Of a stretch of DNA of 64,000 nucleotides, positions 1 to 64,000 are shown piece after piece. The position numbers and the translations under genes were made by a program. The first letter of the stretch is position 1. Every line of letters starts with the position of its first letter. Origin of the DNA: a virus. Under the pieces are notes generated by a model. That model made no database searches and was not told the DNA's origin. It saw only the letters and a list, made by a program, of their open reading frames with translations. The DNA lies in IMG/VR virus record IMGVR_UViG_3300009082_000002, positions 1 through 64,000 of that record; one strand, written 5' to 3'.

Positions 1-2
1 CC

Positions 3-1352
3 CCGCCGCAACTCGCCCACCACACACACCGCAAGCTCATTGCCGAGCTTGCGCGCCTGTCTGACCGCCCGCTTGACCTGCTGCTCGAAGCACTGAAGCT
101 CGACGCGAGCGAGCGCGCCGCGGAGCTGTACGATCTCGCTGTCCGCTCCGCGCTCGACGGCAGACCCTTCTCGCGCCGCGACCTGCTACTCGACGGCTGG
201 ACGCGCAGCGAGGTTGAGTGGCATCGGATCAAGCTCTCCGAGTACGGGATCGAGTTGCGTTTCAGACGGGGCACGCGCCGCAACTTCCTGATCGAAGTTC
301 TCGACGCAGGTATCCCGCGCAGGGTGGCTTCGCGCTCGACGGAGCGGCGCGAGCTGGCTGCGCTCTGCAGAAAGAAGCGCAAGCGAAGGCATCCTTTTAG
401 CAACGTGTCAAAGGCGAGTGAAGTTGGCGAAGCCACTACGCAATCCACATGCAACGTGCCAAAGGACGGAAGGCATCCTTTTAATAACATGCCAAAGGCG
501 AGTGAAACCGGCGAAACGACGGAGCTTTCAGTCCGCAACGTGCCAAAGGACGACGGCGACCGCAACGTGCCAAAGGGCCGCAACGTGCCAAAGGCCATTG
601 AACGCCGCAGGCCGCTTGCCGATTCCGCGGACGACGACCTCGCGCGCGCGAGAGCGCGCGTCCCGCGCGGAGTAGATCAAGATCAGGAAGAAGAGGAAAA
701 GGAAGTCACCACCCGCCGTCGCTGCGGCGGCGTCGACGCCGCCGCACAGCAGTCAGTTTTTGGCAACCGCGACGAGCTGGTCCGTCTGCTGAAGCTCGAA
801 TTGCCGCGCGGTACTGACCGCAGCCGGCGGCAAAAGATCGTGAAGGCTCTCGGCGTGCGGTTCAATCGAGTGTACCGCGAGGCGTGGGAGAAGGCATACG
901 GGAAGCGGCCGGCGTCGGACTACTCGCGCGAGTTGCAGGACCTCGCGGTGTGGTGCGCCATCGAGGACGTCAAGCCTGCGGACTTCATCGCAGCAGTGAC
1001 CGCGGAGTACGCCTTCAGCGGTCGGCCGACAACGCCGGTCAACATCCTTTGTTCGCCCAAGGCCCGCGACCGCTACGTGGCCGCGAAGGCCAGGCCCAAG
1101 CCGCGCGCGGCCGCGAAGCACGCCGGCTTCGGTTACGACTACGCCCTCGACGTGCCGGACCTGAAGCGGCGGCTGGTGAAAGCGGGGCTCGACGGCGCGG
1201 AAGATCTTGACGAGAAGACGCTCGGCAGGATCGAGAAGCTCTGCCAGCACTGGCTCCGCGGCCGGCGTCCGGTGATGAGCGAGCGCGTCGAGCCTTTCGT
1301 CCGTTATGCGTACCGGAAGATCTATCGGCCTCGGTCTGGAAGGGAGGACTAG
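3..1352 (+). CDS. Replication initiator protein (lambda O-like), 5'-truncated by the window
   Basis: The frame is open from nt 3, so the ORF-track start at 255 is internal. wHTH-like N-terminal part (FSRRDLLLDGWTRSEVEWHRIKLSEYGIELRF), intragenic direct repeats encoding NVPK, and position directly upstream of DnaC-like loader, helicase and primase. Confidence 0.7.
   Translation, partial: PPQLAHHTHRKLIAELARLSDRPLDLLLEALKLDASERAAELYDLAVRSALDGRPFSRRDLLLDGWTRSEVEWHRIKLSEYGIELRFRRGTRRNFLIEVLDAGIPRRVASRSTERRELAALCRKKRKRRHPFSNVSKASEVGEATTQSTCNVPKDGRHPFNNMPKASETGETTELSVRNVPKDDGDRNVPKGRNVPKAIERRRPLADSADDDLARARARVPRGVDQDQEEEEKEVTTRRRCGGVDAAAQQSVFGNRDELVRLLKLELPRGTDRSRRQKIVKALGVRFNRVYREAWEKAYGKRPASDYSRELQDLAVWCAIEDVKPADFIAAVTAEYAFSGRPTTPVNILCSPKARDRYVAAKARPKPRAAAKHAGFGYDYALDVPDLKRRLVKAGLDGAEDLDEKTLGRIEKLCQHWLRGRRPVMSERVEPFVRYAYRKIYRPRSGRED
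401..594 (+). repeat. Iteron array 1 (putative origin): six copies of CAACGTGCCAAAGG
   Basis: Copies start at 401 (1 mismatch), 452, 485 (2 mismatches), 536, 563 and 581. The first four lie in an 84-bp duplication with ATCCTTTTA blocks. A purine-rich tract follows at about 670-706. Confidence 0.85.
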
Positions 1353-1353
1353 C

Positions 1354-2136
1354 GTGCTCAACTTCGAGCGGATCTCGCAGGAGGCCGAGCGTGTCCGAGA
1401 CGAGATCGACAGCTGCCCCCTCTGCGGTGGTCACGGCAGCACGGCGCCGGACCAGGATGACATCGACCCGGACACGCTGGAGCCGCGGCTTGTCGAGTGC
1501 CAGTGCTATCGACGCGCGGTCCTCCAGGTGAAGCTCATCGACGGCAACGTACCACTGGAGTTCAGGCGTGAGGCGCCTGCCGCATTCAAGGCCTTTTCGG
1601 CTGGGCCTAACGCGAGCATGGCGAAGCTCCTGCGAGAGTACGCCCGGCGGCTCGCTGCCGCTCGCAAGCACGGGCTCGGCCTCTTCCTCTATGGCGAGAA
1701 CGGTGTCGGTAAGACCCTCTGTGCGTCGTGGCTCCTGGGCCGCGCTGCGCGTGCTGGCTTCGAGGTGTTCTACTCCACGGCCGACGAGTGGCTCGAAGCG
1801 CAAAAACGCGCCTTCCGCGACGAGGAGTTTGCAGAGTGGCTTGGGCAGAAGGCCGACGCGGATTTTTTCGTGCTCGACGAGCTGGGCAAAGAACACCGAC
1901 GCGAGGACAGCACCTTCGCGCCTGCGCAGTTCGACCGCCTGCTTCGGTCGCGCGCCTCGGCCCTCATGCCGACCATCGTGATTTCGAACCTGCTGGATAG
2001 CCAGCGAGTCGAGGAAGTGCTCGGCAGTAGCTTGACCTCGATACTGTCTGGGCGACGCTTCAAGTTCGTGGAGTTCGAGCCCGGCGACTTCCGCGGCGCC
2101 GTGAGCTGGGAGGAGCTACTCGATGACGAAAGCTAG
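1354..2136 (+). CDS. dnaC: DnaC/IstB-like AAA+ helicase loader
   Basis: GTG start after GGAGG; CPLC...CQC zinc motif; Walker A GENGVGKT; Walker B FFVLDELG; PTIVISN. Confidence 0.85.
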   Translation: MLNFERISQEAERVRDEIDSCPLCGGHGSTAPDQDDIDPDTLEPRLVECQCYRRAVLQVKLIDGNVPLEFRREAPAAFKAFSAGPNASMAKLLREYARRLAAARKHGLGLFLYGENGVGKTLCASWLLGRAARAGFEVFYSTADEWLEAQKRAFRDEEFAEWLGQKADADFFVLDELGKEHRREDSTFAPAQFDRLLRSRASALMPTIVISNLLDSQRVEEVLGSSLTSILSGRRFKFVEFEPGDFRGAVSWEELLDDES

Positions 2137-3487
2137 CACGCGCTTCGACGCGGACCTGGAGCGCGCGATCCTCTCGCGCTGCCTGGAGAGCTCGCGCTTT
2201 CTCGGCGAGGCATCACGCATCGCTGGCCAGCACGACTTCTCGTCGCGCCCCCTCGGGTGGATCTTCGAGGAGCTATCACGCCACTACAAGCGGCGGCGCG
2301 AGGTGATGTCTGGGCGCACGCTACTTGTTCGGCTCAAGTCGAAGATAAAAGACCCGGAGAAACGCGACGTCTACGTCCGCACGTTGCGCGAGGTGCTGAC
2401 GTCCGAGGGTGTCGACGCGGGCGCAGCGCTCGACCTGTTGCGCGACTTCGTCCGATTCCAGCGGTTGCACGCGACCGCGGGCGAGCTGATCGACAAGCTG
2501 GAGTCCGGTGACCTCGACGCCGCGGAAGCCGCGGTTTCACGCCAGCATCGGCAGCGGGTTGGCGCCGCGGAGTACGAGCGTCTTGACTGGTGGGGTTCCT
2601 TCAAAACACGCATCGACCAGACACGCGTGGAGATCGAGGCCGGCAAGCGGCTGCGCATCCGCACCGGGATCAGGCGGCTCGACCGAATCATTCTCGGCAA
2701 CCATCTCGGCGAGCTGGCGATGCTGCTCGCGACTACCGGCAAGGGCAAGACGATCCTTCTCTTGAATTTCACGGTTGCCGCCGCGCTGCAAGGCTACGGC
2801 GGGATCTTCTTTGCGCTGGAGATGCCGGCGCGTCAGATCTGCCGGCGGCTCGACAGCCGCATCCTCAAGACGCCATATGCCCGGCTCCGTGCGATGGATT
2901 TTACGCCGGACGAGGATGAGGAGCTTGCGTCAATGCACGCGCGTCGGCGCCGTCTCTTCGAGGGGCAGATCGACGTGGTCAGTGTTCCAGTCAATCGGTG
3001 CTCGACGTCGCTGCTCGAAGAGATCATCGAGGAGCGGCGAGCCGAAGGCTTGCCTGTGGACTTTGTCATGTGGGATTCGCTGGACCACGTGAAGGTCGAC
3101 GGCCGCAGGCGGTACGAGTCGAAGCGCGTTGAGTCGACCGACGTCTATTGGTGGGCGAAGGGCTTGGCAATGGGGACGCCGGACATCCCGGGCCACGCGG
3201 CCTGGACCTCATGCCACGCGGGTCGCGAGTGGCGTTATCGTATCGCGACGCCAGAGGCTGCGGCCGAGGCATACGACAAGAGCCGCATAGCCGACACAGT
3301 GGTCAGCATCAACCAGAGCAGGGCCGAGGAGAAGGTCGGTCTGATGACCGCGTATCTGGCCAAGTACCGCGAAGGCCCGAGCTGGATTAAGATCCCGCTT
3401 TCGACCAACTTCGCCCTGATGACTTTCCGCGAATTGCGCGAAGCCGAGCGAGCCGAGCTGGCCAGTGAGGAGGATGACGATGACTGA
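2123..3487 (+). CDS. dnaB: DnaB-like replicative helicase
   Basis: RIRTGIRRLD, Walker A ATTGKGKT, FFALEM, Walker B VMWDSLD, ADTVVSINQ, LAKYREG. Confidence 0.9.
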   Translation: MTKASTRFDADLERAILSRCLESSRFLGEASRIAGQHDFSSRPLGWIFEELSRHYKRRREVMSGRTLLVRLKSKIKDPEKRDVYVRTLREVLTSEGVDAGAALDLLRDFVRFQRLHATAGELIDKLESGDLDAAEAAVSRQHRQRVGAAEYERLDWWGSFKTRIDQTRVEIEAGKRLRIRTGIRRLDRIILGNHLGELAMLLATTGKGKTILLLNFTVAAALQGYGGIFFALEMPARQICRRLDSRILKTPYARLRAMDFTPDEDEELASMHARRRRLFEGQIDVVSVPVNRCSTSLLEEIIEERRAEGLPVDFVMWDSLDHVKVDGRRRYESKRVESTDVYWWAKGLAMGTPDIPGHAAWTSCHAGREWRYRIATPEAAAEAYDKSRIADTVVSINQSRAEEKVGLMTAYLAKYREGPSWIKIPLSTNFALMTFRELREAERAELASEEDDDD

Positions 3488-3908
3488 AGCGCCGAAGAAG
3501 AACGACTGCGTCCACGCGACCGGAGTCGACCGCTGCCTCCTTGACCAGGGTCGGATCTGCGAGTCGCCCGGGTTGTGCAACAACTACCAGGTCCCAAAGA
3601 CGGTACGACCGGAGCCGGTGCCGGATACGTGGTGCGTGCCAAGCTTCACGCCGACGCCGCCCGGCTGCAAGCCGGACTTCCCGGTTCCGTTTGATGAGTA
3701 CCCGCGTTTACCAGTCGGCACCATTATCATTGCTGGCGACATGGTCTTCAAGGTCGCAGCGGTCAAGGAAGGCGGCGGTATGATCGCTTGCCACCTCTGC
3801 GGCATGACCTCGACGTGGGTGAAGCGGATGCGAAAGAGGTACGGCACCAAAGCTCTCCGCGCAGCCGAGATGGCGCGGCGGCGGCGGCAGGAGCGCAACA
3901 AGCCGTGA
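3480..3908 (+). CDS. Hypothetical Cys-rich protein
   Basis: Overlaps the helicase stop and the primase start (coupled). Confidence 0.6.
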   Translation: MTEAPKKNDCVHATGVDRCLLDQGRICESPGLCNNYQVPKTVRPEPVPDTWCVPSFTPTPPGCKPDFPVPFDEYPRLPVGTIIIAGDMVFKVAAVKEGGGMIACHLCGMTSTWVKRMRKRYGTKALRAAEMARRRRQERNKP

Positions 3909-4909
3909 GGTTCGACGTCGCCGAGCACCTCGCGGCACACACCGAGTTCCGTGAGCGAAGTGGACACAGCGGGCCGCAGCTCAACGCTTGCGCCTGCCCC
4001 TACTGCGGCGACGAGGGCTGGCATCTCTACGTTAACGCGAAGTCGGGTCTGTGGAAGTGCTTCAAGTGCGGCGAGGGCGAGAACAGATCCTTTGTCCACC
4101 TCATCGCGAAGTACATGGGCGCATCGCTGTCGGAGGCCTTGGCCGTCCTTCGCGACGCGCCGCCGCTTCGCGCGCCAGCGCACGGCAACCTCGGCAAGCT
4201 CCGCACTGCGCTCGATTCGATGAGCTTTGACACAGGCGGCGACGTGCACCTCATTGACGCGCCGCTGCCCGGTCCGTTTGTGCCGTGCTGGGATGGGATG
4301 CGATGGCGAGTGCACGCTGCGATCAAGCGGCGTCGGTTCAAGCGGGAAACTTTGCGTGAGTTCGGGATCGGCTACTGTCTGATTGGCCTTTACGCGCGCC
4401 GTATCATCATCCCGATCAGGACAGGGCGTGAGCGCGCGTTCCAGGCTCGCGTCTTCAATTCCGAGGTTGCTGGCCCGAAGTATCTTTCGCCCGACGTCAA
4501 CATGAGCCGGCTCCTCTTCGGCGAGCCCTGGCTCCTGTCTGGGACCGAGGAGGTAGTGGTCGTCGAGGGCGCCTTCGATGCGATGCGGCTCCACGAGTAC
4601 GGGCTTCGCGCGGTCGCCCTCTTCGGGAAATCCGTCAGCGACAGGCAAGCCAGCATCATCGCGGACCGCGCGCGCGCTGCCGTGGTCATGCTTGACGCGG
4701 ATGACCCGACCGCGGAGCGTGCAGCCTGGGACTGTGCTGCGCGGCTGGCTTCCTTGATGGGCCGCGTCCGCGTCGCCCGCCCGCCTGCTGGGAAGGACCC
4801 GGACACGAGCACTCGCGAGGACGTGGCGGTTGCGCTGCGCGAAGCCCTCGCGAGCGCGGAGCCCTGGCGGGCTGCGCGGCGGCGACTGGGCGGGCTTCGA
4901 TCCTACTAG
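3905..4909 (+). CDS. dnaG: DNA primase (zinc finger + TOPRIM)
   Basis: CPYCGD...H...WKCFKC zinc finger; PKYLSP; VVVEGAFDAM; VMLDAD; KDPD. GTG start at 3905 overlaps the upstream stop. Confidence 0.92.
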   Translation: MRFDVAEHLAAHTEFRERSGHSGPQLNACACPYCGDEGWHLYVNAKSGLWKCFKCGEGENRSFVHLIAKYMGASLSEALAVLRDAPPLRAPAHGNLGKLRTALDSMSFDTGGDVHLIDAPLPGPFVPCWDGMRWRVHAAIKRRRFKRETLREFGIGYCLIGLYARRIIIPIRTGRERAFQARVFNSEVAGPKYLSPDVNMSRLLFGEPWLLSGTEEVVVVEGAFDAMRLHEYGLRAVALFGKSVSDRQASIIADRARAAVVMLDADDPTAERAAWDCAARLASLMGRVRVARPPAGKDPDTSTREDVAVALREALASAEPWRAARRRLGGLRSY

Positions 4910-4939
4910 CCCGGCTGCACCGATCCTTGCGCGAGGAAT

Positions 4940-5040
4940 TAAAGTTTTTGGAAGATATTTGAATCATTAGTGAATTTAAGTGCATTTTTTCCTTGCATCC
5001 TCGGCCTGACCTGATAGGTTGGAATTGCAAGCGGGAGGTG
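4940..5040 (+). promoter_or_regulatory. AT-rich putative sigma70-type promoter
   Basis: TTGCAT (4993-4998), 16 nt, TAGGTT (5015-5020), with an AT-rich upstream region. GCAAGCGGGAG (5027-5037) is shared with the promoter cassettes at 51.8 and 53.2 kb. Confidence 0.55.
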
Positions 5041-5044
5041 CAAG

Positions 5045-6274
5045 GTGGCCGCAAAGGAAACTGACAAGATGGGGCGCAAGCGGGTCGAGTGCCTGCTCTG
5101 CGGCGAGTTCTTCCACGCACTGGCGCCGCACTTGGGGCGCAAGCACTCGATGAGCGTGGAGCAGTATCTCGGATGGTGTGCGGAGCAAGGGGTCAAGGAG
5201 CCGATGACGATCTCGGCCTTCGCCAGCTCCAAGATCGACGCCACGCGGAAGGCGCGCAAGCGGGCGCGGCCGAATACCGAGACCGAGGCCAGCGCGCCAG
5301 GCACCGCGGCTGCCGCACCGGTCGAGGACAAGTCTGTCGAGGTGCTCGACTTCGGCGGGTTTGAGATCGGAGTCCGCAGCCTGAAGGCGATCCCGGAGCG
5401 GGCGCGCGCTCACATCCCGGCCCACGACGAGAAGTGGGAGCCCGACGCTGAGCTCCTCGCTCGACTCGCCGAGGCGGTGGAGTTCGATGACGTCGCGATG
5501 CTGGTAGGTCCGACCGGCGCTGGCAAGACCTCGTTGGTCGCGGAGCTGGCAGCCATGCTCAATATGCCGATGGTCCGTATCCAGTGCGACGGCTCCACGA
5601 GCTACGGCAAGCTCTTCGGCAAGGAAAAGGTCGGGCGCGACCCGGCGACTGGTGAAAAGGGGATGTACTTCAAGCGCGGTATCATCCCGACCGCGGGTGT
5701 GACCGGGGCCTTCATCGTGATCGACGAGGCCGACGCGCTCAACCCCGACGTTCGCATCTCGCTCCACGAGTGCCTGGAGAAGGACGCCCTCGGCCGGCGG
5801 AAGTGTACGCTCGAAGTCGGCGACGACATTGCCGAGGTGGTCTGGTTCCACCCGGCCACGCGGTTCTTCCTCACTGGCAATAACCTCGGCTCGGATTCCG
5901 ATGGTCTCTACGGCGGCACGGATGGCGCGCCTAACCTCGCCTTCCTCGACCGTTGCGTTCGCATCCCGATCACCTACCCGGACCGCGCGGCCATCACCGA
6001 GATCTGCCAGTCGAAGTCCGGGCTGGACCGCCCAAGCTGCAAGCGCATCGCGGACGCGGTCCACGAAATCCTGGCAATGCACACGCAGTCGGGCCTGCCG
6101 TGGGTACTCTCGGTCCGCACGGCAATCCGGCTGGCGGTGCGGATGCGGGTATACCAGGAGCGCGGACTGGAGCGTGCGGTCGCAATCGAGCACGGCATCC
6201 TGGACCAGATTCCGGTTGCAGAGCTGCGCGAGGACGTCAAGGGCATCCTCCAGCGCGTGGGCCTCACGGCGTAG
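5045..6274 (+). CDS. CobS/MoxR-like AAA+ ATPase with N-terminal C2H2 (Ros/MucR-like) zinc finger
   Basis: CLLCGEFFHALAPHLGRKHSMSVEQY; Walker A GPTGAGKT; Walker B IVIDEAD; HPATRFFLTGN; NLAFLDR. Confidence 0.88.
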   Translation: MAAKETDKMGRKRVECLLCGEFFHALAPHLGRKHSMSVEQYLGWCAEQGVKEPMTISAFASSKIDATRKARKRARPNTETEASAPGTAAAAPVEDKSVEVLDFGGFEIGVRSLKAIPERARAHIPAHDEKWEPDAELLARLAEAVEFDDVAMLVGPTGAGKTSLVAELAAMLNMPMVRIQCDGSTSYGKLFGKEKVGRDPATGEKGMYFKRGIIPTAGVTGAFIVIDEADALNPDVRISLHECLEKDALGRRKCTLEVGDDIAEVVWFHPATRFFLTGNNLGSDSDGLYGGTDGAPNLAFLDRCVRIPITYPDRAAITEICQSKSGLDRPSCKRIADAVHEILAMHTQSGLPWVLSVRTAIRLAVRMRVYQERGLERAVAIEHGILDQIPVAELREDVKGILQRVGLTA

Positions 6275-6287
6275 GGAGGAGCAAGCA

Positions 6288-8576
6288 ATGCGCACCGAGA
6301 AGACGACGGGCATGAAGACGATTCGCGGGATCGAGGCCAGCACTGGCGGCTACTTCGAGACCCTGGCAAAGACGCTGACCCGCTCGACCGGGATGAGAAT
6401 CATCCCGACGGTGGGCGAGTGTTGTACGGACTGCAAGACCTTCCTCAAGCTCCCCATTCTGGCGGAGTACCTGCCGGAGAGCGCGCGGCAGATCCTCGAC
6501 GGTCTGCTCGACCACGAGAGCGCCCACGTCCGCTGCTGCAAGCTGGACGAGCAGGACGGCCGTGCTCCGCTCTGGAAAGCGTGGACCGAGATCGTGGCTA
6601 GCGGCAAGGCTGACCGGCACTGGCAGGGGATGGTGAACGCCCTCATGGATGCGCGCGACGAGGAGCGGATGCTCCGGCTCTACCCGGGCGCGGCCGAGAA
6701 CTTCAAGGCTGCCATTGCGGATGCGACCGAGAAGCGGGTCAAGCAGGGCGAGTCGGCTTCGGCCGCGATGCTGTACCACGACATTGGCTGCGTAGTCTAC
6801 GCCCGCCTTCGCGGCTTCGACTCCCGCGCATGGGGCACGGCGGCCAACCGGATTATCGACACGGTCCTGTCTGCCGAGATGGCGACCGCCGCTCGGATGG
6901 TCGCTGGCTTCGAGTCGCCCGTGGACTTCATCCGTCTGGCTCGCGAGATTCTGGACCGGCTGGAGGAAGCGAGCGAGGAGCAGAAGTCCGAGCCGCAAGG
7001 CGACCCGGGCGATGGCGATGGCGATGGCGCGGATGGCGATGGCGAGAGCGGAGAAGATGCGGACCAGGAGCAGGAGCAGGGTGACGAGGGCGATGGCACT
7101 GGCGACGACGGCCAGGGCGACGAAGACCAGGACGAGAGCGAAGACCAGGACGAGAGCGAAGACCAGGGCGAAGACCAGGGCGAAGACCAGGGCGACCAGA
7201 GCGAGAGCGAAGACCAGAGCGAGAGCGAGAGCGAGAGCGAGGACGAAGACCAGGGCGAGAGCGAAGACCAGGGCGAGGGCGAGAGCGAAGACCAGGGCGA
7301 GAGCAAAGACCAGGGCGAGAGCAAAGACCAGAGCGAGAGCAAAGACCAGGGCGAGAGCAAAGACCAGAGCGAGAGCGAGAGCGAGAGCGAAGACCAGGGC
7401 GAGAGCGAAGACCAGGGCGAGAGCGAAGACCAGGGCGAGAGCGAAGACCAGGGCGAGAGCGAGAGCGAAGACCAGGGCGACGATGAGGACCAGGAAGCTG
7501 CCGGCCAGCTGCTGTTGGAGAGCGAGGACCGCGACGCGCTGCGTGACGCGCTGGACGAGGACCCGGGTACGGAGGATCTGGTCAAGCAGGATGCGCGCGA
7601 GGAGCTGAAGCGGGAGGCGGGCGAGCTGGACCCCGCCGCGCACGACATCCACATCCCGGACCCCGCGGCCAAGGCGCGCGACCAGGTCATCGACCCGCTG
7701 GACAGAATGCTGCTGCTGCGCGACCGAGAGGTCGCGCTCAACCGCTTCAACGACCAGCGGGCCGAAGGGCGCCAGGCCACGGCACAGCTCCGCGCTCGTC
7801 TGCTGCGCGCGCTCAAGGCGCGCCAGGCACCGCGCTTGCGGACCGAGATGGAAGACGGTCCCTTGCCGGACGAGGGCTCGCTTTATAAGTTGTTCGGCCA
7901 CGGCGACGACGACCGCGTTTTCCGCGGGTTCCAGAAGGGCATTGAAATCAGTACGGCGGTCAGCATTCTCGTTGACCAGAGTGGTTCGATGGCGAGTGGC
8001 AATCGGATTGACGTCGCGCGGGCCGCGGTCATCGCGCTGGCCGAGACGCTCAACGCGCTTCGCATCCCGTTCGAGATCATCGGCTGGGATACGACCCTCG
8101 AAGTCGGGCCGTTTATGAGCGGGTCCGGATTCAATCGTCCCTATCCCCAGCGGTATCGGATTTTCAAGGCCTTCGCGCAGAGCTACGACAAGGCGACAAA
8201 GATCCGTATCGGTTCGATGGAGGCGTATGAAGAGAACTGCGACTCCGAGGCCGTGGCCTTTGCCGCGGACCGGCTGGCGCAGCGGACCGAAAAGCGGAAG
8301 GTTTTGCTTGTGCTTTCCGATGGCTCGCCGTCCTGCCCTGACGTGGAGTCCAGCGTGGACGGCAAGAACATCCGCAAGGTCGTCAACTGTTGCTTCGACC
8401 GTGGGATCGAGGTAGTGGGCGTGGGCATTCTTACGGCCGCACCCGCTCACTTTTATCCGGTGTTCATCGCGGTCATGGAGTTGAAAGATCTCGCTCCGAA
8501 GCTGGTGAAGATCCTCGATGCCCTGCTCCGCAAGGGGAAGCGGCTTCTCAAGGTCGGCACCGGCAAGGTCGCGTGA
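6288..8576 (+). CDS. CobT-like vWA (MIDAS) protein with N-terminal HExxH domain and long acidic linker
   Basis: ATG at 6288 after GGAGGAG; HESAH motif; ILVDQSGSM MIDAS; VLSDGSP; IEVVGVGI; adjacent to the AAA+ gene. Confidence 0.87.
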   Translation: MRTEKTTGMKTIRGIEASTGGYFETLAKTLTRSTGMRIIPTVGECCTDCKTFLKLPILAEYLPESARQILDGLLDHESAHVRCCKLDEQDGRAPLWKAWTEIVASGKADRHWQGMVNALMDARDEERMLRLYPGAAENFKAAIADATEKRVKQGESASAAMLYHDIGCVVYARLRGFDSRAWGTAANRIIDTVLSAEMATAARMVAGFESPVDFIRLAREILDRLEEASEEQKSEPQGDPGDGDGDGADGDGESGEDADQEQEQGDEGDGTGDDGQGDEDQDESEDQDESEDQGEDQGEDQGDQSESEDQSESESESEDEDQGESEDQGEGESEDQGESKDQGESKDQSESKDQGESKDQSESESESEDQGESEDQGESEDQGESEDQGESESEDQGDDEDQEAAGQLLLESEDRDALRDALDEDPGTEDLVKQDAREELKREAGELDPAAHDIHIPDPAAKARDQVIDPLDRMLLLRDREVALNRFNDQRAEGRQATAQLRARLLRALKARQAPRLRTEMEDGPLPDEGSLYKLFGHGDDDRVFRGFQKGIEISTAVSILVDQSGSMASGNRIDVARAAVIALAETLNALRIPFEIIGWDTTLEVGPFMSGSGFNRPYPQRYRIFKAFAQSYDKATKIRIGSMEAYEENCDSEAVAFAADRLAQRTEKRKVLLVLSDGSPSCPDVESSVDGKNIRKVVNCCFDRGIEVVGVGILTAAPAHFYPVFIAVMELKDLAPKLVKILDALLRKGKRLLKVGTGKVA
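7101..7483 (+). repeat. Low-complexity tandem repeat (about 18-bp GAAGACCAGGGCGAGAGC units, encoding EDQGES)
   Basis: Directly visible; this 383-nt stretch contains no T. Confidence 0.95.
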
Positions 8577-8591
8577 GGAGAGGAGGACGCG

Positions 8592-9221
8592 ATGCCAACG
8601 CTCGAAGAGATCCGCAGCCGCTTCGCGAAGTCGACAGCGACCGCCCGTCGTGAGGCCGAGCAGAAGACCAACGAGGAGCGGAAGGCCGCAGAGGCGGCAG
8701 AGCAAGCGCGCCTCGTTGAAGAGGCGCGCGAGCTAGCCGAGCGGTTTCGCGCAGAGCAGGAGGAGACCAAAGCCGAGATTCTCGAACGGAAGAGGGCCGA
8801 GCTTGCGCGGATGGCCGAGATGGAACGCGAGGAGGCCACGCGCAGAACGGCCGAAGCAGCTCGCCTTGCCGAAGAGCGTGACAGGGCTGCGGCGCGTGGA
8901 GCGAAGCCTCACGCCGTGGTGCTGCGTTCCGACGAGCATGCGTGCGAGGTCCGTCATCTGGAGTACCGCGGCGGCAGCTCGCGCAAGTTCTGGATGGCCG
9001 GCGTCGTCGGGTGTCGGCTGGTCCGTCGCTGGGGCCGGATCGGCACCACAGGCCAGGGCCAGTGGCAGGAATTTTCTAGCGAGGCGATGGCGCGGAGCGA
9101 GCTTGAGGATCTCTTTCGCCGGAAGCTGGCCAAGGGCTACGCCGTCGCGGATAAGAGTCTGACGCTGGTGGTTCGTTTTTACGTGGACGGGACGGTCGGC
9201 TGGCGGAAACTCCCGGACTGA
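8592..9221 (+). CDS. WGR-domain protein with coiled coil and N-terminal MPTL tag
   Basis: SSRKFW...RRWGRIGTTGQ...KLAKGY matches the WGR pattern; starts MPTLEEIRSRF. Confidence 0.85.
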   Translation: MPTLEEIRSRFAKSTATARREAEQKTNEERKAAEAAEQARLVEEARELAERFRAEQEETKAEILERKRAELARMAEMEREEATRRTAEAARLAEERDRAAARGAKPHAVVLRSDEHACEVRHLEYRGGSSRKFWMAGVVGCRLVRRWGRIGTTGQGQWQEFSSEAMARSELEDLFRRKLAKGYAVADKSLTLVVRFYVDGTVGWRKLPD

Positions 9222-9250
9222 CGCCGGGCAGAAGGATCGAGGAGGGTGTC

Positions 9251-9583
9251 ATGGGTGTGCAGTATACCAAGTGTCCGAAATGTGGCCATGCCGTCGTGCT
9301 GCCGGTCAAGATGCGGCGCGAGCTGGCACGGCGGATCGAGGGCGTGCCGGGATTGTGGATGCCGACCGACTACAACGGTCTCTCGCGCGGAGACGAGTTC
9401 CTGATCCTGCTCAACAACCTGGGCCGCGTCGGCCAGCGGTTCCTCCGCGGGTTCATCTTGCGGAAGTACCAGGGCATCGCGTACACCGTCGTCGGTACTC
9501 GGCGCGGCGGTCGCGGCTTCGTGGACAAGGCGACAGTTGCCAACGCGGCGGCGATCTTCTGCCGAGTGAGGGACGAAGAATGA
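9251..9583 (+). CDS. Hypothetical protein with N-terminal CxxC
   Basis: GGAGG RBS; KCPKCGH; coupled to the next gene. Confidence 0.65.
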   Translation: MGVQYTKCPKCGHAVVLPVKMRRELARRIEGVPGLWMPTDYNGLSRGDEFLILLNNLGRVGQRFLRGFILRKYQGIAYTVVGTRRGGRGFVDKATVANAAAIFCRVRDEE

Positions 9584-10269
9584 AGGGGATTGAACGTAGA
9601 CGCCCGGAGCTTGCGCCCACTGGGGAGAACGTGCTCCGGTTCGTGAACATGCTCCGTACTCAAGCCTTCAAGCTGGCGCGGGCAGAGCAGATCGAAGTGG
9701 AAGACGCGCGGCAGGAGATCGCGATCTGGGTCGCGGAAGCGCTGGCTCAATTCGACTCGCACGCTGGCCCGCTGCGTCCGTGGGTGAAGCGGTATGTCAG
9801 CTTCAAGGTGGTCGGTCGCGTTCGCATCGCGAGCGCGGTCAAGCGCGTGCCGACCCTCTGGGAGTACGAGCAGGAGATCGGCTGGCAAAGGATGCGTGCT
9901 CCGGTAACTGGTGACCTCGGCGTCATTGATGACCTGCCAGCGGATGCGGAGTCGGCGCCGACGCCCGAGGCGCTCCTCCTGCAGGCCGAGCGACGGCAGC
10001 GGTTTCGCGACGCTATCGACGCGGCTCGGGCTCGCCTGCTGGACGCGAGTACGCCGACAACGCGGGCTGTTGCGGAGCGGGTCTTCGACGGCCGCCTGCT
10101 AGAAGCTGTGGACAGCGGGCGTGGTCGTCGTGACGACGCGGTCAATTATCTGCGAGATGAGCTGCAGGCAACGCGACCGCAGGAGCGGTACCACTGGTTG
10201 AAGGCCCGCCGCCTGCTGGAGCAGGAACTTCGGGCGCGTGGTGAATTATGTGGTCCGCAGGCGCGCTAA
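9580..10269 (+). CDS. Putative RNA polymerase sigma factor (ECF-like region 2)
   Basis: EDARQEIAIWVAEALAQFDSHAGPLRPWVKRYV resembles sigma region 2; PTPEALLLQAE linker; region 4 is weak. Confidence 0.6.
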   Translation: MKGIERRRPELAPTGENVLRFVNMLRTQAFKLARAEQIEVEDARQEIAIWVAEALAQFDSHAGPLRPWVKRYVSFKVVGRVRIASAVKRVPTLWEYEQEIGWQRMRAPVTGDLGVIDDLPADAESAPTPEALLLQAERRQRFRDAIDAARARLLDASTPTTRAVAERVFDGRLLEAVDSGRGRRDDAVNYLRDELQATRPQERYHWLKARRLLEQELRARGELCGPQAR

Positions 10270-10328
10270 AGAGCGAACCATCAACCGCAAGGCGCGAGAC
10301 GCCGCGAAGAGAAGAAGGAGGAAACGAG

Positions 10329-11504
10329 ATGGCGAAGAAGGACGAGACCAAGAAGGAGATCGTGTGCCCGAACTGTCTGGGGCTCCACGCGGCCGACGTG
10401 ACCTGCGACGGCGACTCCGACGCGAAGGACGCCTCGTTGCGCGCAGCCTGCCCTGCCAAAGCGACCTGCCTGCGGCTGCAGGAGTTCGCCGCGGAGGATG
10501 GCCGCGACCCGGACGAGCTGGTGGCGGGCAAGAAGACGCTCACCGAGGTCGAGGCGTGGCTCGACGCACAGGCCGACAAGGAGGGGTCCGAGCCCGACGA
10601 CGCCGCGGATGACGACGAGGACGAGAGCGAGGACGACGACGAGAACGAGGACGAGGAGGACGACGAGGAGGAGGAGCCCGAGGGCGAAAACGTGAACGAG
10701 GATGGCGAGGAGGAGACCGAGCCCGCCAACGAGGAGGAGACCATGGTTCAGAAGGCCGAGAAGAAGGCTGGCAAGGCCAGCAAGCCGAAGGCCAAGCCCG
10801 AGGCCAAGCCGAAGGCCAAGCCGAAGGCCAAGCCCGAGGCCGAGGCCAAGCCCGAAGCCGAGGCCGAAGCCGAGGCCGAGCCGAAGAAGAAGGCCAAGGA
10901 CGAGGAGCCCGCCAAGGCCAAGGAGCCCGCCAAGGCCAAGGAGCCCGCCAAGGCCAAGGAGCCCGCCAAGGCCAAGGAACCCGACTGCTTCGGCAAGCCG
11001 GAGGAGTACGACGGCAAGAGCGACCGCTGCCTGGACTGCTCCTCCGCCAACAACTGTCGCCGCAAGGTGTACGTCACGCGCGCCGTCGAGAAGCGCAAGG
11101 CCGAGCGCAACGGCGACGCGGCGCCTCCCGCGGCCGAGGTCAAGGCCAGCACCAAGCCCAAGGCCGAGCGGAAGCCGCGCGCGAAGACGGCTCGCAAGTC
11201 GGCCAAGGGCAGCGACCCGATCCTCGCCATCGCCAAGGCCAAGGGCTGGACGGTGGAGCAGTACGGCAACCACTACGAGGTCTGTCGGACCGAAGGGCTG
11301 ACCGCGGTGCCGATCCTCCGCGTGTTTACCGACCAGGCGCTCGTCCGCGCGGGCCAGCTGCGCAGCAACCCCGCCGACGTGCTGGGCGCGGAGTCGGTCA
11401 GCGAGTCCGTGGCCGAGGGCTTCAAGTACGACATCGCCACGGGCACCAAGACGGTGGTGAACGCGCTGGCCAAGCTCCTCGACGCCGAGCCCGCGATCGT
11501 TTAA
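10329..11504 (+). CDS. Acidic/Lys-Ala-Pro-rich protein with two Cys4 modules (histone H1-like segment)
   Basis: AGGAGG RBS, strong GC3 codon bias, D/E tract, AKPKAKPE and KEPAKA repeats. Confidence 0.8.
   Translation: MAKKDETKKEIVCPNCLGLHAADVTCDGDSDAKDASLRAACPAKATCLRLQEFAAEDGRDPDELVAGKKTLTEVEAWLDAQADKEGSEPDDAADDDEDESEDDDENEDEEDDEEEEPEGENVNEDGEEETEPANEEETMVQKAEKKAGKASKPKAKPEAKPKAKPKAKPEAEAKPEAEAEAEAEPKKKAKDEEPAKAKEPAKAKEPAKAKEPAKAKEPDCFGKPEEYDGKSDRCLDCSSANNCRRKVYVTRAVEKRKAERNGDAAPPAAEVKASTKPKAERKPRAKTARKSAKGSDPILAIAKAKGWTVEQYGNHYEVCRTEGLTAVPILRVFTDQALVRAGQLRSNPADVLGAESVSESVAEGFKYDIATGTKTVVNALAKLLDAEPAIV
10903..10974 (+). repeat. Four perfect 18-bp tandem repeats AGGAGCCCGCCAAGGCCA (KEPAKA)
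   Basis: Copies at 10903, 10921, 10939 and 10957. Confidence 0.95.
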
Positions 11505-11505
11505 C

Positions 11506-12066
11506 GTGCCGACCCTCGACGAGCTGCGCGCACGGTTCAAGCGCGGCCGTGCGCCAAAGCCCAACGCACCCCGTCCGGTCAAGCTGCCGGACGGGGTTGC
11601 GCCTTGTGCTGCGTGCGGCGGTCGCGGAACGGTCGACATCGACGGCGGACCAAGCGGCCGACTGCCGCGGTCCGTGAAGTGCGGGCGGTGCGGCGGCAGC
11701 GGTTGCGAGCCCAAGAACTTCGGTGCAGAGCCGGTCGAGGCGAAACGTGGCGAGGAGTTCGTCGAGGAGCACCCGCGCCTGGCTGGCGGGGACGATGATG
11801 CGCGCGCCAAGCGGCGCTTTGACCCGCGGAAGTTCGCAGAGCGAAGGATGAAGGTCAGCCGCGAGAAGTACAAGCTGGCGACGGACGCGCACGGCCAAGC
11901 GGACGCCATTATTTTTTTTGGCAAGCACAAGGGATCGAAGGTGTCGGAACTTGCCCACGCGGAACCGAAGTATCTCATGTGGATCTTGGGCGAGGAATTC
12001 GATGCGGAGCTCAAGCACGCCATCATCCAGCAGCTCGGCCTTGACGCGGAGGACTTCGGGCTATGA
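11506..12066 (+). CDS. MPTL-tag protein with DnaJ-type CxxCxGxG zinc motifs and C-terminal FGKHKG (exonuclease X-T C-terminal/DUF3820-like) domain
   Basis: CAACGGRG...CGRCGGSG; IIFFGKHKGSKVSELAHAEPKYLMWIL. Confidence 0.75.
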   Translation: MPTLDELRARFKRGRAPKPNAPRPVKLPDGVAPCAACGGRGTVDIDGGPSGRLPRSVKCGRCGGSGCEPKNFGAEPVEAKRGEEFVEEHPRLAGGDDDARAKRRFDPRKFAERRMKVSREKYKLATDAHGQADAIIFFGKHKGSKVSELAHAEPKYLMWILGEEFDAELKHAIIQQLGLDAEDFGL

Positions 12067-15000
12067 CCTGGGCCAACCTGCACGTTCATTCGATGTTCAG
12101 CTTGCTCGACGGCGTGGGCTCATATGAGGACTATGCCGCGCGGGTGTTGCGCGAGCTGGAGCGGGAGAGCGATTCCGGTCCCGGTTACCTCGCCGCGACC
12201 GAGCACGGCTCGATGAGGGGACTCGTCCGGTTGAAGAAGGTTGCCGACGAGAAGGCGCTCAAGCCCGTCTTCGGGATCGAGTTCTATGTCGCGAAGGATC
12301 ATAGAATCAAAAGCCTGACGGAAGCGGACCGCAAGCTGGTCAAGGATCAGCCGTCGAAGGAGCGGCGCAGTTTTCAGGCTGCGCTGGAGAAGTACCGTGG
12401 CGTCCGACCTCGCTACCACCTCACGGCGTGGGCGCTTAACAACGCCGGGCTCTCGAATTTGATCCGGCTTTCGTCGCGCGCGTGGGTTGATGGATTCTAC
12501 TACTCGCCGCGGATCGACTTCGACCTACTGGCCGAGCACGGCGAAGGCATCGCGGTCGGGACTGCTTGTTTATCTGGTCCGCTCGCCGAACCAGTGCTGC
12601 GCGGCGAGCCACGTGTAGCTATTGAGAACGCGGAGCGGTTGCGTGACATATTTGGCGACCGGCTGTTCGTTGAGGTCATGCCAACTGCTATGCCAGAGCA
12701 GGACAAGGTGAACCGCGCGCTGGTCCGCATTGCAGAGCGGCTGGGCCTGCCACTGCTCGCGACGACCGATACACACTACGCCAAGCCGAAGGACTGGCGG
12801 CTTCAAGAGGCCCTGCTCTGTGTGCAGACCAACGCGAAGATGAGCGACCCGGATCGCTTCCACTTCACGGCTCGAGACTTCTGGTACCGCAGCGCGCGCG
12901 AGATGCGCGCAGCCTTCGCGGGTTATCATCCTTGGATGAGGCGCCGCGACGTGCTCTCGGCTCTCGCCAACACTGGCAGGCTAGCCGCAGCGTGCGAGGC
13001 GAACCTCGCCTTTGACCGTTTTGCTGCCCTTCTTCCGAGCCCGGCTGGCCGCGAGACGACGCCAGCCGAGGACTTCACGACGCTCAAGAACCTCTGCGTC
13101 CGCGGCTGGCGTGACCGCGCAGTGCCGGAGCGCGTGCGCTGGCTTGTCCGTCACGGTCGCGGCAAGTCGGAAGACGTCGATCGCCGGTATCGCGAGCGGC
13201 TCAAGCGTGAGCTATGCGTCTTCCGAGATCTGAAGTTCAGTCGTTACGCCCTCATCGTGGAGGACGCTGTGGCCTTCGCTCGCAGCCGCGGGATCTTTGT
13301 CGGCCCTGGCCGCGGCAGTGCTGGTGGTTCGCTTGTTGTCTTCCTTCTCGGGATCACAAGCATCGATCCGATTGAACACGACCTTCTATTCGAGCGCTTC
13401 ATTGCGCCCGGTCGAATCGACTTACCCGACATCGACATCGACTTCGAGCAGGAGCGACGGCACGAGGTCATCGAGTACATGGTCGAGAAGTACGGGCGCG
13501 AGCACACCGCGCAGATCACGACCTTCTCCTCGATGAAAGGGCGTGGTTGTTTCCGCGACGTCGCGCGTGTGTTCGGTGTCGGGCCGGAGGAAGTCAACCG
13601 AGTCGCCGGTACGATCCTTCAGCGGTTACCCGGAGAGGAGCGCGAGGACCGAGCTATCACGGATTCGCTGAAGATCTCGCCGCAGTGCAAGCGCTTCAAG
13701 AAGAAGCGGCCCATTGTGTTCAGCGTGGCGCAGCGGCTCGAAGGCACGCTGCGACAAGTCGGGCTGCACGCTGGCGGCGTGGTCGTGTCGCCTGTGCCGC
13801 TGGACCAAGTGGTGCCGCTGGAGAGCAGGCCTGGCGAAGGTGGCTTGCGCGTGCCCGTCATCGCGGTCGACTTCCGCGACGCGCAGGAGTTGAGCCTGGT
13901 CAAGATGGATTTCCTCGGGCTGAAGAACCTGACCGCGATCCGGTACGCGCTGGGAGCTGTCGAGGAGCATCACGACGCCGAGGTCACGCTGGAGGATCTA
14001 GAGGCCAGCCACTTCGACGACGCCGATGTCATCGAGGCGTTCAACGACCACTCGAAGCTCGTCGGGATTTTCCAATTCGACACGACCAGCATGATCTCGA
14101 TCATGCGCTTCACCGTCCGGCGCTTCGAGGACCTCGTCGCGCTCAACGCCCTCAACCGACCGGGTGCGATGCGGTCCGGCCTGGCCGTCATGTACGCCGC
14201 TCGCGCGGACGGTCGGAGCAAGGTGAAGAAGACGCACCCGATTGTGGATGAGATCACAGCCTCGACGCTGGGCGTGCTCACCTACCAGGAACAGGTCTCA
14301 CGGATCTTCGTCGAGCTGGCCGGCTACGACCCGGGCGACGCGGACAAGATCCGAAAGAAGATCGGCAAGAGCGAAGGCGAGAAGGCCATCAAGCCAGAGG
14401 AGGCCAAGTTCATCGCTGGTGCGGCTGCTCACGGGCTGGACCCGAAAGACGCGGCCAAGCTGTTCGCGAAGATCTTGAAGTTCGGTGGGTACGCCTTCAA
14501 CCGTTCGCATGCGGCCGAGTACTCGGCCCTAGCGTATTGGGAGATGCTGCTCAAGGTCCGGTACCCCGCCGCGTTCTACCTCGGCCTCCTCCAGTCGGAA
14601 GACAAGCCCGAGAAGACTGCGCGCTACATCGAGGCCGCGTCGCGGGATGGCGTTGAAGTCCTGACGCCGGACGTGAACCAGAGCCGCGATGTCTATGTGC
14701 TGGCAGACGGTGCAATCCGGCCCCCACTGATCGGGATCAAAGGCGTCGGTCCCAAGTCGACCGCGAGCATCCTAGCGCAGCAACCTTTCCGATCCTTCTC
14801 GGACCTCATCGAGCGAACCGACTCGCGCTCCGTGAACCGGACCGCCTTGTCCGCGTTGGTTCTCGGCGGTGCGCTGGACAGCATCATCCAGAATCGCCGC
14901 TTTGTGTACGAGGAGTTAGAGCGGCTAGTCAACGCAGCACGGAAGGGCGACGGCGCAGTCGTGGACACGGAGATCGCGATGAGCGGTAAGGGTTCGCCCG

Positions 15001-15785
15001 ATTTCGAGCCGCGCGAGCGGGCTCGTCTTGCAATCGGGGCCGGCGTGGTCGGGCCTGGCCAGTCGATGCTGGACGCATACGCTGATCTCTGGGAAGCGCT
15101 GGAGGCAAAGGGTGTCGAGCTGACGCGGCTTGCCGAGATCGACTGGGGCGAGGCGTTGATCTGGGCCAAGGCGGTCGCGCGAGAGTCGAAGACGATCACG
15201 ACAGATGACGGACGCGTCGCTTCGCTGGTCCTGACTGACGGGTCCGGCGTGGACCTCCGCGCCAGGATGGAAGCCGATGAGCTGGACGTGTACGAGAAGG
15301 CCGTGGCGCGAGCGCAGGGCAAGGTGGTCCTGGTCCGCGCAAGCCTGAACGCGAAGGCGAAGCAACTGCGCGCGCTGCAAGTCTGGGACGGCGCTGCGCT
15401 TCACGACGCATGGAAGCGCGAGGCGTTGACGGCCGCGCAGGCCGCGGTCTTCCGAAACCCGTTGCGCAAGTTCAAGCCAAGGTCTGACCTGCGGAAGGGG
15501 AAAGCGCTAGAGCAGGACTGGCTTCGCTTCACGGGTCGTGTCGAGGCGGTCAAACTCTGGAAGGATAAGAATGGACACGCGATGGCCTTCTTCGACGTGC
15601 AGGCTTATCGCGGCTCCGTATCCGCGGTCTGTTTCGCGTCGAGCTTCAACGCGTACCAGGCGCACCTCCGACCTGGTGTCGTGGCACGCTTCGAGTTGAT
15701 CCGCGGCGGCGGTGGCGGTTGGCTGCTGGACGCCGACAGCGGGTGCCGAGTGGAGCCCTTGGAAGATGGTCCACACCGGGGCTAG
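12063..15785 (+). CDS. dnaE: DNA polymerase III alpha subunit
   Basis: PHP motif HVHSMFSLLDG; GPGRGSAGGSLV; PDIDIDF; KMDFLGL; GYAFNRSHA; C-terminal OB folds. Confidence 0.97.
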   Translation: MTWANLHVHSMFSLLDGVGSYEDYAARVLRELERESDSGPGYLAATEHGSMRGLVRLKKVADEKALKPVFGIEFYVAKDHRIKSLTEADRKLVKDQPSKERRSFQAALEKYRGVRPRYHLTAWALNNAGLSNLIRLSSRAWVDGFYYSPRIDFDLLAEHGEGIAVGTACLSGPLAEPVLRGEPRVAIENAERLRDIFGDRLFVEVMPTAMPEQDKVNRALVRIAERLGLPLLATTDTHYAKPKDWRLQEALLCVQTNAKMSDPDRFHFTARDFWYRSAREMRAAFAGYHPWMRRRDVLSALANTGRLAAACEANLAFDRFAALLPSPAGRETTPAEDFTTLKNLCVRGWRDRAVPERVRWLVRHGRGKSEDVDRRYRERLKRELCVFRDLKFSRYALIVEDAVAFARSRGIFVGPGRGSAGGSLVVFLLGITSIDPIEHDLLFERFIAPGRIDLPDIDIDFEQERRHEVIEYMVEKYGREHTAQITTFSSMKGRGCFRDVARVFGVGPEEVNRVAGTILQRLPGEEREDRAITDSLKISPQCKRFKKKRPIVFSVAQRLEGTLRQVGLHAGGVVVSPVPLDQVVPLESRPGEGGLRVPVIAVDFRDAQELSLVKMDFLGLKNLTAIRYALGAVEEHHDAEVTLEDLEASHFDDADVIEAFNDHSKLVGIFQFDTTSMISIMRFTVRRFEDLVALNALNRPGAMRSGLAVMYAARADGRSKVKKTHPIVDEITASTLGVLTYQEQVSRIFVELAGYDPGDADKIRKKIGKSEGEKAIKPEEAKFIAGAAAHGLDPKDAAKLFAKILKFGGYAFNRSHAAEYSALAYWEMLLKVRYPAAFYLGLLQSEDKPEKTARYIEAASRDGVEVLTPDVNQSRDVYVLADGAIRPPLIGIKGVGPKSTASILAQQPFRSFSDLIERTDSRSVNRTALSALVLGGALDSIIQNRRFVYEELERLVNAARKGDGAVVDTEIAMSGKGSPDFEPRERARLAIGAGVVGPGQSMLDAYADLWEALEAKGVELTRLAEIDWGEALIWAKAVARESKTITTDDGRVASLVLTDGSGVDLRARMEADELDVYEKAVARAQGKVVLVRASLNAKAKQLRALQVWDGAALHDAWKREALTAAQAAVFRNPLRKFKPRSDLRKGKALEQDWLRFTGRVEAVKLWKDKNGHAMAFFDVQAYRGSVSAVCFASSFNAYQAHLRPGVVARFELIRGGGGGWLLDADSGCRVEPLEDGPHRG

Positions 15786-15832
15786 CTTGCGAACCATGTA
15801 GCAGGGCCAACAGGCCCAGAAGGAGCAAGGAC

Positions 15833-16351
15833 ATGCAGCGTGAGGTTGTGGTGGTCATCCGCGACGAGGAGGTCAACATCACCAAGGAACTCGGCATCGG
15901 GCCGGACCTGGGCCAGGAGATGGCGAGCATCCCGGGTCAGCTCGCGTACTTCGGGACCATGCTCTCCGAGGCGCAAGCGAACCAGGCCCGCGTCGAGGCC
16001 GAGTACCGGGCCTGGCGGGCGAAGCAGATCGAGGTCTTCCTCGAGGCGGACCCGAAGCTGGCCGAGTGGAAGGTCCGCGCGCAGGTGGAGGTGCTGCCGC
16101 AGTTCATGAGCCACAAGGAGGCGCAGGCCAAGGCCGAGAAGTTCGTCCACGACCTCTGGGCCGTGTACGACGCCTTCGGGCGGAAGGCCGACATGCTCCG
16201 CAGCAAGGGAGCCCGCGAGCGGATGGATCTGGAGAAGGGGTACGGCGGGCTCGGTTGCGGCGCCAGCGACGAAAGCGAGGATGAGCGGCGCGAGCGCGTC
16301 GCCGAGATCACAAACAGGACCAAGGGCCGCAAGCGTGAGCGGCCGGAGTAG
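15833..16351 (+). CDS. UvsY-like recombination mediator
   Basis: Helical protein with LGQEMASIPGQLAYF...AFGRKADMLRS pattern, immediately upstream of SSB and RecA. Confidence 0.55.
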   Translation: MQREVVVVIRDEEVNITKELGIGPDLGQEMASIPGQLAYFGTMLSEAQANQARVEAEYRAWRAKQIEVFLEADPKLAEWKVRAQVEVLPQFMSHKEAQAKAEKFVHDLWAVYDAFGRKADMLRSKGARERMDLEKGYGGLGCGASDESEDERRERVAEITNRTKGRKRERPE

Positions 16352-16363
16352 GAGGATCGACCG

Positions 16364-17587
16364 ATGGGAAAGACAGATATCGCGAAGCTGAAGAAGTACA
16401 AGCGGGAACGCTCGACGGGGAAGTTCTTGCTCATCCCCGAGGGCGACTCTCTCATTTACCTGGCCCCCGCCGCGCGCGAGAACTGGGATCTCCCCTTCCT
16501 GGAGACGGCGGTTCACTTCGGGCTCTCCGGCACGGTCATGTGTCTGAACCCTGATCGCAACCCGCTGCTCAAGGACGAGGAGTTCCTCAAGCTCTGCAAG
16601 AAGGCCAAGGTGGACGTCACCGGCCCGTGCCCGATCTGCCAGGCGCTCCAGGGCAAGCCCGGCAAGCCCGGGCTCTGGGACACGGACAAGGAAACGGCGC
16701 GGAAGATCAAGTGCTCGCCGCGCTTCATCATGGCCGCAGCCCTGCTCTACCATCGCAAGGACTCGACGCTCGACTACGCGCCGCGCGAGCCCTTCGAGGT
16801 GCGGCCCATGCCGCAAGGCAAGAAGAATTGGGAAGCCTTCGTCGACGTGTTCATCGACCTCGACCGCGACATCACCGACCCGATGGAGGCCGTCCTGATC
16901 AAGATCCACCGTGACGGCACGGGCGTCGAGAGCCAGTACACCTGCGCGGCCGATCCCAAGTCCGCGGCCAAGCCGATGTGCCTGGCCAAGTCCGCGCGCG
17001 CCAAGATCCGCGAGGCGCTCCAGCCCGGGTCCGAGTGCGATCCCTACGTCGTCGCGCTCGACTGGGTCAAGCCGAAGTCAGAGCTGACCGCCATGCTCGA
17101 CGGCATCGACATCGACGACGACGACGACGACGACGAGATCGAGGAGCCGGGCGGCAGCGAGGACGAGAAGGAGGGCGACGAGTGCTTCGGCCTCGACTAC
17201 GACCCGCGCGACGAGGACTGCCAAGGCTGCGCCAGGGCCAAGGCCTGCGCAAAGGAGGCCGGGCACGCCGACGCCACTGACGACGACGAGGACGAGAAGT
17301 CGGGCGAGGACGACGACGAGGACGAGAAGTCGGACGAGGACGACGAGGACGACGAGGACGACGACGAGGACGACGACGAGGACGACGAGAAGTCGGACGA
17401 CGGCGAGAGCGAGGAGCCGGGCGACGACGATGATCTCGACGAGCTGGAGAAGGCGCTCGACGAGAAGCGCACCAGCAAGTCCCCGAAGACGAGCACCAAG
17501 AAGTCCCCCGCCAAGGCGGCGACGGCCGCGAAGGGTGCGGCGGCGGCGAAGTCCGACAGGACCAAGCCCCGCAGGCGCCCGGCCTAG
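16364..17587 (+). CDS. gp32-like single-stranded DNA-binding protein
   Basis: VHF...CLN...CPIC zinc site; DITDP...IKIHRDGTG...Y; long acidic tail; located between the UvsY-like gene and RecA. Confidence 0.75.
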   Translation: MGKTDIAKLKKYKRERSTGKFLLIPEGDSLIYLAPAARENWDLPFLETAVHFGLSGTVMCLNPDRNPLLKDEEFLKLCKKAKVDVTGPCPICQALQGKPGKPGLWDTDKETARKIKCSPRFIMAAALLYHRKDSTLDYAPREPFEVRPMPQGKKNWEAFVDVFIDLDRDITDPMEAVLIKIHRDGTGVESQYTCAADPKSAAKPMCLAKSARAKIREALQPGSECDPYVVALDWVKPKSELTAMLDGIDIDDDDDDDEIEEPGGSEDEKEGDECFGLDYDPRDEDCQGCARAKACAKEAGHADATDDDEDEKSGEDDDEDEKSDEDDEDDEDDDEDDDEDDEKSDDGESEEPGDDDDLDELEKALDEKRTSKSPKTSTKKSPAKAATAAKGAAAAKSDRTKPRRRPA

Positions 17588-17608
17588 TCCGCGCAGTGAG
17601 TTCACCTT

Positions 17609-17676
17609 GCGGGCTCCCGCATCACGGCTAACCGCTAGCTCTCCCGCTTGCGATGGTCATCGGTGCGGGAGCCCGC
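17609..17676 (+). other. Intergenic hairpin (13-bp perfect stem), possible terminator or processing site
   Basis: GCGGGCTCCCGCA (17609-17621) pairs with TGCGGGAGCCCGC (17664-17676); followed by GTCTTGTGT and the recA RBS. Confidence 0.6.
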
Positions 17677-17696
17677 GTCTTGTGTAGGAGGTCCAC

Positions 17697-18749
17697 GTGC
17701 CCCGCAAGAGTACAACGAGGACCCGTCCTGGCGTTGTGTCGCTGGCGCGCGAGCTCGCCAAGGCTGATGCGAGCCTGCTAATCGGCGATGCGGCCAGCGC
17801 GCACATGACCATCCGCGGAGTTGTGCCGACCGGGCTGGAGAACATCGACATCGCCATCGGGATCGGCGGGCTGCCGTGGGGCCGGCTCTCGATGATCCAA
17901 GGACCGGAGGGCGGCGGCAAGACCTCCTTCTGCCTGTCGTGTTGTCGCGCGGTTCAACGGGAGGGCGGGGTCGCCGTGTACTATGATCCCGAGCGGAAGC
18001 TGAACAAGCCTTTCGCCTCCCGCAACGGGGTCGACACTGACGAGCTGGTCCTCGGCCACCCGGACACGATGGAGGCGATGGCGTACAAGATCATGAAGCT
18101 CGCCGACCGAGCCGTGGATATGGCCGTCGAGTACGAGCGGGACATCCCGGTCCTCGTCGTCGTGGATTCGATCACGGCGCTCAAGACCGGGCTGGATACG
18201 CCGCTCAAGAAGATGGTCGAGAAGGGCACGGCGCCGAGAGTCGGCGGGCAGGCCGCGATCATGTCAGCCCTGCTCCGCGAGGTCATCCCGAAGATCGCGC
18301 AGACTTCGCTCTCGCTCCTGTTCGTGTCGCAGCTTCGGACCAAGCTCACCAGCTTCGGCGCGCAGCAAGACTCGACGTGTGGCAACGCGCCCCGTTTTTA
18401 TGCCTCGCTCATCCTTCAGGCGAGACCCGAGACCGAGTGGGAGAGCAGTCGGAAGGTGGGCGCGAAGGTCGAAGCGGAGGTCGTGAAGAACCAGGTGGCA
18501 CAGCCGTTCCAGCGGGCTACTTACAAGATCAACGGCGCGCGTGGCCTCGACTACGAACACTCGCTGATGGAGGCTTGCCTCGTGCAAGACCTCGCGGCGA
18601 AGTCCGGGAGCTGGACTGTCTTCGACGAGGCCAGATTCGGCAAGCTCAAGGTGCAAGGTGCCCGCGGTCTGCGCAGGCTCGACAAGGCCAGCGGCGGCGA
18701 ACTTTACAAGAAGATCCGAAGTGCGGTCCGTACCGCCGCGGGGTGGTAG
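17697..18749 (+). CDS. recA: RecA/UvsX recombinase
   Basis: PTGLENIDIAIGIGGLPWGR; GPEGGGKT; VVDSITAL; FVSQLR; RFYAS; VVKNQVAQPF. Confidence 0.95.
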   Translation: MPRKSTTRTRPGVVSLARELAKADASLLIGDAASAHMTIRGVVPTGLENIDIAIGIGGLPWGRLSMIQGPEGGGKTSFCLSCCRAVQREGGVAVYYDPERKLNKPFASRNGVDTDELVLGHPDTMEAMAYKIMKLADRAVDMAVEYERDIPVLVVVDSITALKTGLDTPLKKMVEKGTAPRVGGQAAIMSALLREVIPKIAQTSLSLLFVSQLRTKLTSFGAQQDSTCGNAPRFYASLILQARPETEWESSRKVGAKVEAEVVKNQVAQPFQRATYKINGARGLDYEHSLMEACLVQDLAAKSGSWTVFDEARFGKLKVQGARGLRRLDKASGGELYKKIRSAVRTAAGW

Positions 18750-18750
18750 C

Positions 18751-19977
18751 ATGGCGAAGAAGCACGCAAGGCCGAAGCCAGTCAGCGGTAACCGATACCT
18801 CGTCTTCAGCGACCTGCACGCGGACAACCTGTTGCCGCTCTCGGTCTACAACGAGGATGGTCTCGGCGACCGGCTGGTGGACGCGGTCGAGGCGCTCACG
18901 CGAATCTGGCGCGTTGCGGAGGAGGAGGGCGTCCAGGCGATTCTCTTCCTTGGCGACCTCTTCAACCGACCGCGCGTTGACTCGATGACCATGACTACTA
19001 TCGGCCGTGCGTTGTACAAGCTGCAAGATGCCTTCCAGCTCCCGCTGGTGTTGTTGCCCGGGAATCATGACTCCGCCGGGCGACTGACCACGTCCTCAAC
19101 GGTGGACGTCTTCGGTGCGCTCGCGCTGCCGCACGCCATCATCGCGCGCGACGAGGAGCCCGCGGTATGGGATGCCGATCCGACCTTCTGTTTCGTTGCC
19201 AAGCGGTATGACCGGCCGGATGTGGCCGGGCCGAACTTGGCCGCGCACCTCGCGAGCGTGCCCGACCCGAGCAAGACGATCCTGCTCCTGCACCACGACA
19301 TCAAAGGCGCCAAGGTCGGGAGCTGGATGACCGAAGGCCTGGATCGCGACGTGCTCAAGCGCTTCCGCCTGGTATTGTCCGGCCACTATCATCAGCCGCA
19401 AGTCCTGACGCCCAGCGGCGAGCGGATCGAGCCGTCGCCGGAATTCGAGAGTGTGCCCTTCGGCGACCTCGACTGCGGCACCGTGGTCTACATCGGGGCG
19501 CCGCAGCAGATCGACTTCGGCGACGTCGGCGGTGCGCGCGGTGTCTGGCTGCTGGAGACCTTCCCAACCGGCAAGGTGAGCCTGGAGTTCCGTCAGCTTG
19601 ACGGGCCGCGCTTCGCGTCCGTGGACTTCGAGCATGACGCGTCCTATGCGGACGCGGTCAAGCCGCTGGCTGAACCGGCACAGGTCGGCGCGAAGTACGT
19701 CCGGCTCCGTGTGAGCGGGCCGAAGCATGCGCTCGACGCGCTTGACCGCGAACAGTACGAGAAGACCGCACGGCTCGCGCTGGATTCGGTTCCGCGTGCC
19801 TTCAAATGGGAGGTTGATGTGACCGCGCACCACAAGGCGCGGCTCGCGCTGGACACGCACCTCGGGATCGATGCGTTGATCGAAGCATACGTCAACTCGG
19901 ACCTGGTGGCTCTCGGCGAGCTTGACCCGGAAGATGTGCTCGCCTACGGCCGAGCCGTGCTGGAGGATGTGCGATGA
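18751..19977 (+). CDS. sbcD: SbcD/Mre11-like nuclease
   Basis: SDLH, GDLF, PGNHD, LHH and SGHYH metallophosphoesterase motifs. Confidence 0.92.
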   Translation: MAKKHARPKPVSGNRYLVFSDLHADNLLPLSVYNEDGLGDRLVDAVEALTRIWRVAEEEGVQAILFLGDLFNRPRVDSMTMTTIGRALYKLQDAFQLPLVLLPGNHDSAGRLTTSSTVDVFGALALPHAIIARDEEPAVWDADPTFCFVAKRYDRPDVAGPNLAAHLASVPDPSKTILLLHHDIKGAKVGSWMTEGLDRDVLKRFRLVLSGHYHQPQVLTPSGERIEPSPEFESVPFGDLDCGTVVYIGAPQQIDFGDVGGARGVWLLETFPTGKVSLEFRQLDGPRFASVDFEHDASYADAVKPLAEPAQVGAKYVRLRVSGPKHALDALDREQYEKTARLALDSVPRAFKWEVDVTAHHKARLALDTHLGIDALIEAYVNSDLVALGELDPEDVLAYGRAVLEDVR

Positions 19978-20222
19978 GAGACTCGGTTCACAGCGAACGA
20001 AAGGTCACGACTCCAGAGGCGTATCACGGCTCTGGCCTTGCCGGGCGTTGTCCGAGATGCGGTCGAGCGGCGCAGTTTCACGACTTTGAGCTTGGCACGG
20101 CAGGCGTCGGCACCATGGTCGATGCCGTGAGCGAGGCCTGCTGTGGCCTAGTTGCTATTGCCAAGATCAAGGTAGACGGGAGTCGCGTCGAGGAGCAGAT
20201 CGACTGGATGGAGGTCTCCTGA
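19974..20222 (+). CDS. Small hypothetical Cys-containing protein
   Basis: Coupled to both neighbours; CPRC. Confidence 0.55.
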   Translation: MRDSVHSERKVTTPEAYHGSGLAGRCPRCGRAAQFHDFELGTAGVGTMVDAVSEACCGLVAIAKIKVDGSRVEEQIDWMEVS

Positions 20223-22147
20223 TGATCGAGCTGAACCGGATCGAGTTCGAGGGTTTTCTTGCCTACCGCAAGCGGCAAGTCCTGCAGCTCAAGGACCGCG
20301 GGCTCTGCATCATCCTCGGCCGCAACGGCAGCGGGAAGACCACGATCTACGATGCGGTAACCTGGGCCTTGTACGGCGAGACCGTGACGGGCGAGAAGAC
20401 CGAGGAGGTCATCCACGTCGGCACAGACCAGGCGAAGACCGAGCTGTTCTTCTCTGATGTGGACTCGGCGCTCGACTACCGCGTACTCCGCATCCGCACG
20501 CGGACTGGCGGGCGTCTGCGACTCTGGCAAGCCGACGCCGATGGATCGGAGGTCGAGCTGACCGAGGCTGGAATGCCGCAGACCCAGGAGAGGATCGAAA
20601 GGATCATCGGGCTCGACTCGCTGGCCTTCCGTACCTGCATCCTTTTCGGCCAAGGCGATAGCAAGCGCTTTGCCTCGGATGCGACAACGGACGCAGAGCG
20701 CAAGCGGATCTTTCGGTCCGCACTGCGACTCGAAGTCTGCGAGGCCGCGCGGAAGGAAGTTGCGCAGCGGCGCAAGGGCTTCGAGCTGGAGGTCGCCGAG
20801 CTGGACCGCAAGTCGAAGTCCGTGCTGGAGCAGTTTGACACGGCGATGAACGATCTGAAGACCGCGCAGATGAACGATGATGCGTGGGCGACCCGCGCGG
20901 AAGAGAAGATCAACGGTCGCAAGACACGAATCGAGGAGCATTACTCCAGGATCGAGGAGCTGGAGGCGAGCGGAGTTGAAGACGCGCTGGTAGTTCTCGA
21001 CGCACAGGTCGACGAAATCAACGCCAGGCTGAAGAAGGTGAACGAGCTGAAGGCTTCGCTCGCTTCGGTGTCGGTGAGACTGCACGAAGCCGAAGCGCAA
21101 GAGCTAGAGCAGACGCGCGGGCAGCACAAGGCCAGTGCGAAGCTCGAAGCTGCCAAGACTGCATTGAAGGCTTTGCTCGACGCGGCCAACTCCGGGCGGT
21201 GCGACGTCTGCGGTTCCGATCTCGACGCGGACAACGACGGCTTCGCGCGGGAGAAGGTGGCGCGCGAGACTGCCGTGGCTGACGCAAAGACCGCGCTAGC
21301 CGCCGTGGATCGGAAGTGGAAGGAGTTGACCATCGCAGCGGCGAACGTGCGCGCGGAGCAGGTGCGGATCAACGGCTTCATCGAGAAGGCCGGCGATCCG
21401 CAGGCCGAGCTGACGAAGATCGAGCGAGAGCGCGCAGCGCTGGCGCGCACCGCTTCGGAGATCGAACGGCTGCGAGAACAAGTCGCCGCAGAGCGGCAGG
21501 CTATCAAGGACGAGCGCATCGCGCCCAACCCGTACAAAGCCCAGGCCAAGGACTTGCGTGCGCGTATTGCCGAGTTGCGCCGCCGCGTGGGCCGGTTGCA
21601 GGCGGAAGGGCAGCAGGCACAGTCAATGCTGGAGTTGACCACGTTCTGGGTCAACGGCTTCGGCGCGCGCGGCGTTCAGTCCTTCGCCATAGACCACGTC
21701 CTGCCGCGGCTCACGTCCGCGTCGCAGGAGTACCTCGACGTCCTGTCGGATGGCGCGCTTCAGATCGAATACGACACGGTCAGCAAGCTAAAGACGACGG
21801 GCGAGGCCAGAGACAAATTCGAGATCCGCACGCGTATTGATGGCCACGAAGGAATGAAGACGAGCGGGGCGCAGAAAACGCGTGTCGCTCTGTCCGCGTC
21901 CTTCGGACTGTCGGATCTCATCGCAGAACGCGAGGGCGCGTCGATTGCTTGCTATTTCCTCGACGAGGCGTTTGACGGTCTTGACCAGGAAGGCAAGGAC
22001 CGGCTCTGCGACTTGCTGCGGTTGCTTCGCTCGCGCCGCTCGACTATCCTTGCCGTGTCGCACGACCCGGACGTCGCTCGGCACTTCGATCATGTGATCC
22101 GGGTCGAGCGCGAGGACGGGGAGTCGCGGATCGAGGAGGGCGCGTGA
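20222..22147 (+). CDS. sbcC: SbcC/Rad50-like ATPase
   Basis: GRNGSGKT; coiled coils with CDVC zinc hook; signature TSGAQK; FLDEAFDGLD; VSH. Confidence 0.93.
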   Translation: MIELNRIEFEGFLAYRKRQVLQLKDRGLCIILGRNGSGKTTIYDAVTWALYGETVTGEKTEEVIHVGTDQAKTELFFSDVDSALDYRVLRIRTRTGGRLRLWQADADGSEVELTEAGMPQTQERIERIIGLDSLAFRTCILFGQGDSKRFASDATTDAERKRIFRSALRLEVCEAARKEVAQRRKGFELEVAELDRKSKSVLEQFDTAMNDLKTAQMNDDAWATRAEEKINGRKTRIEEHYSRIEELEASGVEDALVVLDAQVDEINARLKKVNELKASLASVSVRLHEAEAQELEQTRGQHKASAKLEAAKTALKALLDAANSGRCDVCGSDLDADNDGFAREKVARETAVADAKTALAAVDRKWKELTIAAANVRAEQVRINGFIEKAGDPQAELTKIERERAALARTASEIERLREQVAAERQAIKDERIAPNPYKAQAKDLRARIAELRRRVGRLQAEGQQAQSMLELTTFWVNGFGARGVQSFAIDHVLPRLTSASQEYLDVLSDGALQIEYDTVSKLKTTGEARDKFEIRTRIDGHEGMKTSGAQKTRVALSASFGLSDLIAEREGASIACYFLDEAFDGLDQEGKDRLCDLLRLLRSRRSTILAVSHDPDVARHFDHVIRVEREDGESRIEEGA

Positions 22148-22296
22148 TGCTAGGCAGCTGTCTTCGGACCATGGTCGGATGTGCCGCGATGGGCGTAGCA
22201 GCGACCGCGTCTCTGATGGCCGCGTTGGTGGCTCTGCTGGCAGAGGTAGTGGATGATGTCGCCAGCCTTTTCGACAGCGGAGGAATCGACCCGTGA
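22147..22296 (+). CDS. Small hydrophobic (membrane) protein, 49 aa
   Basis: Translated by hand as MLGSCLRTMVGCAAMGVAATASLMAALVALLAEVV...; overlaps the sbcC stop and the next start. Confidence 0.5.
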   Translation: MLGSCLRTMVGCAAMGVAATASLMAALVALLAEVVDDVASLFDSGGIDP

Positions 22297-22916
22297 AGCC
22301 GCGCAAGCTGAAGCCCAGGGCCAAGCCGCGCAGTAGAGCCAGCACTGGCACGCAGAAGGGCGGTGTGTTTGAACGTGACGTCGCGCTTGCGCTCTCGGAA
22401 TGGTGGGGCGACGCACCGGGTCTTCCGCACACCGAGCGGAGCTTCCGCCGCAGTCCAGGCAGCGGCGGAATCGATCCGCACGAATGGCCCGGTGACGTGA
22501 TCCCGACGCGCCGCATCGCGCATCTCTGGCCGGTGGTGATTGAATGCAAGGCCCGCGACAGTGAGTTCGGAGATCTGATCGAACTGCTGACCGCGCCGAA
22601 GCATCCGCTGTTCACGTGGCTTGACCAGGTGCGGAACAACGCGCAGGGAGTGGGCCGGCAGTGGTGGCTTTTGGTGCGACGCGTTCACTATCCATGGCTC
22701 TTGTTCATGGACTGGCGCACCTGGTGTAACTTGACCGCCTCGGGTGGCATCGTCTCCCTTCCGCTGCTCGGCCCGCTCTTCCGTTTCCGCCAGGGCAACG
22801 ATGCGCGCTTCGTGTCAATCTGCCTGTTCGACAAGTTCCTGGCAGCGGTCACGCCCGATGAGCTGTGCCGGGCGCTTCCGATCCGAGAGGTGCAGGATGT
22901 CAAGCCGCGCAGATAG
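22293..22916 (+). CDS. Holliday junction resolvase (Hjc-like PD-(D/E)xK)
   Basis: KGGVFERDVA...RRSPGSGG...GDVI...VIECK. Confidence 0.8.
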   Translation: MKPRKLKPRAKPRSRASTGTQKGGVFERDVALALSEWWGDAPGLPHTERSFRRSPGSGGIDPHEWPGDVIPTRRIAHLWPVVIECKARDSEFGDLIELLTAPKHPLFTWLDQVRNNAQGVGRQWWLLVRRVHYPWLLFMDWRTWCNLTASGGIVSLPLLGPLFRFRQGNDARFVSICLFDKFLAAVTPDELCRALPIREVQDVKPRR

Positions 22917-23160
22917 TCTTGAATCGCTGACGGACTGGCAACTCCTAGTCCTCCAGGCGATCCGAGAGCTCTCCACTGACCTCGATGACAACGACGGGCT
23001 CACCCCTGGCGACATCGGAATGGGTGCGGGAGTCGACTACGATTCCGCTTCCAGCCGCGCTTGCTCCGCGTTGAAGGCGCTGGTGGAGCGTGGGTTCGTC
23101 GAGAAGAAAGCTCGCGGCCGCTATCGGCTCACGAAGCTCGGTTGGTGTGCCCGTGGGTGA
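22897..23160 (+). CDS. Winged-helix (MarR-like) DNA-binding protein
   Basis: LTDWQLLVLQAI...ALKALVERGFVEKKARGRYRLTKLG. Confidence 0.7.
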   Translation: MSSRADSLESLTDWQLLVLQAIRELSTDLDDNDGLTPGDIGMGAGVDYDSASSRACSALKALVERGFVEKKARGRYRLTKLGWCARG

Positions 23161-24151
23161 TCGAAGACCAGTGATCCTTTTCGACGGACTCAACGTCCTT
23201 TACCGCTGCGCTTATGCGATGATGCCTGGCGGGCTCTCGGTTGTCCTCGACGGCGAGACCACGAGCACGGGCGCAGCGTACCGGATGCTCCGCACTATCG
23301 TCGAGGTCCACGCGACGGAGCCGACCGCGATTCCTGTTGTCGTCTGGGATGCGGATCTCTCGCGCGCATCGCTGCGCCGGCACAAGATGGATAAGAGCTA
23401 CAAGGCGGGGCGTGCTCCGAAGAACGAACTCGACCTTGACTTCCACCGCGAGGTCCACGACCAGCGCCGCTTGCTGAACCAGTTGCTCGCGCGGGTCGGT
23501 TGCTTCCAGGCCGTGGCCGGTGAGGGGTGGGAAGCCGATGACGTCATCGCAACCAAGGCCAGGCGGCTCTCGAAGCTGGGCTCGGTCCTGATCGTATCCA
23601 ACGACCGCGACATGCTCTCGCTCCTGGACTTCGATGGCGTGCGCATCCTCAATATCGGTTCGCGTCGGCACTCGCAGCCTGGCGAGCTGTACGAGTACCG
23701 CGACCGCGAGTGGTTCCAAGAGAAGTACCCTGAGGTCGGGCCGTCGCAGTGGATCGAGATGCGCGCACTGATGGGCGACAGCAGTGACGGGATCAAGGGC
23801 GTGGCCGGCATCGGCGAGGTCTGGGCGTACAAGCTCATCCGCGCCTATGGCACCGCGCTCGATGCGGTTCGGTACGCGAAGGCCAAGGAGGAGGGACACG
23901 CGCTGCGAGTCCCCGATGGCCCGTTCGACACCGCGAAGAGCGTGCAAAAGAAGTTGCTCGGCCAGGAGGAGGCCGTCGAGAAAGCGATGAAGCTCCTTGC
24001 CCTGAACTACAGCGCGCCTCACGAGTGGATCGCGCGGAGCACGGACCGCCGAGTCGCGCTGCAGGAGATCCGCAGGTTGCGTTTCAAGTCTTTCCTTGCC
24101 GGCACGCTGCGCGCGCAGTTGTCGGAGTTGCTCGATGCTTGCGCCGCTTGA
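23153..24151 (+). CDS. 5'-3' exonuclease / flap endonuclease (Pol I N-terminal-like)
   Basis: LFDGLNVLYR; YKAGR; EADDVIAT; SNDRDM; LMGDSSDGIKGVAGIG. Exact start uncertain. Confidence 0.92.
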   Translation: MGDRRPVILFDGLNVLYRCAYAMMPGGLSVVLDGETTSTGAAYRMLRTIVEVHATEPTAIPVVVWDADLSRASLRRHKMDKSYKAGRAPKNELDLDFHREVHDQRRLLNQLLARVGCFQAVAGEGWEADDVIATKARRLSKLGSVLIVSNDRDMLSLLDFDGVRILNIGSRRHSQPGELYEYRDREWFQEKYPEVGPSQWIEMRALMGDSSDGIKGVAGIGEVWAYKLIRAYGTALDAVRYAKAKEEGHALRVPDGPFDTAKSVQKKLLGQEEAVEKAMKLLALNYSAPHEWIARSTDRRVALQEIRRLRFKSFLAGTLRAQLSELLDACAA

Positions 24152-24743
24152 CCGGCTGCGCCGCAACGTCGAGCGGTGCGAACGCTGCCCGGAACTGGTG
24201 GCGAGTCGGCAGCGCGTCGTCTTCGGCGATGGTCCGCCTGACGCGAGGTGGATGGTCGTCGGCGAGGCGCCCGGCGAGGAAGAGGACAAGCGTGGCGTCC
24301 CCTTCATCGGTCGTGCAGGGCAGAAGGCCAGGACGGTCATGCTTGCGGAGGGCCTCGACCCAGACACGGCCTTCTGGACAAACACGATTCTTTGCCACCC
24401 GCCGCGGAACCGCGACCCGCACCCTGACGAGATCCGACGCTGCTGGTATCGGCTCGCTCTGACGATTCGGTTGATCATGCCGGTTGCGATCCTCGCCTTT
24501 GGTCTGCCAGCAACGCGCACGCTCCTACGCAAGCCGGAGCTGGTTCGCGGGAAGTCGATGTCAGAGCTGCGTGGCCGGCCGCAGCCGTTCGAGGTCGTCA
24601 CTCGCGGCGACCGCCGCTTTGGTTGTCACGTCTTTCCGACGTATCATCCGGCTTACATCCTCCGGCCGACCGGCAGGCCCTTCGAGGGCGAGTGGCGGTC
24701 CGACTTGCGGCTCGTGAGGAATGTCCTGGAGGCTACGCGATGA
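24135..24743 (+). CDS. udg: Uracil-DNA glycosylase, family 4
   Basis: CERCPEL; VGEAPGEEED; PFIGRAG; TNTILCHPP; TYHPAY. Confidence 0.93.
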   Translation: MLAPLDRLRRNVERCERCPELVASRQRVVFGDGPPDARWMVVGEAPGEEEDKRGVPFIGRAGQKARTVMLAEGLDPDTAFWTNTILCHPPRNRDPHPDEIRRCWYRLALTIRLIMPVAILAFGLPATRTLLRKPELVRGKSMSELRGRPQPFEVVTRGDRRFGCHVFPTYHPAYILRPTGRPFEGEWRSDLRLVRNVLEATR

Positions 24744-24865
24744 GCGATGAGCTGAAGTACTCGATGGACTACGTGGACCTCGGCCTCATTTGGTGGTCGA
24801 CCATCTGGGCTGCGGTGCCGTATCCATTGCTCTACATCGAAGACGAGTTCTGGGGGTTGCGATGA
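24740..24865 (+). CDS. Small hypothetical protein (41 aa)
   Basis: ATGA coupling at both ends. Confidence 0.45.
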   Translation: MSDELKYSMDYVDLGLIWWSTIWAAVPYPLLYIEDEFWGLR

Positions 24866-25167
24866 AGCTGAAGGTCATCGCTTCCGAGCTGCCCGCTCAC
24901 GCCCGCGAGCTGCGGCGTGAGCTGCAACAGCACCGCGCGGACTTGGAAGTGAAACGCGTGAAGATCGACGAGCTGCGTGCGCGGCTCTGGCGCTACTTGC
25001 AGCGCGAGTTCAACCTCGATCTGAATGGAAAGCAGTACCGTATTGACGCGGCCGGGCAATTAGTCGAAGTCGAAGAGGAGCAGAACCAAGGGGGCGAGGA
25101 GTCGGTGGCAGGTGCGGTCGCTGCGCGGTATCTCGCGAGCCGCGACGACGATCCGGGTCTGCACTGA
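24862..25167 (+). CDS. Hypothetical coiled-coil protein
   Basis: Coupled start; GC3 codon bias. Confidence 0.6.
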   Translation: MKLKVIASELPAHARELRRELQQHRADLEVKRVKIDELRARLWRYLQREFNLDLNGKQYRIDAAGQLVEVEEEQNQGGEESVAGAVAARYLASRDDDPGLH

Positions 25168-25183
25168 CCGGAAGGATCGAAGG

Positions 25184-25927
25184 ATGGGAGACAAGGCGAG
25201 GATCGAAGCTGTCCGCGAAGCACTGCGCCAGCTCATCGTCGAGCGCGTTCCTTCTCCGAACCACGGCGGCGCGTTCGCTGGGCCGAGCGACCCGACTGCC
25301 GTCGTCATCCACTACACTGGCGGGCCGCACGGGACCACGGCCAAGTGGTTCGCCAACCCGCAAGCCCGAGCGGCTGCGCACCTGATCATCCAGCGCGACG
25401 GCAAACTCATCATGTCCGTTGACCTCGACTGGCAAGCCTGGCACGCGGGCGTTTCTTCGCTCAACGGCCGAAAGGACTGCAACAAGTTCACCTGGGGGAT
25501 CGAACTGGAGAACTGGGGTCCCATCGTGCGGCGCGGCGATGGGTACTTCGTCTGGCCGCCGATGAAGGATGGCGTGCCGCTATTCGAGCGGCGCTTCAGC
25601 GGCGGCGCGATCTCGCACGCGCCTTTTGATCGTCGGTACGAGTACTGGGAAAGCTACACCGACGACCAGATCGAGACCTTGACCGACGTGCTGCGCGAGA
25701 TGGTTTGTCCGCCCGGGTACAGCTTCGCTATTCCGCGCGAGATGATCGTCGGGCACGAGCACGTCGCGCCAGAGCGGAAGATCGACCCGGGTCCCGTGTT
25801 TCCGTGGAAGCGGGTCTTGGATTCGGTCTACGGCCGCGAAGACCGCGCGCCGGTCACGACGCTGGCGGACGAGAGCGACGAGTTGTTCTTCGAGATGATG
25901 GGAGCGAAGCCGAAGGATCGGGGGTAA
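25184..25927 (+). CDS. N-acetylmuramoyl-L-alanine amidase (Amidase_2/AmpD-like), candidate endolysin
   Basis: VVIHYT; AAHLII; AWHAG; GIELEN; GHEHVAPERKIDPGP. Confidence 0.9.
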   Translation: MGDKARIEAVREALRQLIVERVPSPNHGGAFAGPSDPTAVVIHYTGGPHGTTAKWFANPQARAAAHLIIQRDGKLIMSVDLDWQAWHAGVSSLNGRKDCNKFTWGIELENWGPIVRRGDGYFVWPPMKDGVPLFERRFSGGAISHAPFDRRYEYWESYTDDQIETLTDVLREMVCPPGYSFAIPREMIVGHEHVAPERKIDPGPVFPWKRVLDSVYGREDRAPVTTLADESDELFFEMMGAKPKDRG

Positions 25928-25929
25928 AG

Positions 25930-26553
25930 ATGAAGCGCAAGCCGTTGACGACTGTGGTGAGCTACCCGGAGCGCGGGCCGTGGGGCGATCAGAAGTTCCG
26001 CGGCAACTGCTCTGGCCATCTTGTCGTGGACCTATGCTGCTATCTCGCGCCGGCCAGCGTGCTCGACCCGATGGATGGCAGCGGGACATCCCGTGACGTC
26101 TGCCGCGAGCTGGGTATCGAGTACGCTGGCTTCGATCTCGCGCGCGGGCCGGAGCAGGATGTCTTTGCCGTGCCGTGGGGCGCGCAGCGCTTCGACCTAG
26201 TCTTTTGTCATCCGCCGTACTCGGACATGATCACCTATGGCCACGGCGAATGCGACCTTTCCAGGTTGAAGCCGCGCGAGTTCCGCGCTGCGCTCGTCGC
26301 GTTGGCCGAGCTTCTTTTCAGCGAGGCAGTTGCGGACGGCGGGCACCTGGCGATCCTCATCGGTTCGCTCCGTCGCAACGGCTGCGTCTGGGCATTCAAC
26401 CGTGGCCTCATCGAGTGGCGCGAGCCGAGTGAGCCCGAGATTGTCAAGGTCCAGCACAACGTCGCGAGCGCGTCCACGCGGACCGGGATGCTCTATGGCA
26501 ACCGTTTCATCCCCATCGTTGACGAGCGTGTTCTGATCTGGCGAAAGGAGTGA
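25930..26553 (+). CDS. DNA amino-methyltransferase (m6A/m4C)
   Basis: VLDPMDGSGT (motif I) and FDLVFCHPPY (motif IV). Confidence 0.85.
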   Translation: MKRKPLTTVVSYPERGPWGDQKFRGNCSGHLVVDLCCYLAPASVLDPMDGSGTSRDVCRELGIEYAGFDLARGPEQDVFAVPWGAQRFDLVFCHPPYSDMITYGHGECDLSRLKPREFRAALVALAELLFSEAVADGGHLAILIGSLRRNGCVWAFNRGLIEWREPSEPEIVKVQHNVASASTRTGMLYGNRFIPIVDERVLIWRKE

Positions 26554-26556
26554 GTG

Positions 26557-26739
26557 ATGGCTGTCATCGGGACCGACCGGTTCGCAGAGAAGTGCGCGCG
26601 CTGCGGCAAGGGCCCGGTGGAGCAGACCAAGTTTCAGCCGCCGAGCACGCCAGACCGGCCAGCGAAGATCGGCCCGGGTTATTTCCGGGTCCGCCGCCGC
26701 TGTAAGGCGTGCGGATTCGTCTGGGAGAAAAGCAGATGA
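26557..26739 (+). CDS. Small zinc-ribbon protein
   Basis: CARC...CKACGF. Confidence 0.6.
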   Translation: MAVIGTDRFAEKCARCGKGPVEQTKFQPPSTPDRPAKIGPGYFRVRRRCKACGFVWEKSR

Positions 26740-27161
26740 AACCAGAGTACCTTCCAAGCCGCGCCGACGTGGTCTTCGCTCTCGCGTGTCTCGTTGTGCT
26801 GGCCCTCGTTGTGGTGGCGCTCATCTGCGCCGACGAGGCTTCGTGCTCTCGCGCTGCGGAGATCAAGACGTTGCAGTCGTGCCTTGCCCCGCCAGAGGAT
26901 CGACCGCCAGTACCGGCTGACGCTCCCGACCCGTGCGCAGCGATTCGGCGTATCGAGTCGCGGCTTGCTCGGCTCGAAGGCAAGTTGAGCAAGCTCGGGA
27001 ACAACTGCGAGGACTTGGCTGGTAGCTGTATCCGCCTGACCGGGCTCGTTGACGGATCGTTGCGGTCCTTCGTTGGTGCACACGTCGAGCCCGCGCAGAT
27101 CGCACGCGCGCGCGAAGGTTTCGAGCGATACCAGGAAGCCGAGGGCGTCGGTGGCGAGTAG
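26736..27161 (+). CDS. N-terminally membrane-anchored coiled-coil protein (possible spanin-like)
   Basis: TM segment VVFALACLVVLALVVVALIC followed by a coiled coil. Function is a guess. Confidence 0.55.
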   Translation: MKPEYLPSRADVVFALACLVVLALVVVALICADEASCSRAAEIKTLQSCLAPPEDRPPVPADAPDPCAAIRRIESRLARLEGKLSKLGNNCEDLAGSCIRLTGLVDGSLRSFVGAHVEPAQIARAREGFERYQEAEGVGGE

Positions 27162-27555
27162 TCCGTTTAATCCTTGGCCTGCGAATCATCCTTTGGAGAG
27201 GTGCCCAGTGCTCCCGAGGCAAATTGTTCTTGCGGCGATGCGCGCGGCTCTTGACGGTGCGGAGCTGACGCTTGCCGACCGCCGAGTACTGGAACGGTTG
27301 CTCGTGTTCGACGCTCGCGGGTACCCGGCCGCGGTCAAACGTCACCTGAAAGCGCAGTGCGCAGAGGTGGAAATCCGCTCGCCAACGCTGGCCGAAGAAC
27401 TGCTCACGCTATTCGAGCACGCTCTTCCCAGCAAGTGTCGGAACGCAGCAGAGCGCTTGCTCGGGATGTACACCATCATCCCGAAGTTCCCGGAGATGCG
27501 AGGCGATAGACAGCTCGTCGCGAAGAAGCGCGGCGGCAGGAGAAGGAGCAGATGA
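27151..27555 (+). CDS. Hypothetical protein
   Basis: Coupled to both neighbours. Confidence 0.5.
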   Translation: MASSPFNPWPANHPLERCPVLPRQIVLAAMRAALDGAELTLADRRVLERLLVFDARGYPAAVKRHLKAQCAEVEIRSPTLAEELLTLFEHALPSKCRNAAERLLGMYTIIPKFPEMRGDRQLVAKKRGGRRRSR

Positions 27556-28427
27556 TGAACACTTACGACCGTTTCGTGGGCGGGTGGATCGGCGCGCTGG
27601 TAGGCAACGCGCTCGGCCGGTTCACCGAAGGCAAGTCGCCGCAGCAGATCGAGGACAGCTTCCCGCTCGGGCTGCGCAAGTTTCCCGAGGCGTCGACCTT
27701 CGACCAAGGCAACGCGGTTCGCGTGCTGCGGGACACCTCGCGGGCGATCACGTCGCGATCCGTCTTCCGCCGTGTGTACGGTGCCAAGTCCAGCCCCGTC
27801 GATCCTGTGCTGCGCGTGCTGCCGACCGGGCTGGCCGCCGCATCCGCTGGGCTCTCGGCCGAGGAGACCATGACGCTCGCCGTGGAGGCGATGCGCCAGG
27901 ACGATCCGCCCTTCGAGGCCGCTGCGCTCATGTGCGCGGTCTGGTACGCGCTGGTTCTGCGTGGACTCGTCTCCAGCCATGGCGTCGCGGAAGTAGACAG
28001 CCTTCTCTTCGACTCCGTCGAGTACATGAAGCGCCCCTCGCCGGACCTCATCCTCACGCGCGATGGCGAGACACAGGTCCAGGTCTGGGGCGAGGCCAAG
28101 CTCTTGCTCACCGAGGGTGTTGGCGCGTGCATCAACTCGCTGGAGCGCTTCGACTTCACGAGCGAGTTGTCGGACCCGGTCCAGATCGCGGCCGGCGTCA
28201 TCGCCTGGGCGACGACGACGGACATGGCCTGCGAGCGCGCGCTGGAGTACCTGGTCAGCCGCGGCGGCGCGGCTGGTGACTACGGCATGATCGGCGGCGC
28301 CCTCATCGGCGGGCGCGTCGGTTTCAGCCAGTTCCCAGTCTCGCTGCTCGACGGCGTCATCGGTCTCGCCGCCGCTGTCGAGGAAGGCGCCAAGCTCTAC
28401 CGCGCCGCGCAGGAGTACAAGGGCTGA
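27552..28427 (+). CDS. ADP-ribosylglycohydrolase (DraG/ARH)-fold protein, apparently catalytically degenerate
   Basis: DRFVGGWIGALVGNALGRFTEGKS and GG....GMIGGALIGGRVGFSQFP match the ARH termini; the metal-binding TDD and DxDT motifs are absent. Confidence 0.75.
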   Translation: MMNTYDRFVGGWIGALVGNALGRFTEGKSPQQIEDSFPLGLRKFPEASTFDQGNAVRVLRDTSRAITSRSVFRRVYGAKSSPVDPVLRVLPTGLAAASAGLSAEETMTLAVEAMRQDDPPFEAAALMCAVWYALVLRGLVSSHGVAEVDSLLFDSVEYMKRPSPDLILTRDGETQVQVWGEAKLLLTEGVGACINSLERFDFTSELSDPVQIAAGVIAWATTTDMACERALEYLVSRGGAAGDYGMIGGALIGGRVGFSQFPVSLLDGVIGLAAAVEEGAKLYRAAQEYKG

Positions 28428-28792
28428 TGGCCAAGCAAGGGCAGGTCTCCTGCGTCAACTGCGGCGCGACTCGCTCGAAGCGGGCCCGCGAAAACCACGG
28501 ACCCTGCATCCTCGTCCGGCCGCGGCACAAGCCGAGTCAGTACTATTGCGCCCGGCCCGCGTGCCAGGCTGCCGCGAGCGCGTACCTCGGCACGAGCAAC
28601 AAGGATCTTTCCGAGTTCGTGAAGCGGTGCGAGGCGAAGCGGGCCGCGGAGCAGAAGAAACAGGATGTCGAACCGCAACGCAAGCCGAAGCGCATCCGGC
28701 CAACGTCGTCCCCGCAGCAGACGGCGAAGACGCGGCAGCGGCCTGTCGTCCGGCAGCGCCCTGCTGTCGTCCGGCAGCGCCCGGAGGTCTGA
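28427..28792 (+). CDS. Hypothetical zinc-binding protein with RQRPVV repeats
   Basis: CVNC...CARPAC; short repeat at about 28733-28783. Confidence 0.55.
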   Translation: MAKQGQVSCVNCGATRSKRARENHGPCILVRPRHKPSQYYCARPACQAAASAYLGTSNKDLSEFVKRCEAKRAAEQKKQDVEPQRKPKRIRPTSSPQQTAKTRQRPVVRQRPAVVRQRPEV

Positions 28793-29460
28793 TGAGCCGG
28801 GTTACCTTCGCCCGCCGCGGCATCACCGAGCAGCGGATGATCGCGGAGCTTGTCCGCGGTGCGCTCGCGCGTCATAAGACGGACGACGGGATCATGGCGA
28901 TGCTCGCGGCTTACGACGTGACGGACATCCGCGAGCTGCCTGCGATCAAACGGCTCGTCCGCGAGCTGGAGCATAGCGAAGTCGGAGGTCGGACGAATAT
29001 GGACGTCTTCCTCGACTACCGCCGCGAGCAGCTCGACGTCATCAAGGACCTCGACGAATTTGTCGAGGACATCAACAAGGGCGAGGCTCACAAGTCCGCG
29101 ATTCCGACAGCGCTGCGCGCCAAGTCCGACATTATCGAGCGCATACTGAAGGCCGGTCAAGACCTGGGCGTGATCTCGCGGAAGCCGCTCGAAGGCGTGC
29201 TACTCGGCGGCATCGTCGTCGGCGAGCTTGACGACAACGCCATCCGCGAGAAGGCGAACGAGATCCAGGGCCGCTTCGCGGAGCTGACCGGCGCGGTCAG
29301 TCGCGGTCTGCTGCCGGCTGGCTTCAAGTTCACCAAGACGCCAGAGGAGGTTGAGGGCGCCGTGTGTGGTGAGCCAGAGGACGATGACGAGGACGACGAC
29401 GAGAAGAGACCCCTCAAGCGCGACCCGCGCAAGCGGCCGATTCGCAGACGGCCGACTTGA
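28792..29460 (+). CDS. Hypothetical protein, possible terminase small subunit
   Basis: Helical N-terminus, ALRAKSDIIERILKAGQDLGVISRKP and C-terminal ELDDNAIREK resemble TerS-type architecture. Not confirmed. Confidence 0.4.
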   Translation: MSRVTFARRGITEQRMIAELVRGALARHKTDDGIMAMLAAYDVTDIRELPAIKRLVRELEHSEVGGRTNMDVFLDYRREQLDVIKDLDEFVEDINKGEAHKSAIPTALRAKSDIIERILKAGQDLGVISRKPLEGVLLGGIVVGELDDNAIREKANEIQGRFAELTGAVSRGLLPAGFKFTKTPEEVEGAVCGEPEDDDEDDDEKRPLKRDPRKRPIRRRPT

Positions 29461-30572
29461 TGCCTCACATTGCCAGCCAGCAGAAGGCCCGCATTTTCTC
29501 TGTTCCGTGGGAGTGGGAACAAGCCGTCGCGGTCCTGCTCAACCTCGCCGAGGTCTGGTCCCGCCGGCCTATCGTGCGGCCGACGTCGACCGAGATTGCT
29601 GCCGATGAAGGCTTGTCGAATCGCGGTTTCTCGCTCACCAACAACACGCTCGCTCCGCTGCGGCGAGCAAAACTCCTGGAGTTTACTCGCGCGCGGCCGA
29701 TGGGCTGGCGGCTTACGCGGACGCCATCCAGGATCTCTGCTCTTGACATCTGCACCGGCATCGGTGGCCGGAAGACAGATAGCCTGTTCGTTCACCTCGC
29801 GATGCGCGTGCCGCGGTCGCAGCTGCGACGCACTCGCTCGCATCGTGGGCTTGCTGACCCCCAGGCGTGGCTATTCAACTCGCTCAACCAGACCGTCGCA
29901 GAGAAGCTGCGGACGACCTCGCTCGCGAAAATTCTTGCGACCAGTCTCGGGCTTGAGCCCGTGGTTCTCTACCGCGACACTTACGTCAAGAACCGCTACA
30001 CCGTCTCGCTGGCCGACAGCGTGCGACCGGTCTTGCTGGAGTTCGCGCCGCTCATCGAAGTGATGAACGGCGCCCTCGTCGCGTGGACCTACTCCGGGAT
30101 CATCAAGAGTCTGCGCGGTTGCTTCCGGCCTTGGCACGACGCCCTGCCCGAGAAGACCTACGACGAGCCGCGACGGATCAAGCCGGTCGACCTTTTCGAG
30201 CTGTACGAGTTGGTCACGAGCGGAGTCGCTGTCAAGCCGGAGCCCGGCGAGATCGCTCTCTTCAAGAAGTGGGAGCGGCTGTGGGCGACAGAGGTCTGCC
30301 ACCAGGCGCCGGGCAGCATCGCCGTTGTCGAGGGTACGCCGTGGAACAAGCATCCGTCCTTCGAGGTGTTATGCACGGACCGCGCAGCGCTTATCGACTT
30401 CGCCCGCAAGGTCGGTCGTGACGAAGCCGTCGATGGAATCTGCGAAGGCGGGCCAGGCGAGCCCGTGCCGATGACCAAGGTCGCAACTATCAGAAGTGAC
30501 GGTTGCTGGTCCTTCACGGACCGGCGCGAGCGGGCAGAGGTCATTTACCGGCGGCTGGCTGGCACTCTCTAA
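29460..30572 (+). CDS. Rrf2/IscR-like winged-helix regulator fused to an unknown C-terminal domain
   Basis: AVAVLLNLA...STEIAADEGLS...LAPLRRAKLLEFTRARPMGWRLTRTPSRISALDI...LRTTSLAKIL. Confidence 0.65.
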   Translation: MPHIASQQKARIFSVPWEWEQAVAVLLNLAEVWSRRPIVRPTSTEIAADEGLSNRGFSLTNNTLAPLRRAKLLEFTRARPMGWRLTRTPSRISALDICTGIGGRKTDSLFVHLAMRVPRSQLRRTRSHRGLADPQAWLFNSLNQTVAEKLRTTSLAKILATSLGLEPVVLYRDTYVKNRYTVSLADSVRPVLLEFAPLIEVMNGALVAWTYSGIIKSLRGCFRPWHDALPEKTYDEPRRIKPVDLFELYELVTSGVAVKPEPGEIALFKKWERLWATEVCHQAPGSIAVVEGTPWNKHPSFEVLCTDRAALIDFARKVGRDEAVDGICEGGPGEPVPMTKVATIRSDGCWSFTDRRERAEVIYRRLAGTL

Positions 30573-30586
30573 CCGCGGAGGACGTG

Positions 30587-31471
30587 ATGTCCGACAAGCC
30601 CGTGATTGTGATCGATCTGCCAGGAGTTCTGCTCAACGAAATCGGAGACCACATGCCCGACGAGCCGTCGAGCGTGCGGCCTGGCGTACGTGACTTCCTG
30701 AAGGCACTGTGCGAGAGAGGCTACCGCGTCCACGTCTGGACCGCCATGCCAGAGGACCTGGTCGTGAAGTGGCTGGCCGTGCACGGGCTTGACCGCTATG
30801 TCGAGGCTGCACACTTCGGCAAGGCGCCGCGCGCGATCCTTCTCGACCCTTTCGCCGTCCTGTTCGACGGGCAGTGGGGCCACGCCCTCGGCCTGCTCGA
30901 AGGCGTCAAGCCGTACTGGGAGACTCCCACCGAACAGCCGCCTGTCCACGGCCGCCCGGCCTTCGTGAAACCCAAGCTCGACTCGGCCATCGCGCTCGGG
31001 CTCCGTCTGCGGCAGGCCGAGGAGCGCGTGGCGACGGATCTGATCACGCGGCTCGTCGTGCGGGCCAAGGATGCGGAGTGGGAGCAGGACAGGATCGACG
31101 AGCTGATCGTCCTGCTCGAATCCTGGTTTCAGGAGCGCGAGTGGCACTTGCTCGACATCGCCAAGGCGGAAAACGAGGAGCTGCGCTCGCTGGTCCGAGA
31201 GACAGGACAGCGGCTCGGCCAGATCACGGCGGGCCAGATCTCGATGCTGAAGGAGCTGCAGACCTACCGAAAGGAGCTGCCGGAGCTGAAGCGCGCGCTG
31301 GCCGAAGCCGAGGCCAGGCTGGACGCAGCCAACGCGACGGTCGATCTCATGCGCGACCAGGCCGCGCAGCGCCGGGCCGGAAGTCCACCTGGGGAGCCTG
31401 ACGCGAATCATCAACCGGACGAGCTGCCGGACGTCATCGGCGGCGAGCTGGACGGAGATCGGGAGCCATGA
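30587..31471 (+). CDS. HAD-like domain (degenerate) plus coiled coil
   Basis: VIVIDLPGVL; PGVRDFLKAL; VHVWTA; K...ILLDP. Confidence 0.6.
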   Translation: MSDKPVIVIDLPGVLLNEIGDHMPDEPSSVRPGVRDFLKALCERGYRVHVWTAMPEDLVVKWLAVHGLDRYVEAAHFGKAPRAILLDPFAVLFDGQWGHALGLLEGVKPYWETPTEQPPVHGRPAFVKPKLDSAIALGLRLRQAEERVATDLITRLVVRAKDAEWEQDRIDELIVLLESWFQEREWHLLDIAKAENEELRSLVRETGQRLGQITAGQISMLKELQTYRKELPELKRALAEAEARLDAANATVDLMRDQAAQRRAGSPPGEPDANHQPDELPDVIGGELDGDREP

Positions 31472-32385
31472 AGCAGGCATACATCGAAAAGAGCTTCCGC
31501 GCGGCATCGCTCTCGATCATCACGCACGCGCTGGAGATCATCAACGAGTACGCCGCCGAGGGTTACTCGCTCTCGCTGCGCCAGCTCTTTTACCAGTTCG
31601 TCTCGCGCGACCTCCTGCCGAACACGCAGAAGAGTTACAAGATGCTCGGCGGCGTGATCAGTGACGGCCGGCTGTGCGGGCTGATCGACTGGGACGCCAT
31701 CGAGGACCGTGGCCGCGAGACCGACCGCCGGACGCGGACGTTCTGGTCGAGCCCGCGCGCTATCCTCGAAGCCTGCGCGGATCAATTCAGGATCGACCGC
31801 TGGCTCACGCAGCCGTACCACGTCGAGGTCATTGTCGAGAAGCAGGCGCTCGAAGGCGTGCTGGTTCCGGTGTGTGCCGAGCTCGGCGTCCGCTTCACGG
31901 CGAACAAGGGCTACAGCTCACAATCCTTCATGCGCGCGAAGGGCGTTGAGCTGCTGGAGTGGCGCGCGAAACACCACAAGGAGATCGTGGTCTTCTACTT
32001 GGGCGACCATGACCCGTCCGGGCTTGACATGGATCGCGACGTCCGTGAGCGACTGGAGATGTTCAGCGAAGGTCCGGTCGAGGTGCGGCGACTGGCGCTC
32101 ACGCGCGAGCAGATCGACCGCTGGAGCCCGCCGCCTAACCCGGCCAAGTTCACCGACTCGCGCGCCGACGCGTACATCGTGGAGCATGGCCGCCAGTCGT
32201 GGGAGCTTGACGCAATCGAGCCGCGCGATCTGGCGCGGCTGGTCAGCGAGGCCGTCCTCGCGTACCGCGACGAGCCGCTCTGGGTTCGCGAGTGCCGCCG
32301 CGAGAGCACCATGGTCGACGACCTGAAGAAGATGGCCAAGCGCTACAAGGACCCGGCGATCGACGACGAGAGCGAGGAGGATTAA
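31468..32385 (+). CDS. Topoisomerase VI subunit A/Spo11-like TOPRIM protein
   Basis: LSLRQLFY; EVIVEKQAL; KGYSS; YLGDHDPSG; WELDAI. Confidence 0.8.
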   Translation: MKQAYIEKSFRAASLSIITHALEIINEYAAEGYSLSLRQLFYQFVSRDLLPNTQKSYKMLGGVISDGRLCGLIDWDAIEDRGRETDRRTRTFWSSPRAILEACADQFRIDRWLTQPYHVEVIVEKQALEGVLVPVCAELGVRFTANKGYSSQSFMRAKGVELLEWRAKHHKEIVVFYLGDHDPSGLDMDRDVRERLEMFSEGPVEVRRLALTREQIDRWSPPPNPAKFTDSRADAYIVEHGRQSWELDAIEPRDLARLVSEAVLAYRDEPLWVRECRRESTMVDDLKKMAKRYKDPAIDDESEED

Positions 32386-32386
32386 G

Positions 32387-32770
32387 ATGTGGATCTTCAG
32401 TGAGCACGGCTTCTTCAGCATCGTTGTGGACCGCTTCGGCACCGACCCGAACGTGATGCTGGTACGCGCGCGGTGCGAGGCCGACCTCGACCGCTTCGGC
32501 GACCTGCTGCCGTCGAGCGGCTGGGTGGCGAAGCCCTGGTACGCACACGACGCCGACTACCACTGGCGCGCGCTGGCCGACCGCGGCGACGTGGCCGAGG
32601 CCTTGGTCGCGATGATGCGCGGGCTGGAGTACACCAACTTCAAGGCGCACGTCGCGCGCTCGCCGTCTGGCCTCGCCGAGGGTAGGCTTCACGCCTTGCA
32701 CGCGGTCTGGCTGGCGATGGCCGAGTTCGGCGACAAGTTCTGCCAGCCCACGAAGAAGGCGAAGCGATGA
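32387..32770 (+). CDS. Conserved-looking hypothetical protein
   Basis: MWIFSEHGFFSIV...VRAR...DYHWRA...YTNFK; good RBS. Confidence 0.7.
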   Translation: MWIFSEHGFFSIVVDRFGTDPNVMLVRARCEADLDRFGDLLPSSGWVAKPWYAHDADYHWRALADRGDVAEALVAMMRGLEYTNFKAHVARSPSGLAEGRLHALHAVWLAMAEFGDKFCQPTKKAKR

Positions 32771-33129
32771 TCCATCCGGTCGACGAGTTCAGCGGCGCGC
32801 GGCAAGCCCTTCTCGATCTGCTCTGGGATCTGAAGTGGCACAGCCGCAACACGCTGGAAACCGTAGCGGGCAACCGCTACGGTGCGCGGCTGTACGAGTT
32901 GCGTCGGCTGGGTTGGATCATCGACTCGCACCCGCATCCGCACGGCAAGGGCAAGTTGTACCGGCTGTGCCAGCATCGGAAGGGCGTGCATGCCGTGAAG
33001 CGGGTCAAGGTGCTGTTCTTTGAGCGCGATGCCGATGTGCTCATCGAGACCGGCACGCTGACGCGGTCCGCTACGCGTTCGCTGCGTCGCGCGCTCGCGT
33101 CCTTCCGGCGGCACAGGGAGAAGCTGTGA
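32767..33129 (+). CDS. Helix-turn-helix protein
   Basis: NRYGARLYELRRLGWIIDS...YRL. Confidence 0.65.
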   Translation: MIHPVDEFSGARQALLDLLWDLKWHSRNTLETVAGNRYGARLYELRRLGWIIDSHPHPHGKGKLYRLCQHRKGVHAVKRVKVLFFERDADVLIETGTLTRSATRSLRRALASFRRHREKL

Positions 33130-33398
33130 GTAGCCAGGGCGAAGACGAGATCCTGTGGCTGGCGGCGCTCGCCTGCGCGCGGACGGCCGACGCGCTGGTT
33201 TCGGTGCGTCACTTCGAGGTTGTCGCGGCTCTGGCTGGAATCGAAGCCGCAGTCGAGAACGCCCACGGGTGCTGGTGCCGCGCGAAGGATGCGAACGCCG
33301 GGCCGTGCGCTTGCTGTGAGCTGCGCGAGCTGCTCGGCATCGCGCAGCCGCGCGAGAGCAGGTTCTATCGAGGCGAACCGTCGAGGGCCAGGGGGTGA
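33126..33398 (+). CDS. Hypothetical protein
   Basis: Coupled start. Confidence 0.45.
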   Translation: MSSQGEDEILWLAALACARTADALVSVRHFEVVAALAGIEAAVENAHGCWCRAKDANAGPCACCELRELLGIAQPRESRFYRGEPSRARG

Positions 33399-33402
33399 TG
33401 GA

Positions 33403-33885
33403 ATGAGCGCTACCGTATTCGCTCGCCAGCCCGACCGGTACGAGATCGTTGCGCTGCCAGTCGAGCGCAAGCCCGGCTGCCTGACTGTCAACCCGACTCT
33501 GGTAGACATCCTCTATCGCGAGACGATCGGACAGATCCTCGCGGAAGGCGTCCAGCTCGGCGGCGAAGCCGGCTACCAGCGCGTCATCCACGGCCTGCAG
33601 ACCATCGTCAAGCTCCGCATGGGAGCGCGAGGTGCAAGGATGCCGAGCGATAGCAAACAGTCGCTTTTGAAGCTGATGGAATCTGCGGCAGGCAAGATGT
33701 TCGAGGTTGTAGTCCGCGAGACCGCGGATGACCTTGCCATGCCGCGCGAGCTGGTCCGCAAGGCCTTCGGCGAGCCGCAGCCGGATGACGGGCCGGAGGT
33801 GACCGCGGCGCGCGAGAAGCTCATCCAGTATTTTTCCTGTGCGTCGCGCCTCGAAGCGCGGGCCGTGGTCAGTAAGGACGTCTAA
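33403..33885 (+). CDS. Hypothetical protein
   Basis: TAATG coupling to the next gene. Confidence 0.6.
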   Translation: MSATVFARQPDRYEIVALPVERKPGCLTVNPTLVDILYRETIGQILAEGVQLGGEAGYQRVIHGLQTIVKLRMGARGARMPSDSKQSLLKLMESAAGKMFEVVVRETADDLAMPRELVRKAFGEPQPDDGPEVTAAREKLIQYFSCASRLEARAVVSKDV

Positions 33886-34313
33886 TGCCGACGCTGGACG
33901 ATCTGCGCGAGCGCTTCAAGCAACACCGGCCGCGAGCGCTGCGCCGTGACAACATCCGGTCGGTGCCGTCCGGCAACGTGCCGTCGACCGAGTGGATGTC
34001 AGTCAAGCCGCTGCCAGCGTGGGCCAGCCCGGCCGACGCGGAGATTCTCGACACGATACGGATCAAGATTCGCGTGTCCGAGAGAACGATCGAGAGGTTG
34101 TTCCGACCGCCGATGAATGAGCGCGAGCTGCGTGTCTTCTTCCTTGACCGCTTGCTCGCGGTGCGCGGCGTGACTTCGCTGTCGCCGGAAGAGATCAAGC
34201 CCATTGCGCGCGACTGCGATCTTTCGTCTGGCGACTTCATCTTCATCGTCGAGGTGCCGCGCCGGTTGCGCGCCGCCCTGGCTGATGAGTTAATCGAGGA
34301 GATCAAATTATGA
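33885..34313 (+). CDS. Hypothetical protein with N-terminal MPTL tag
   Basis: Starts MPTLDDLRERFK; coupled on both sides. Confidence 0.7.
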   Translation: MPTLDDLRERFKQHRPRALRRDNIRSVPSGNVPSTEWMSVKPLPAWASPADAEILDTIRIKIRVSERTIERLFRPPMNERELRVFFLDRLLAVRGVTSLSPEEIKPIARDCDLSSGDFIFIVEVPRRLRAALADELIEEIKL

Positions 34314-34798
34314 TCTGGCACGTGCTCGCCGGCCTGGCTGTGCTGTTCCTGATTCTGATCTACGCGGCCCGCGCCCGCATCGTCCGCGGCAGGAAGATCC
34401 ACGTCCGTGTGCCTGACGAGAGCGTGGCGCAGACGGACCCGCGCGAGGCTGTGCGCGTCCGGCTGCACACCGCGATCAACTGCCTGATGACGGCCAAGCT
34501 CCACGTCGAACGTGGTTTGAAGGCGAAGCTCTCCACGCGGAAGACCGACGAGCTTCGCAATCGGCTGTTGACCGAGCTGGCAGTCGCGCAAGGTGGACTC
34601 GCCGAGCTGTTGCTCGCTGTCCGGCCCGAGCGAAGCGACGTCGAGGACCTGGAAGAAGAGATCGAGGGCGCGACGCCGAAGGTTGTGCAACTCGACCAGG
34701 GCCGCGGACTGCCGCCCATCGAGAACGGTGTCTGCGTGATCTGCGGGAAACTCCCTTGCCGGCACTATCCGTTCAACGCCGGGGAGCAGAACCGATGA
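34310..34798 (+). CDS. Membrane-anchored hypothetical protein
   Basis: N-terminal TM segment; C-terminal CVICGKLPCRH. Confidence 0.6.
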   Translation: MIWHVLAGLAVLFLILIYAARARIVRGRKIHVRVPDESVAQTDPREAVRVRLHTAINCLMTAKLHVERGLKAKLSTRKTDELRNRLLTELAVAQGGLAELLLAVRPERSDVEDLEEEIEGATPKVVQLDQGRGLPPIENGVCVICGKLPCRHYPFNAGEQNR

Positions 34799-35313
34799 CC
34801 GTGCTGACGCTGCCAGAAGTCGCTGCCATGCTGCGCCTGAAGAACGAACGCACGGTGCGCAAGTGGTGTCGCGCTGGCAAGGTGCCAGGCGCCTTCAAAA
34901 CCAGCGGCGCTCGTGGCCGTTGGCGCATTCCGTCCAGCACCGTCGCGGTGCTGGTGAGCAGAGGAGGAGACATGGTCGAGAACGAGGGAAACGACACGCT
35001 GTCACTGGATGAGTACCTGGCACGTCACGGCTTGCGCCGGCTGCCGTGCGGGCTCCACTCCCGCATCAACGCCACGGCCGAGCCAGTGGTGGAGCTGTGG
35101 GTTGACGCCTGCATCAAGGACGGGAGGCCGGAGGCTGCGCTCATCTTCCGGCTCACGCGGGCCGATCTGGAGATCGTGAGCGCGCACCTGGGGCGGATCG
35201 AGCTGGCCGCTTCGCTCGGCTCGATGCTGAAGGGGTTGGGGCTGTGCTCGACCTCATCCGGCGCCCTGCGGGACGCGTCGAGCATGAAGCCGTCAAGGTA
35301 CATGGAGAGCTGA
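34795..35313 (+). CDS. Excisionase-like/MerR-type HTH DNA-binding protein
   Basis: [32 protein letters not shown]...WRIP; internal RBS+ATG at 34972. Confidence 0.75.
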
Positions 35314-35314
35314 C

Positions 35315-36142
35315 ATGCGCGCGTTGGTGTTCCTGATTCTTCTGGCCGGCTGCACGACCGACGACGGCCAGAACGGAGAGCAAGGGTTGCCCGGCCCGCA
35401 GGGCGAGCCAGGCGAAGCGGGTGCGCAAGGCCCGCCTGGTCCGCCTGGCGAACGCGGCCCGCAGGGCGTGGCTGGAGAGCGCGGCCAAGCCGGCGAGCGG
35501 GGGCCAGCGGGCGCACAGGGCCCGCCAGGAGCGCAGGGTACGATCGGAGAGCGTGGCGAGCCCGGCCTGCAGGGAGAACGCGGCCCAGCGGGCGCGCAGG
35601 GCCTGCCTGGTGCGCGAGGAGAGCAGGGCGAGCAGGGTACGGCTGGCGAGCGTGGTCCGCAGGGTGAACCCGGCGAGCGGGGGCTGGCAGGCCCTGCTGG
35701 CCTGCCAGGTCCAGCCGTGGTCTGGTGCGATGCCTCCGGCTCCTTCGTCGGCTTCGGCAGCGTGACCGATACGCGGCTCTGGTACGCGGACCGGGACGGC
35801 CTGTTCTGGAAGTTCGACGTTGGCTGGCTCACGCACTCGCCCGATGACCTCGCGGTCTACTGGACCGAGCCCGGCTGCACCGGCACGGCCATCGTGGCCG
35901 AGCGAGCCCCGCGCGTCACCTTCCGCACCGATGGCGAGTACCGCGTCCGCGGGCTTGAAGTCGCCAGCTTGCTCGACGTGCAGGCCGCGTCCGTGACGCA
36001 GTTGAGCGGCCAGTGCGCCGAGAGCGGTCAGTTCTTCTACCGTGCGCTACCGCTCGACGCGCTGGCCGTCGTGACCGCGCCGGACCTGCCATTTTCCCGG
36101 CCGCTGTACCCGGCGGTCGGCTCGTGTCAAGAGGAGGAGTGA
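35315..36142 (+). CDS. Collagen-like lipoprotein
   Basis: Lipobox [13 protein letters not shown]; 39 uninterrupted Gly-X-Y triplets; beta-rich C-terminal domain. Confidence 0.85.
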
Positions 36143-36143
36143 G

Positions 36144-36596
36144 ATGTCCAGACGAAGGCAGTGGTTCGAGACCATGGCGGCTGCGGTTTCCGCCGCGGCA
36201 ATCTACACCGAGAGGGACGGCAAGAAGCACCGCGTCCAGAAGATCGCGTGGAGTTCAAAAGGCGAATTCTACGTGTCGGCCGCGGGTGCCAGCGCTGGCA
36301 CCCCGAAGGCGAAGGGCGCTGCCGCGCGAGCGGCAAGCCAGAGTGCCAAGCTGTCCAGTCGGGTCAGCTCGGCGTCGAAGAAGCACTCCGCGCCAGCGAA
36401 GCTCCGGGCGCCGAAGCGTGGTGACGTCTACCGGGACCGCGACACGCGTATCAACGGCGAGCGCCTGCTCACGGTGCGGGCGATCCTCGATGACGTCGCT
36501 CACTGCGACGTCAGCATGAACGCGGAAGCCACGAATCGCAAGGTGAAGATCAAGCTCAAGCGGCTCGCGAGCCGCGACTACGAGCGGGTCGTCTAG
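36144..36596 (+). CDS. Basic hypothetical protein
   Basis: GAGGAGG RBS; GC3 codon bias. Confidence 0.65.
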   Translation: MSRRRQWFETMAAAVSAAAIYTERDGKKHRVQKIAWSSKGEFYVSAAGASAGTPKAKGAAARAASQSAKLSSRVSSASKKHSAPAKLRAPKRGDVYRDRDTRINGERLLTVRAILDDVAHCDVSMNAEATNRKVKIKLKRLASRDYERVV

Positions 36597-36648
36597 TGCT
36601 TTCGGTGCTTTGAGAAGCTGACCGGCCGGAAGCCGGGGGAGGTAGTCG

Positions 36649-36858
36649 ATGGGTGACGAGCTGATCGGGACCGCGGAGGCTGTGCCAGTCTGCCAGGTGC
36701 GCGACCGCTGCAACTACGCCGACCAGGGCGCGTGTATCTACGCGGACCCTGCCGGCTGGTTCGAGCCCGAGGTCCGCGTGACGCGCTCGCGGAACCCTGA
36801 CCGGCCGGCGTGGCGGTTCGGCTGCGTGGCCTTCGTCGAGAAGCGGAGGCCCGGATGA
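36649..36858 (+). CDS. Small Cys-rich protein
   Basis: GGAGG RBS; coupled to the next gene. Confidence 0.55.
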   Translation: MGDELIGTAEAVPVCQVRDRCNYADQGACIYADPAGWFEPEVRVTRSRNPDRPAWRFGCVAFVEKRRPG

Positions 36859-37169
36859 GCTGCCCCGCCCTCGACCGGCTGTTCTACCGCGTGATCGAAC
36901 CGGACACGCCGGACGGCCTGCCGCGTGCGCGCCGCTTGCGGCCGGACGAGGTGCTGCGGCTCGAAGCGAAGCTCCTGTGCCGGATGAAGACCGAGATCGG
37001 CGCGGTGTTGAAAGAGCACGGCCGCCCTGGTGCAGCCGGCCCAGCGATATCGAAGGCGGTCGCCGCCGCGCTGCAGGAGCTTGCCGAGCAGGAGGGCCTG
37101 GCATCCAAGGCCAGCGTTCACTTCTTGGGCCTCGTCATCGAGGACGATCTGCCCGGCCCGGAAGCGTGA
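36855..37169 (+). CDS. Hypothetical protein
   Basis: ATGA coupling. Confidence 0.55.
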   Translation: MSCPALDRLFYRVIEPDTPDGLPRARRLRPDEVLRLEAKLLCRMKTEIGAVLKEHGRPGAAGPAISKAVAAALQELAEQEGLASKASVHFLGLVIEDDLPGPEA

Positions 37170-37199
37170 GTCGCGCCTTTTCTGGTGCGAGTGAACTGC

Positions 37200-37272
37200 T
37201 TAAAATCATTAGCTGAATCGGCTCGCTAAAAAAAAACTTGCAATTAGCTTTGCGCCGTGTAGAATGGCAGCC
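37200..37272 (+). promoter_or_regulatory. Strong sigma70-type (early) promoter with A-tract UP element
   Basis: CTAAAAAAAAAC, then TTGCAA (37238-37243), 16 nt ending CCGTG, TAGAAT (37260-37265). Same layout as the promoters at 51.8 and 53.2 kb. Confidence 0.8.
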
Positions 37273-37317
37273 ATGGGAAAGAAAAATCACATCGCGTTAA
37301 CCGGAGGAGAGGCGAGC

Positions 37318-37539
37318 ATGAACGATCAAGAGTATGAGATGGCCAAGCGGATCTCGCACAGCAAGAGCTGCTCGGTTTATCGCGACTGGCACGGCGGCCA
37401 CGGTGGCGGATTCATCGCTGCGCTGCGCGGGGAGTTCGACACCGAGGCTGGCGTCCACGAGTGGATCGTGCTCGGAGTTTTCGCTTCGCGTGGCGAAGCG
37501 CAGAAAGCCGTCGCGACCGCGATGGGCTGGGAGGCGTGA
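37318..37539 (+). CDS. Small hypothetical early protein
   Basis: GGAGGAG RBS; alternative in-frame ATG at 37273. Confidence 0.65.
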   Translation: MNDQEYEMAKRISHSKSCSVYRDWHGGHGGGFIAALRGEFDTEAGVHEWIVLGVFASRGEAQKAVATAMGWEA

Positions 37540-37541
37540 CG

Positions 37542-37877
37542 ATGAAGGCAATCATTTTCAAGCCCGCGAAGGCCTGGATCGAGAACCTGCGCGAGGGCGA
37601 TCTTGCACCCGACTGCTTCGGCCGCCTGGCCGAGGTGGTGCGGGTCAGCTACCGCGGAACCGACACGCTGGGCCGCGAGTTTGTCGGCGTCGACTTGCTG
37701 TTCGGCGAGCGCGGCACGATCAGCGACTCCTACAAGGCCGGTCGGATTCATCGCAGCGTACCGCTCTGCAACCGGTACACGAGCGCGGAGCTGGATGCGC
37801 TGGAACGGCACGCGCCGGAGCGCAGCGACATGTTTCTCGGCGACCATGGCGACGACCTGGTCGAGCTGGAGGTGTGA
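37542..37877 (+). CDS. Hypothetical protein
   Basis: GGAGG RBS. Confidence 0.65.
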   Translation: MKAIIFKPAKAWIENLREGDLAPDCFGRLAEVVRVSYRGTDTLGREFVGVDLLFGERGTISDSYKAGRIHRSVPLCNRYTSAELDALERHAPERSDMFLGDHGDDLVELEV

Positions 37878-37878
37878 C

Positions 37879-38112
37879 GTGGATCGCCGGTACTACAGCC
37901 GCAGGCACTTCGAGCTGCTCCGCAATGGCCCGCCAGACACCGCCGAGACCATCGCGGAGCGGCTGCGCCAACGTGCCGCCGCGGAGCAGGCGATGCGAGA
38001 GCGCGACGAGCGCTGGCCGGAGCTGACGGCCGAGAACGCTGGCGAAGCGCTGGTCTGGCAGCGAGCCCGTGAGCGCGAGCTGTGCGAACTGCTCGCAGCG
38101 GAGAAAGCATGA
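37879..38112 (+). CDS. Hypothetical protein
   Basis: GGAGG RBS, GTG start. Confidence 0.55.
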   Translation: MDRRYYSRRHFELLRNGPPDTAETIAERLRQRAAAEQAMRERDERWPELTAENAGEALVWQRARERELCELLAAEKA

Positions 38113-38411
38113 ATTTGACGCACATCCCGCACCATGCGGAGACAGGTGGCGACTATGTGCGGATCAAGTTCCGTCCGGTCGCGGCTGACGGAACTGAACT
38201 CCGCGCCCGCTGGGCGTGGGCTGTCCGGCTGCACGCCGGCCAGACCAGGCTTCCGCGCTACCTTCTGATCACGCGCGAAGGCGAGAACGTGGTCGCCGAC
38301 CGCGAGCAGGACAACGTGATCACCGAGACCCGTTCGATCCTCGTCGGCACGCCAATGGAGGAGCGGCCAGCCGCCATGAACTTGAAGTACGGCTGGCTAG
38401 AGGAAGTCTGA
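38109..38411 (+). CDS. Hypothetical protein
   Basis: ATGA coupling. Confidence 0.6.
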   Translation: MNLTHIPHHAETGGDYVRIKFRPVAADGTELRARWAWAVRLHAGQTRLPRYLLITREGENVVADREQDNVITETRSILVGTPMEERPAAMNLKYGWLEEV

Positions 38412-38546
38412 TGGCGAGTAAACTTTCTGGCGCAACGCTCGTCGATCGGGCTCACTGCCGAAGGCCACACGTGGGCAGAGGAAGCCTCCGGTTGAACCCG
38501 GGCCAGAGGCGAAAGCAGGACGACGTGGACGCGGTACGGGGACGTG

Positions 38547-39518
38547 ATGCCGACGCTCGATGAACTTCGACGCCGTTTCAGGAAGGACACGCGGCTCAAG
38601 CCCGGCGGCCGGTCAGGTACCGTCTCGCCCAAGCTGAAGCTGGAGCTGAAGACCACTGGCAGCGACGGCAAGCCGCTGTTCACAGAGGAAGCCCTGCTCG
38701 AGATGGTGCGGTTGGAAGCGAACTTCCTCGCCAAGCTCGGCATCCCGCCAGAGCTTGTGCTGCCGACGCTCGAACATGCCAAGTCGGATGACCCGGCCCG
38801 CATCGCCGAGGCGATTTTCGATCTCGCGGACAAGGCTGGGATCGGACTCGGCCCCGCCGCAGTCGCGACGGCCAGAATCAGGACCCAGCTCGCGAGCCCA
38901 TGGCTGGAAGAGTTGCTCCAGCGGGTGAAATCCGAGATGCGCAACTCCGTCCACCGACACCGCCGGAGCTACGCGGAAGTCGAGTCCGCCATCGGTGACT
39001 TTCTCAACGGGGCCCGAGCCGCGTGGACGCCGAGGGCGGACACGGACCCTGCATGGTCGCGCCCACACGCGGAAGCTGTGCGCGAGGCCACGAGCGCGCT
39101 GGATGCGGACTGGCTGGCGAACGAGTACGTGGTCAAGACCTTTAGCACGACCGCGACCGTGGAGCTGCACGGCCGCGGGAAGATCCACATTGGCACACCA
39201 ACGGTCGTCCTCGCGACGCGGGACGGTGTCGTGCCGTGGATGCTGGTCGACAGGCTGTTCTATCGCTGGCAGAAGAAGACCGGGAAGCGCGACGGCAGGA
39301 CCGTCTTCGAGCATGACGTCGCGATGGCGACGGTCAAGGAGCTTGGCCGCCGCGCCGGGTTGAGGCTGACGACGGACCGAGTACTTCTGAACGACTTCGC
39401 AATCGTCCCCAACCGCAAGAACTCGTCAGGCTATCTGTACACGCGACTCGTCATGCGAGCGGAGGACGCGAACGCGTTGATCGCGATGACCAGCCGACAC
39501 GGAGGGGACGACCGATGA
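38547..39518 (+). CDS. Hypothetical protein with N-terminal MPTL tag
   Basis: Starts MPTLDELRRRFRK. Confidence 0.75.
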   Translation: MPTLDELRRRFRKDTRLKPGGRSGTVSPKLKLELKTTGSDGKPLFTEEALLEMVRLEANFLAKLGIPPELVLPTLEHAKSDDPARIAEAIFDLADKAGIGLGPAAVATARIRTQLASPWLEELLQRVKSEMRNSVHRHRRSYAEVESAIGDFLNGARAAWTPRADTDPAWSRPHAEAVREATSALDADWLANEYVVKTFSTTATVELHGRGKIHIGTPTVVLATRDGVVPWMLVDRLFYRWQKKTGKRDGRTVFEHDVAMATVKELGRRAGLRLTTDRVLLNDFAIVPNRKNSSGYLYTRLVMRAEDANALIAMTSRHGGDDR

Positions 39519-39916
39519 CGAAGAGGAAGGCCGAGCTGCCAGATCTGACGAGGACCGCACGCGCGGTTGAAGCGCTCGACGCAGAGTACGCGAAGCCCGA
39601 CAGCGAGATCGACTGGAGCAAGATCATCGAGCTGGACAGGGAAGTCGGCCGCGCCTTCGGCGAGGACACCGCGGACCGGAACAACCAGAGGACGTGCGAG
39701 CAATGCGTCCGCGCAGGCAGACCGAGCCCAGGACCAGGGTTCGAGCTGGCGCCCGTCCGCAGGTGGGTTGAGCAGTGGAAGAAGAAGAAGCGCAGCACCA
39801 ACACCAGCAGCGAGCAGGGGGGTGAAGGTGGTAGGACCAACCGCGGAAAGGATGGGCCGGGACGCAGCGGAGAAGGTGAAGCAAAGCGCGTTGTATGGAG
39901 TACCCCCGAAAGATAG
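39515..39916 (+). CDS. Hypothetical protein
   Basis: ATGA coupling; CEQC; low-complexity tail. Confidence 0.5.
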   Translation: MTKRKAELPDLTRTARAVEALDAEYAKPDSEIDWSKIIELDREVGRAFGEDTADRNNQRTCEQCVRAGRPSPGPGFELAPVRRWVEQWKKKKRSTNTSSEQGGEGGRTNRGKDGPGRSGEGEAKRVVWSTPER

Positions 39917-40201
39917 GGATAGAAGAAGACGGGCCAGCGCGAGAAGAGATGGGCCAGCAAGACAGGAAGAGAGGCAGGAGAAGGACATGGAGAAGAATGG
40001 GGCAAGATGCAGGGCGGGCCCGCGGAGAGGGGAAAGGGGGAAGCCCTACCTCGCGCCCACTCCGGCCGCCTCCAGTCACATCCGGCCACATCCCTCCGGA
40101 GGGAAAAGGATGAATCCCTCCCCCCGCTGCTCTCGCCGCGGTCCCCACCCCGGCCCGGCGCCGCACCAAAAGCCTAGCCCGCAAGCCGCCGCGCCACGCT
40201 G

Positions 40202-40335
40202 CAACGTGCCAAAGGATAGCTAACTTCGCATTATCACAACAGAACACCAGCGCCAACGTGCCAAAGGCCCAACGTGCCAAAGGATAGACAACTCCGCATT
40301 ATCACACGATATTCGCCGCGACAACGTGCTAAAGA
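40202..40335 (+). repeat. Iteron array 2: four copies of CAACGTGCCAAAGG in a 68-bp duplication
   Basis: Exact copies at 40202, 40254 and 40270; a 2-mismatch copy at 40322. The first and third are each followed by ATAG..AACT.CGCATTATCACA. Confidence 0.9.
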
Positions 40336-40454
40336 CCCCAGCGCCCAAGGCGCGCGGCTCCGGCGCACCAAGCCCAGCGCCGGGAGCGCGGGCCACGCGT
40401 AGCCAAGGCGCGCGTGGTGCGTGAGCCGAGCCCGGCGCGCTGGCAGCTCCGCGT

Positions 40455-40660
40455 CCGCATCCTGCCACCACCTGGGCAAGCCTGGGCCAGCCCGCCACCT
40501 GCCACGCACTGCCACGCGGGCCGGCCTGCCACCTGCCACACGCTGCCACGTTCTGCCACGCCACGCGGCCAGCTTGAGCTTGCTCGCCTCCTACCGCATC
40601 CTGCCACCAACCAGGCAAGCCGGGCCAAGCCCACCTCCTACCACATCCTGCCACCAACCA
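40455..40660 (+). repeat. CTGCCAC heptamer array
   Basis: Nine exact copies (40462, 40499, 40509, 40526, 40533, 40543, 40553, 40601, 40648); longer repeat CCTACC(G/A)CATCCTGCCACCAACCA at about 40590 and 40637. Confidence 0.85.
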
Positions 40661-41007
40661 TGCCCGGGTTCAGCCAGGCCCGGCAATGGCAGGAGGCCAG
40701 GATGGGAAACCGCGGTGCCTCGGGCCGGTAGGATGCCGCGCAGGATTGGCTCTCATCCTTCCGATCCTGCCCGAACAGGCCGGCCCTTGCCCCGTCGCCC
40801 GCCAGCCCGCGCGTGCTCGGGATTGCCTGGCCCCCTCCCGATTCAAGCACGCCCCGGAAACCCGTCACTAAAAGCCAGGCTTTAATAACCCAGGCCTGGG
40901 CCAGCCGCACGGCTGCCTCCCGTGCCCACGTTTCCGGAAAAATTTTTTGGCGCGAGGACTCGGTACCTCCGCTGTGCTCTTCGCGAACCATCGCGCGGAG
41001 GTGCTTG

Positions 41008-41256
41008 ATGGCGGCAAGAAGCTGTAAACGCGCCCTGCGCTGGCTCATCGAAGACGCTCCACTCCTGGGCTTCGCGCGCGGCTGCGCGTTCCATTTTGTC
41101 TGGCGCGGCCCGCTGCCGCGCTGGGCGCAGGACGCCGCGCCGTGGCTCATGGCCTTCGCGCTGCGGTCCTGGCCGCTGCGGGTCAGCAAGCTCGTCGAGA
41201 CAGACCACGGGCAACGCGGCGTCGAGATCTCCAACCGCTACTGGCTGGGCGCATAA
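41008..41256 (+). CDS. Hypothetical protein
   Basis: GGAGG RBS; first gene after the non-coding region. Confidence 0.55.
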   Translation: MAARSCKRALRWLIEDAPLLGFARGCAFHFVWRGPLPRWAQDAAPWLMAFALRSWPLRVSKLVETDHGQRGVEISNRYWLGA

Positions 41257-41558
41257 TGAGCTGGAACAATGTCGTCCGCCTCTCCGCGCCGGTCGTCAAC
41301 CAGCTGCGGCGCGAGAGCGACAAGGTTCAGCTCCCGGAAGATGTTGTCCGGCTGCTCCTGGACGTCTACGGCACCGCGACGCTGAACTGGGTGCGCGCCA
41401 TGCCCGACAGCCGTGCGGGCTTTGAGATCATCCGTTGTGCCGCGCTCGACGCGCTCGGGCTCCACGGGGACACCTTGCTCGGAATCCTCACCGGTGCAGG
41501 TCTCGACCCCCTGGTGCTCGAAGCGTTCTGGCGCGCAAGGGCACGGGACACGCGATGA
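41256..41558 (+). CDS. Hypothetical protein
   Basis: TAATG coupling. Confidence 0.6.
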   Translation: MSWNNVVRLSAPVVNQLRRESDKVQLPEDVVRLLLDVYGTATLNWVRAMPDSRAGFEIIRCAALDALGLHGDTLLGILTGAGLDPLVLEAFWRARARDTR

Positions 41559-41809
41559 CCTCGCAGGAGCGAATCGACAGGCTCGGCCGCGTGCTGTGCT
41601 TCACGCCGGGCTCGGCCGGGTTCGACCTGAAGCAGGACATCGGTGGTCGGCGGTGCTGGTGGCTCGTCGGCGGTGTCGAGGGCGACCAGGCGCTGCCTGG
41701 CACCTGCGGGATGAACACGCTGGCCGAAGCGCTGGACGCGGCCGAGGCGTGGTTCGCGCCGGAGGTCGACGAGTTCGAGAACGCGTCGGCAAGGGCAAGA
41801 ACGCGATGA
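41555..41809 (+). CDS. Hypothetical protein
   Basis: ATGA coupling. Confidence 0.55.
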   Translation: MTSQERIDRLGRVLCFTPGSAGFDLKQDIGGRRCWWLVGGVEGDQALPGTCGMNTLAEALDAAEAWFAPEVDEFENASARARTR

Positions 41810-42150
41810 GCGAGTGCGACTCGGCCGCGCGGCCGCGGCACGCCCGGGCTCTGCGTGACGTGGGGCTCGCAGCGGTTCGTCGTCACGGTCGAGGAGCTGG
41901 AGGAGAGACGGTGAAGAAAGACGCACGCACGGAGCACGGGCCGGTGATCATCGAGGACCTGGCCGGCGTGCCTGCGGCCCTTTACGAGCTGGCCGAGCGT
42001 CTCTCGTGGAACGGGAAGCCGATCTCCGCCTCACGGGTCGAGAGCTGCGCACGGGAAAGTGCTGTCCTTCTGGCCAGCGCGCGCTTCGTGCCGCTGTTCT
42101 CCAGCCTGCCTCAACTTGGGCCGTTGAATCCGGCCCGGAGGAATCGCTGA
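41806..42150 (+). CDS. Hypothetical protein
   Basis: Coupled; an alternative GTG start with RBS lies at 41910. Confidence 0.45.
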   Translation: MSECDSAARPRHARALRDVGLAAVRRHGRGAGGETVKKDARTEHGPVIIEDLAGVPAALYELAERLSWNGKPISASRVESCARESAVLLASARFVPLFSSLPQLGPLNPARRNR

Positions 42151-42392
42151 TGACGGCGAGACGGTGGACCAAGGAACGGCCGACCGGCCAGTGGCAGATG
42201 GCGGTGGTGCTCTACGCTGATGGCGACTTCGCGGTGCGTTTTCCGCACGCCGTCGAACACCGGCCGGTGGCGGCATGGCTCGTAGTGACGCCGCCGCGCT
42301 CCAGCCAGTGCCCAGGGTGCGACTCCGAGGTGCTGGCCGGCGAAGCGTGCGGGGTCTGCGGTGCTACGCCGTCGAAGGGTCGGGCGAGGTGA
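42150..42392 (+). CDS. Small zinc-ribbon protein
   Basis: CPGC...CGVCG. Confidence 0.55.
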   Translation: MTARRWTKERPTGQWQMAVVLYADGDFAVRFPHAVEHRPVAAWLVVTPPRSSQCPGCDSEVLAGEACGVCGATPSKGRAR

Positions 42393-42541
42393 TGATGTTC
42401 GATCTGCGGAAGTTCGTGCGCGAACATGTGCTACTCATCCGGCAGCGTCCGACAGTACGGATTCCTGATGGTGCGGTACGCGGAGGGCGCGATGGGCGCG
42501 TCCGACAGGTATGACACCATCGCCACGATACGAGCGGAGGC

Positions 42542-43009
42542 GTGATGTGGTTCTACTTCAACGGTCACGGCGAGATCGATTGGGACTTTGACGACGTGCC
42601 GGGCGGTGCGCACGATTCGGCCAGGCTCATCAAGGGCGCGATTCGCGAGGCCCTGGTGAAGTTCGGGCTCGTGAACATCGACCTCGCCGTTGAGCCCGAC
42701 ACGCGCGACAACCCGGGCAGCGAGCCCCGGCTCGATCAGAAGGCGTTGGAGGCCAGAGAGTGGAAGTTCAAAGACAAGCCGAAGGTCTCGGCAGAGCTGG
42801 AGGACTTGGCGGTCGAGTTGTTGGCCAAGGCCGTCGAGCGCTGCGGCGAAGGCCAGCCGCGTGAACTTCGGCACGTCCACCTTGAACGCCTCTTCGCGAC
42901 CGGCTCGTCCTTCGTCTTCTGGCTCTGCCGCGAGTTCGGCATCGACCCTCACGAGGAGCTTGGCGAGCGCCGTTGCGGCTCCCGTACCTGCCCGGAGTGC
43001 AACCGATGA
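42542..43009 (+). CDS. Hypothetical protein
   Basis: GGAGG RBS; C-terminal Cys cluster. Confidence 0.65.
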   Translation: MMWFYFNGHGEIDWDFDDVPGGAHDSARLIKGAIREALVKFGLVNIDLAVEPDTRDNPGSEPRLDQKALEAREWKFKDKPKVSAELEDLAVELLAKAVERCGEGQPRELRHVHLERLFATGSSFVFWLCREFGIDPHEELGERRCGSRTCPECNR

Positions 43010-43452
43010 GCGGCAAGCCGATGCTCGTTCTTGACGACCTCGAAGTCGGCGGCACGATGACCGAGGCGAGCGCGCGTCGGTTCATAGGCCTCTGTGAGCG
43101 GTACAGCCTGCTCGATGTTTACTTCCCGCCGCGTGTCGTGATCGGCCCGCTGCCCTTGCTCGACCGGATGGCCCAGGCGGTGTGCAACTGGAGCGCGGCC
43201 TTGCAGCGCGCTCACGTCCGCGCCTGGTGCAAGGCGCACGGCGTCGATTGCCCGTGGGGCTACATCGACCACGTCCGAAGCCAGAGCGCGAAGCTGCGCA
43301 CGCCCTGGACGCAACGGCCGGACTGTACGAGGTACCCGCGCGCAGAAGTGCGCGACGGCAACGGCTCGACCATCGTGATCGTGTCGACGCGCGCGTTCAA
43401 GCAGGATCTCTTCGAGTCGTTGAAGAAGCGAACGAAAGGAATCGAGGGGTGA
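43006..43452 (+). CDS. Hypothetical protein
   Basis: ATGA coupling. Confidence 0.6.
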   Translation: MSGKPMLVLDDLEVGGTMTEASARRFIGLCERYSLLDVYFPPRVVIGPLPLLDRMAQAVCNWSAALQRAHVRAWCKAHGVDCPWGYIDHVRSQSAKLRTPWTQRPDCTRYPRAEVRDGNGSTIVIVSTRAFKQDLFESLKKRTKGIEG

Positions 43453-43727
43453 TGGCAAAGCCAAAGGTGAAGGCGACTATCCTGCCGCTGGTCCAGGTCC
43501 GCATCGAGGGCGAGCAGCCGAAGGGGAAGATCGGGTTCCCGGTCATCCGCGACGATGGCGGCCTGGTCCACGAGTTCCTTCTGTGGCAGCTCGACTCCGG
43601 CGTGTTCGGTGTGGCGCGGGCCGGCGGGCAAAGCGGCGGCGGTTCCTTCTGCGGGTACTTCTATCCGGAGGATGCGGAAGCTGTCGCCGCGTGGCTGCGC
43701 GAGCACGGCGTCGAGGTGGAAGCGTGA
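43452..43727 (+). CDS. Hypothetical protein
   Basis: TGATG coupling. Confidence 0.6.
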   Translation: MAKPKVKATILPLVQVRIEGEQPKGKIGFPVIRDDGGLVHEFLLWQLDSGVFGVARAGGQSGGGSFCGYFYPEDAEAVAAWLREHGVEVEA

Positions 43728-43990
43728 CGGAGCTGACCACCTTCGACCTGGTCGTCATCGTCGTCGCGACGTTCGGGACCGGCCTGCTGATAGGCCGACT
43801 CTTCGAGCGGACTGGCTGGCGGTACGGCATCGCGCTCAACACCGAAGCGGACGGTTTTTTTCATGTCCTTTTCCTCAAGCTCTGGCGCCGCGAGCTTCAT
43901 CCTTCACAAGCCGCGACCGCGCTGGTCGCGTGGAGTCGCGGCGACGCAGCCTTCCGGGTCTGGATCAGTGACCACGTTGACTCTGACTAA
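43724..43990 (+). CDS. Small membrane protein
   Basis: TM segment LVVIVVATFGTGLLIG; GTGA coupling. Confidence 0.55.
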   Translation: MTELTTFDLVVIVVATFGTGLLIGRLFERTGWRYGIALNTEADGFFHVLFLKLWRRELHPSQAATALVAWSRGDAAFRVWISDHVDSD

Positions 43991-44082
43991 AGCGCGTTTT
44001 TTAGGTCCACGGCCGACCGCTTCCGCGAATCATTGGCTAGGTACGGGCATGGCGCCCGATAGTCGAACCAAGGAGGGCAAAG

Positions 44083-45279
44083 ATGATCAGGGTCGATCAA
44101 CGCGACTTTTCGGCGGCGTTGGAGGCAGCGCGGCAAGCCTGTAGCCGGGTAGGCTCGCTCCCCATCCTGGCGCAGGCGAGCGTTGTCTGCCACGACGGCG
44201 AGTTGAAGATCGACTGCACCGATCTCGACGTGCGGCTGGTCTGCACGCTGGCCGCGGCAGGCGAGGGCAAGTTCCTTCTGCCTGCCGCGAAGCTGGCCAA
44301 GGTCGTAAAGCCGCAGGGCGCGAAGAAGGCTTCGCGCCAGATCGTGATCGGCGTCGAGGACGAAAAGCCCATCGTCATGATCGACGGCGCGAAGGTGAAG
44401 TTCCCGCTCCAGTGCGCGCCGGAGGACTGGCCTGTCGAGGCCGTCTGTGAGTGGAAGCTCCGCGGCCACTACGCGACGGCCGAGACGCTGCGCGCGTTGA
44501 AGTACTGTCTGCCGGCTGCTTCCACCGACGATATGCGCCCGCACCTGGGCTGTGTGTTCTTCTTCGGCTCGCGGCTCATCTCCACGGACGGGCACCGGCT
44601 CCACATCGTGCACCTCGGCGGCGAGCCACACGAGAGCACGTGGCTTGCGCGTCAGGGCGTGTGCCACCTCGTCAAGCTCTGTGACGCCGAGTCCTTCGAT
44701 CTCTTCGCGGTCGATGGCGAGGATCACATCGGTCGTTGTCGCGTGACGTGGCCAGGTCGTGTGCTCGTCCGCGACACGCCGGTCGGTGCCATCGATCTGA
44801 ACTTCGACCGAGTCATCGGTGACACGCGCGCATCCCGCGGCATCGTCTTCAATCTGACGCGCGTGGATCTGCTCGACCGGTTGAAGAAAGCGAAGGCGAT
44901 GCTCGACAAGAGCGCGGATCTGATCGTGGAGTACGAGTCGGGACGCTGGCTGAAAATGGAGGGGTGCGAGCGTGTCGCGGACAAGACCACGGTGGAGTGG
45001 AAGCAACCGCACGACGGCGTCGAGGACAATCGCGAGAAGTTCGTCCCAGACTGTCAGCCGAGCGACGTGAGCGACGAGGAGTGGGCCGAGCATGCGCACG
45101 CCGAGCCACAGTCCTGTCACTTCGCGCAGCCGGCCAAGTTCTGCGTTGGGCTCGACTACGCGATTGACGCGCTGGCCGATGGTGACGACCTGGTCGAGCT
45201 GAAGTTCACCGACTCGCTGCTGCCGATCCACTTGCGCAGCGGCGATTATGAATCGATCGTCATGCCGATCAGGATCTAG
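44083..45279 (+). CDS. dnaN: DNA polymerase III beta sliding clamp-like protein
   Basis: SLPILA; TDLDVRL; AASTDDMRPHL; ISTDGHRL; YAIDAL; C-terminal IVMPIRI. Confidence 0.85.
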   Translation: MIRVDQRDFSAALEAARQACSRVGSLPILAQASVVCHDGELKIDCTDLDVRLVCTLAAAGEGKFLLPAAKLAKVVKPQGAKKASRQIVIGVEDEKPIVMIDGAKVKFPLQCAPEDWPVEAVCEWKLRGHYATAETLRALKYCLPAASTDDMRPHLGCVFFFGSRLISTDGHRLHIVHLGGEPHESTWLARQGVCHLVKLCDAESFDLFAVDGEDHIGRCRVTWPGRVLVRDTPVGAIDLNFDRVIGDTRASRGIVFNLTRVDLLDRLKKAKAMLDKSADLIVEYESGRWLKMEGCERVADKTTVEWKQPHDGVEDNREKFVPDCQPSDVSDEEWAEHAHAEPQSCHFAQPAKFCVGLDYAIDALADGDDLVELKFTDSLLPIHLRSGDYESIVMPIRI

Positions 45280-45288
45280 TTCGGAGGT

Positions 45289-46314
45289 ATGCGAGCGATG
45301 AGCAAGTGTCGGGTGGCGCGAGTTCCGAAGGAGGAAAGCAAGGGCTGGCATGAGTACGGGTGGCTCAAGCCGATCTTGCTCGCTTGTGACAGCCTCATCG
45401 GCCATGGCCGGCTGGAGTACTGGCTCGGCGTCGAGGCCGAGGGCAAGCTGCCGGCCGAACCCATCCCGCAGATCCACTGGCGGCACTCGATGGATACCGA
45501 GACCCGTGAGAACTTGCGCGAGTTGTCGAAGACGGTCGCGGAGCGCGGCGAGTACAAGGGCCCACCGCTCTCGCCCAAGGGTGCGTACCAGCACGTCGGC
45601 CAACTGATCGACAAGCTCGGCGGCGGGTGGGATGCGCTCACTTACTTCATCCGCTGGCTGGCCTGGGGGCTGGGCGTGAGCGCGGAACGCAACGAGGAAC
45701 CATACCAGCCATGGGGCGCGGATGCGGCCTGGGGCGATACGCTCTTTCGTGAGTTCCACCTTCAACGCCTGCTCGCGGCTGACGCGGACGTGCTTGGCTA
45801 CTGGCTCGCGGAGCGACGCGGCAAGGGCTGGAATCCTAACGCGTTCTTCCCGACGCCGATGAACGTGTGCGATTGCATGGCGCGGATGACCATGCACGAT
45901 GTCGGTTCGACATTGCCGGACGGCCGGGACGCGCGGCTCGCCTCGGTGTGCGATCCATGCGTTGGCACCGGGCGGATGCTCCTGGCTGCGAGTAACTTCT
46001 CGCTCAACCTCCACGGTATGGACATCGACGGCCTGATGGTCGACGCCTGCTCGGTGAACCTCGCCCTTTTCGCGCCGTGGGCGGTGTACATCGGACCGCG
46101 CCAGCGGGAGATCCTGTCGCGCGACTCGGGCTCCGGCGAAGACGGTGAGCGGCGCGTGGAACAGATCGATGCGCTCCGCGCGGAGCGCGGGATGCCGACA
46201 CTACCGAAGACGATCAAGCGCGAGCGGCCGGGATATGTGGTCAGCCGTCACGGCAGCGGCGACATCTTTTCGGCCAAGGTCGTGAAACGTGAGCGACCGA
46301 AAGGGATCGTATGA
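45289..46314 (+). CDS. N-6 DNA methylase-like SAM-binding protein (no NPPY/F motif seen)
   Basis: FFPTPMNV; VCDPCVGTGRMLL; GMDID. Confidence 0.75.
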   Translation: MRAMSKCRVARVPKEESKGWHEYGWLKPILLACDSLIGHGRLEYWLGVEAEGKLPAEPIPQIHWRHSMDTETRENLRELSKTVAERGEYKGPPLSPKGAYQHVGQLIDKLGGGWDALTYFIRWLAWGLGVSAERNEEPYQPWGADAAWGDTLFREFHLQRLLAADADVLGYWLAERRGKGWNPNAFFPTPMNVCDCMARMTMHDVGSTLPDGRDARLASVCDPCVGTGRMLLAASNFSLNLHGMDIDGLMVDACSVNLALFAPWAVYIGPRQREILSRDSGSGEDGERRVEQIDALRAERGMPTLPKTIKRERPGYVVSRHGSGDIFSAKVVKRERPKGIV

Positions 46315-46682
46315 ATGCGTATGAGTGGGGGCGAACACGCAAGCCATACCCGAGCTGCGAGGTCGCGCTGGAGTGGCGGAGTAGGCTTGGGCCGATCAGG
46401 AGGTACCCCGTGAGCGAGTCGCATGCGTTGATGAGTGCAGAGTTGGTGGCTCTGCGTCAGGAGAACGACCGGCTCCGCGAGGAGAAAGACCAGGCTGTGC
46501 AGGCGCTCCGGCAGGAAGTGGAAGCACTGCGCCAGCGGTACTCGGTGCTCATGCAGCAGTATCAGGACGAGGTCGAGTTGCGTCTGGCCGCGGAGTGCGA
46601 CGCGAAGACCCTGGAAGAGAAGCTGGCTGTCCTGCGCGAATCGATCACGGTCCTTCCGCAAAGTGGCGGCAGGATGCCTTGA
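46311..46682 (+). CDS. Coiled-coil protein (paralog of 48220-48438)
   Basis: QQYQDEVELRLAAECDA; alternative GTG start at 46410 with AGGAGG. Confidence 0.6.
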   Translation: MNAYEWGRTRKPYPSCEVALEWRSRLGPIRRYPVSESHALMSAELVALRQENDRLREEKDQAVQALRQEVEALRQRYSVLMQQYQDEVELRLAAECDAKTLEEKLAVLRESITVLPQSGGRMP

Positions 46683-46732
46683 CGACACGTGGGCTATCAT
46701 CGACGACGAGCGCTGGCTCGGAGGAGGCTGCG

Positions 46733-46957
46733 ATGGGATGGATCGGTGATGCGAGCAGGATCGAAGACGCGCTTAAGGCGCGCGGTGCCGGGAAGGACGA
46801 GCAGGGCCGCTTCCTGATTCGCAGCGGGCGCGTCGTGACTTTCATGGGCGCTGGCGGGGAGGCCGTGGTGGACGACGCTTGCGAGTGCCTGATCAACGGT
46901 GAGTGGACGCCGCTCATCCCGCTGCTTCACGGCGGGCTGCGCGTGACGGTGATCTGA
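46733..46957 (+). CDS. Hypothetical protein
   Basis: GGAGGAGG RBS. Confidence 0.55.
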   Translation: MGWIGDASRIEDALKARGAGKDEQGRFLIRSGRVVTFMGAGGEAVVDDACECLINGEWTPLIPLLHGGLRVTVI

Positions 46958-47277
46958 TGTTGACCAGGACTGCGCGCTTGAGGGTTGTGCTGGAGATGCC
47001 GGAGGAGCACTGCTGGCACGATCCACCGTGCCTGGTTTCGGTTGAGTTCGTGGACCCGACCGCGTGCGAGCCCGGGAGGATGGCGGATACGAAGGCGTTC
47101 CGCGAGGAGTGGGGCGCTGTCGGCGAGGCTCTGTTCTGGGATGTCGAGGATCGCGAGTTTCACGGGTGCAGGATCGAGGTGGTCGGGACTCTCTGGTGGG
47201 AGAGCACGAGCAGCGCCGATTATGGGATCGACTACGACTGTGGCTTTGATGTCACGGAGAGGAGGATTGTGCCGTGA
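46957..47277 (+). CDS. Acidic hypothetical protein
   Basis: TGATG coupling. Confidence 0.55.
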   Translation: MLTRTARLRVVLEMPEEHCWHDPPCLVSVEFVDPTACEPGRMADTKAFREEWGAVGEALFWDVEDREFHGCRIEVVGTLWWESTSSADYGIDYDCGFDVTERRIVP

Positions 47278-47912
47278 ACACGGAGATCCCGTGCATGGCC
47301 GATGTGATGCCCGAGGGCGAGGTTGGTGCGGCACGGGTGTCGCACTTCGAGCTGAAGGGTGATGCGTTACTGCTCGCCAACGTGCGCGCGATCTGTAGCG
47401 GGTTCGGCATCGGCATGGTGAGTACCGGACGGTACGCGCGCTTGAGCATCGGCAGCGTGCTCTGGATGTCTGACACGCAGTTGGAGCGGCGTTCTTCGGA
47501 GGAGTTCTTGTGCGAGGCGCGGGGGGACGTGCTGATCAGTGGCCTCGGTCTGGGGATGGTCGTCGTCCCGCTGCTGTCCGATTCGAAGGTGCACTCGATC
47601 ACGGTGATCGAGCGCAGCGAGGATGTCGTGCAACTCATCGAGCCCAGGCTCAAGGCGATGCCAGGTGGTGAGAAGCTCACGGTCATCGTAGCCGATGTGT
47701 TCGAGTGGCAGCCGCCCAAGGGGCAGACGTGGGATGTGATCTATCACGATGTCTGGCTGGACATATGCACGGGCAACCTGAAAGAGATTGCGGTGCTGAA
47801 GCGAAAGTTCGCTCGACGGAAGCGCCCTGGCGGCTGGCACGGGGCGTGGTTGCACGGCTGGTTGACCAGGAGGCGGCGTCAGGAGCAGAGACGGTCGGGG
47901 AGGATCTGGTGA
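47274..47912 (+). CDS. SAM-dependent methyltransferase (spermidine synthase-like Rossmann fold)
   Basis: GDVLISGLGLGM; ITVIERSEDV; ADVFEW; WDVIYHDVW. Confidence 0.8.
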   Translation: MNTEIPCMADVMPEGEVGAARVSHFELKGDALLLANVRAICSGFGIGMVSTGRYARLSIGSVLWMSDTQLERRSSEEFLCEARGDVLISGLGLGMVVVPLLSDSKVHSITVIERSEDVVQLIEPRLKAMPGGEKLTVIVADVFEWQPPKGQTWDVIYHDVWLDICTGNLKEIAVLKRKFARRKRPGGWHGAWLHGWLTRRRRQEQRRSGRIW

Positions 47913-47951
47913 ACACATCGAAGAGATCCAAGAAGTACCGCAAGCGAGACG

Positions 47952-48215
47952 GTGCGGCGCACGAAGGGCCGCGCAGCCTTCCTCACGGAGCACGGCGTGG
48001 TCTGCATCCACGACGCCGTGAAGCTCGGGCCGTGGCGCGTCGTTGCGTACAGCGAGATCAAGGCTGGCGACGTGATCCGGCTGGCACCGCACGAATCAGG
48101 GATCTGTTCGTGCTGCGGCGAGATTAACCCTGACGCTCACGAGCCAGTCCTGGTGCGGCTCGTGAGGTCCGACGGTTCGCGCGAAGGCGTCTTCGTCCGC
48201 GACTTGAGAAGGTGA
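47952..48215 (+). CDS. Hypothetical protein
   Basis: CSCCG; start uncertain. Confidence 0.45.
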   Translation: MRRTKGRAAFLTEHGVVCIHDAVKLGPWRVVAYSEIKAGDVIRLAPHESGICSCCGEINPDAHEPVLVRLVRSDGSREGVFVRDLRR

Positions 48216-48219
48216 AGCG

Positions 48220-48438
48220 ATGGCGACGTCTGATGCAATCCCGATCCAGGAGATCGCGGATCTGCGGCGAGAGAACCGACTGCTCCGCGAGCGGTGCGAG
48301 GTGCTGGCCGACCAGTATCAGCAGGAGGCCGAGCTGCGTTATGCTGCCGAGTGCGACGCAGCCTGGCTGAAGAAGAAGCTGGACGAGGCGCAGGCGAAAC
48401 AGGTCGCCTGGGAACGCGACGAGGTGAACTGGCCATGA
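48220..48438 (+). CDS. Coiled-coil protein (paralog of 46311-46682)
   Basis: DQYQQEAELRYAAECDA. Confidence 0.6.
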   Translation: MATSDAIPIQEIADLRRENRLLRERCEVLADQYQQEAELRYAAECDAAWLKKKLDEAQAKQVAWERDEVNWP

Positions 48439-48689
48439 AGCAGAGTCGGCGGCGTGGGCGGCAGGAGCGGCGGCGCGGCCCGGACGGGGACATGTGCGCG
48501 CTCCGAATGATGCGGAAGGATCTTGGTGTGCGCCAGAAGGAACTCGCCTTCGCAGTCGGCTGTTGCCGGCAGTATCTAGCAGGCTGCGAGATCGGCACCA
48601 GAGTTCCGAGCCCAGAGCTGCGAGAGCGAATTCGTGCTGCACTGACGCGGTACGATCTCGGCGGAAGCCTGGAGGCGAGGAAGCCGTGA
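48435..48689 (+). CDS. XRE-family HTH protein
   Basis: LRMMRKDLGVRQKELAFAVGCCRQYLAGCEIGTRVPS. Confidence 0.8.
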   Translation: MKQSRRRGRQERRRGPDGDMCALRMMRKDLGVRQKELAFAVGCCRQYLAGCEIGTRVPSPELRERIRAALTRYDLGGSLEARKP

Positions 48690-48880
48690 AGACCTTGCGC
48701 GAGTTCGAGGTCGGTAGCAGCTTCGAGATCAAGGACAAGACGGACCTCATGATCCGGCTTGTCTGCTTGAAGTGCGGGCACGACTTCGTTGTGGACCTCA
48801 CCTGGCTCGACAACGCGGCCTGGAGCTCGCGTCTTGCTTGCTACATGCCGCGCTGCCCGAACTGCGGATCGACCGGATGA
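48686..48880 (+). CDS. Zinc-ribbon protein
   Basis: CLKCGHDF...CPNCGS. Confidence 0.6.
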   Translation: MKTLREFEVGSSFEIKDKTDLMIRLVCLKCGHDFVVDLTWLDNAAWSSRLACYMPRCPNCGSTG

Positions 48881-49206
48881 CGGACGAGCTACCGATCCGG
48901 CCCTGCGTCGGCTGCGGGTATTGCTGTCGCAAGGCGCGCTGCGCTGTGTCCTTCATCGCGGAGGGCTGGCCAGTTGGCGTGGACCCGTTTGATGTCGTCG
49001 GCGAGTCGCGGGCTTGTCCGTTCCTGTTGCGGCACGGCGGACTCTATCGCTGCAGCATTGCCGGGCAGTATGCGGCGGCGTTGGCTATCGGAGCCGGCTG
49101 TTGTGCGCCTTTTAACAGCGACCGGCTGGCGATGGTCCGTCGCCTTCGCGAGCAGCGAATCATCGAGCAGACCGCGCAGAGCCGCGGCGAGGAGGACAGC
49201 CGATGA
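48877..49206 (+). CDS. Cysteine-cluster protein (YkgJ-like CxxCxxCC)
   Basis: CVGCGYCC...CPFL...YRC. Confidence 0.65.
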   Translation: MTDELPIRPCVGCGYCCRKARCAVSFIAEGWPVGVDPFDVVGESRACPFLLRHGGLYRCSIAGQYAAALAIGAGCCAPFNSDRLAMVRRLREQRIIEQTAQSRGEEDSR

Positions 49207-49613
49207 GCGACGAGAAGAAACGGCCGGAGCCGCGCGAGTGGGAAGTGGTGCTCGACGACGTGGGTGACAAGCTCAATGAGGATCTGGCGTCTGGTGCTCT
49301 TGGCCGGCGCGTGGTGGGATACATCCGCGAGGTGGTCCTGCAGTTCTTCGAGACCGAGTTCAAGGCAATGGCCGAGCGTATGGACGCCGACGAGGACAGG
49401 ATCTCCGAACTGGAGGAGGAGAAAGAAACCCAGCTCACGGTCGAGTGCGAGGACGTCGAACGCGCGCTCGTCATCGGTGGCTTGCTCTCGCATCGCTTCG
49501 AGGCTCACGATGCGGCGCGCTTCCTGTCGGAAGTCGCCGACCTGCTGCGCGGGGCGAGTCGCGAGCTGGCAGAAAAGCTCGACGAGGTGGCGCGCGTGAT
49601 CGGGAGGTGCTAG
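49203..49613 (+). CDS. Hypothetical protein
   Basis: GGAGG RBS; coupled. Confidence 0.6.
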   Translation: MSDEKKRPEPREWEVVLDDVGDKLNEDLASGALGRRVVGYIREVVLQFFETEFKAMAERMDADEDRISELEEEKETQLTVECEDVERALVIGGLLSHRFEAHDAARFLSEVADLLRGASRELAEKLDEVARVIGRC

Positions 49614-49952
49614 GTGGCGAAGCCAGGGAAGAAGCGGAGCCCAGCGCCGGCTGCGGAGCCAGCGCGGATCACGGCAGTCACAGTCGCGATGCAACGGGTC
49701 TATAGCATCGGTCGCTTCAAGACGCTGCGCTACGATGTCCAGGCCCAGGGCGAGGTCCAGTCTGGTCACGACGCGTCCGACGCGGTCGATCAACTCACGG
49801 CATTCCTTGACGCGAAGGTCGCGCAGTTTGCAGCGGACCGAGACCTTGACCACTTGGTCCCGAACCGCGACTCGGCCGCAGCGCTCGGCAGCGAGTTTGA
49901 GGAAAAGGAAGAAGACGAGAACGATCCCGATTATGACGACGAGGGCGAGTAG
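49614..49952 (+). CDS. Hypothetical protein with acidic tail
   Basis: GGAGG RBS, GTG start. Confidence 0.6.
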   Translation: MAKPGKKRSPAPAAEPARITAVTVAMQRVYSIGRFKTLRYDVQAQGEVQSGHDASDAVDQLTAFLDAKVAQFAADRDLDHLVPNRDSAAALGSEFEEKEEDENDPDYDDEGE

Positions 49953-49954
49953 CG

Positions 49955-50003
49955 GGGCGCCTGGCGCGGCAAGTTCCCCTCCGACTTGCCGCGCCAGGCG
50001 CCC
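49955..50003. other. Perfect 20-bp intergenic inverted repeat with C-rich loop
   Basis: GGGCGCCTGGCGCGGCAAGT, loop TCCCCTCCG, ACTTGCCGCGCCAGGCGCCC. Confidence 0.85.
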
Positions 50004-50027
50004 GGGGCTCAACGAAAGGAGCACACG

Positions 50028-50333
50028 GTGAAGAAGGAACGAACCGGAAAGGGTCAAGCGCCGAGGCGGCACAGGCGAGACCTCTCCACGCTCGGCGAGT
50101 TCGTCGTGGCGCGGCTGAAGCGGCTCGACGTCGAGAAGCAAGCCGTTGCAGCGCGGCACGGGATCTCTCCGCAGAACTTGAGCGCCATGCTGCGCTCTCA
50201 CGATCCGCGTCTTTCAACGATTCGCAAGCTGGCTGCGATTCTCGGCACGACTGCCGCCAAGTTGCTCGGCGACGTGGACCGTATCGCGCATCGGCGCGGA
50301 GCCATCAAAAGGATGCGGCCGTCTTCCACTTGA
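50028..50333 (+). CDS. XRE-family HTH protein
   Basis: KQAVAARHGISPQNLSAMLRSHDPRLSTIRKLAAILG. Confidence 0.78.
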   Translation: MKKERTGKGQAPRRHRRDLSTLGEFVVARLKRLDVEKQAVAARHGISPQNLSAMLRSHDPRLSTIRKLAAILGTTAAKLLGDVDRIAHRRGAIKRMRPSST

Positions 50334-50399
50334 CCATCCGTCTCTTCGTCTGGTAGGCTATGTCCGTCTTGCAAGGCATTTTTGCCAGGAGGAAGGACA

Positions 50400-50990
50400 A
50401 TGGCAATCGTAGCTCTCACAGCGGACCAGAAGCTCGCGGAAGCGGACCTCGAAGGAAGCGGGGCATCGACAAGCCACGCGCCGGAACTGAAGGAGAAGTT
50501 CAACGACGTGGTGGACAAGGTGAACGAGCTGGTGGCCATCGGCTCCGACGACATCGCCAACGACTCGGGCGTGACCGGCACCACGATCAGCGACGCCATC
50601 GACCAGCTCGACACCGATCTCGGCGACCGCATCGAAGGTTCCGTGGCCGCCGTCGATCTCAAGGATGCCGGAGCCACCGACTACACCATCGCGCTCGGCG
50701 GCACCACGGGCAAGCGCTTCGTCCCCACGAAGGTCGCGGTCCGCTGCAAGACTGCCACGGCTCTCACCGGCGACGCCAAGATCAAGATCGGTACCGCGCT
50801 CGGCGGCGAGCAGGTCGCGGCCGAGATCACGCTCACCGGGCTCAACGTGGTGGACGAGGTGTACGTCGCGACGCCGGCCGATGGCGTCCGCGCCGTGGCC
50901 GCCGACGCCACGATCCACGTCCAGGTCAGCAGCCCGGACAGCGGCACCAGCGGCACCGCCGACGTGTCGATCATCGGCTTCGAGGTCTAG
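50400..50990 (+). CDS. Putative virion structural protein (beta-rich, decoration/fibre-like)
   Basis: AGGAGG RBS; strong codon bias; Thr/Gly/Ala/Val-rich beta-sandwich-like C-terminus. Possible promoter TTGACC-18-TAGGCT at 50330-50359. Confidence 0.55.
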   Translation: MAIVALTADQKLAEADLEGSGASTSHAPELKEKFNDVVDKVNELVAIGSDDIANDSGVTGTTISDAIDQLDTDLGDRIEGSVAAVDLKDAGATDYTIALGGTTGKRFVPTKVAVRCKTATALTGDAKIKIGTALGGEQVAAEITLTGLNVVDEVYVATPADGVRAVAADATIHVQVSSPDSGTSGTADVSIIGFEV

Positions 50991-50993
50991 CCG

Positions 50994-51581
50994 TCAGCGG
51001 TGGCGGTAAATCGACGCGAGCCTGACCGCGTGGTTCGTCGAGCCGACGACGGCGATGAGTCCGCACTGTAGAAGCTCGCTTTTCCTGTACTGTGGATTGA
51101 TGGTATCGAGCCACACGGCGAAACCGCCGGGCTCCAGCACGCGTGCCACCTCGCGCAGCACAGCGAGTCGGTGCGGTACCTTCGGCACCCCGTAGATCCT
51201 CGCATCCTTGTCGGTGTACGGCGTGTCGGCCAGGACCAGATCGAAGCTCGCTGGTCGGAACGGCAGCGCACGCGCGTCGCCGCGGACGTCGGCCTTGGCC
51301 TCTGGGTTGGGCTGCAAGTCGAGCCGCACGGTCGCGGGCTCGGCTCGGAGCGAGCCGCTGAACAGGTGCAGGGTCCGGCACCGGTCCGGGAACATCGAGC
51401 GCACGCGGGCCAGGTATCTACGCGGGTAGGAGCCATGGTACCCGCTCCCGCGGTAGCAGGCCCCGGTCACCCACACGGCCTGAAGCCAGCGCCCGGTTGC
51501 CACCACTGGCCAGGAGTCGGGCCACTGCGGGAAGGCCCGGGCGTATTGCTGCGCGCGCCATCGGAGCGGCCTGCGGTCCAC
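50994..51581 (-). CDS. Putative DNA methyltransferase
   Basis: LHLFSGS (motif I-like); GDARALPF; FDLVLADTPY (motif IV variant); GGAGG RBS on the minus strand. Confidence 0.75.
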   Translation of the reverse strand: MDRRPLRWRAQQYARAFPQWPDSWPVVATGRWLQAVWVTGACYRGSGYHGSYPRRYLARVRSMFPDRCRTLHLFSGSLRAEPATVRLDLQPNPEAKADVRGDARALPFRPASFDLVLADTPYTDKDARIYGVPKVPHRLAVLREVARVLEPGGFAVWLDTINPQYRKSELLQCGLIAVVGSTNHAVRLASIYRHR

Positions 51582-51764
51582 GCTTCACCTCCGGGTTGAT
51601 GGTTAGAAAGAGCAAGAGTTTCCGGAGCTTCCGTGCTAAATTGGGCCTAACTAGCTGGTATTATTAGGGGTTTTTCCAGGGGACACGCCGCCACCAGCGC
51701 CGCAAGAAAAAAACGATTTTTTTTAGCCTCCCTTCTATGCGGTATTCTTACTGATTCTGATTCG

Positions 51765-51849
51765 CTAAAAAAAAACCTTTACAAGCTCCGCGCCCCGTGT
51801 ATAATGGGAACCATGGAAAGAAAGAACCGCAAGCGGGAGAAGAAAATGG
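51765..51849 (+). promoter_or_regulatory. 85-bp early promoter/leader cassette, copy 1
   Basis: A-tract, TTTACA (51778), TATAAT (51800-51805), leader and RBS up to the ATG at 51846; 77/85 identical to copy 2. Confidence 0.9.
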
Positions 51850-52037
51850 AAACGAAGAACTGGGAAAGCGCGCACATCGAGATCAACCTGGCTCGTCGCG
51901 CAGAGCGCTTCGGTGAGTACGGGGCTGCCGTGGGCCACTGGTGCAGGGCCGCTCGCATTCACGAAAAGCGCGGCAGCATGCACGCTGCGGCCGAGTGCCG
52001 TCGCCAGGCGGACATCCAGCAGGCGCTCGCGGAATAG
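51846..52037 (+). CDS. Small hypothetical early protein
   Basis: Downstream of the cassette RBS; alternative in-frame ATG at 51813. Confidence 0.6.
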   Translation: METKNWESAHIEINLARRAERFGEYGAAVGHWCRAARIHEKRGSMHAAAECRRQADIQQALAE

Positions 52038-52047
52038 GGAGAAAAAA

Positions 52048-52287
52048 ATGGCAAAGCGCACCAACCTGATCTGGAAGGGCCGTGGCAGCAAGCTCACCAG
52101 CGTGGCCGCCCTGGTTACCTTCCGCGGCACGCGGTACGAGGTCAAGAAAATCCTGCGCTCCAACGGGCGCGAGGAGATTATCTATTCGGAGCTGACTCCG
52201 GCCGGGATCTGCCAGCTGAAGCTGGCCAGCGTTCCGGCTGCTCTTTACTGGAAGCGGGATCTCGTCGCCCGCTGCTCACTCGGTTAG
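52048..52287 (+). CDS. Small hypothetical early protein
   Basis: GGGAGAAAAAAATGGCAAAG start resembles the cassette leader. Confidence 0.6.
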   Translation: MAKRTNLIWKGRGSKLTSVAALVTFRGTRYEVKKILRSNGREEIIYSELTPAGICQLKLASVPAALYWKRDLVARCSLG

Positions 52288-52298
52288 TGGAGGACACG

Positions 52299-52583
52299 AT
52301 GAAGACCAAGAAGACCGGCCCCAGCAAGCGCGACGTCGCCTTCGCGCTCACGTCAACCCAGGCCCAGATCGTCCAGACCGCTGGCCGGCTGGCGCGCGCC
52401 TTCGACCCAGCGCAGCAGGCCGAGCTGGTCGAGGAGCTGGAGTGCCTGAAGCGCGCGGAGCGTGGCTTCCGCGCTGTGCTGCGCAGCTTCCAGCCCGAGC
52501 AGGAGCCCGCGCCGCGCTTCTCCAGCCGGCCCCAGCTGCCCCAGGCGCTCACGGTCATCCGCCGGCCGCTCGCGGCCTGCTAA
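52299..52583 (+). CDS. Small hypothetical early protein
   Basis: GGAGG RBS. Confidence 0.6.
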   Translation: MKTKKTGPSKRDVAFALTSTQAQIVQTAGRLARAFDPAQQAELVEELECLKRAERGFRAVLRSFQPEQEPAPRFSSRPQLPQALTVIRRPLAAC

Positions 52584-52595
52584 CAGGAGGAAAAG

Positions 52596-52835
52596 ATGAA
52601 GACCAGCAGTGCACAGCTCGCAGCCCTGCGCAAGATCCGTTCCTGCGGCGGGTGGATAGTCATCGGCCTCGGGATCTCAAGGACCATGGCCCGCGCGTTG
52701 GAACGGCGCGGGCTGGCTGTCGTCACCGGCCAGCCGATGACCCAAGCGGATCTGGAGTGGCGGGCCATCACGGAGCAGATCGGGCGCGTGGCACTGACCA
52801 AGGCGGGTGCGAAGCTCGCAGAGCAGGAGGGCTAA
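52596..52835 (+). CDS. Small wHTH-like protein
   Basis: AGGAGG RBS; SSAQLAAL...ALERRGL...LTKAG. Confidence 0.6.
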   Translation: MKTSSAQLAALRKIRSCGGWIVIGLGISRTMARALERRGLAVVTGQPMTQADLEWRAITEQIGRVALTKAGAKLAEQEG

Positions 52836-52838
52836 CCG

Positions 52839-53069
52839 ATGAAGGACAACCAGACACCGAAGGCAATCCAGAACGCACGTGATGCCCGCGCCGAGTACGA
52901 TGCCACCGAGAAGCGCTGCCGCGCAGTGCTCGACGCGATCCGCCTGCGGCTCGACGCCGAGACCGTGGGCGCGAAGAACTGGGCCGAGGTCGGCAGCCTG
53001 GGCCACGTTGAGGAACTGCTCGGCGAGGTCGCGGCCTTCCTGGACTGCCCGGGCTACCGTGACCGCTAG
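52839..53069 (+). CDS. Small hypothetical early protein
   Basis: AGGAGG RBS; NWAEVGSLGHV motif. Confidence 0.6.
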   Translation: MKDNQTPKAIQNARDARAEYDATEKRCRAVLDAIRLRLDAETVGAKNWAEVGSLGHVEELLGEVAAFLDCPGYRDR

Positions 53070-53162
53070 CTTCCCGCCCCCGCGCCTGATCGCTGGCCCA
53101 GCCGCGCAAAAGCCGAAAATCCCGCTGGTCAACTGCGCGGAATCCTTGCCGAAACAAAAAAA

Positions 53163-53247
53163 CTAAAAAAAATCCTTTACAAGCAATCAGCACCGTGTAT
53201 AATGGGAACCATGGAAAGCAAGAACCGCAAGCGGGAGAAGAAAATGG
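53163..53247 (+). promoter_or_regulatory. 85-bp early promoter/leader cassette, copy 2
   Basis: A-tract, TTTACA (53176), TATAAT (53198-53203), leader and RBS up to the ATG at 53244. Confidence 0.9.
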
Positions 53248-53639
53248 CAAAGGCAACGGCCAACGGCAGCCACGGTGCGAAGTGGATAAGACGCGAGAAG
53301 CGGCTCGCGATTTACATCCGCGACGGGCTCTGCTGCTGTTACTGCGGGGCGAGCGTCGAAGACGGCACGGCGCTCACGCTGGACCACATCAAGCCGCGTG
53401 GCAAGGGCGGAAGCCACGACCAGACCAATCTGGTGACTTCCTGCCTGCGCTGCAACTCCGCGCGGGGCGACCGGCCGCTGGCCACCTTCGCCCGCGCGGT
53501 CGCAGAGTACTGCAACGATCGGACCGCGGACCAGATCGTGAAGACGGTAAACCGCCTCCGCCGCCGGGTGCTCGACGTGCCCGCTGCGAAGGCGCTCATC
53601 AGCAAGCGCGGCTCCTACGCTGCCGCGCTCAACAAGTAG
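53244..53639 (+). CDS. HNH endonuclease
   Basis: IYIRDGLCCCYCG...LTLDHIKPRGKGG...NLVTSCLRCN. Confidence 0.9.
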   Translation: MAKATANGSHGAKWIRREKRLAIYIRDGLCCCYCGASVEDGTALTLDHIKPRGKGGSHDQTNLVTSCLRCNSARGDRPLATFARAVAEYCNDRTADQIVKTVNRLRRRVLDVPAAKALISKRGSYAAALNK

Positions 53640-53652
53640 GGAGGATGCAAGG

Positions 53653-54123
53653 ATGAAGACCAAGGATCTGGAGCCCGGGATGGTGGTCGCCGTGGGGTCA
53701 GTGCAGGACTTCGAGAACGGATGGTGCCAGCGCGCGATGGTCGTCGAGGTCGGCAACTGGGAGGCGGACGGCCGTTTCCACAGGATCATCCGCCGGCCGG
53801 GCGCGACCGGCATCGCGCTGGCCATCGCGTACCAGCGGGACGGCAAGCCCACCGAGTGGAACAGAGTCGTCAAGCTCGCGAACCAGATCCGTTGCACCTG
53901 GGAAGCGTACCTGGAGCACGGAGAGCTGGTGGAGGCGCGCAAGGCGCAGGCGCTCAAAGCCAAGGCGCAGGGCGAGGCCAGGCGGGATGAACTGGTCAAG
54001 AAGCTCTCGGAGCTGCTGGGTGTGCCCTGCCGGGTCGCCTTCGAGCGCATCGGCGGAAACTACGTGCCAGGCCACATTGCCATCAACTTCAGCGACGCCG
54101 AGTCGCTGGTCGACACGCTCTAG
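53653..54123 (+). CDS. Hypothetical protein
   Basis: GGAGG RBS. Confidence 0.65.
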   Translation: MKTKDLEPGMVVAVGSVQDFENGWCQRAMVVEVGNWEADGRFHRIIRRPGATGIALAIAYQRDGKPTEWNRVVKLANQIRCTWEAYLEHGELVEARKAQALKAKAQGEARRDELVKKLSELLGVPCRVAFERIGGNYVPGHIAINFSDAESLVDTL

Positions 54124-54141
54124 GGCGTGGTGGAGGACGTC

Positions 54142-55350
54142 ATGCGCGAGACTTACGAAATCCCGGTGAGCCGCTTGGAAGAGCTGAAGGACCGGATGGC
54201 CAAGGTCAACAAGGTCGCCGACAAGCTCGGCTGCGCGCCGGTCAAGCTCTTCGAGGGCGACGAGATCGTCCGCGACCATCCGGAGGACGGGCACAAGCCC
54301 GAGCACCTGCGGCGTAAGGTGAAGTTCATCGCGGTCACCATCGAAGGCGAGACGCCGATGATCGCTGGCTACACCTTCCGGGCAACGCTGCTTCACACCT
54401 ACGGCGAGGAGGCTGGCACCATCATCCTCGCAGTGCCAGGCTACTCGAAGGATCTGCCGCCGCAATACCGCGAGGCCAGCGCGACCTGCGACCATTGCGG
54501 ACACGACCGCAAGCGCAAGAAGACCTACGTCCTTCAACACGAGGACGGCTCCTGGATTCAAGTCGGCTCGACGTGTATCTCGGACTTCCTCGGCGGCGCT
54601 CACGACCCGGACCGCGTGGCGAGTCTCTGCGAGGGTCTGGGCAAGCTGGTCGCGTTCTGTCGCACGGCGGCACGGGAGCCGGGCGATACCGCGGAGCCGA
54701 TCTTCGACCTCGTCGCGTACCTTGCGATCGTGATCGCGGTTGTTCGAGAGCACGGCTGGGTCAGCAAGGCGGTCGCGAGGCGCAGCGCGAGCACGGCGAC
54801 GGTTGCGCGGGTCGACGCCCGCCTCTTCGGCCTGAACACGGATGCTAGCCCTTCCTTCACGGAAGACGACAAGACGCGGGCCGAAGGCATCGCGGCGTGG
54901 ATGGAGAACCTCGGCGAGCGACCGGATCTCAACGACTACATGCACAACCTCTCGGTCATCGGCGCGGCCGGATACGTTGGCCTGAAGACCTCCGCGCTGG
55001 CTGCATCCGCGCCCGCCGCCTTCGCACGGGAGTCGGACGACAGCAAGCCCGCCGAGATCCCGAGTCGTGGCAACGCTTACTTCGGCACGCTGGGCGAGCG
55101 CGAGACCTTCACGCTCACGGTCACGCGGATCGGCACATTTGACGGCCGCTATGGTCGCACCTGGGTCGTCGGCTTCGCGGATGCGGATGGCAACGAGGGA
55201 GTCTGGTTCGCGACCAAGGAGCCGGAGATCGCGCGCGGCGACTGCTGCGCGGTCACGGGCACGGTCAAGAAGCACGGCAGCTTCCGGGGCATCAAACAGA
55301 CCACCCTGGCGCGCTGCAAGGTCGTCGTCGTCAAACGGTGTGCTGCATAG
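54142..55350 (+). CDS. Phage protein with zinc motif and C-terminal OB-fold-like domain
   Basis: CDHCGHDRKRKKTYVL...QVGSTCISDFLG; C-terminal VTGTVKKH...KQTTLARCK. Confidence 0.7.
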   Translation: MRETYEIPVSRLEELKDRMAKVNKVADKLGCAPVKLFEGDEIVRDHPEDGHKPEHLRRKVKFIAVTIEGETPMIAGYTFRATLLHTYGEEAGTIILAVPGYSKDLPPQYREASATCDHCGHDRKRKKTYVLQHEDGSWIQVGSTCISDFLGGAHDPDRVASLCEGLGKLVAFCRTAAREPGDTAEPIFDLVAYLAIVIAVVREHGWVSKAVARRSASTATVARVDARLFGLNTDASPSFTEDDKTRAEGIAAWMENLGERPDLNDYMHNLSVIGAAGYVGLKTSALAASAPAAFARESDDSKPAEIPSRGNAYFGTLGERETFTLTVTRIGTFDGRYGRTWVVGFADADGNEGVWFATKEPEIARGDCCAVTGTVKKHGSFRGIKQTTLARCKVVVVKRCAA

Positions 55351-55366
55351 CAGCCGCAGGAAAACA

Positions 55367-55394
55367 GCGGGGCGGGCGGTACCGCCCGCCCCGC
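55367..55394 (-). terminator. Perfect 28-bp GC palindrome; intrinsic terminator-like on the minus strand
   Basis: GCGGGGCGGGCGGT|ACCGCCCGCCCCGC. The flanking GGAAAACA reads TGTTTTCC after the hairpin on the minus strand. Confidence 0.55.
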
Positions 55395-55409
55395 GCGGGA
55401 GGAGAAGTC

Positions 55410-56081
55410 ATGCCGAGGATCAACACCGTGAAGAAGGCCAGGAAGGATCAGGGCGCCTGCTCGAAGTGCGGCAAGCAGATCGTTGTCGGAAGCCCGTACC
55501 AGTGGATCGCTTTTCGCCACGGTGGGCGCCGCGTGATCTGCGACGGCTGCACGTTTCGCGCCAGCGACCTCACGCAGTCGAAGATGAGCGGCGTCTATGC
55601 CGCGCAGGAGAGCGCGGTTGAAAGCATCGGCAGCTGGGACGGCGAGGACGTGGAAGAACTCCGAGACATCCTTCAGGCCTGCGCGGAAGCGATCCGCGAG
55701 GTGGCGCAGGAGTACCAAGACAGCGCGGACGCGATCCACGATAGTTTTTGCGAGTCCGCCACTGCGGACGAGTGCGAGGAGAAGGCGCAGGAGCTGGAGA
55801 GCTGGGCAGACATGATCGAGGGCACCGAGTTCGATGAGTTCGACGAGGATGAGCACCGGAGCAAGTTGACCGAGGAGTTCGAGGGCTTGGAGCCAGATTA
55901 TGCCTGCGAGGCGTGCAATGGCGTCGGGCATGACGTGGCCGGCGCGGGGTGCCAGGCGTGCGGCGGTACCGGGAACACCATCGCCGCAGAGATCGAGGAC
56001 CGGCTGGAGAAGATGAAAGCCGACTGGGTCCAGGAGCAGTGCGACGAGGCGTCCAGCGTCCTGGAAGATTGCCCCTGCTAG
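55410..56081 (+). CDS. Acidic zinc-binding hypothetical protein
   Basis: CSKCG...CDGC; CEACNGVG...CQACGGTG. Confidence 0.7.
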   Translation: MPRINTVKKARKDQGACSKCGKQIVVGSPYQWIAFRHGGRRVICDGCTFRASDLTQSKMSGVYAAQESAVESIGSWDGEDVEELRDILQACAEAIREVAQEYQDSADAIHDSFCESATADECEEKAQELESWADMIEGTEFDEFDEDEHRSKLTEEFEGLEPDYACEACNGVGHDVAGAGCQACGGTGNTIAAEIEDRLEKMKADWVQEQCDEASSVLEDCPC

Positions 56082-56107
56082 CGCAGGGCGCGGAAGGAGA
56101 CTGGAAG

Positions 56108-56377
56108 TTGACGAGCGGGACAGACAAAGTCATCGAGGCCCTCGCGGACATGGCCAACGGCGCGCGCACTGTGTACACGCCGCAGGCCAAGCAGATCGCT
56201 TCAGCAATGCGGAGCCTTGTTGGCCGCTGTTGCTGCAGCGGGACGGACCGGGCGCAGCTCGACAAGCTCGCGGACGCGGCCGAGCCGATGATCATCATGC
56301 TCGCGCAGAAGATCGCAGCCGATGCTCTGGCGCTGGCAGAGGCCGTCGTCGAGCGCGGCGAGGTTGAAGAGAACTGA
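56108..56377 (+). CDS. Hypothetical protein
   Basis: AAGGAG RBS, TTG start. Confidence 0.5.
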   Translation: MTSGTDKVIEALADMANGARTVYTPQAKQIASAMRSLVGRCCCSGTDRAQLDKLADAAEPMIIMLAQKIAADALALAEAVVERGEVEEN

Positions 56378-56790
56378 TGCCGGAAGGCGAGGAGGATGGA
56401 AGGATGATCACGAGCATCGACAGACGGGCATGCAAATTGATTATGCAGGAGTGTGGCGAAGCGTTGACCGCGGTCGCGGCGCGGCACGGCCTCAACCTCA
56501 CCAAGCGTCCCGGTCGCTTCACCAACGCGATGATGACCTTCAAGTGCGAGTTCGTGGTTCAGAACGAGGAAGGCATCCCGGCTGACTTCATCGCGCACGC
56601 CAACCGCTTCGGGCTTCGCGCAACGGACCACGGGCGCGAGTTCAAAATGATGGGTGGTGCAATCGCCATCCTGGTCGGTATCAACCCGCACGCCAAGAAG
56701 TATCCGATGATCGGCGAGCGGCGCAGCGACGGCCAGCGCTTCCGCTTCTCCGCACACTTCATTCGCGAGCAGTTCGCCAGTCCAGAGTAG
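56377..56790 (+). CDS. Hypothetical protein
   Basis: Coupled; alternative ATG at 56404. Confidence 0.65.
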   Translation: MPEGEEDGRMITSIDRRACKLIMQECGEALTAVAARHGLNLTKRPGRFTNAMMTFKCEFVVQNEEGIPADFIAHANRFGLRATDHGREFKMMGGAIAILVGINPHAKKYPMIGERRSDGQRFRFSAHFIREQFASPE

Positions 56791-56842
56791 CTCACCGGCC
56801 CTAGCCGCTGGTTAGCGTCCTGCCAGCTAGCGGCCCCCACGC

Positions 56843-56868
56843 AGGCCAGCCCTCGGGCTGGCCTTTCT
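56843..56868 (+). terminator. Intrinsic terminator between convergent genes
   Basis: AGGCCAGCCC-TC-GGGCTGGCCT followed by TTCT; a second hairpin lies at about 56805-56834. Confidence 0.75.
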
Positions 56869-56916
56869 ATGTGCGGACCAGGCTTGACCAGGGCGCGCCA
56901 GGCGCGCGAACCGGGT

Positions 56917-57306
56917 CTAGGCTGGACGCTTGCGCGTGACGAGGCGTGTGCGCTCCCTGGCGCGCTCCGGTTGGCTGGCTTGTCCTGCGCTGGCGTGAGT
57001 GCCCCCCGCGGCTTCGGTTTTCCGGTGGAGCTTCCGCAAGTACTCCTGCCAGCGGTCATACACGCGCTGGCAGTCGCGGTCGACGAAAGTTGCGAAGGGG
57101 ACTTTGATCTTCTTGCCGGTGCTCGGGTCGCTGACGATGAGATCGTAGGATGTAAGGATGCGGACGTTGAGCATCGCGCCGCTGACCAGCCGCGAGAGGT
57201 TGAAGAAGTACCAGTGCTGGACGTCAGGCGTCAGCCAGCGTCCGTCCGACGTCTGACAGCACTTGGCTTCCTGTACGAGCGGAAGATCGAACCCGAGGTC
57301 CTTCAT
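56917..57306 (-). CDS. Hypothetical protein
   Basis: GGAGGGGAGG RBS before the ATG at 57306 (MKDLGFDLPLV...). Confidence 0.6.
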   Translation of the reverse strand: MKDLGFDLPLVQEAKCCQTSDGRWLTPDVQHWYFFNLSRLVSGAMLNVRILTSYDLIVSDPSTGKKIKVPFATFVDRDCQRVYDRWQEYLRKLHRKTEAAGGTHASAGQASQPERARERTRLVTRKRPA

Positions 57307-57494
57307 CGCGCCTCCCCTCCGATCAGGTTGCGTGCAAGCCGATCCGCGCCGGGCCCCATTCTCAATTTGCACGTTGACGGCGAGTGCAGCAGGCGCACCA
57401 GACATTCCTTGCGTCTGGTCCGAGCCTGAACTTTCATCGCAGGCCTCCGGCGGATAGTTCGCGAACTGCGAGCCGCACGAACGATAGAAGGGAC

Positions 57495-57524
57495 TTGCGC
57501 GGCTCGGCGCGTCCCGTCTATACT
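57495..57524 (+). promoter_or_regulatory. Putative promoter of the packaging/head operon
   Basis: TTGCGC, 18 nt, TATACT. Confidence 0.45.
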
Positions 57525-57560
57525 TGCTGGCGAGATGCGCCAGGAGGTTCGGATGTTCTG

Positions 57561-57660
57561 GTCTGGGTGGGTCGACGTGGTACGGTCGAGATCAGGGACA
57601 AGTTCCCCCCCCTTGGCTTTGGTCGAAGCCGTGTCGGCCCACCCGCTTTCTCACCTAGAC
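57561..57660 (+). other. Structured 5' leader RNA with alternative pairings
   Basis: 57565-57580 pairs with 57629-57644 (16 bp, 3 G-U); 57561-57569 can alternatively pair with 57652-57660. Confidence 0.5.
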
Positions 57661-57682
57661 AAGAGACGAGGGAGCGTGCTAC

Positions 57683-58099
57683 ATGGGCGAGCGTGAGTAC
57701 ACCGACGCTGATCTCGGACTCGATTTCATCACCAGCCGCCGAGGCGCGACTGACCTCCGCGAGCTGGTGGTTGTCGGCTTCACAAAACAGGGTGCCGCAA
57801 TCAAGCAACTCGGACGGGACGTCGAGCGCCTGGAGAGCGTGATGGTAACCGACGAGTCCTGCAAGGTGCGCATTCTGCAATTAGCAGCGGATGTCGGCAA
57901 AGTGGTCAAAGCCGAGACGAAGGAAGCGATCCAACAGGCAACCAGAGCAGCGGTCATGGATGCTACCACGGAGGCGGTGCGCAGGTCGAACGGATACAAG
58001 CCGTTCTGGCCGGTCGATGCGCGCGGCTGGTTAGCGCTCGCAGTCATGTTCGTCACCTTCCTCGGCTGGGTCGGTGCCAACGTCCTGCTCCTGAAGTAG
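57683..58099 (+). CDS. Coiled-coil protein with C-terminal TM helix (holin-like candidate)
   Basis: GAGGGAG RBS; WLALAVMFVTFLGWVGANVLLLK. Confidence 0.6.
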   Translation: MGEREYTDADLGLDFITSRRGATDLRELVVVGFTKQGAAIKQLGRDVERLESVMVTDESCKVRILQLAADVGKVVKAETKEAIQQATRAAVMDATTEAVRRSNGYKPFWPVDARGWLALAVMFVTFLGWVGANVLLLK

Positions 58100-58120
58100 C
58101 GCGCGCCTCGGGGGGTGTCG

Positions 58121-59569
58121 ATGGCCAGTGCGTCAGCTAAAGCGATCCGTGTCGACGAGAAGGAAGAGCTCGTCCGCGCCTTTGGCGAGTATGAGGCCAT
58201 CTCCAATGAGACCCTACGACGCGAGATTCTGCTCAACAGCCGATTCGACCTGCTCGCGGAATACGTGCTTGGCATCGAGCTGGAGCAAGTCCACCGTGAG
58301 CTGATCGCATACGCGCTCGAACACCCGGAGTCTCTGCACCTTGCCTTCCGTGGTTGCGGGAAGACGACTTCCTTCGTCTGCGTGTACATTGTCGGCCGCT
58401 TGCTTCAGAACCCGGAGCTTTGTATCCTGATCGCATCGCGCGCCGGACAGTACGCCAAGGCGATCTTGAAAGAGGTCAAGGGCCACCTAGTCAGCGAGCG
58501 GCTGGTCAGGATCTTCGGCGAGCAGATTGGCGAGAAGTGGGAAGAGACCGAGATCGTCGTCGGGCGAAAGAAGCGAAATACGAAGGAAGCCTCGGTCACG
58601 GCGCTCGGCGCCGAGGGCTCGATGACCGGTCGGCACTTCGACATCATCTTCTTCGACGATGGCGTGGACTTGGCGAACAGCCGCACGCGTGGCCAGCGCG
58701 AGAAGATCAAGGAATTCTACTACACGACTCTCGACCCGTGCCTGAAGCCGGGTGGAGAGCGCAAGGTCGTCGGCACACGCTACCATCCGCACGACCTCTA
58801 TGGCTGGCTCTCCGCTCACGAGTACAAAGGTTGTGCGCAGATCCTTCCGGCCCTGCACGAGGTCCGCGATGGCGGCGGATCGGTCACATACTACTCCAGC
58901 GCGCCAAAGCGCTTCACAGTCGAGTACCTCCTGGGCAAGCGATCCACGATCCCGACCTTCTCGTGGGTCACGCAGTTCCAGTGCACGGCGGAGCGGTTCC
59001 AGGGCAAGGTCTTCAAGCCGGAGTACTTCGAGGCCGAGGGCTTCTTCTTCACCGGCCCATTGCCGACCGGCCCTCTCTTCCAGTCCGTCGACCCTGCCGT
59101 GACCGAGGACACAAAGAATGACTACTTCGCCCACATGACTGGCGTCGCTGATCACGAGGGCCACGTATGGGTCGACGTCTTCCACAACATCCGTATCGAG
59201 TTTCCGAAGCAATCGCAGTTTTGCCACGATGAATTTGAGGCGCGCGATCCGGTGCGACTTGGTATCGAGAGCAACGCATACCAGAAGGCGCTCGGCCAGC
59301 AAATTGTCGCCGACTACCCGGACCTCAAGGGCAAGGTGATCGGCGTTCCGACCGACAAGGACAAGATGACTCGGGCCCTGAAGTTGACAGCCTATTTTGA
59401 GGCGGGCAGAATCCACTTCAGACCGGAGCACAAGGAACTCGTCGAGCAACTGCTGGAGTTCCCGGACGGAGAACACGATGATCTTTTCGACGCCCTGTAT
59501 CTGCTAGTCTTGCTCGGGACGCGGATGCGGGTGAAGAAGAAGCGGCGCAAAGAGCCGGGCGTCCTTTGA
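58121..59569 (+). CDS. terL: Terminase large subunit
   Basis: FRGCGKTT; GRHFDIIFFDD; VVGTRYHPHDLYG; SVDPA; EFPDGEHDDLFDA. Confidence 0.93.
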   Translation: MASASAKAIRVDEKEELVRAFGEYEAISNETLRREILLNSRFDLLAEYVLGIELEQVHRELIAYALEHPESLHLAFRGCGKTTSFVCVYIVGRLLQNPELCILIASRAGQYAKAILKEVKGHLVSERLVRIFGEQIGEKWEETEIVVGRKKRNTKEASVTALGAEGSMTGRHFDIIFFDDGVDLANSRTRGQREKIKEFYYTTLDPCLKPGGERKVVGTRYHPHDLYGWLSAHEYKGCAQILPALHEVRDGGGSVTYYSSAPKRFTVEYLLGKRSTIPTFSWVTQFQCTAERFQGKVFKPEYFEAEGFFFTGPLPTGPLFQSVDPAVTEDTKNDYFAHMTGVADHEGHVWVDVFHNIRIEFPKQSQFCHDEFEARDPVRLGIESNAYQKALGQQIVADYPDLKGKVIGVPTDKDKMTRALKLTAYFEAGRIHFRPEHKELVEQLLEFPDGEHDDLFDALYLLVLLGTRMRVKKKRRKEPGVL

Positions 59570-59580
59570 AGGGAGCAGGC

Positions 59581-61407
59581 ATGGCAGATCAGAAGGTGGT
59601 GAGGATGCGACGGCGCCCGGTCGTGGGCTCCGCGAAGTCTTCTCCCAGCGACGCAGTCGAGAGCGGTGCAGTTCACATCGTGGACCACGCGTCTCGAGCT
59701 GTCGTCAAGGCGCTGGTGATCGAGGCCGACGCGGAGAAGGTGCCGGTGCCGACGTCCCAGGTCATGCCCGACGATCCCTTTCAGTCGCTCCTCGACAACC
59801 GTCAGATCCTCGCGCCGCCACTCGACCCGCGGCTGCTCGCGTCGCTGTGGGAGTACAACTCCCACCTCGGCCCGTGCATCGCGACGATGATGGTCAACTG
59901 CGAGAGCTTCGGCTATCAGTTCGAGCCTCGCATCCGCGTCAACGAGGACACGTCGAAGGCGGTGCGCCAGCGCATCGAAGAGGAGCGCCTCATCCTCGAC
60001 AACTTCTTCGGCAACTGCGTGATCGAGGGCGACGACAGCTTCACCGGTCTACGGATGCGGAAGCGGCAAGACGAGGAGGCCATCGGCTTCGCGGCGTGGG
60101 AGGTCATCGAGGTCAACGGCGACCTTCTCGGCTTCAACTACATGCCAGCTCATACCGTCCGGCTGACGGGGCTCGACGAAAAGCGGGTCCGTATCGGGCG
60201 CAAGCTCCTCGTCCGCGGGGCCAGCGGTGTCTTCTCCTACGTCGAGCGACCGGTCTGGCGGCGGTTCCGCAAGTTCGTCCAGGTGCGCGGGACCAAGATG
60301 AGGTGGTTCAAGGAGTACGGCGACCCGCGCATGATGAACGCGGACTCTGGCGAGTACGTCGACGACCCCGCCAAGCTCCCGGTTCACAAGCGGGCCAACT
60401 CCGTCCTCTTCTTCGCGCTGCCCGCGCCGCGCACGCCATACGGCATCCCGCGCTACATCGGCAATCTTCTCGGGGTCTACGGCTCGCGCGCGACCGACGA
60501 GATCAACTTCTTCACCTTCGAGAGCAACAACGTGCCGTCGATGGTCGTGATGGTCAGCAACGGGATGCTGACCGAGGGCTCGGTGGATCGGATTCAGAAG
60601 TTCGTTGAAGCGCAGGCCAACGGCCAGCGGAACTACAGCCGCTTTCTCATCCTCGAAGCGGAGACCGACAGCGAAGGTCTCGGCGACCCGGGCCGCGTCG
60701 CGCTCCATATCGAGCCGCTCACGAATCAGCAGCGGACCGACGCTCTCTTCACCGAGTACAAGAAGCAGTGCAAGTCCGATGTGCGTCAGAGCTTTCGCAT
60801 CCCGGACCTTTTCTTCGGCGAAGCCTCATCGTCTGCCGGAGGCGCGGTCGGCGCGATGGAGATCATGAGAAAGCTCACGGATGAACAGGTCTTCATGCCG
60901 GAGCGCAACGCCTTCGACGACCGCATCAACAAGCTCATCATTCCGGCGCTGGGCGTGGTCTATCTGAAGTTCAAGAGCAACACGCCGGAGACGACGGACA
61001 ACAAGGATCTCATCCGCATTCTCGCAATGGCCGAGAAGTCCGGTGGCGTCACCCCACGGATCGCTCGCGAGGTACTCAACCGCGTGGTCGGGCAGAACCT
61101 CGGCGACGTCACGGATATCGAGCCCGACGTCCCCTTCTCGCTCCAGGTCGCGGAAGCTGCACGCAGTCAAGGCGATCCGCGCACAGCGCTCTCCGTGCCC
61201 GGTACCAACTCGCTCCGCAGGATGGGCGCGACGACCCGCGCCGAGCTAGGGCTGGAGTCCACGGCCAAGGCGGAGGACGGCGACGAACCGTGGGAAGGCG
61301 AGGCCGTCATCGCAAGCCTCGGCTTGCTCCACAACAAGATCGCCGAGGAGCAAGCTCGCCGCGCTGGCAAGATGGTCAAGCGCGAGCGGCCGAAGCCCGT
61401 CGAGTAG
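59581..61407 (+). CDS. Portal protein (PBSX-like)
   Basis: Directly follows terL; TPYGIPRYIG; FFTFESNNVPSMVVMV; VRQSFRIPDLFFG. Confidence 0.88.
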   Translation: MADQKVVRMRRRPVVGSAKSSPSDAVESGAVHIVDHASRAVVKALVIEADAEKVPVPTSQVMPDDPFQSLLDNRQILAPPLDPRLLASLWEYNSHLGPCIATMMVNCESFGYQFEPRIRVNEDTSKAVRQRIEEERLILDNFFGNCVIEGDDSFTGLRMRKRQDEEAIGFAAWEVIEVNGDLLGFNYMPAHTVRLTGLDEKRVRIGRKLLVRGASGVFSYVERPVWRRFRKFVQVRGTKMRWFKEYGDPRMMNADSGEYVDDPAKLPVHKRANSVLFFALPAPRTPYGIPRYIGNLLGVYGSRATDEINFFTFESNNVPSMVVMVSNGMLTEGSVDRIQKFVEAQANGQRNYSRFLILEAETDSEGLGDPGRVALHIEPLTNQQRTDALFTEYKKQCKSDVRQSFRIPDLFFGEASSSAGGAVGAMEIMRKLTDEQVFMPERNAFDDRINKLIIPALGVVYLKFKSNTPETTDNKDLIRILAMAEKSGGVTPRIAREVLNRVVGQNLGDVTDIEPDVPFSLQVAEAARSQGDPRTALSVPGTNSLRRMGATTRAELGLESTAKAEDGDEPWEGEAVIASLGLLHNKIAEEQARRAGKMVKRERPKPVE

Positions 61408-61416
61408 GATCGAAGG

Positions 61417-64000
61417 ATGATCCTCGCAGCGCGCAAGCTAGGTCCGATGGATGCCATCTTCCGGTCGATGACCGACGAGCAACTTGCGACCGCGAAGGCG
61501 GTCGCTCGCGAAGCTCTCCAGTGGTCGGGCGTACTCAAGGCGGCAGATGTCTATCTCGGCGTCGACGAGGATCTCTCCGCGACGCTCCTGCACAAGTGGG
61601 ATGCCAAAGCGAAGGAGCAGATTGACAAAGGCGCCAAGGTGCTTGCGAAGGCGCAGAAGGGCGAGGTTGTCCAGTCCACGCTGAAGGGTACGTTGTGGAA
61701 GCTCGGCAAGGTGATGGGCGAGGAGTATGGCGAGGCCGTGTTGCCCGACTTCATCCGCGCGACGCTACTGACCTGGAGTCTGGCAAGCAAGGAAACGATG
61801 GGCCGACTTCAGCTCAAGTGGTCAACCGAACTTGTCGACCAGAACGCCGCAGCTCGGCTTTCCAAGTTCCACACCTATTGGGTCGGAAAGCACTACGAAA
61901 CTAGCATTGCGAATTCGCTCCAGATCGCCACGCGGCAGACCATCATCGAAGGCGGACTTGCTGGCACGCAGGCAGCCAACGCCTTCCGCGACATCGCCTC
62001 GAAGTACTTGGCCGGCAAGGGCGAGTCCTTCCCCGAGGTTCCGAAGGGCTGGACTGGCACGACGGACGAGTACTTTGCTGGGCTCGCGAATCACGTCGGC
62101 ACACAGGCCCGCGTCTTCAGCCGACTCGAATCCTACGAGCGCGTCGGGATCACGACCTACACCATCGTCGCCGTCCTCGACAACCGGACGAGCGATATTT
62201 GCCAGATGATGCACGGGCAGACATTCACGGTCGAGCAAGGTCTCGGCGTCGCGGAGACCTGGACGGAGGAGTACACTCCAGAGGCAGTCAAGGAGAAGGC
62301 CGGCTGGATGCGCGCGCAGGACGCAGCCAAGCTCGCCGGGCTGTCGGACTACAAGCCCGGCACGGTCTCACCAAAGATCAGCCCGAAGGGAATGGACGCA
62401 CTGGCCGAGGCTGGCATGGCGCTTCCGCCGTACCACTTCCGCTGCCGGACAGACATCGTCGCGGAGCAGGAGGTCATGACCTTCCCGAGCGGCGGCGAGC
62501 CGACTTACAAGCCGGTGAAGCCGCCGAAGGCCGAATCGCCGAAGCCGCCGCCGGCCGCGCCTACGCCGCCATCCAAGGCGACGGGCGGATTCCCGTGGCA
62601 GATGTCCCAGCTCACGTCGGTTGAGAAGTCCGCGAAGGGAATGCACGCCAAAGCCTTCTTCCACGACCCGGACGGCAACGAGTGGATGTTCAAGCCCGCG
62701 CCGGAGGGGCTGCGTTTTCGTGCAGAGGTCGAGAAGCTGGCTGCCGATGCGGCGCGCGCGCTCGAAGTCGACACGGCCGACGTCTTCATGGTTGAGCACG
62801 AAGGAAAGATCGGGACGATTCAACGCCTCTTCAAAGACATCAAGCACGACGGGCTCACCAAGGTCGGCGTCCAGGGCTTGACGCAGGAGCAGGTCGCACA
62901 GCTCCAGCGCCAGCACATTTTTGACTGGCTCATCGGGAACAACGACGGCCACATCGACAACTTCCTCGTCTTGAAGGACGGCAAGCTCGTCGGCATCGAC
63001 CGAGGGCAGGCCTTCCGCTATTTCAAGACAGACAAACTCGCGCTCGACTACAACCCCAATGCGCGCTATGGGATCAAGGTCTTCTACAACGACGTCTTCG
63101 CAGCGGCACGCGACGGCAAGTTGCCGACTGGCGTAGAGATGCTCGGGCTCGACGCGCCGGAGATTGCCAGTCTGGTTAAGAAGGCCGAGTCGCTGTCCGA
63201 CGAGCAGTGGCTTACGATCTGGCGGCCGTACATCGACGGCGCGATGAAGAACAAGAGCCTCGCCTACGGCTCGCGCGCCGCCTTTGAACGCGAGCTACTT
63301 CGACGGAAGAACCAGCTAGGGAGTGATCTCGACGAGTTCTATCGCGGCCTCCTCGGAAAAGGACGCGCGGCGCGTCGGACAGCGGAGACGCAGAAGGGTG
63401 TCCTGACTCCGGTTGACAAGTCCTTCGTGAGTGAGATGCAAGCCGCGAAGAACCGCGGCAAGTCCGTGCTCGTCGCGTCGGAAGAGATCGAAAACGGCAA
63501 CGTCCTCGTCTACACCTACGCGGACGGGACGGTCGTGGTCGAAGGCAAGATGCGGAAGCTCGCCGACGAGATGGTGCGGGCGCAGCTTGCTGGCCCGCAG
63601 GCTGCGGGCGCAACGCCGGGGACCGACTCGCTGTGGGACGACGTGCTCTCCTGCATCAAGTCTTTCAATCACCATCTCGGGCCAGGCGGCAGCGGTACGA
63701 TCCCGGACAGCAAGCAACGTCTTTTCGTGCGGACGCTCAACGCGGCAAAAAAACAATGGGCCGAAGGCTGGACCGTACCGGGCGGGACGCAGGCTGGACA
63801 GATGGGTGAATACTACGTCAAGCTCCTCCAGCAGTATGGGACCGAGTCGCTCGGGATGCGGCTGACCACAACGACAAAGAAAATGCTCGGCGTCAAGAAC
63901 CAGCCGTTCAAGGTGCCAGGCGTGAAGGCCAAGGCACTCGCTGGTCGCGTGAAGCGGTCGAGCATCGAGAGAATCTACGAGGAGGAGCGCAAGCTGGTCC
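61417..64000 (+). CDS. MuF/SPP1 gp7-type head morphogenesis protein fused to a HipA/PI3K-like kinase domain (3'-truncated by the window)
   Basis: Translated by hand; the frame is open to the window end. MuF motifs AVLDNRTSDIC (62170) and PPYHFRCR (62425); Pro-rich linker; WMFKP, DWLIGNNDGHIDNF, GIDRG. Confidence 0.85.
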   Translation, partial: MILAARKLGPMDAIFRSMTDEQLATAKAVAREALQWSGVLKAADVYLGVDEDLSATLLHKWDAKAKEQIDKGAKVLAKAQKGEVVQSTLKGTLWKLGKVMGEEYGEAVLPDFIRATLLTWSLASKETMGRLQLKWSTELVDQNAAARLSKFHTYWVGKHYETSIANSLQIATRQTIIEGGLAGTQAANAFRDIASKYLAGKGESFPEVPKGWTGTTDEYFAGLANHVGTQARVFSRLESYERVGITTYTIVAVLDNRTSDICQMMHGQTFTVEQGLGVAETWTEEYTPEAVKEKAGWMRAQDAAKLAGLSDYKPGTVSPKISPKGMDALAEAGMALPPYHFRCRTDIVAEQEVMTFPSGGEPTYKPVKPPKAESPKPPPAAPTPPSKATGGFPWQMSQLTSVEKSAKGMHAKAFFHDPDGNEWMFKPAPEGLRFRAEVEKLAADAARALEVDTADVFMVEHEGKIGTIQRLFKDIKHDGLTKVGVQGLTQEQVAQLQRQHIFDWLIGNNDGHIDNFLVLKDGKLVGIDRGQAFRYFKTDKLALDYNPNARYGIKVFYNDVFAAARDGKLPTGVEMLGLDAPEIASLVKKAESLSDEQWLTIWRPYIDGAMKNKSLAYGSRAAFERELLRRKNQLGSDLDEFYRGLLGKGRAARRTAETQKGVLTPVDKSFVSEMQAAKNRGKSVLVASEEIENGNVLVYTYADGTVVVEGKMRKLADEMVRAQLAGPQAAGATPGTDSLWDDVLSCIKSFNHHLGPGGSGTIPDSKQRLFVRTLNAAKKQWAEGWTVPGGTQAGQMGEYYVKLLQQYGTESLGMRLTTTTKKMLGVKNQPFKVPGVKAKALAGRVKRSSIERIYEEERKLV

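Follow-up and report, generated by a model that had tools for sequence, protein, structure and literature searches.

Four otherwise unrelated proteins of an uncultured phage begin with the same short peptide, which raises the question of whether this peptide is a portable signal and what might read it. The motif MPTL[DE][DE][LI]RxRF was sought by six-frame regex scans of the window (i.e. the whole 64,000-nucleotide stretch of DNA analysed) and of the complete 107,406-bp genome of this phage (G000). Exactly four matches were obtained in the complete genome, all on the + strand and immediately 3' of an ATG or GTG. No match beyond these four was found in the six-frame scan with the looser pattern PT[LIVM][DEQN][DEQN][LIVM], and a position matrix scored the four tags at 32–35 bits as compared to 15.8 bits for the best other six-frame match in the whole genome. 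The four copies sit at well-supported gene starts: GC3 is coding-type (0.77–0.83) in all four tagged ORFs, and every start has a Shine-Dalgarno sequence or overlaps the stop of the preceding gene.

8592..8624, + strand: tag copy 1, MPTLEEIRSRF, heading a 209-aa gene (8592-9221)
11506..11538, + strand: tag copy 2, (GTG)PTLDELRARF, heading a 186-aa gene (11506-12066)
33885..33917, + strand: tag copy 3, MPTLDDLRERF, heading a 142-aa ORFan gene (33885-34313)
38547..38579, + strand: tag copy 4, MPTLDELRRRF, heading a 323-aa ORFan gene (38547-39518)

The protein bodies behind these tags are unrelated. The 209-aa protein consists of the tag, a long charged helix and a WGR domain (PF05406) at residues 128–187; its gene begins 15 nt 3' of a CobT-like vWA gene, and its orthologues in G005, G006 and G026 bear the tag variants MAPGLEELRSRF and MAPSLAEMRDRF. 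The tag of the 186-aa protein is followed by a basic Pro-rich linker, a CxxCxGxG zinc ribbon and a C-terminal ExoX-like_C domain (FGKHKG). The stop of this gene overlaps the DnaE start at 12063, and DnaE is translationally coupled to it. The start of the 142-aa gene overlaps the stop of the preceding gene (TAATG). Neither this ORFan nor the 323-aa ORFan belongs to a Pfam or PHROG family, no homologue of either body was found even in the closest relatives, and the ESM Atlas returned nothing useful for them. The scans, the matrix scores and the unrelated bodies bear out the original prediction of one N-terminal peptide common to four unrelated proteins. Two further candidates were set aside. A possible fifth copy in G000 at GTG 24958 (VKIDELRARL) was dropped, its homologues extending further upstream and lacking the motif, and a sequence at +29939 in G002 (PSIEEIRSRF after TTG) was not counted, since it lies within the called 285-aa protein P0013.

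Conservation of the tag was resolved by codon position. Pairwise DNA identity was 70–79% inside the tag as compared to 20–47% in the 30-nt flanks on both sides, and synonymous differences were present in 23 of the 60 pairwise codon comparisons of the four tags. Information content at codon positions 1, 2 and 3 was 1.33, 1.55 and 0.43 bits within the tag, and 0.28, 0.23 and 0.32 bits in control codons downstream of it. Conservation is confined to the first two codon positions, indicating that the peptide, and neither DNA nor RNA, is the target of selection, as had been claimed earlier from the four copies. As synonymous sites have been randomised, the copies must also be old and maintained.

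The tag was then examined across the same uncultured phage family. At least 18 further proteins start with it in six other genomes (terminase about 35–68% identical), unrelated bodies in G005, G006, G002, G003, G010 and G025 also carrying it, and at least 12 unrelated bodies are headed by it across the seven related genomes, in agreement with the proposed portability. It is kept on orthologues that are otherwise 33–50% identical, and every homologue detectable after masking of the tag was found to begin with it or with a lineage-specific form of it, which answers the concern that homologues might generally lack it. In 11 genomes (G000, G005, G006, G026, G003, G025, G009, G007, G016, G013 and G027), the gene immediately 5' of DnaE encodes an ExoX_C protein with the tag or a variant of it. 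Tag-bearing genomes are scattered across the terminase and capsid trees, indicating that the tag is old. No tag was seen in the family members G014, G015, G011, G012 and G017, and a de novo search of tag-less relatives for other common N-terminal peptides returned only DNA repeats and paralogues. Lineage variants occur in G009 (RxW[LV]) and in G013/G027 (RxM[LF]Q); these were not accepted as cases of receptor co-evolution, the bearers being paralogous or the ORF doubtful. The tag has been retained throughout the existence of this family, the small ExoX_C-domain protein coupled to DnaE being its oldest and most constant bearer, and has also been placed on the WGR protein (a DNA-break-binding type) and on fast-evolving ORFans.

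Searches outside the family gave no wider distribution. A tag-profile search of 5.8 billion proteins recovered this phage family plus repeat and low-complexity proteins only, and one of 1.84 billion cluster representatives added nothing, the power of both being low for a motif of 11 residues. DNA pattern scans of viral, genome and metagenome collections recovered the relatives G001/G002, G003 and G025, and the motif proved to be rare at N-termini in 596 Gb of prokaryotic genomes, so that it is not a common feature of random N-termini. In profile and pattern searches of these very large protein and DNA collections, the tag was a multi-protein feature of this phage family only. Single look-alike N-termini were observed elsewhere on PaaI thioesterases (MPTLDELRERFEKD), DUF4054 proteins (MPTIDDFRERYPEF), an HNH endonuclease, Rpn-like proteins and two large virion-type proteins, and were judged to be convergent N-terminal helices. 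IMG/VR contains 144 terminase-positive contigs of the family. A cultured relative was not found: among 50,697 phage records, the closest terminase is 26% identical.

The hydrophobic residues of the tag are placed at i, i+3 and i+7, which is a helical spacing. The peptide would form a capped amphipathic alpha-helix at the extreme N-terminus and may act as a short linear docking motif, with Thr/Ser3 and Glu6 as the predicted cap and Leu4, Leu7 and Phe11 as the predicted hydrophobic face. The acidic pair at positions 5–6 is nearly invariant, as are Arg8, Arg10 and the aromatic residue at position 11 across at least 12 unrelated bodies. The 30 residues past the tag have a hydrophobic fraction of 0.18 versus 0.28 (p = 2e-4), and such a stretch fits a flexible tether by which the tag would usually be tied to the body. 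The basic flexible linker described earlier was therefore upheld in part: the stretch is poor in hydrophobic residues, but a basic character is confined to the G000/G005/G006 clade. Residues after Phe11 in G000 are AK-S, KR-G, KQ-H and RK-D, those after Phe/Tyr11 among further bearers include GT-S, ST-P, TV-G and AP-G, and an x-K-[ASG] pattern fits only some bearers of that clade. In the WGR proteins, the tag continues straight into the long charged helix and not into coil.

What, then, might read this helix? Our leading explanation, to which we give slightly less than an even chance, is that the tag serves as a handle by which proteins dock at a single phage-encoded site of the DNA replication/repair machinery. 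All bearers would bind this common site, and accessory and lineage-specific proteins would thereby be brought to replicating phage DNA. Several bearers in or beside the replication/repair module support this explanation, including the WGR gene, a G025 gene that overlaps the end of Mre11 and a G006 gene (314-907) located 760 nt upstream of the clamp gene. In G000, the replication module occupies 1306-24743 of the window. Against it, two of the four bearers in G000 and most of those in relatives are ORFans, linked to DNA metabolism by map position only. The candidate receptors include the following.

16364..17587, + strand: T4 gp32-like single-strand DNA-binding protein (SSB), putative partner
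12063..15785, + strand: DnaE-type DNA polymerase III alpha, putative partner by synteny

The gp32-like SSB is the preferred candidate receptor, as a guess that takes just under a third of the weight within the docking explanation. It is preferred because it would be present in many copies on ssDNA, because its extremely acidic tail would complement Arg8/Arg10 and because T4 gp32 is a known recruitment hub, whose C-terminus recruits partners (PMC11551737). Past its core, the phage protein has an acidic tail of ~100 residues, a Cys4 module (17183-17248), a C-terminal helix (LDELEKAL, 17435-17458) that is conserved in the alignment and a basic end. Its AlphaFold model (pLDDT 72) matched the RB69 and T4 gp32 cores in Foldseek (E 8e-7, TM 0.61–0.63). 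DnaE and a 210-aa protein at 15719-16351 are alternative candidates. The confinement of basic linkers, which would suit an acidic SSB tail, to a single clade argues against the SSB, and its C-terminal helix showed no visible covariation with the tag.

Other routes to a receptor were unproductive. Restriction of the SSB gene to tag-bearing genomes looked promising by BLAST, but the SSB position holds a gene in every family genome, and phyletic profiling for a gene found only in tag-bearing genomes returned no discriminating gene. Mimicry of the gp32 N-terminal cooperativity peptide was rejected after an hhalign comparison with the N-terminus of the phage's own SSB (probability 0.25%). The phage beta clamp was also rejected as a universal partner; its gene (PF00712) was detectable only in G000, G005 and G006 and was not detected in the tag-bearing genomes G002, G003, G010 and G025. 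The tag contains no Gln and does not match the clamp-binding consensus QL[SD]LF or QLxLxL.

A different role, which we consider quite unlikely but a genuine rival, is that of a capsid-targeting sequence (CTS). By binding the scaffold or core, the tag would bring its bearers into the head, from which they would enter the cell together with the DNA; the ORFans would then serve in anti-defence or takeover, and the WGR protein would bind DNA ends. The format of the tag matches that of the T4 CTS, with ~10 N-terminal residues on diverse fast-evolving proteins (PMC3012670), and at least half of the bearers are lineage-specific ORFans. However, the tagged genes are confined to the replication/early half of the genome and absent from the structural module, the structural proteins themselves lack the tag, and the most conserved bearer is the one translationally coupled to DnaE. 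A constant prohead-protease cleavage motif was not found after the tag, where the residues past Phe/Tyr11 vary.

The original prediction had also named an AAA+/vWA chaperone as a possible partner, and the relevant genes lie immediately upstream of tag copy 1.

6288..8576, + strand: CobT-like protein with a C-terminal vWA domain, candidate partner without support from an AlphaFold test
5045-6274: CobS/MoxR-like AAA+ gene, preceding the CobT-like gene

The tag would be held by its acidic pair (positions 5–6) in the MIDAS of the vWA domain, which would pass the bearer on to be remodelled by the MoxR-type ATPase, a client relationship that we regard as improbable. The gene directly 3' of the CobT-like vWA gene is tagged in G000, G005, G006, G026, G003, G013 and G027, i.e. 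in three separate subclades despite differing bodies (WGR, an unknown body, and a membrane-helix plus ExoX_C-like body, respectively by subclade). The MIDAS motif (DxSGS...SDG) is intact and invariant, the acidic pair that it would grip is nearly so, and vWA domains are described as substrate adaptors in vWA/MoxR pairs (PMC9976466). Against these points stands an AlphaFold fusion in which the tag was attached to the vWA domain of G006 through the natural read-through spacer of 36 residues. The tag reached a pLDDT of 46–69, no higher than a free helix, as compared to 85–95 for the vWA fold; the fusion lends no support to this partner, and with pLDDT as its only readout it is weak negative evidence. 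Furthermore, G007 and G016 retain CobS/CobT, yet in these genomes the protein encoded just before DnaE has no more than a diverged form of the peptide.

We are equally doubtful that the tag has no common partner at all and is a generically favourable N-terminal helix cap (aiding folding, expression or resistance to N-terminal degradation), which would have come down with the ExoX_C gene and spread to others through recombination at gene starts. Very similar N-termini do occur within folded domains of unrelated families, e.g. the PaaI thioesterases, DUF4054, the HNH endonuclease and the two virion-type proteins. Those look-alike helices run on into the fold, whereas the phage tag is followed by unrelated, hydrophobic-poor sequence. 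The near-invariance of Arg8, Arg10 and the aromatic residue over so many bodies and such deep divergence exceeds the needs of a helix cap, and the age and maintenance of the copies, read from their randomised synonymous sites, likewise speak against it. Finally, an RNA or DNA element over the start codons (a translational operator or promoter-leader cassette, with the peptide as a by-product) is refuted by codon-position information content, third positions being at background, flanks unrelated and codon-position-independent conservation reaching into them absent, even though repeated promoter-leader cassettes exist elsewhere in G000 (e.g. the pair 51804/53202).

Docking at a replication/repair site may also be framed more broadly, in a form that is possible if doubtful. 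This family of ~100-kb uncultured phages would use a private N-terminal address code, with one phage-encoded receptor reading the 11-residue helix. The receptor, e.g. a filament of the gp32-like SSB, would gather core polymerase accessories and fast-evolving ORFan effectors at replicating phage DNA, and new clients could be enrolled simply by gaining the tag.

If one receptor does read the tag, the peptide becomes a functional label that groups unannotatable ORFans with polymerase accessory and WGR proteins. It would also suggest how additional factors are recruited by a phage replisome that combines a DnaE of bacterial type with an SSB of T4 type, and would offer a small portable peptide for sending cargo to that replisome site. 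Were capsid targeting true, the tag would mark the injected protein set in a phage group without a cultured member. Comparison of N-termini within and between related phage genomes can reveal short linear motifs that are missed by domain databases.

Among known systems, the tag is like the CTS of the T4 internal proteins IPI, IPII and IPIII in that an N-terminal peptide of ~10 residues alone is common to diverse, fast-evolving phage proteins. We take the tag to bear a weak resemblance to the T4 CTS itself, MKTYQEFIAE (M-x-T-hydrophobic-x-E-hydrophobic). The T4 CTS is portable to foreign cargo (PMC3012670). Unlike it, the present tag belongs to another phage lineage, has conserved replication-module proteins among its bearers and lacks a following protease cleavage motif, its role in packaging being hypothetical. 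The tag is also like the recruitment motifs of replisome hubs, being a short motif on a flexible tether in several DNA-metabolism proteins, with the hub role putative here. Such motifs include the acidic C-terminal tails of T7 gp2.5/gp4, the bacterial SSB C-terminal tip and clamp-binding/PIP-box peptides. Hub recruitment through a short motif is further illustrated by the C-terminal peptide of T4 gp32, as in gp32-Dda (PMC11551737). Most replisome-hub motifs sit at the C-terminus or internally and are acidic or extended, whereas the phage tag is N-terminal, helical and half basic, and fits neither QL[SD]LF nor Qxx[LIM]xx[FY][FY]. Amphipathic, partly basic helices near the N-terminus are found in the RPA32C-binding motifs of UNG2, XPA, SMARCAL1 and TIPIN, unrelated eukaryotic repair proteins that dock on one domain of a single-strand DNA-binding protein. 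Those motifs differ from the tag in being eukaryotic and show no sequence relationship to it, and SSB binding by the tag is hypothetical. An address code in these phages would mirror the bacterial SSB system, in which the peptide is supplied by the SSB tail and read by the clients.

A six-frame regular-expression search for the N-terminal tag, [MV]PTL[DE][DE][LI]RxRF, returned exactly four matches, at 8592, 11506, 33885 and 38547, both in the window and in the complete genome of the phage under study (G000; 107,406 bp with direct terminal repeats, the window being its first 64 kb). All four copies were located on the plus strand immediately 3' of an ATG or GTG, and a six-frame scan with the looser PT[LIVM][DEQN][DEQN][LIVM] gave no further matches in any frame. 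The original observation of one tag on four proteins with unrelated bodies was borne out.

Tagged genes of G000
8592-9221, plus strand: gene 1, long charged helix, then a WGR domain (PF05406, E 5e-15)
11506-12066, plus strand: gene 2, basic Pro-rich linker, CxxCxGxG zinc ribbon and ExoX-like_C domain
33885-34313, plus strand: gene 3, without Pfam or PHROG family
38547-39518, plus strand: gene 4, without Pfam or PHROG family

These ORFs exhibited coding-type GC3 values of 0.77-0.83, and their starts carried Shine-Dalgarno sequences or a stop/start overlap with the preceding gene. Using a position matrix derived from tag instances, the four tags scored 32-35 bits as compared to 15.8 bits for the best non-tag score among ~215,000 six-frame positions of G000.

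Distribution of the tag was examined in relatives. A terminase profile yielded 144 IMG/VR contigs, all from a single uncultured family; no close cultured phage was found, the best terminase match being 26% identical. Eighteen family genomes or large fragments were fetched and scanned with the tag matrix. Scores of at least 25 bits were observed at N-termini only, and only in the first six entries below; in more distant family members, the protein upstream of DnaE begins with a diverged tag.

Tags in relatives (ExoX_C, small ExoX-like_C-domain protein directly upstream of DnaE)
G005: MAPGLEELRSRF (WGR); MAPSIDDLRKRY (ExoX_C); VPSLSELRHRF; weaker MSLDRMRRRF
G006/G026: MPTLDELRSLF; MAPSLAEMRDRF (WGR); MKLTDLRKRY (ExoX_C); MKLDELRKRY; MKADELRRRF
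G001/G002: MPTLDQLRQRF (bearer probably a WGR-like protein); MPTLDELRRRF
G003: MPTLDDLRKRF; MPTLDEVRQRY (ExoX_C); MPTLEEWRKHF
G010: xSLDDLRNRF on three tandem small genes
G025: MPSLEEMRRRF (ExoX_C, upstream of DnaE); MKLDEMRRRF (overlapping the Mre11 end)
G009, diverged: MPTIDEIRVWL
G016, diverged: MPSLKKIRQWA
G007, diverged: SPSREDWERWL
G013/G027, diverged: STK[DE][KQ]IR[ER]M[FL]

No recognisable tag was present in G014, G015, G011, G012 or G017. When the tag-less and variant-tag relatives were searched de novo for other N-termini in common, only repeats and paralogues emerged. The G010 trio (76808-77728, i.e. L132:16808-17728, minus strand) consists of adjacent genes of 117, 134 and 60 aa, two of them identical over 13 residues, and represents a tandem expansion of tagged genes.

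Core proteins of G000 and the tag-bearing relatives share only 25-50% identity. When the first 14 residues were masked, every detectable homologue of the tagged proteins still started with the tag or a variant, removing the concern that homologues might generally lack it. In terminase and capsid trees, genomes with the canonical tag are dispersed throughout the family (e.g. G025 and G016 are sisters, and G002 is placed beside G009), indicating that the tag is of old origin and was retained in several deep lineages even as the remainder of its bearers diverged past the point of recognition.

The consensus (alignment A2) is M-P-[TS]-[LI]-[DE]-[DE]-[LIM]-R-x-R-[FY], with Arg8 invariant and Arg10 at least 90% conserved. 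A Ser/Thr-x-x-Glu capping box, hydrophobic residues at i, i+3 and i+7, and acidic N-terminal and basic C-terminal ends form the pattern expected of a short, stable amphipathic helix, which the tag would adopt; in an AlphaFold model containing the G006 tag, the helix starts at the tag Leu. The proposed basic flexible linker held in part: the 30 residues after the tag are enriched in Pro and Gly relative to conserved genes and have a hydrophobic fraction of 0.18 versus 0.28 at the same positions in 79 conserved genes (Mann-Whitney p = 2e-4), but a strongly positive net charge is confined to the G000/G005/G006 clade. A small Cys4 module, C[FL]G.(D)[YH]...C..C......C, was noted repeatedly, at the three kinds of place listed here.

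Places of the Cys4 module
Window 17183-17248: acidic tail of the gp32-like SSB
Window 10374-10469: near the N-terminus of a conserved 418-aa protein (10248-11504), with module-bearing relatives in every family genome
G005 96181 (L121:16181-16270) and G006 94317 (L127:14317-14406): directly after the tag

The replication and repair module (1306-24743) encodes, in order, a DnaC-like loader, DnaB, primase, CobS/MoxR-like AAA+, CobT-like vWA, the tagged WGR protein, two unknowns, tagged ExoX_C, DnaE, a 210-aa unknown, a 407-aa protein, RecA, Mre11, Rad50, a PD-(D/E)xK nuclease, flap endonuclease and UDG. For the CobT-like gene, ATG 6288 (preceded by AGGGAGGAG) is the probable start; the alternative TTG 5829 (longest ORF) overlaps the AAA+ gene. 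DnaE is 1240 aa in G000 and 1545-1623 aa in G002 (62676-67547), G009 (49611-54371), G010 (19879-24594) and G016 (40685-45322), and in G002 the BLAST alignment covers just the first ~810 residues; this pattern suggests an intein or inserted domain. Mre11 (18658-19977) and Rad50 (20222-22147) are separate genes in G000 and one ORF of ~1020-1046 aa in G003 (17103-20243), G013 (12289-15351) and G027 (6740-9802). An untagged gene (DAIQEGRLALL) follows the CobT-like gene in G002 (74054-75130), G009 (42623-43810), G007 (12266-13273) and G010 (30842-31528); it resembles a sigma-70 region-2 protein and is a possible phage sigma factor, and G000 has no sigma-like gene at this position.

Our tentative preference, held at somewhat short of even confidence, is that the tag would dock its bearers at one common phage-encoded site in DNA replication and repair. 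Three observations favour this: the translational coupling of the near-universal bearer to DnaE, the DNA-break-binding type of domain in the second conserved bearer, and the location of every tagged gene in the replication/early genome half. Phyletic profiling of the family genomes did not reveal any gene confined to those with the tag. Three candidate readers were considered, the CobT-like vWA protein (discussed below) and the two listed here.

Candidate readers in G000
16364-17587: 407-aa gp32-like SSB (AlphaFold core, pLDDT 72)
44083-45279: DnaN-type sliding clamp (PF00712, 27-29 bits)

The core of the 407-aa protein matches RB69 and T4 gp32 (Foldseek E 8e-7, probability 1.0, TM 0.61-0.63) and is followed by a very long acidic tail, the Cys4 module, a conserved helix LDxLExxLD and a basic end. 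This end (window 17435-17587) comprises an amphipathic acidic helix conserved across the family, LD(E/A)LE..L(D/E), with a Lys-rich tail behind it. T4 gp32 recruits partners via its C-terminus and binds its neighbour via its N-terminus (PMC11551737); by analogy, the acidic helix is probably the SSB's own partner-binding peptide. As a many-copy, acidic-tailed protein, the SSB is an attractive candidate reader for a tag bearing two fixed arginines. No covariation between tag and SSB was found, and mimicry of the SSB N-terminus by the tag was rejected (hhalign probability 0.25%). The clamp was rejected as universal partner, being detectable only in G000, G005 and G006, and the tag misfits the clamp-binding consensus. 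No family could be assigned to the genes that follow the clamp gene (45289-46314 and 46311-46682).

Capsid targeting of the kind known from the T4 internal proteins, a model that the many fast-evolving ORFan bearers fit (PMC3012670), is the main rival; it is unlikely given the gene positions, the DnaE coupling and the absence of any constant cleavage motif after the tag. A role as client tag for the CobS/CobT-like pair, i.e. the AAA+/vWA partner suggested originally, would agree with an intact and invariant CobT-like MIDAS motif and with a tagged gene directly 3' of the vWA gene in three subclades, even with a differing body. In G006, the vWA and tagged WGR genes share one reading frame, and the vWA domain was modelled as a read-through of two stop codons, via the natural 36-residue spacer, into the tag. 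AlphaFold, read out by pLDDT only, gave 85-95 for the vWA fold and 46-69 for the tag, the latter not exceeding the value for the unbound helix at the C-terminus of the SSB model (~55) in any meaningful way; this is weak negative evidence against the vWA protein as reader, and we regard the client role as quite improbable.

Occurrence outside the family bears on the possibility of a generic N-terminal helix that lacks a common reader. Profile searches, run over 5.8 billion proteins and 1.84 billion representative proteins, recovered only family and repeat proteins. Exact degenerate-DNA scans gave 9 matches in 596 Gb of prokaryote genomes, 4 in IMG/VR (15 with a looser pattern) and 8 in JGI metagenomes. 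Each non-family match was an isolated case at the N-terminus of a folded domain, in PaaI thioesterases, DUF4054 head-tail proteins, an HNH endonuclease, Rpn-like proteins and two virion-type proteins (900-1300 aa); independent origins of this type of helix are therefore possible. Many unrelated proteins per genome headed by the tag occur only in this phage family, and a generic helix is given little credence. On two unrelated viral contigs, L182 (IMGVR_UViG_3300033121_000324) and L172 (IMGVR_UViG_3300001605_000235), large virion-like proteins of 941 and 1316 aa begin with a tag-like MPS[IF][DE][DE][IL]R[KS]R[FY]P, then D(L/Y)(T/S)D(E/S)(Q/E)(I/L)IE.

Identity between tag copies was 70-79% within tag DNA as compared to 20-47% in the 30 nt on either side. 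Sixty pairwise codon comparisons comprised 22 identical codons, 23 synonymous and 15 non-synonymous differences. Information content was 1.33, 1.55 and 0.43 bits at first, second and third codon positions (18 instances, six genomes) and 0.28, 0.23 and 0.32 bits in control codons downstream in the same genes. Third positions are at background, indicating that selection acts on the amino-acid sequence, as originally proposed, and refuting a nucleic-acid element at gene starts (i.e. translational operator or promoter cassette).

The observation of the tag is solid and its evolutionary pattern clean, and we consider it likely that the tag is a portable, peptide-level recognition motif with some common reader. 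No description of it was found. The capsid targeting sequence of T4, SSB tails and clamp motifs are known shared targeting or recruitment peptides, and the tag would be of the same kind.

Follow-up and report, generated by a model that had tools for sequence, protein, structure and literature searches.

Co-varying iteron arrays within a putative initiator gene and 40 kb downstream of it in an uncultivated phage

In-gene and remote iterons in described systems

In phage λ, ori-λ sits in the linker-coding part of the O gene; λ has this one origin and is not known to have a remote array. The α protein of the satellite phage P4 binds type I iterons at ori as well as at crr, the latter being composed of two direct repeats of ~120 bp that are located about 4.5 kb from ori and are needed in cis. 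Extra clusters of initiator-binding iterons away from the origin are also represented by P1 incA, F incC and the remote RctB sites of Vibrio cholerae Chr2. In the Bacillus phage SPP1, gp38 binds to direct repeats in oriL, which lies inside gene 38, and in oriR, which sits in one of the longest intergenic regions, and gene 38 is followed by the genes for the loader gp39 and the DnaB-type helicase gp40 (PMC6316719, PMC3485210). Bound to oriR, gp38 has been proposed to stall replication forks and to trigger the theta-to-sigma switch, a role that is still a model (PMC6316719, PMC3485210).

The DNA analysed here, referred to as the window, comprises the first 64 kb of the 107,406-bp record of an uncultivated phage (G000). 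The 123-bp terminal repeat of this record falls inside the gene that contains the first of two iteron arrays (array 1), and the record is therefore taken to be an assembly that is circular, or circularly permuted, and has been cut open at an arbitrary position. The features of the locus are compiled in Table 1.

Table 1. Features of the G000 locus. Positions refer to the window unless stated otherwise.
Feature	Position	Strand	Remarks
UvsW-like SF2 helicase	record 105538-107025 (L050:2539-4026)		directly upstream of the initiator-like ORF; ResIII, Helicase_C, weak UvsW_N
Initiator-like ORF P0001	1..1352	+	474 aa; 5' part continues over the 123-bp assembly overlap to record ~107211
Array 1, six CAACGTGCCAAAGG iterons	401..594	+	one frame (N-V-P-K), residues ~158-223; probable primary origin
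Purine-rich, lower-GC tract	662..710	+	53% GC; downstream of array 1; equivalents after array 1 in L029, G003 and G004
DnaC/DnaI-like AAA+ helicase loader	1306..2136	+	overlaps the end of the initiator-like ORF; N-terminal Cys motif
DnaB-type replicative helicase	2123..3487	+	Pfam/PHROG profile matches
DnaG-type primase	3788..4909	+	Pfam/PHROG profile matches
Gene-free gap	39917..41008	.	~1.1 kb; 66-69% GC; T on the + strand 6-17% per 100-bp bin (genome mean 16%)
Array 2, four iterons	40202..40335	+	two tandem 68-bp units; local 50% GC trough, flanks 73-79% GC
Nine CTGCCAC heptamers	40462..40654	+	nested 10/17/34/47-bp repeats; clustered only here
33-bp element GCGTG..GATTGCCTG..CCTCC	40809..40841	+	aligns with G003 111412-111444; ~170 bp before the next ORF
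Sliding-clamp-like gene	44083-45279		phrog_947

As in SPP1, the putative origin-binding protein, the loader and the DnaB-type helicase are encoded in this order, direct repeats are found within the putative initiator's own ORF, here as six in-frame copies, and the same repeats recur in a distant long intergenic region, here in the ~1.1-kb gap and likewise in the related phage G003. Moreover, the genes run in one direction and recombination nucleases are phage-encoded, as in the fork-stalling/theta-to-sigma model. Unlike in SPP1, however, the two arrays are separated by 40-49 kb (G000/G003) rather than by 12-13 kb, no clear AT-rich unwinding element lies beside either G000 array, the loader is of the DnaC/DnaI-type AAA+ and not gp39-like, and the genome has 65% GC, is ~107 kb long and encodes its own Pol III α and clamp. 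Gp38 contains a Phg_2220_C domain (PF09524), whereas P0001 has no Pfam match, and P0001 and gp38 show no detectable sequence similarity (hhalign probability 0.04%). As no such similarity is detected, the resemblance to SPP1 is to be regarded as an analogy and not as family membership.

The iterons are located, as in λ O, in the part of the gene that codes for a predicted linker between an N-terminal DNA-binding and a C-terminal domain, and, as at ori-λ, a purine-rich tract of lower GC comes after them; the helicase loader is likewise encoded by the gene that follows. Unlike λ O, P0001 has no Phage_rep_O match in Pfam (E<=0.01) and no PHROG match. With P4 ori/crr the locus has in common two separated iteron clusters, presumably for one initiator, the remote one being tandemly duplicated (here a 68-bp unit, twice), although P4, which is able to persist as a plasmid, has a primase-helicase fusion as initiator and only a tenth of the distance between its clusters. 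An extra iteron cluster away from the origin is also the scheme of P1 incA, F incC and the RctB sites of Chr2, but the replicons concerned are maintained stably and possess partition systems, whereas no such system was found here. The first-pass annotation had compared the locus with λ O, P1 incA and F incC; SPP1 oriL/oriR is the closer precedent (PMC6316719, PMC3485210).

Two arrays that change sequence together

The 14-mer CAACGTGCCAAAGG matches ten times in the window when up to two mismatches are allowed, always on the + strand, with start positions 401, 452, 485, 536, 563 and 581 in array 1 and 40202, 40254, 40270 and 40322 in array 2, whereas dinucleotide-preserving shuffles yield 0.35 expected matches and a maximum of 3. 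The six plus four equally oriented copies of the first-pass annotation are thus recovered, and its impression that the motif is confined to these two places extends to the complete record: a scan of all 107,406 bp gave no further copy with up to two mismatches and no sign of a widespread scatter, and the 9-mer TGCCAAAGG is restricted to arrays 1 and 2 as well. Successive iterons are spaced by 51, 33, 51, 27 and 18 bp in array 1 and by 52, 16 and 52 bp in array 2. The duplication of iteron pairs spaced 51-52 bp apart, which had also been claimed, is seen as a 68-bp unit present twice in tandem in array 2 (TRF, 81% matches) and as an 84-bp unit present twice in array 1 (58/84 identical), where three closer copies are added. 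As the spacers of array 1 are unrelated to those of array 2 in G000, the arrays are not recent copies of each other. Array 2 was said to lie in the only long non-coding region; according to crude GC3-based gene calls the gap is the longest gene-free stretch of the window, although not the sole one.

Three relatives allow the arrays to be compared between genomes. L029, a 2.4-kb metagenome contig whose initiator-like protein is 75% identical to P0001, keeps seven 14-mers essentially unchanged: five are exact, and the other two deviate at the 5' end by one and by two mismatches, respectively. The intervening spacers have diverged heavily. Furthermore, the coding iterons all use the codons AAC GTG CCA AAG, a choice with a probability of 0.027 per copy at genome codon usage, and CCA is a rare codon that accounts for 10% of the proline codons of the genome. 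The retention of the 14-mers next to diverging spacers and the fixed codon set are evidence for a constraint on the coding iterons that would act at the DNA level.

G003, a syntenic phage of 113,077 bp, is more distant, its initiator-like protein being 39% identical and its replication and structural proteins 40-88% identical to those of G000. It does not contain the G000 14-mer CAACGTGCCAAAGG. Instead, the orthologous linker (61798-61943) has four copies of (G/A)ACCCCACAAAGG, plus one in inverted orientation. Four more copies of this word are located at 110620-110723, in the initial part of a ~950-bp gene-free gap (110578-111530); like the gap of G000, this gap falls in the variable interval that separates the replication module from the packaging module. 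Array 2 is located 48.8 kb downstream of array 1 in G003 as compared to 39.8 kb in G000. Both arrays have switched together to ACCCCACAAAGG, i.e. they co-vary in relatives. In G004, a linear contig of 107,749 bp (95% complete), AACACAAAGGC occurs three times in forward and three times in inverted orientation, only inside the initiator-like gene within the assembled 95%. This is the only relative in which array 1 is seen and a counterpart of array 2 is not; its contig ends fall in the very interval expected for array 2, blastn of the G000 gap against this 95% complete contig, broken at that place, finds no counterpart, and the two-site reading is not refuted by it. Each of the three iteron words is absent from the other genomes, and all three have a CAAAGG core in common.

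Other searches did not enlarge this set: single-protein searches for related loci with the initiator-like protein or the clamp gave no match, protein P0004 had no match among viral contigs, and a search with a DnaB alignment returned no genomes beyond G003 and G004. A pattern scan of viral contigs for paired iterons matched only L009 (12808-12983) and L010 (3638-3750), which we rejected as kin; both are low-GC contigs in which the 14-mer is part of 18-bp tandem repeats coding for NVPKAN hexapeptides in a 2,233-aa ORF, and this looks like a coincidence of sequence and not like kinship.

The two arrays exist, they are exclusive to these two places and they co-vary between relatives. Their co-variation indicates that one sequence-specific factor reads both, and very probably one phage protein docks at both arrays. 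Array 2 is a genuine second locus for the reader of the in-gene iterons, as had been surmised, in view of the co-variation in G003 and of the iterons kept between diverged spacers in L029.

The initiator-like protein and its genomic context

P0001 belongs to a tiny family with 7 representatives among 1.84 billion proteins, and it has no family match in Pfam (E<=0.01), PHROG or NCBIfam, no match in a sequence search of the PDB and none in a Foldseek search against the PDB at E<=0.001. An AlphaFold2 model, built from 8 sequences, predicts an N-terminal winged helix (helices 83-88 and 93-105, β wing 108-124), a disordered linker with pLDDT <50 (residues 151-276) and a helical C-terminal domain with pLDDT ~90; array 1 codes for part of the disordered linker. 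The N-terminal domain matches the N-terminal domain of primosomal DnaB from Geobacillus (Z 7.2, rmsd 3.2, 87 aligned residues), an initiator from an MDR plasmid (Z 5.5) and the N-terminal domain of DnaD (Z 5.4), all values being below the confident range, and its structural matches are generic winged helices that include MarR-, ArsR- and TFE-type regulators. Replisome organisers of the DnaD/primosomal DnaB type combine a DnaD-like N-terminal winged helix with a C-terminal DDBH2 domain; for the C-terminal domain of P0001, DnaD-like domains give Z 4.3 and 3.8, again below the confident range, and a wide structure search gave nothing above Z 6.1. The ESM Atlas leads from P0001 to HTH_36-type proteins, for which Pfam gives no confirmation. 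The initiator role that the first-pass annotation had assumed is supported by the gene position and the predicted fold, and by no family match in Pfam, PHROG or NCBIfam.

The gene heads the loader-helicase-primase set, the iterons lie in its linker-coding part, and the product is predicted to contain a winged helix with a lineage-specific recognition helix; for these reasons P0001 is taken as the iteron reader, and the data point to array 1 as an in-gene origin of the λ/SPP1 type. The predicted recognition helix differs among G000, G003 and G004, while L029, which has the iterons of G000, shows one substitution, so that the differences in the helix appear to match the iteron words. The identity of the binding protein, the firing of array 1 as an origin and the action of array 2 are inferred.

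Against the initiator reading it can be held that winged helices are just as characteristic of transcription factors and that the fold matches are weak (Z<8). P0001 might accordingly be a transcription regulator that uses the in-gene sites for autoregulation and array 2 for the control of transcription into the small-gene block beginning at 41009. This is unlikely, as the P0001 gene overlaps the loader gene and heads the loader-helicase-primase set and as repeats in the linker-coding region are the pattern of λ O and SPP1 gp38, although the fold also fits MarR-, ArsR- and TFE-type regulators. A σ70-like TAGACA-17-GATATT is indeed present in a spacer of array 2 and a new co-oriented gene block begins after the gap, but the end of array 2 lies 476 bp (G000) or 694 bp (G003) upstream of the sole conserved promoter-like element.

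The genes of G000 are nearly all on the + strand according to the crude GC3-based calls, and the replication module continues further downstream with a DnaE-type Pol III α, an SSB-like protein, SbcCD-like nucleases and an exonuclease. There is no close cultured phage, the best matches of Pol III α being ~35% identical. The UvsW-like helicase is encoded directly upstream of P0001; in T4, UvsW eliminates R-loops at origins and favours the transition to the recombination-dependent mode of replication. Together with the SbcCD-like nucleases and the exonuclease, the UvsW-like helicase constitutes a toolkit for recombination-based replication restart. Several further observations concern this region. 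A stretch of ~230 bp at record positions 107030-107283 (L050:4031-4284), comprising the upstream region and the first codons of the initiator-like ORF, is near-identical in G000 and L029, its conservation clearly exceeding that of the gene body, and might have a regulatory function or act as a structured leader. The N-terminal CxxC...CxC motif of the loader, a probable zinc domain, is conserved in all three phages, and a 915-aa CobT-like/VWA-domain protein encoded in the middle of the replication module (5829-8576) is conserved in G003 and G004. The clamp-like gene has no blastp counterpart among the crude ORF calls of G003, which either lacks it or in which the caller missed it.

The first-pass annotation had also suggested a phage-plasmid lifestyle, in which array 2 would serve as copy-control locus by titration or handcuffing, like P1 incA. 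This framing is not borne out: profiles for Phage_integrase, ParB_N and AAA_31 detect no integrase, ParB or ParA-type gene in the complete G000 record. An extra, equally oriented iteron cluster away from the origin recalls P1 incA and F incC, and the pairing of distant sites by one initiator is known for P4 ori/crr; nevertheless, the genome, which encodes its own Pol III α, clamp, SSB and nucleases, has the appearance of a virulent phage genome, and a separation of 40-49 kb far exceeds plasmid prophage replicons, which makes a copy-control locus quite unlikely.

The detrended cumulative GC skew has its minimum at 2,888 in G000, 62,261 in G003 and 60,222 in G004, i.e. 0.4-4 kb from array 1 in the three genomes, the corresponding maxima being found 42-50 kb downstream of this array. 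Such a profile is compatible with an origin at array 1 and with an end point of some kind in the region of array 2, but it is only a hint, as the skew is confounded by the composition of gene modules and the three genomes are related and not independent.

The gene-free gap and the possible role of array 2

The gap opens with the 3' part of a purine-rich block (39800-40040) that is followed by C-rich DNA, and it contains neither a tRNA nor an Rfam match (39917-41008). The ORF behind it starts at 41009 and is preceded by GGAGG. Within the gap, an alignment with G003 is obtained solely for the 33-bp element, which is a candidate promoter or regulatory site. At the place of the heptamers G003 has another repeat set, GAGCATCC and CCCAGGCCC. 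Both gaps show strand asymmetry (39800-40900 in the window; 110600-111100 in G003, L027), with 4-17% T per 100-bp bin and a purine-rich block of ~200 bp (70-78% A+G) that adjoins C-rich DNA (40-49% C). We speculate that a transcript of the gap in + direction, being purine-rich, could favour stable RNA-DNA hybrids (R-loops). No clear AT-rich unwinding element is seen beside either array: array 1 is followed by the lower-GC tract and array 2 forms the GC trough given in Table 1, and the AT-rich islands sit elsewhere in the genome. Such islands (25-33% GC, with runs of A and T) are found at 4939, 37192, 51716 and 53153, the last being TTTACA-17-TATAAT, and are probably host-type promoters and terminators.

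A repeat-rich gap with nine CTGCCAC copies and strong strand asymmetry recalls the repeat-flanked ends of T7-type genomes, and the single gene direction with small early-type ORFs after the gap would fit as well. The gap might thus harbour the physical genome ends or a packaging site, i.e. a terminal repeat or pac, with the iterons coupling replication to the ends or simply adjoining them. This is improbable, since the 123-bp terminal repeat within the initiator-like gene looks like a circular-assembly overlap and not like a real end, the ends of G003 likewise join, through a 14-bp overlap located elsewhere, and the co-variation with the in-gene iterons points to the initiator and not to the terminase. 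That the arrays have arisen by chance or by recent duplication or insertion of a mobile repeat and share no function hardly deserves credence: young internal tandem duplications are present in both arrays and the same 14-mer forms NVPKAN repeats in unrelated low-GC viral contigs, but ten matches stand against 0.35 expected from shuffles, the two arrays have unrelated spacers, the iterons have been kept where the spacers diverge, and a relative with another word has the same two-site layout, a co-variation that effectively refutes this explanation.

Our preferred reading is that P0001 is the origin-binding protein of this clade, array 1 the primary origin and array 2 a second docking site in the manner of SPP1 oriL/oriR, and we regard it as fairly probable, though by no means assured. 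According to this reading P0001 would be a replisome organiser whose N-terminal winged helix reads the iterons of 12-14 bp; array 1 would be the primary origin, to which the adjacently encoded loader, DnaB and primase would be recruited; and array 2, 40 kb downstream in the gene-free gap, would provide a second docking site for the same protein. The most likely role of array 2 would then be that proposed for SPP1 oriR, i.e. that of a secondary origin and/or a tightly bound barrier. Such a barrier would stall forks arriving from array 1 and thereby aid the switch to recombination-dependent concatemer synthesis. Much more tentatively, the locus may be a bipartite system in which the in-gene origin fires and a programmed fork barrier or a pairing partner is provided by the co-evolving array 40-50 kb downstream, a possibility that we consider doubtful in this specific form.

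A two-site arrangement as such is already known; what is new at this locus is that the initiator family is an orphan, that the arrays clearly co-vary and that they are 40-49 kb apart in phages of ~110 kb. The layout is the same as in SPP1, with an initiator that has no detectable similarity to gp38 and in phages that bring their own replisome. The analysis assigns a probable function to an orphan protein family, and the fact that the two sites change their sequence together argues that the remote array is under selection and is not a relic. Moreover, the clade offers natural specificity variants, i.e. three iteron words around a CAAAGG core and matching changes in the predicted recognition helix, which suit binding and swap experiments. 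If the bipartite reading is true, array 2 would time the switch from origin-dependent to recombination-dependent replication, and would represent, without a relation in sequence and possibly through convergence, a counterpart of the unproven SPP1 oriR model, set in a small clade of high-GC phages of ~110 kb with their own Pol III replisome and an unclassified initiator family.
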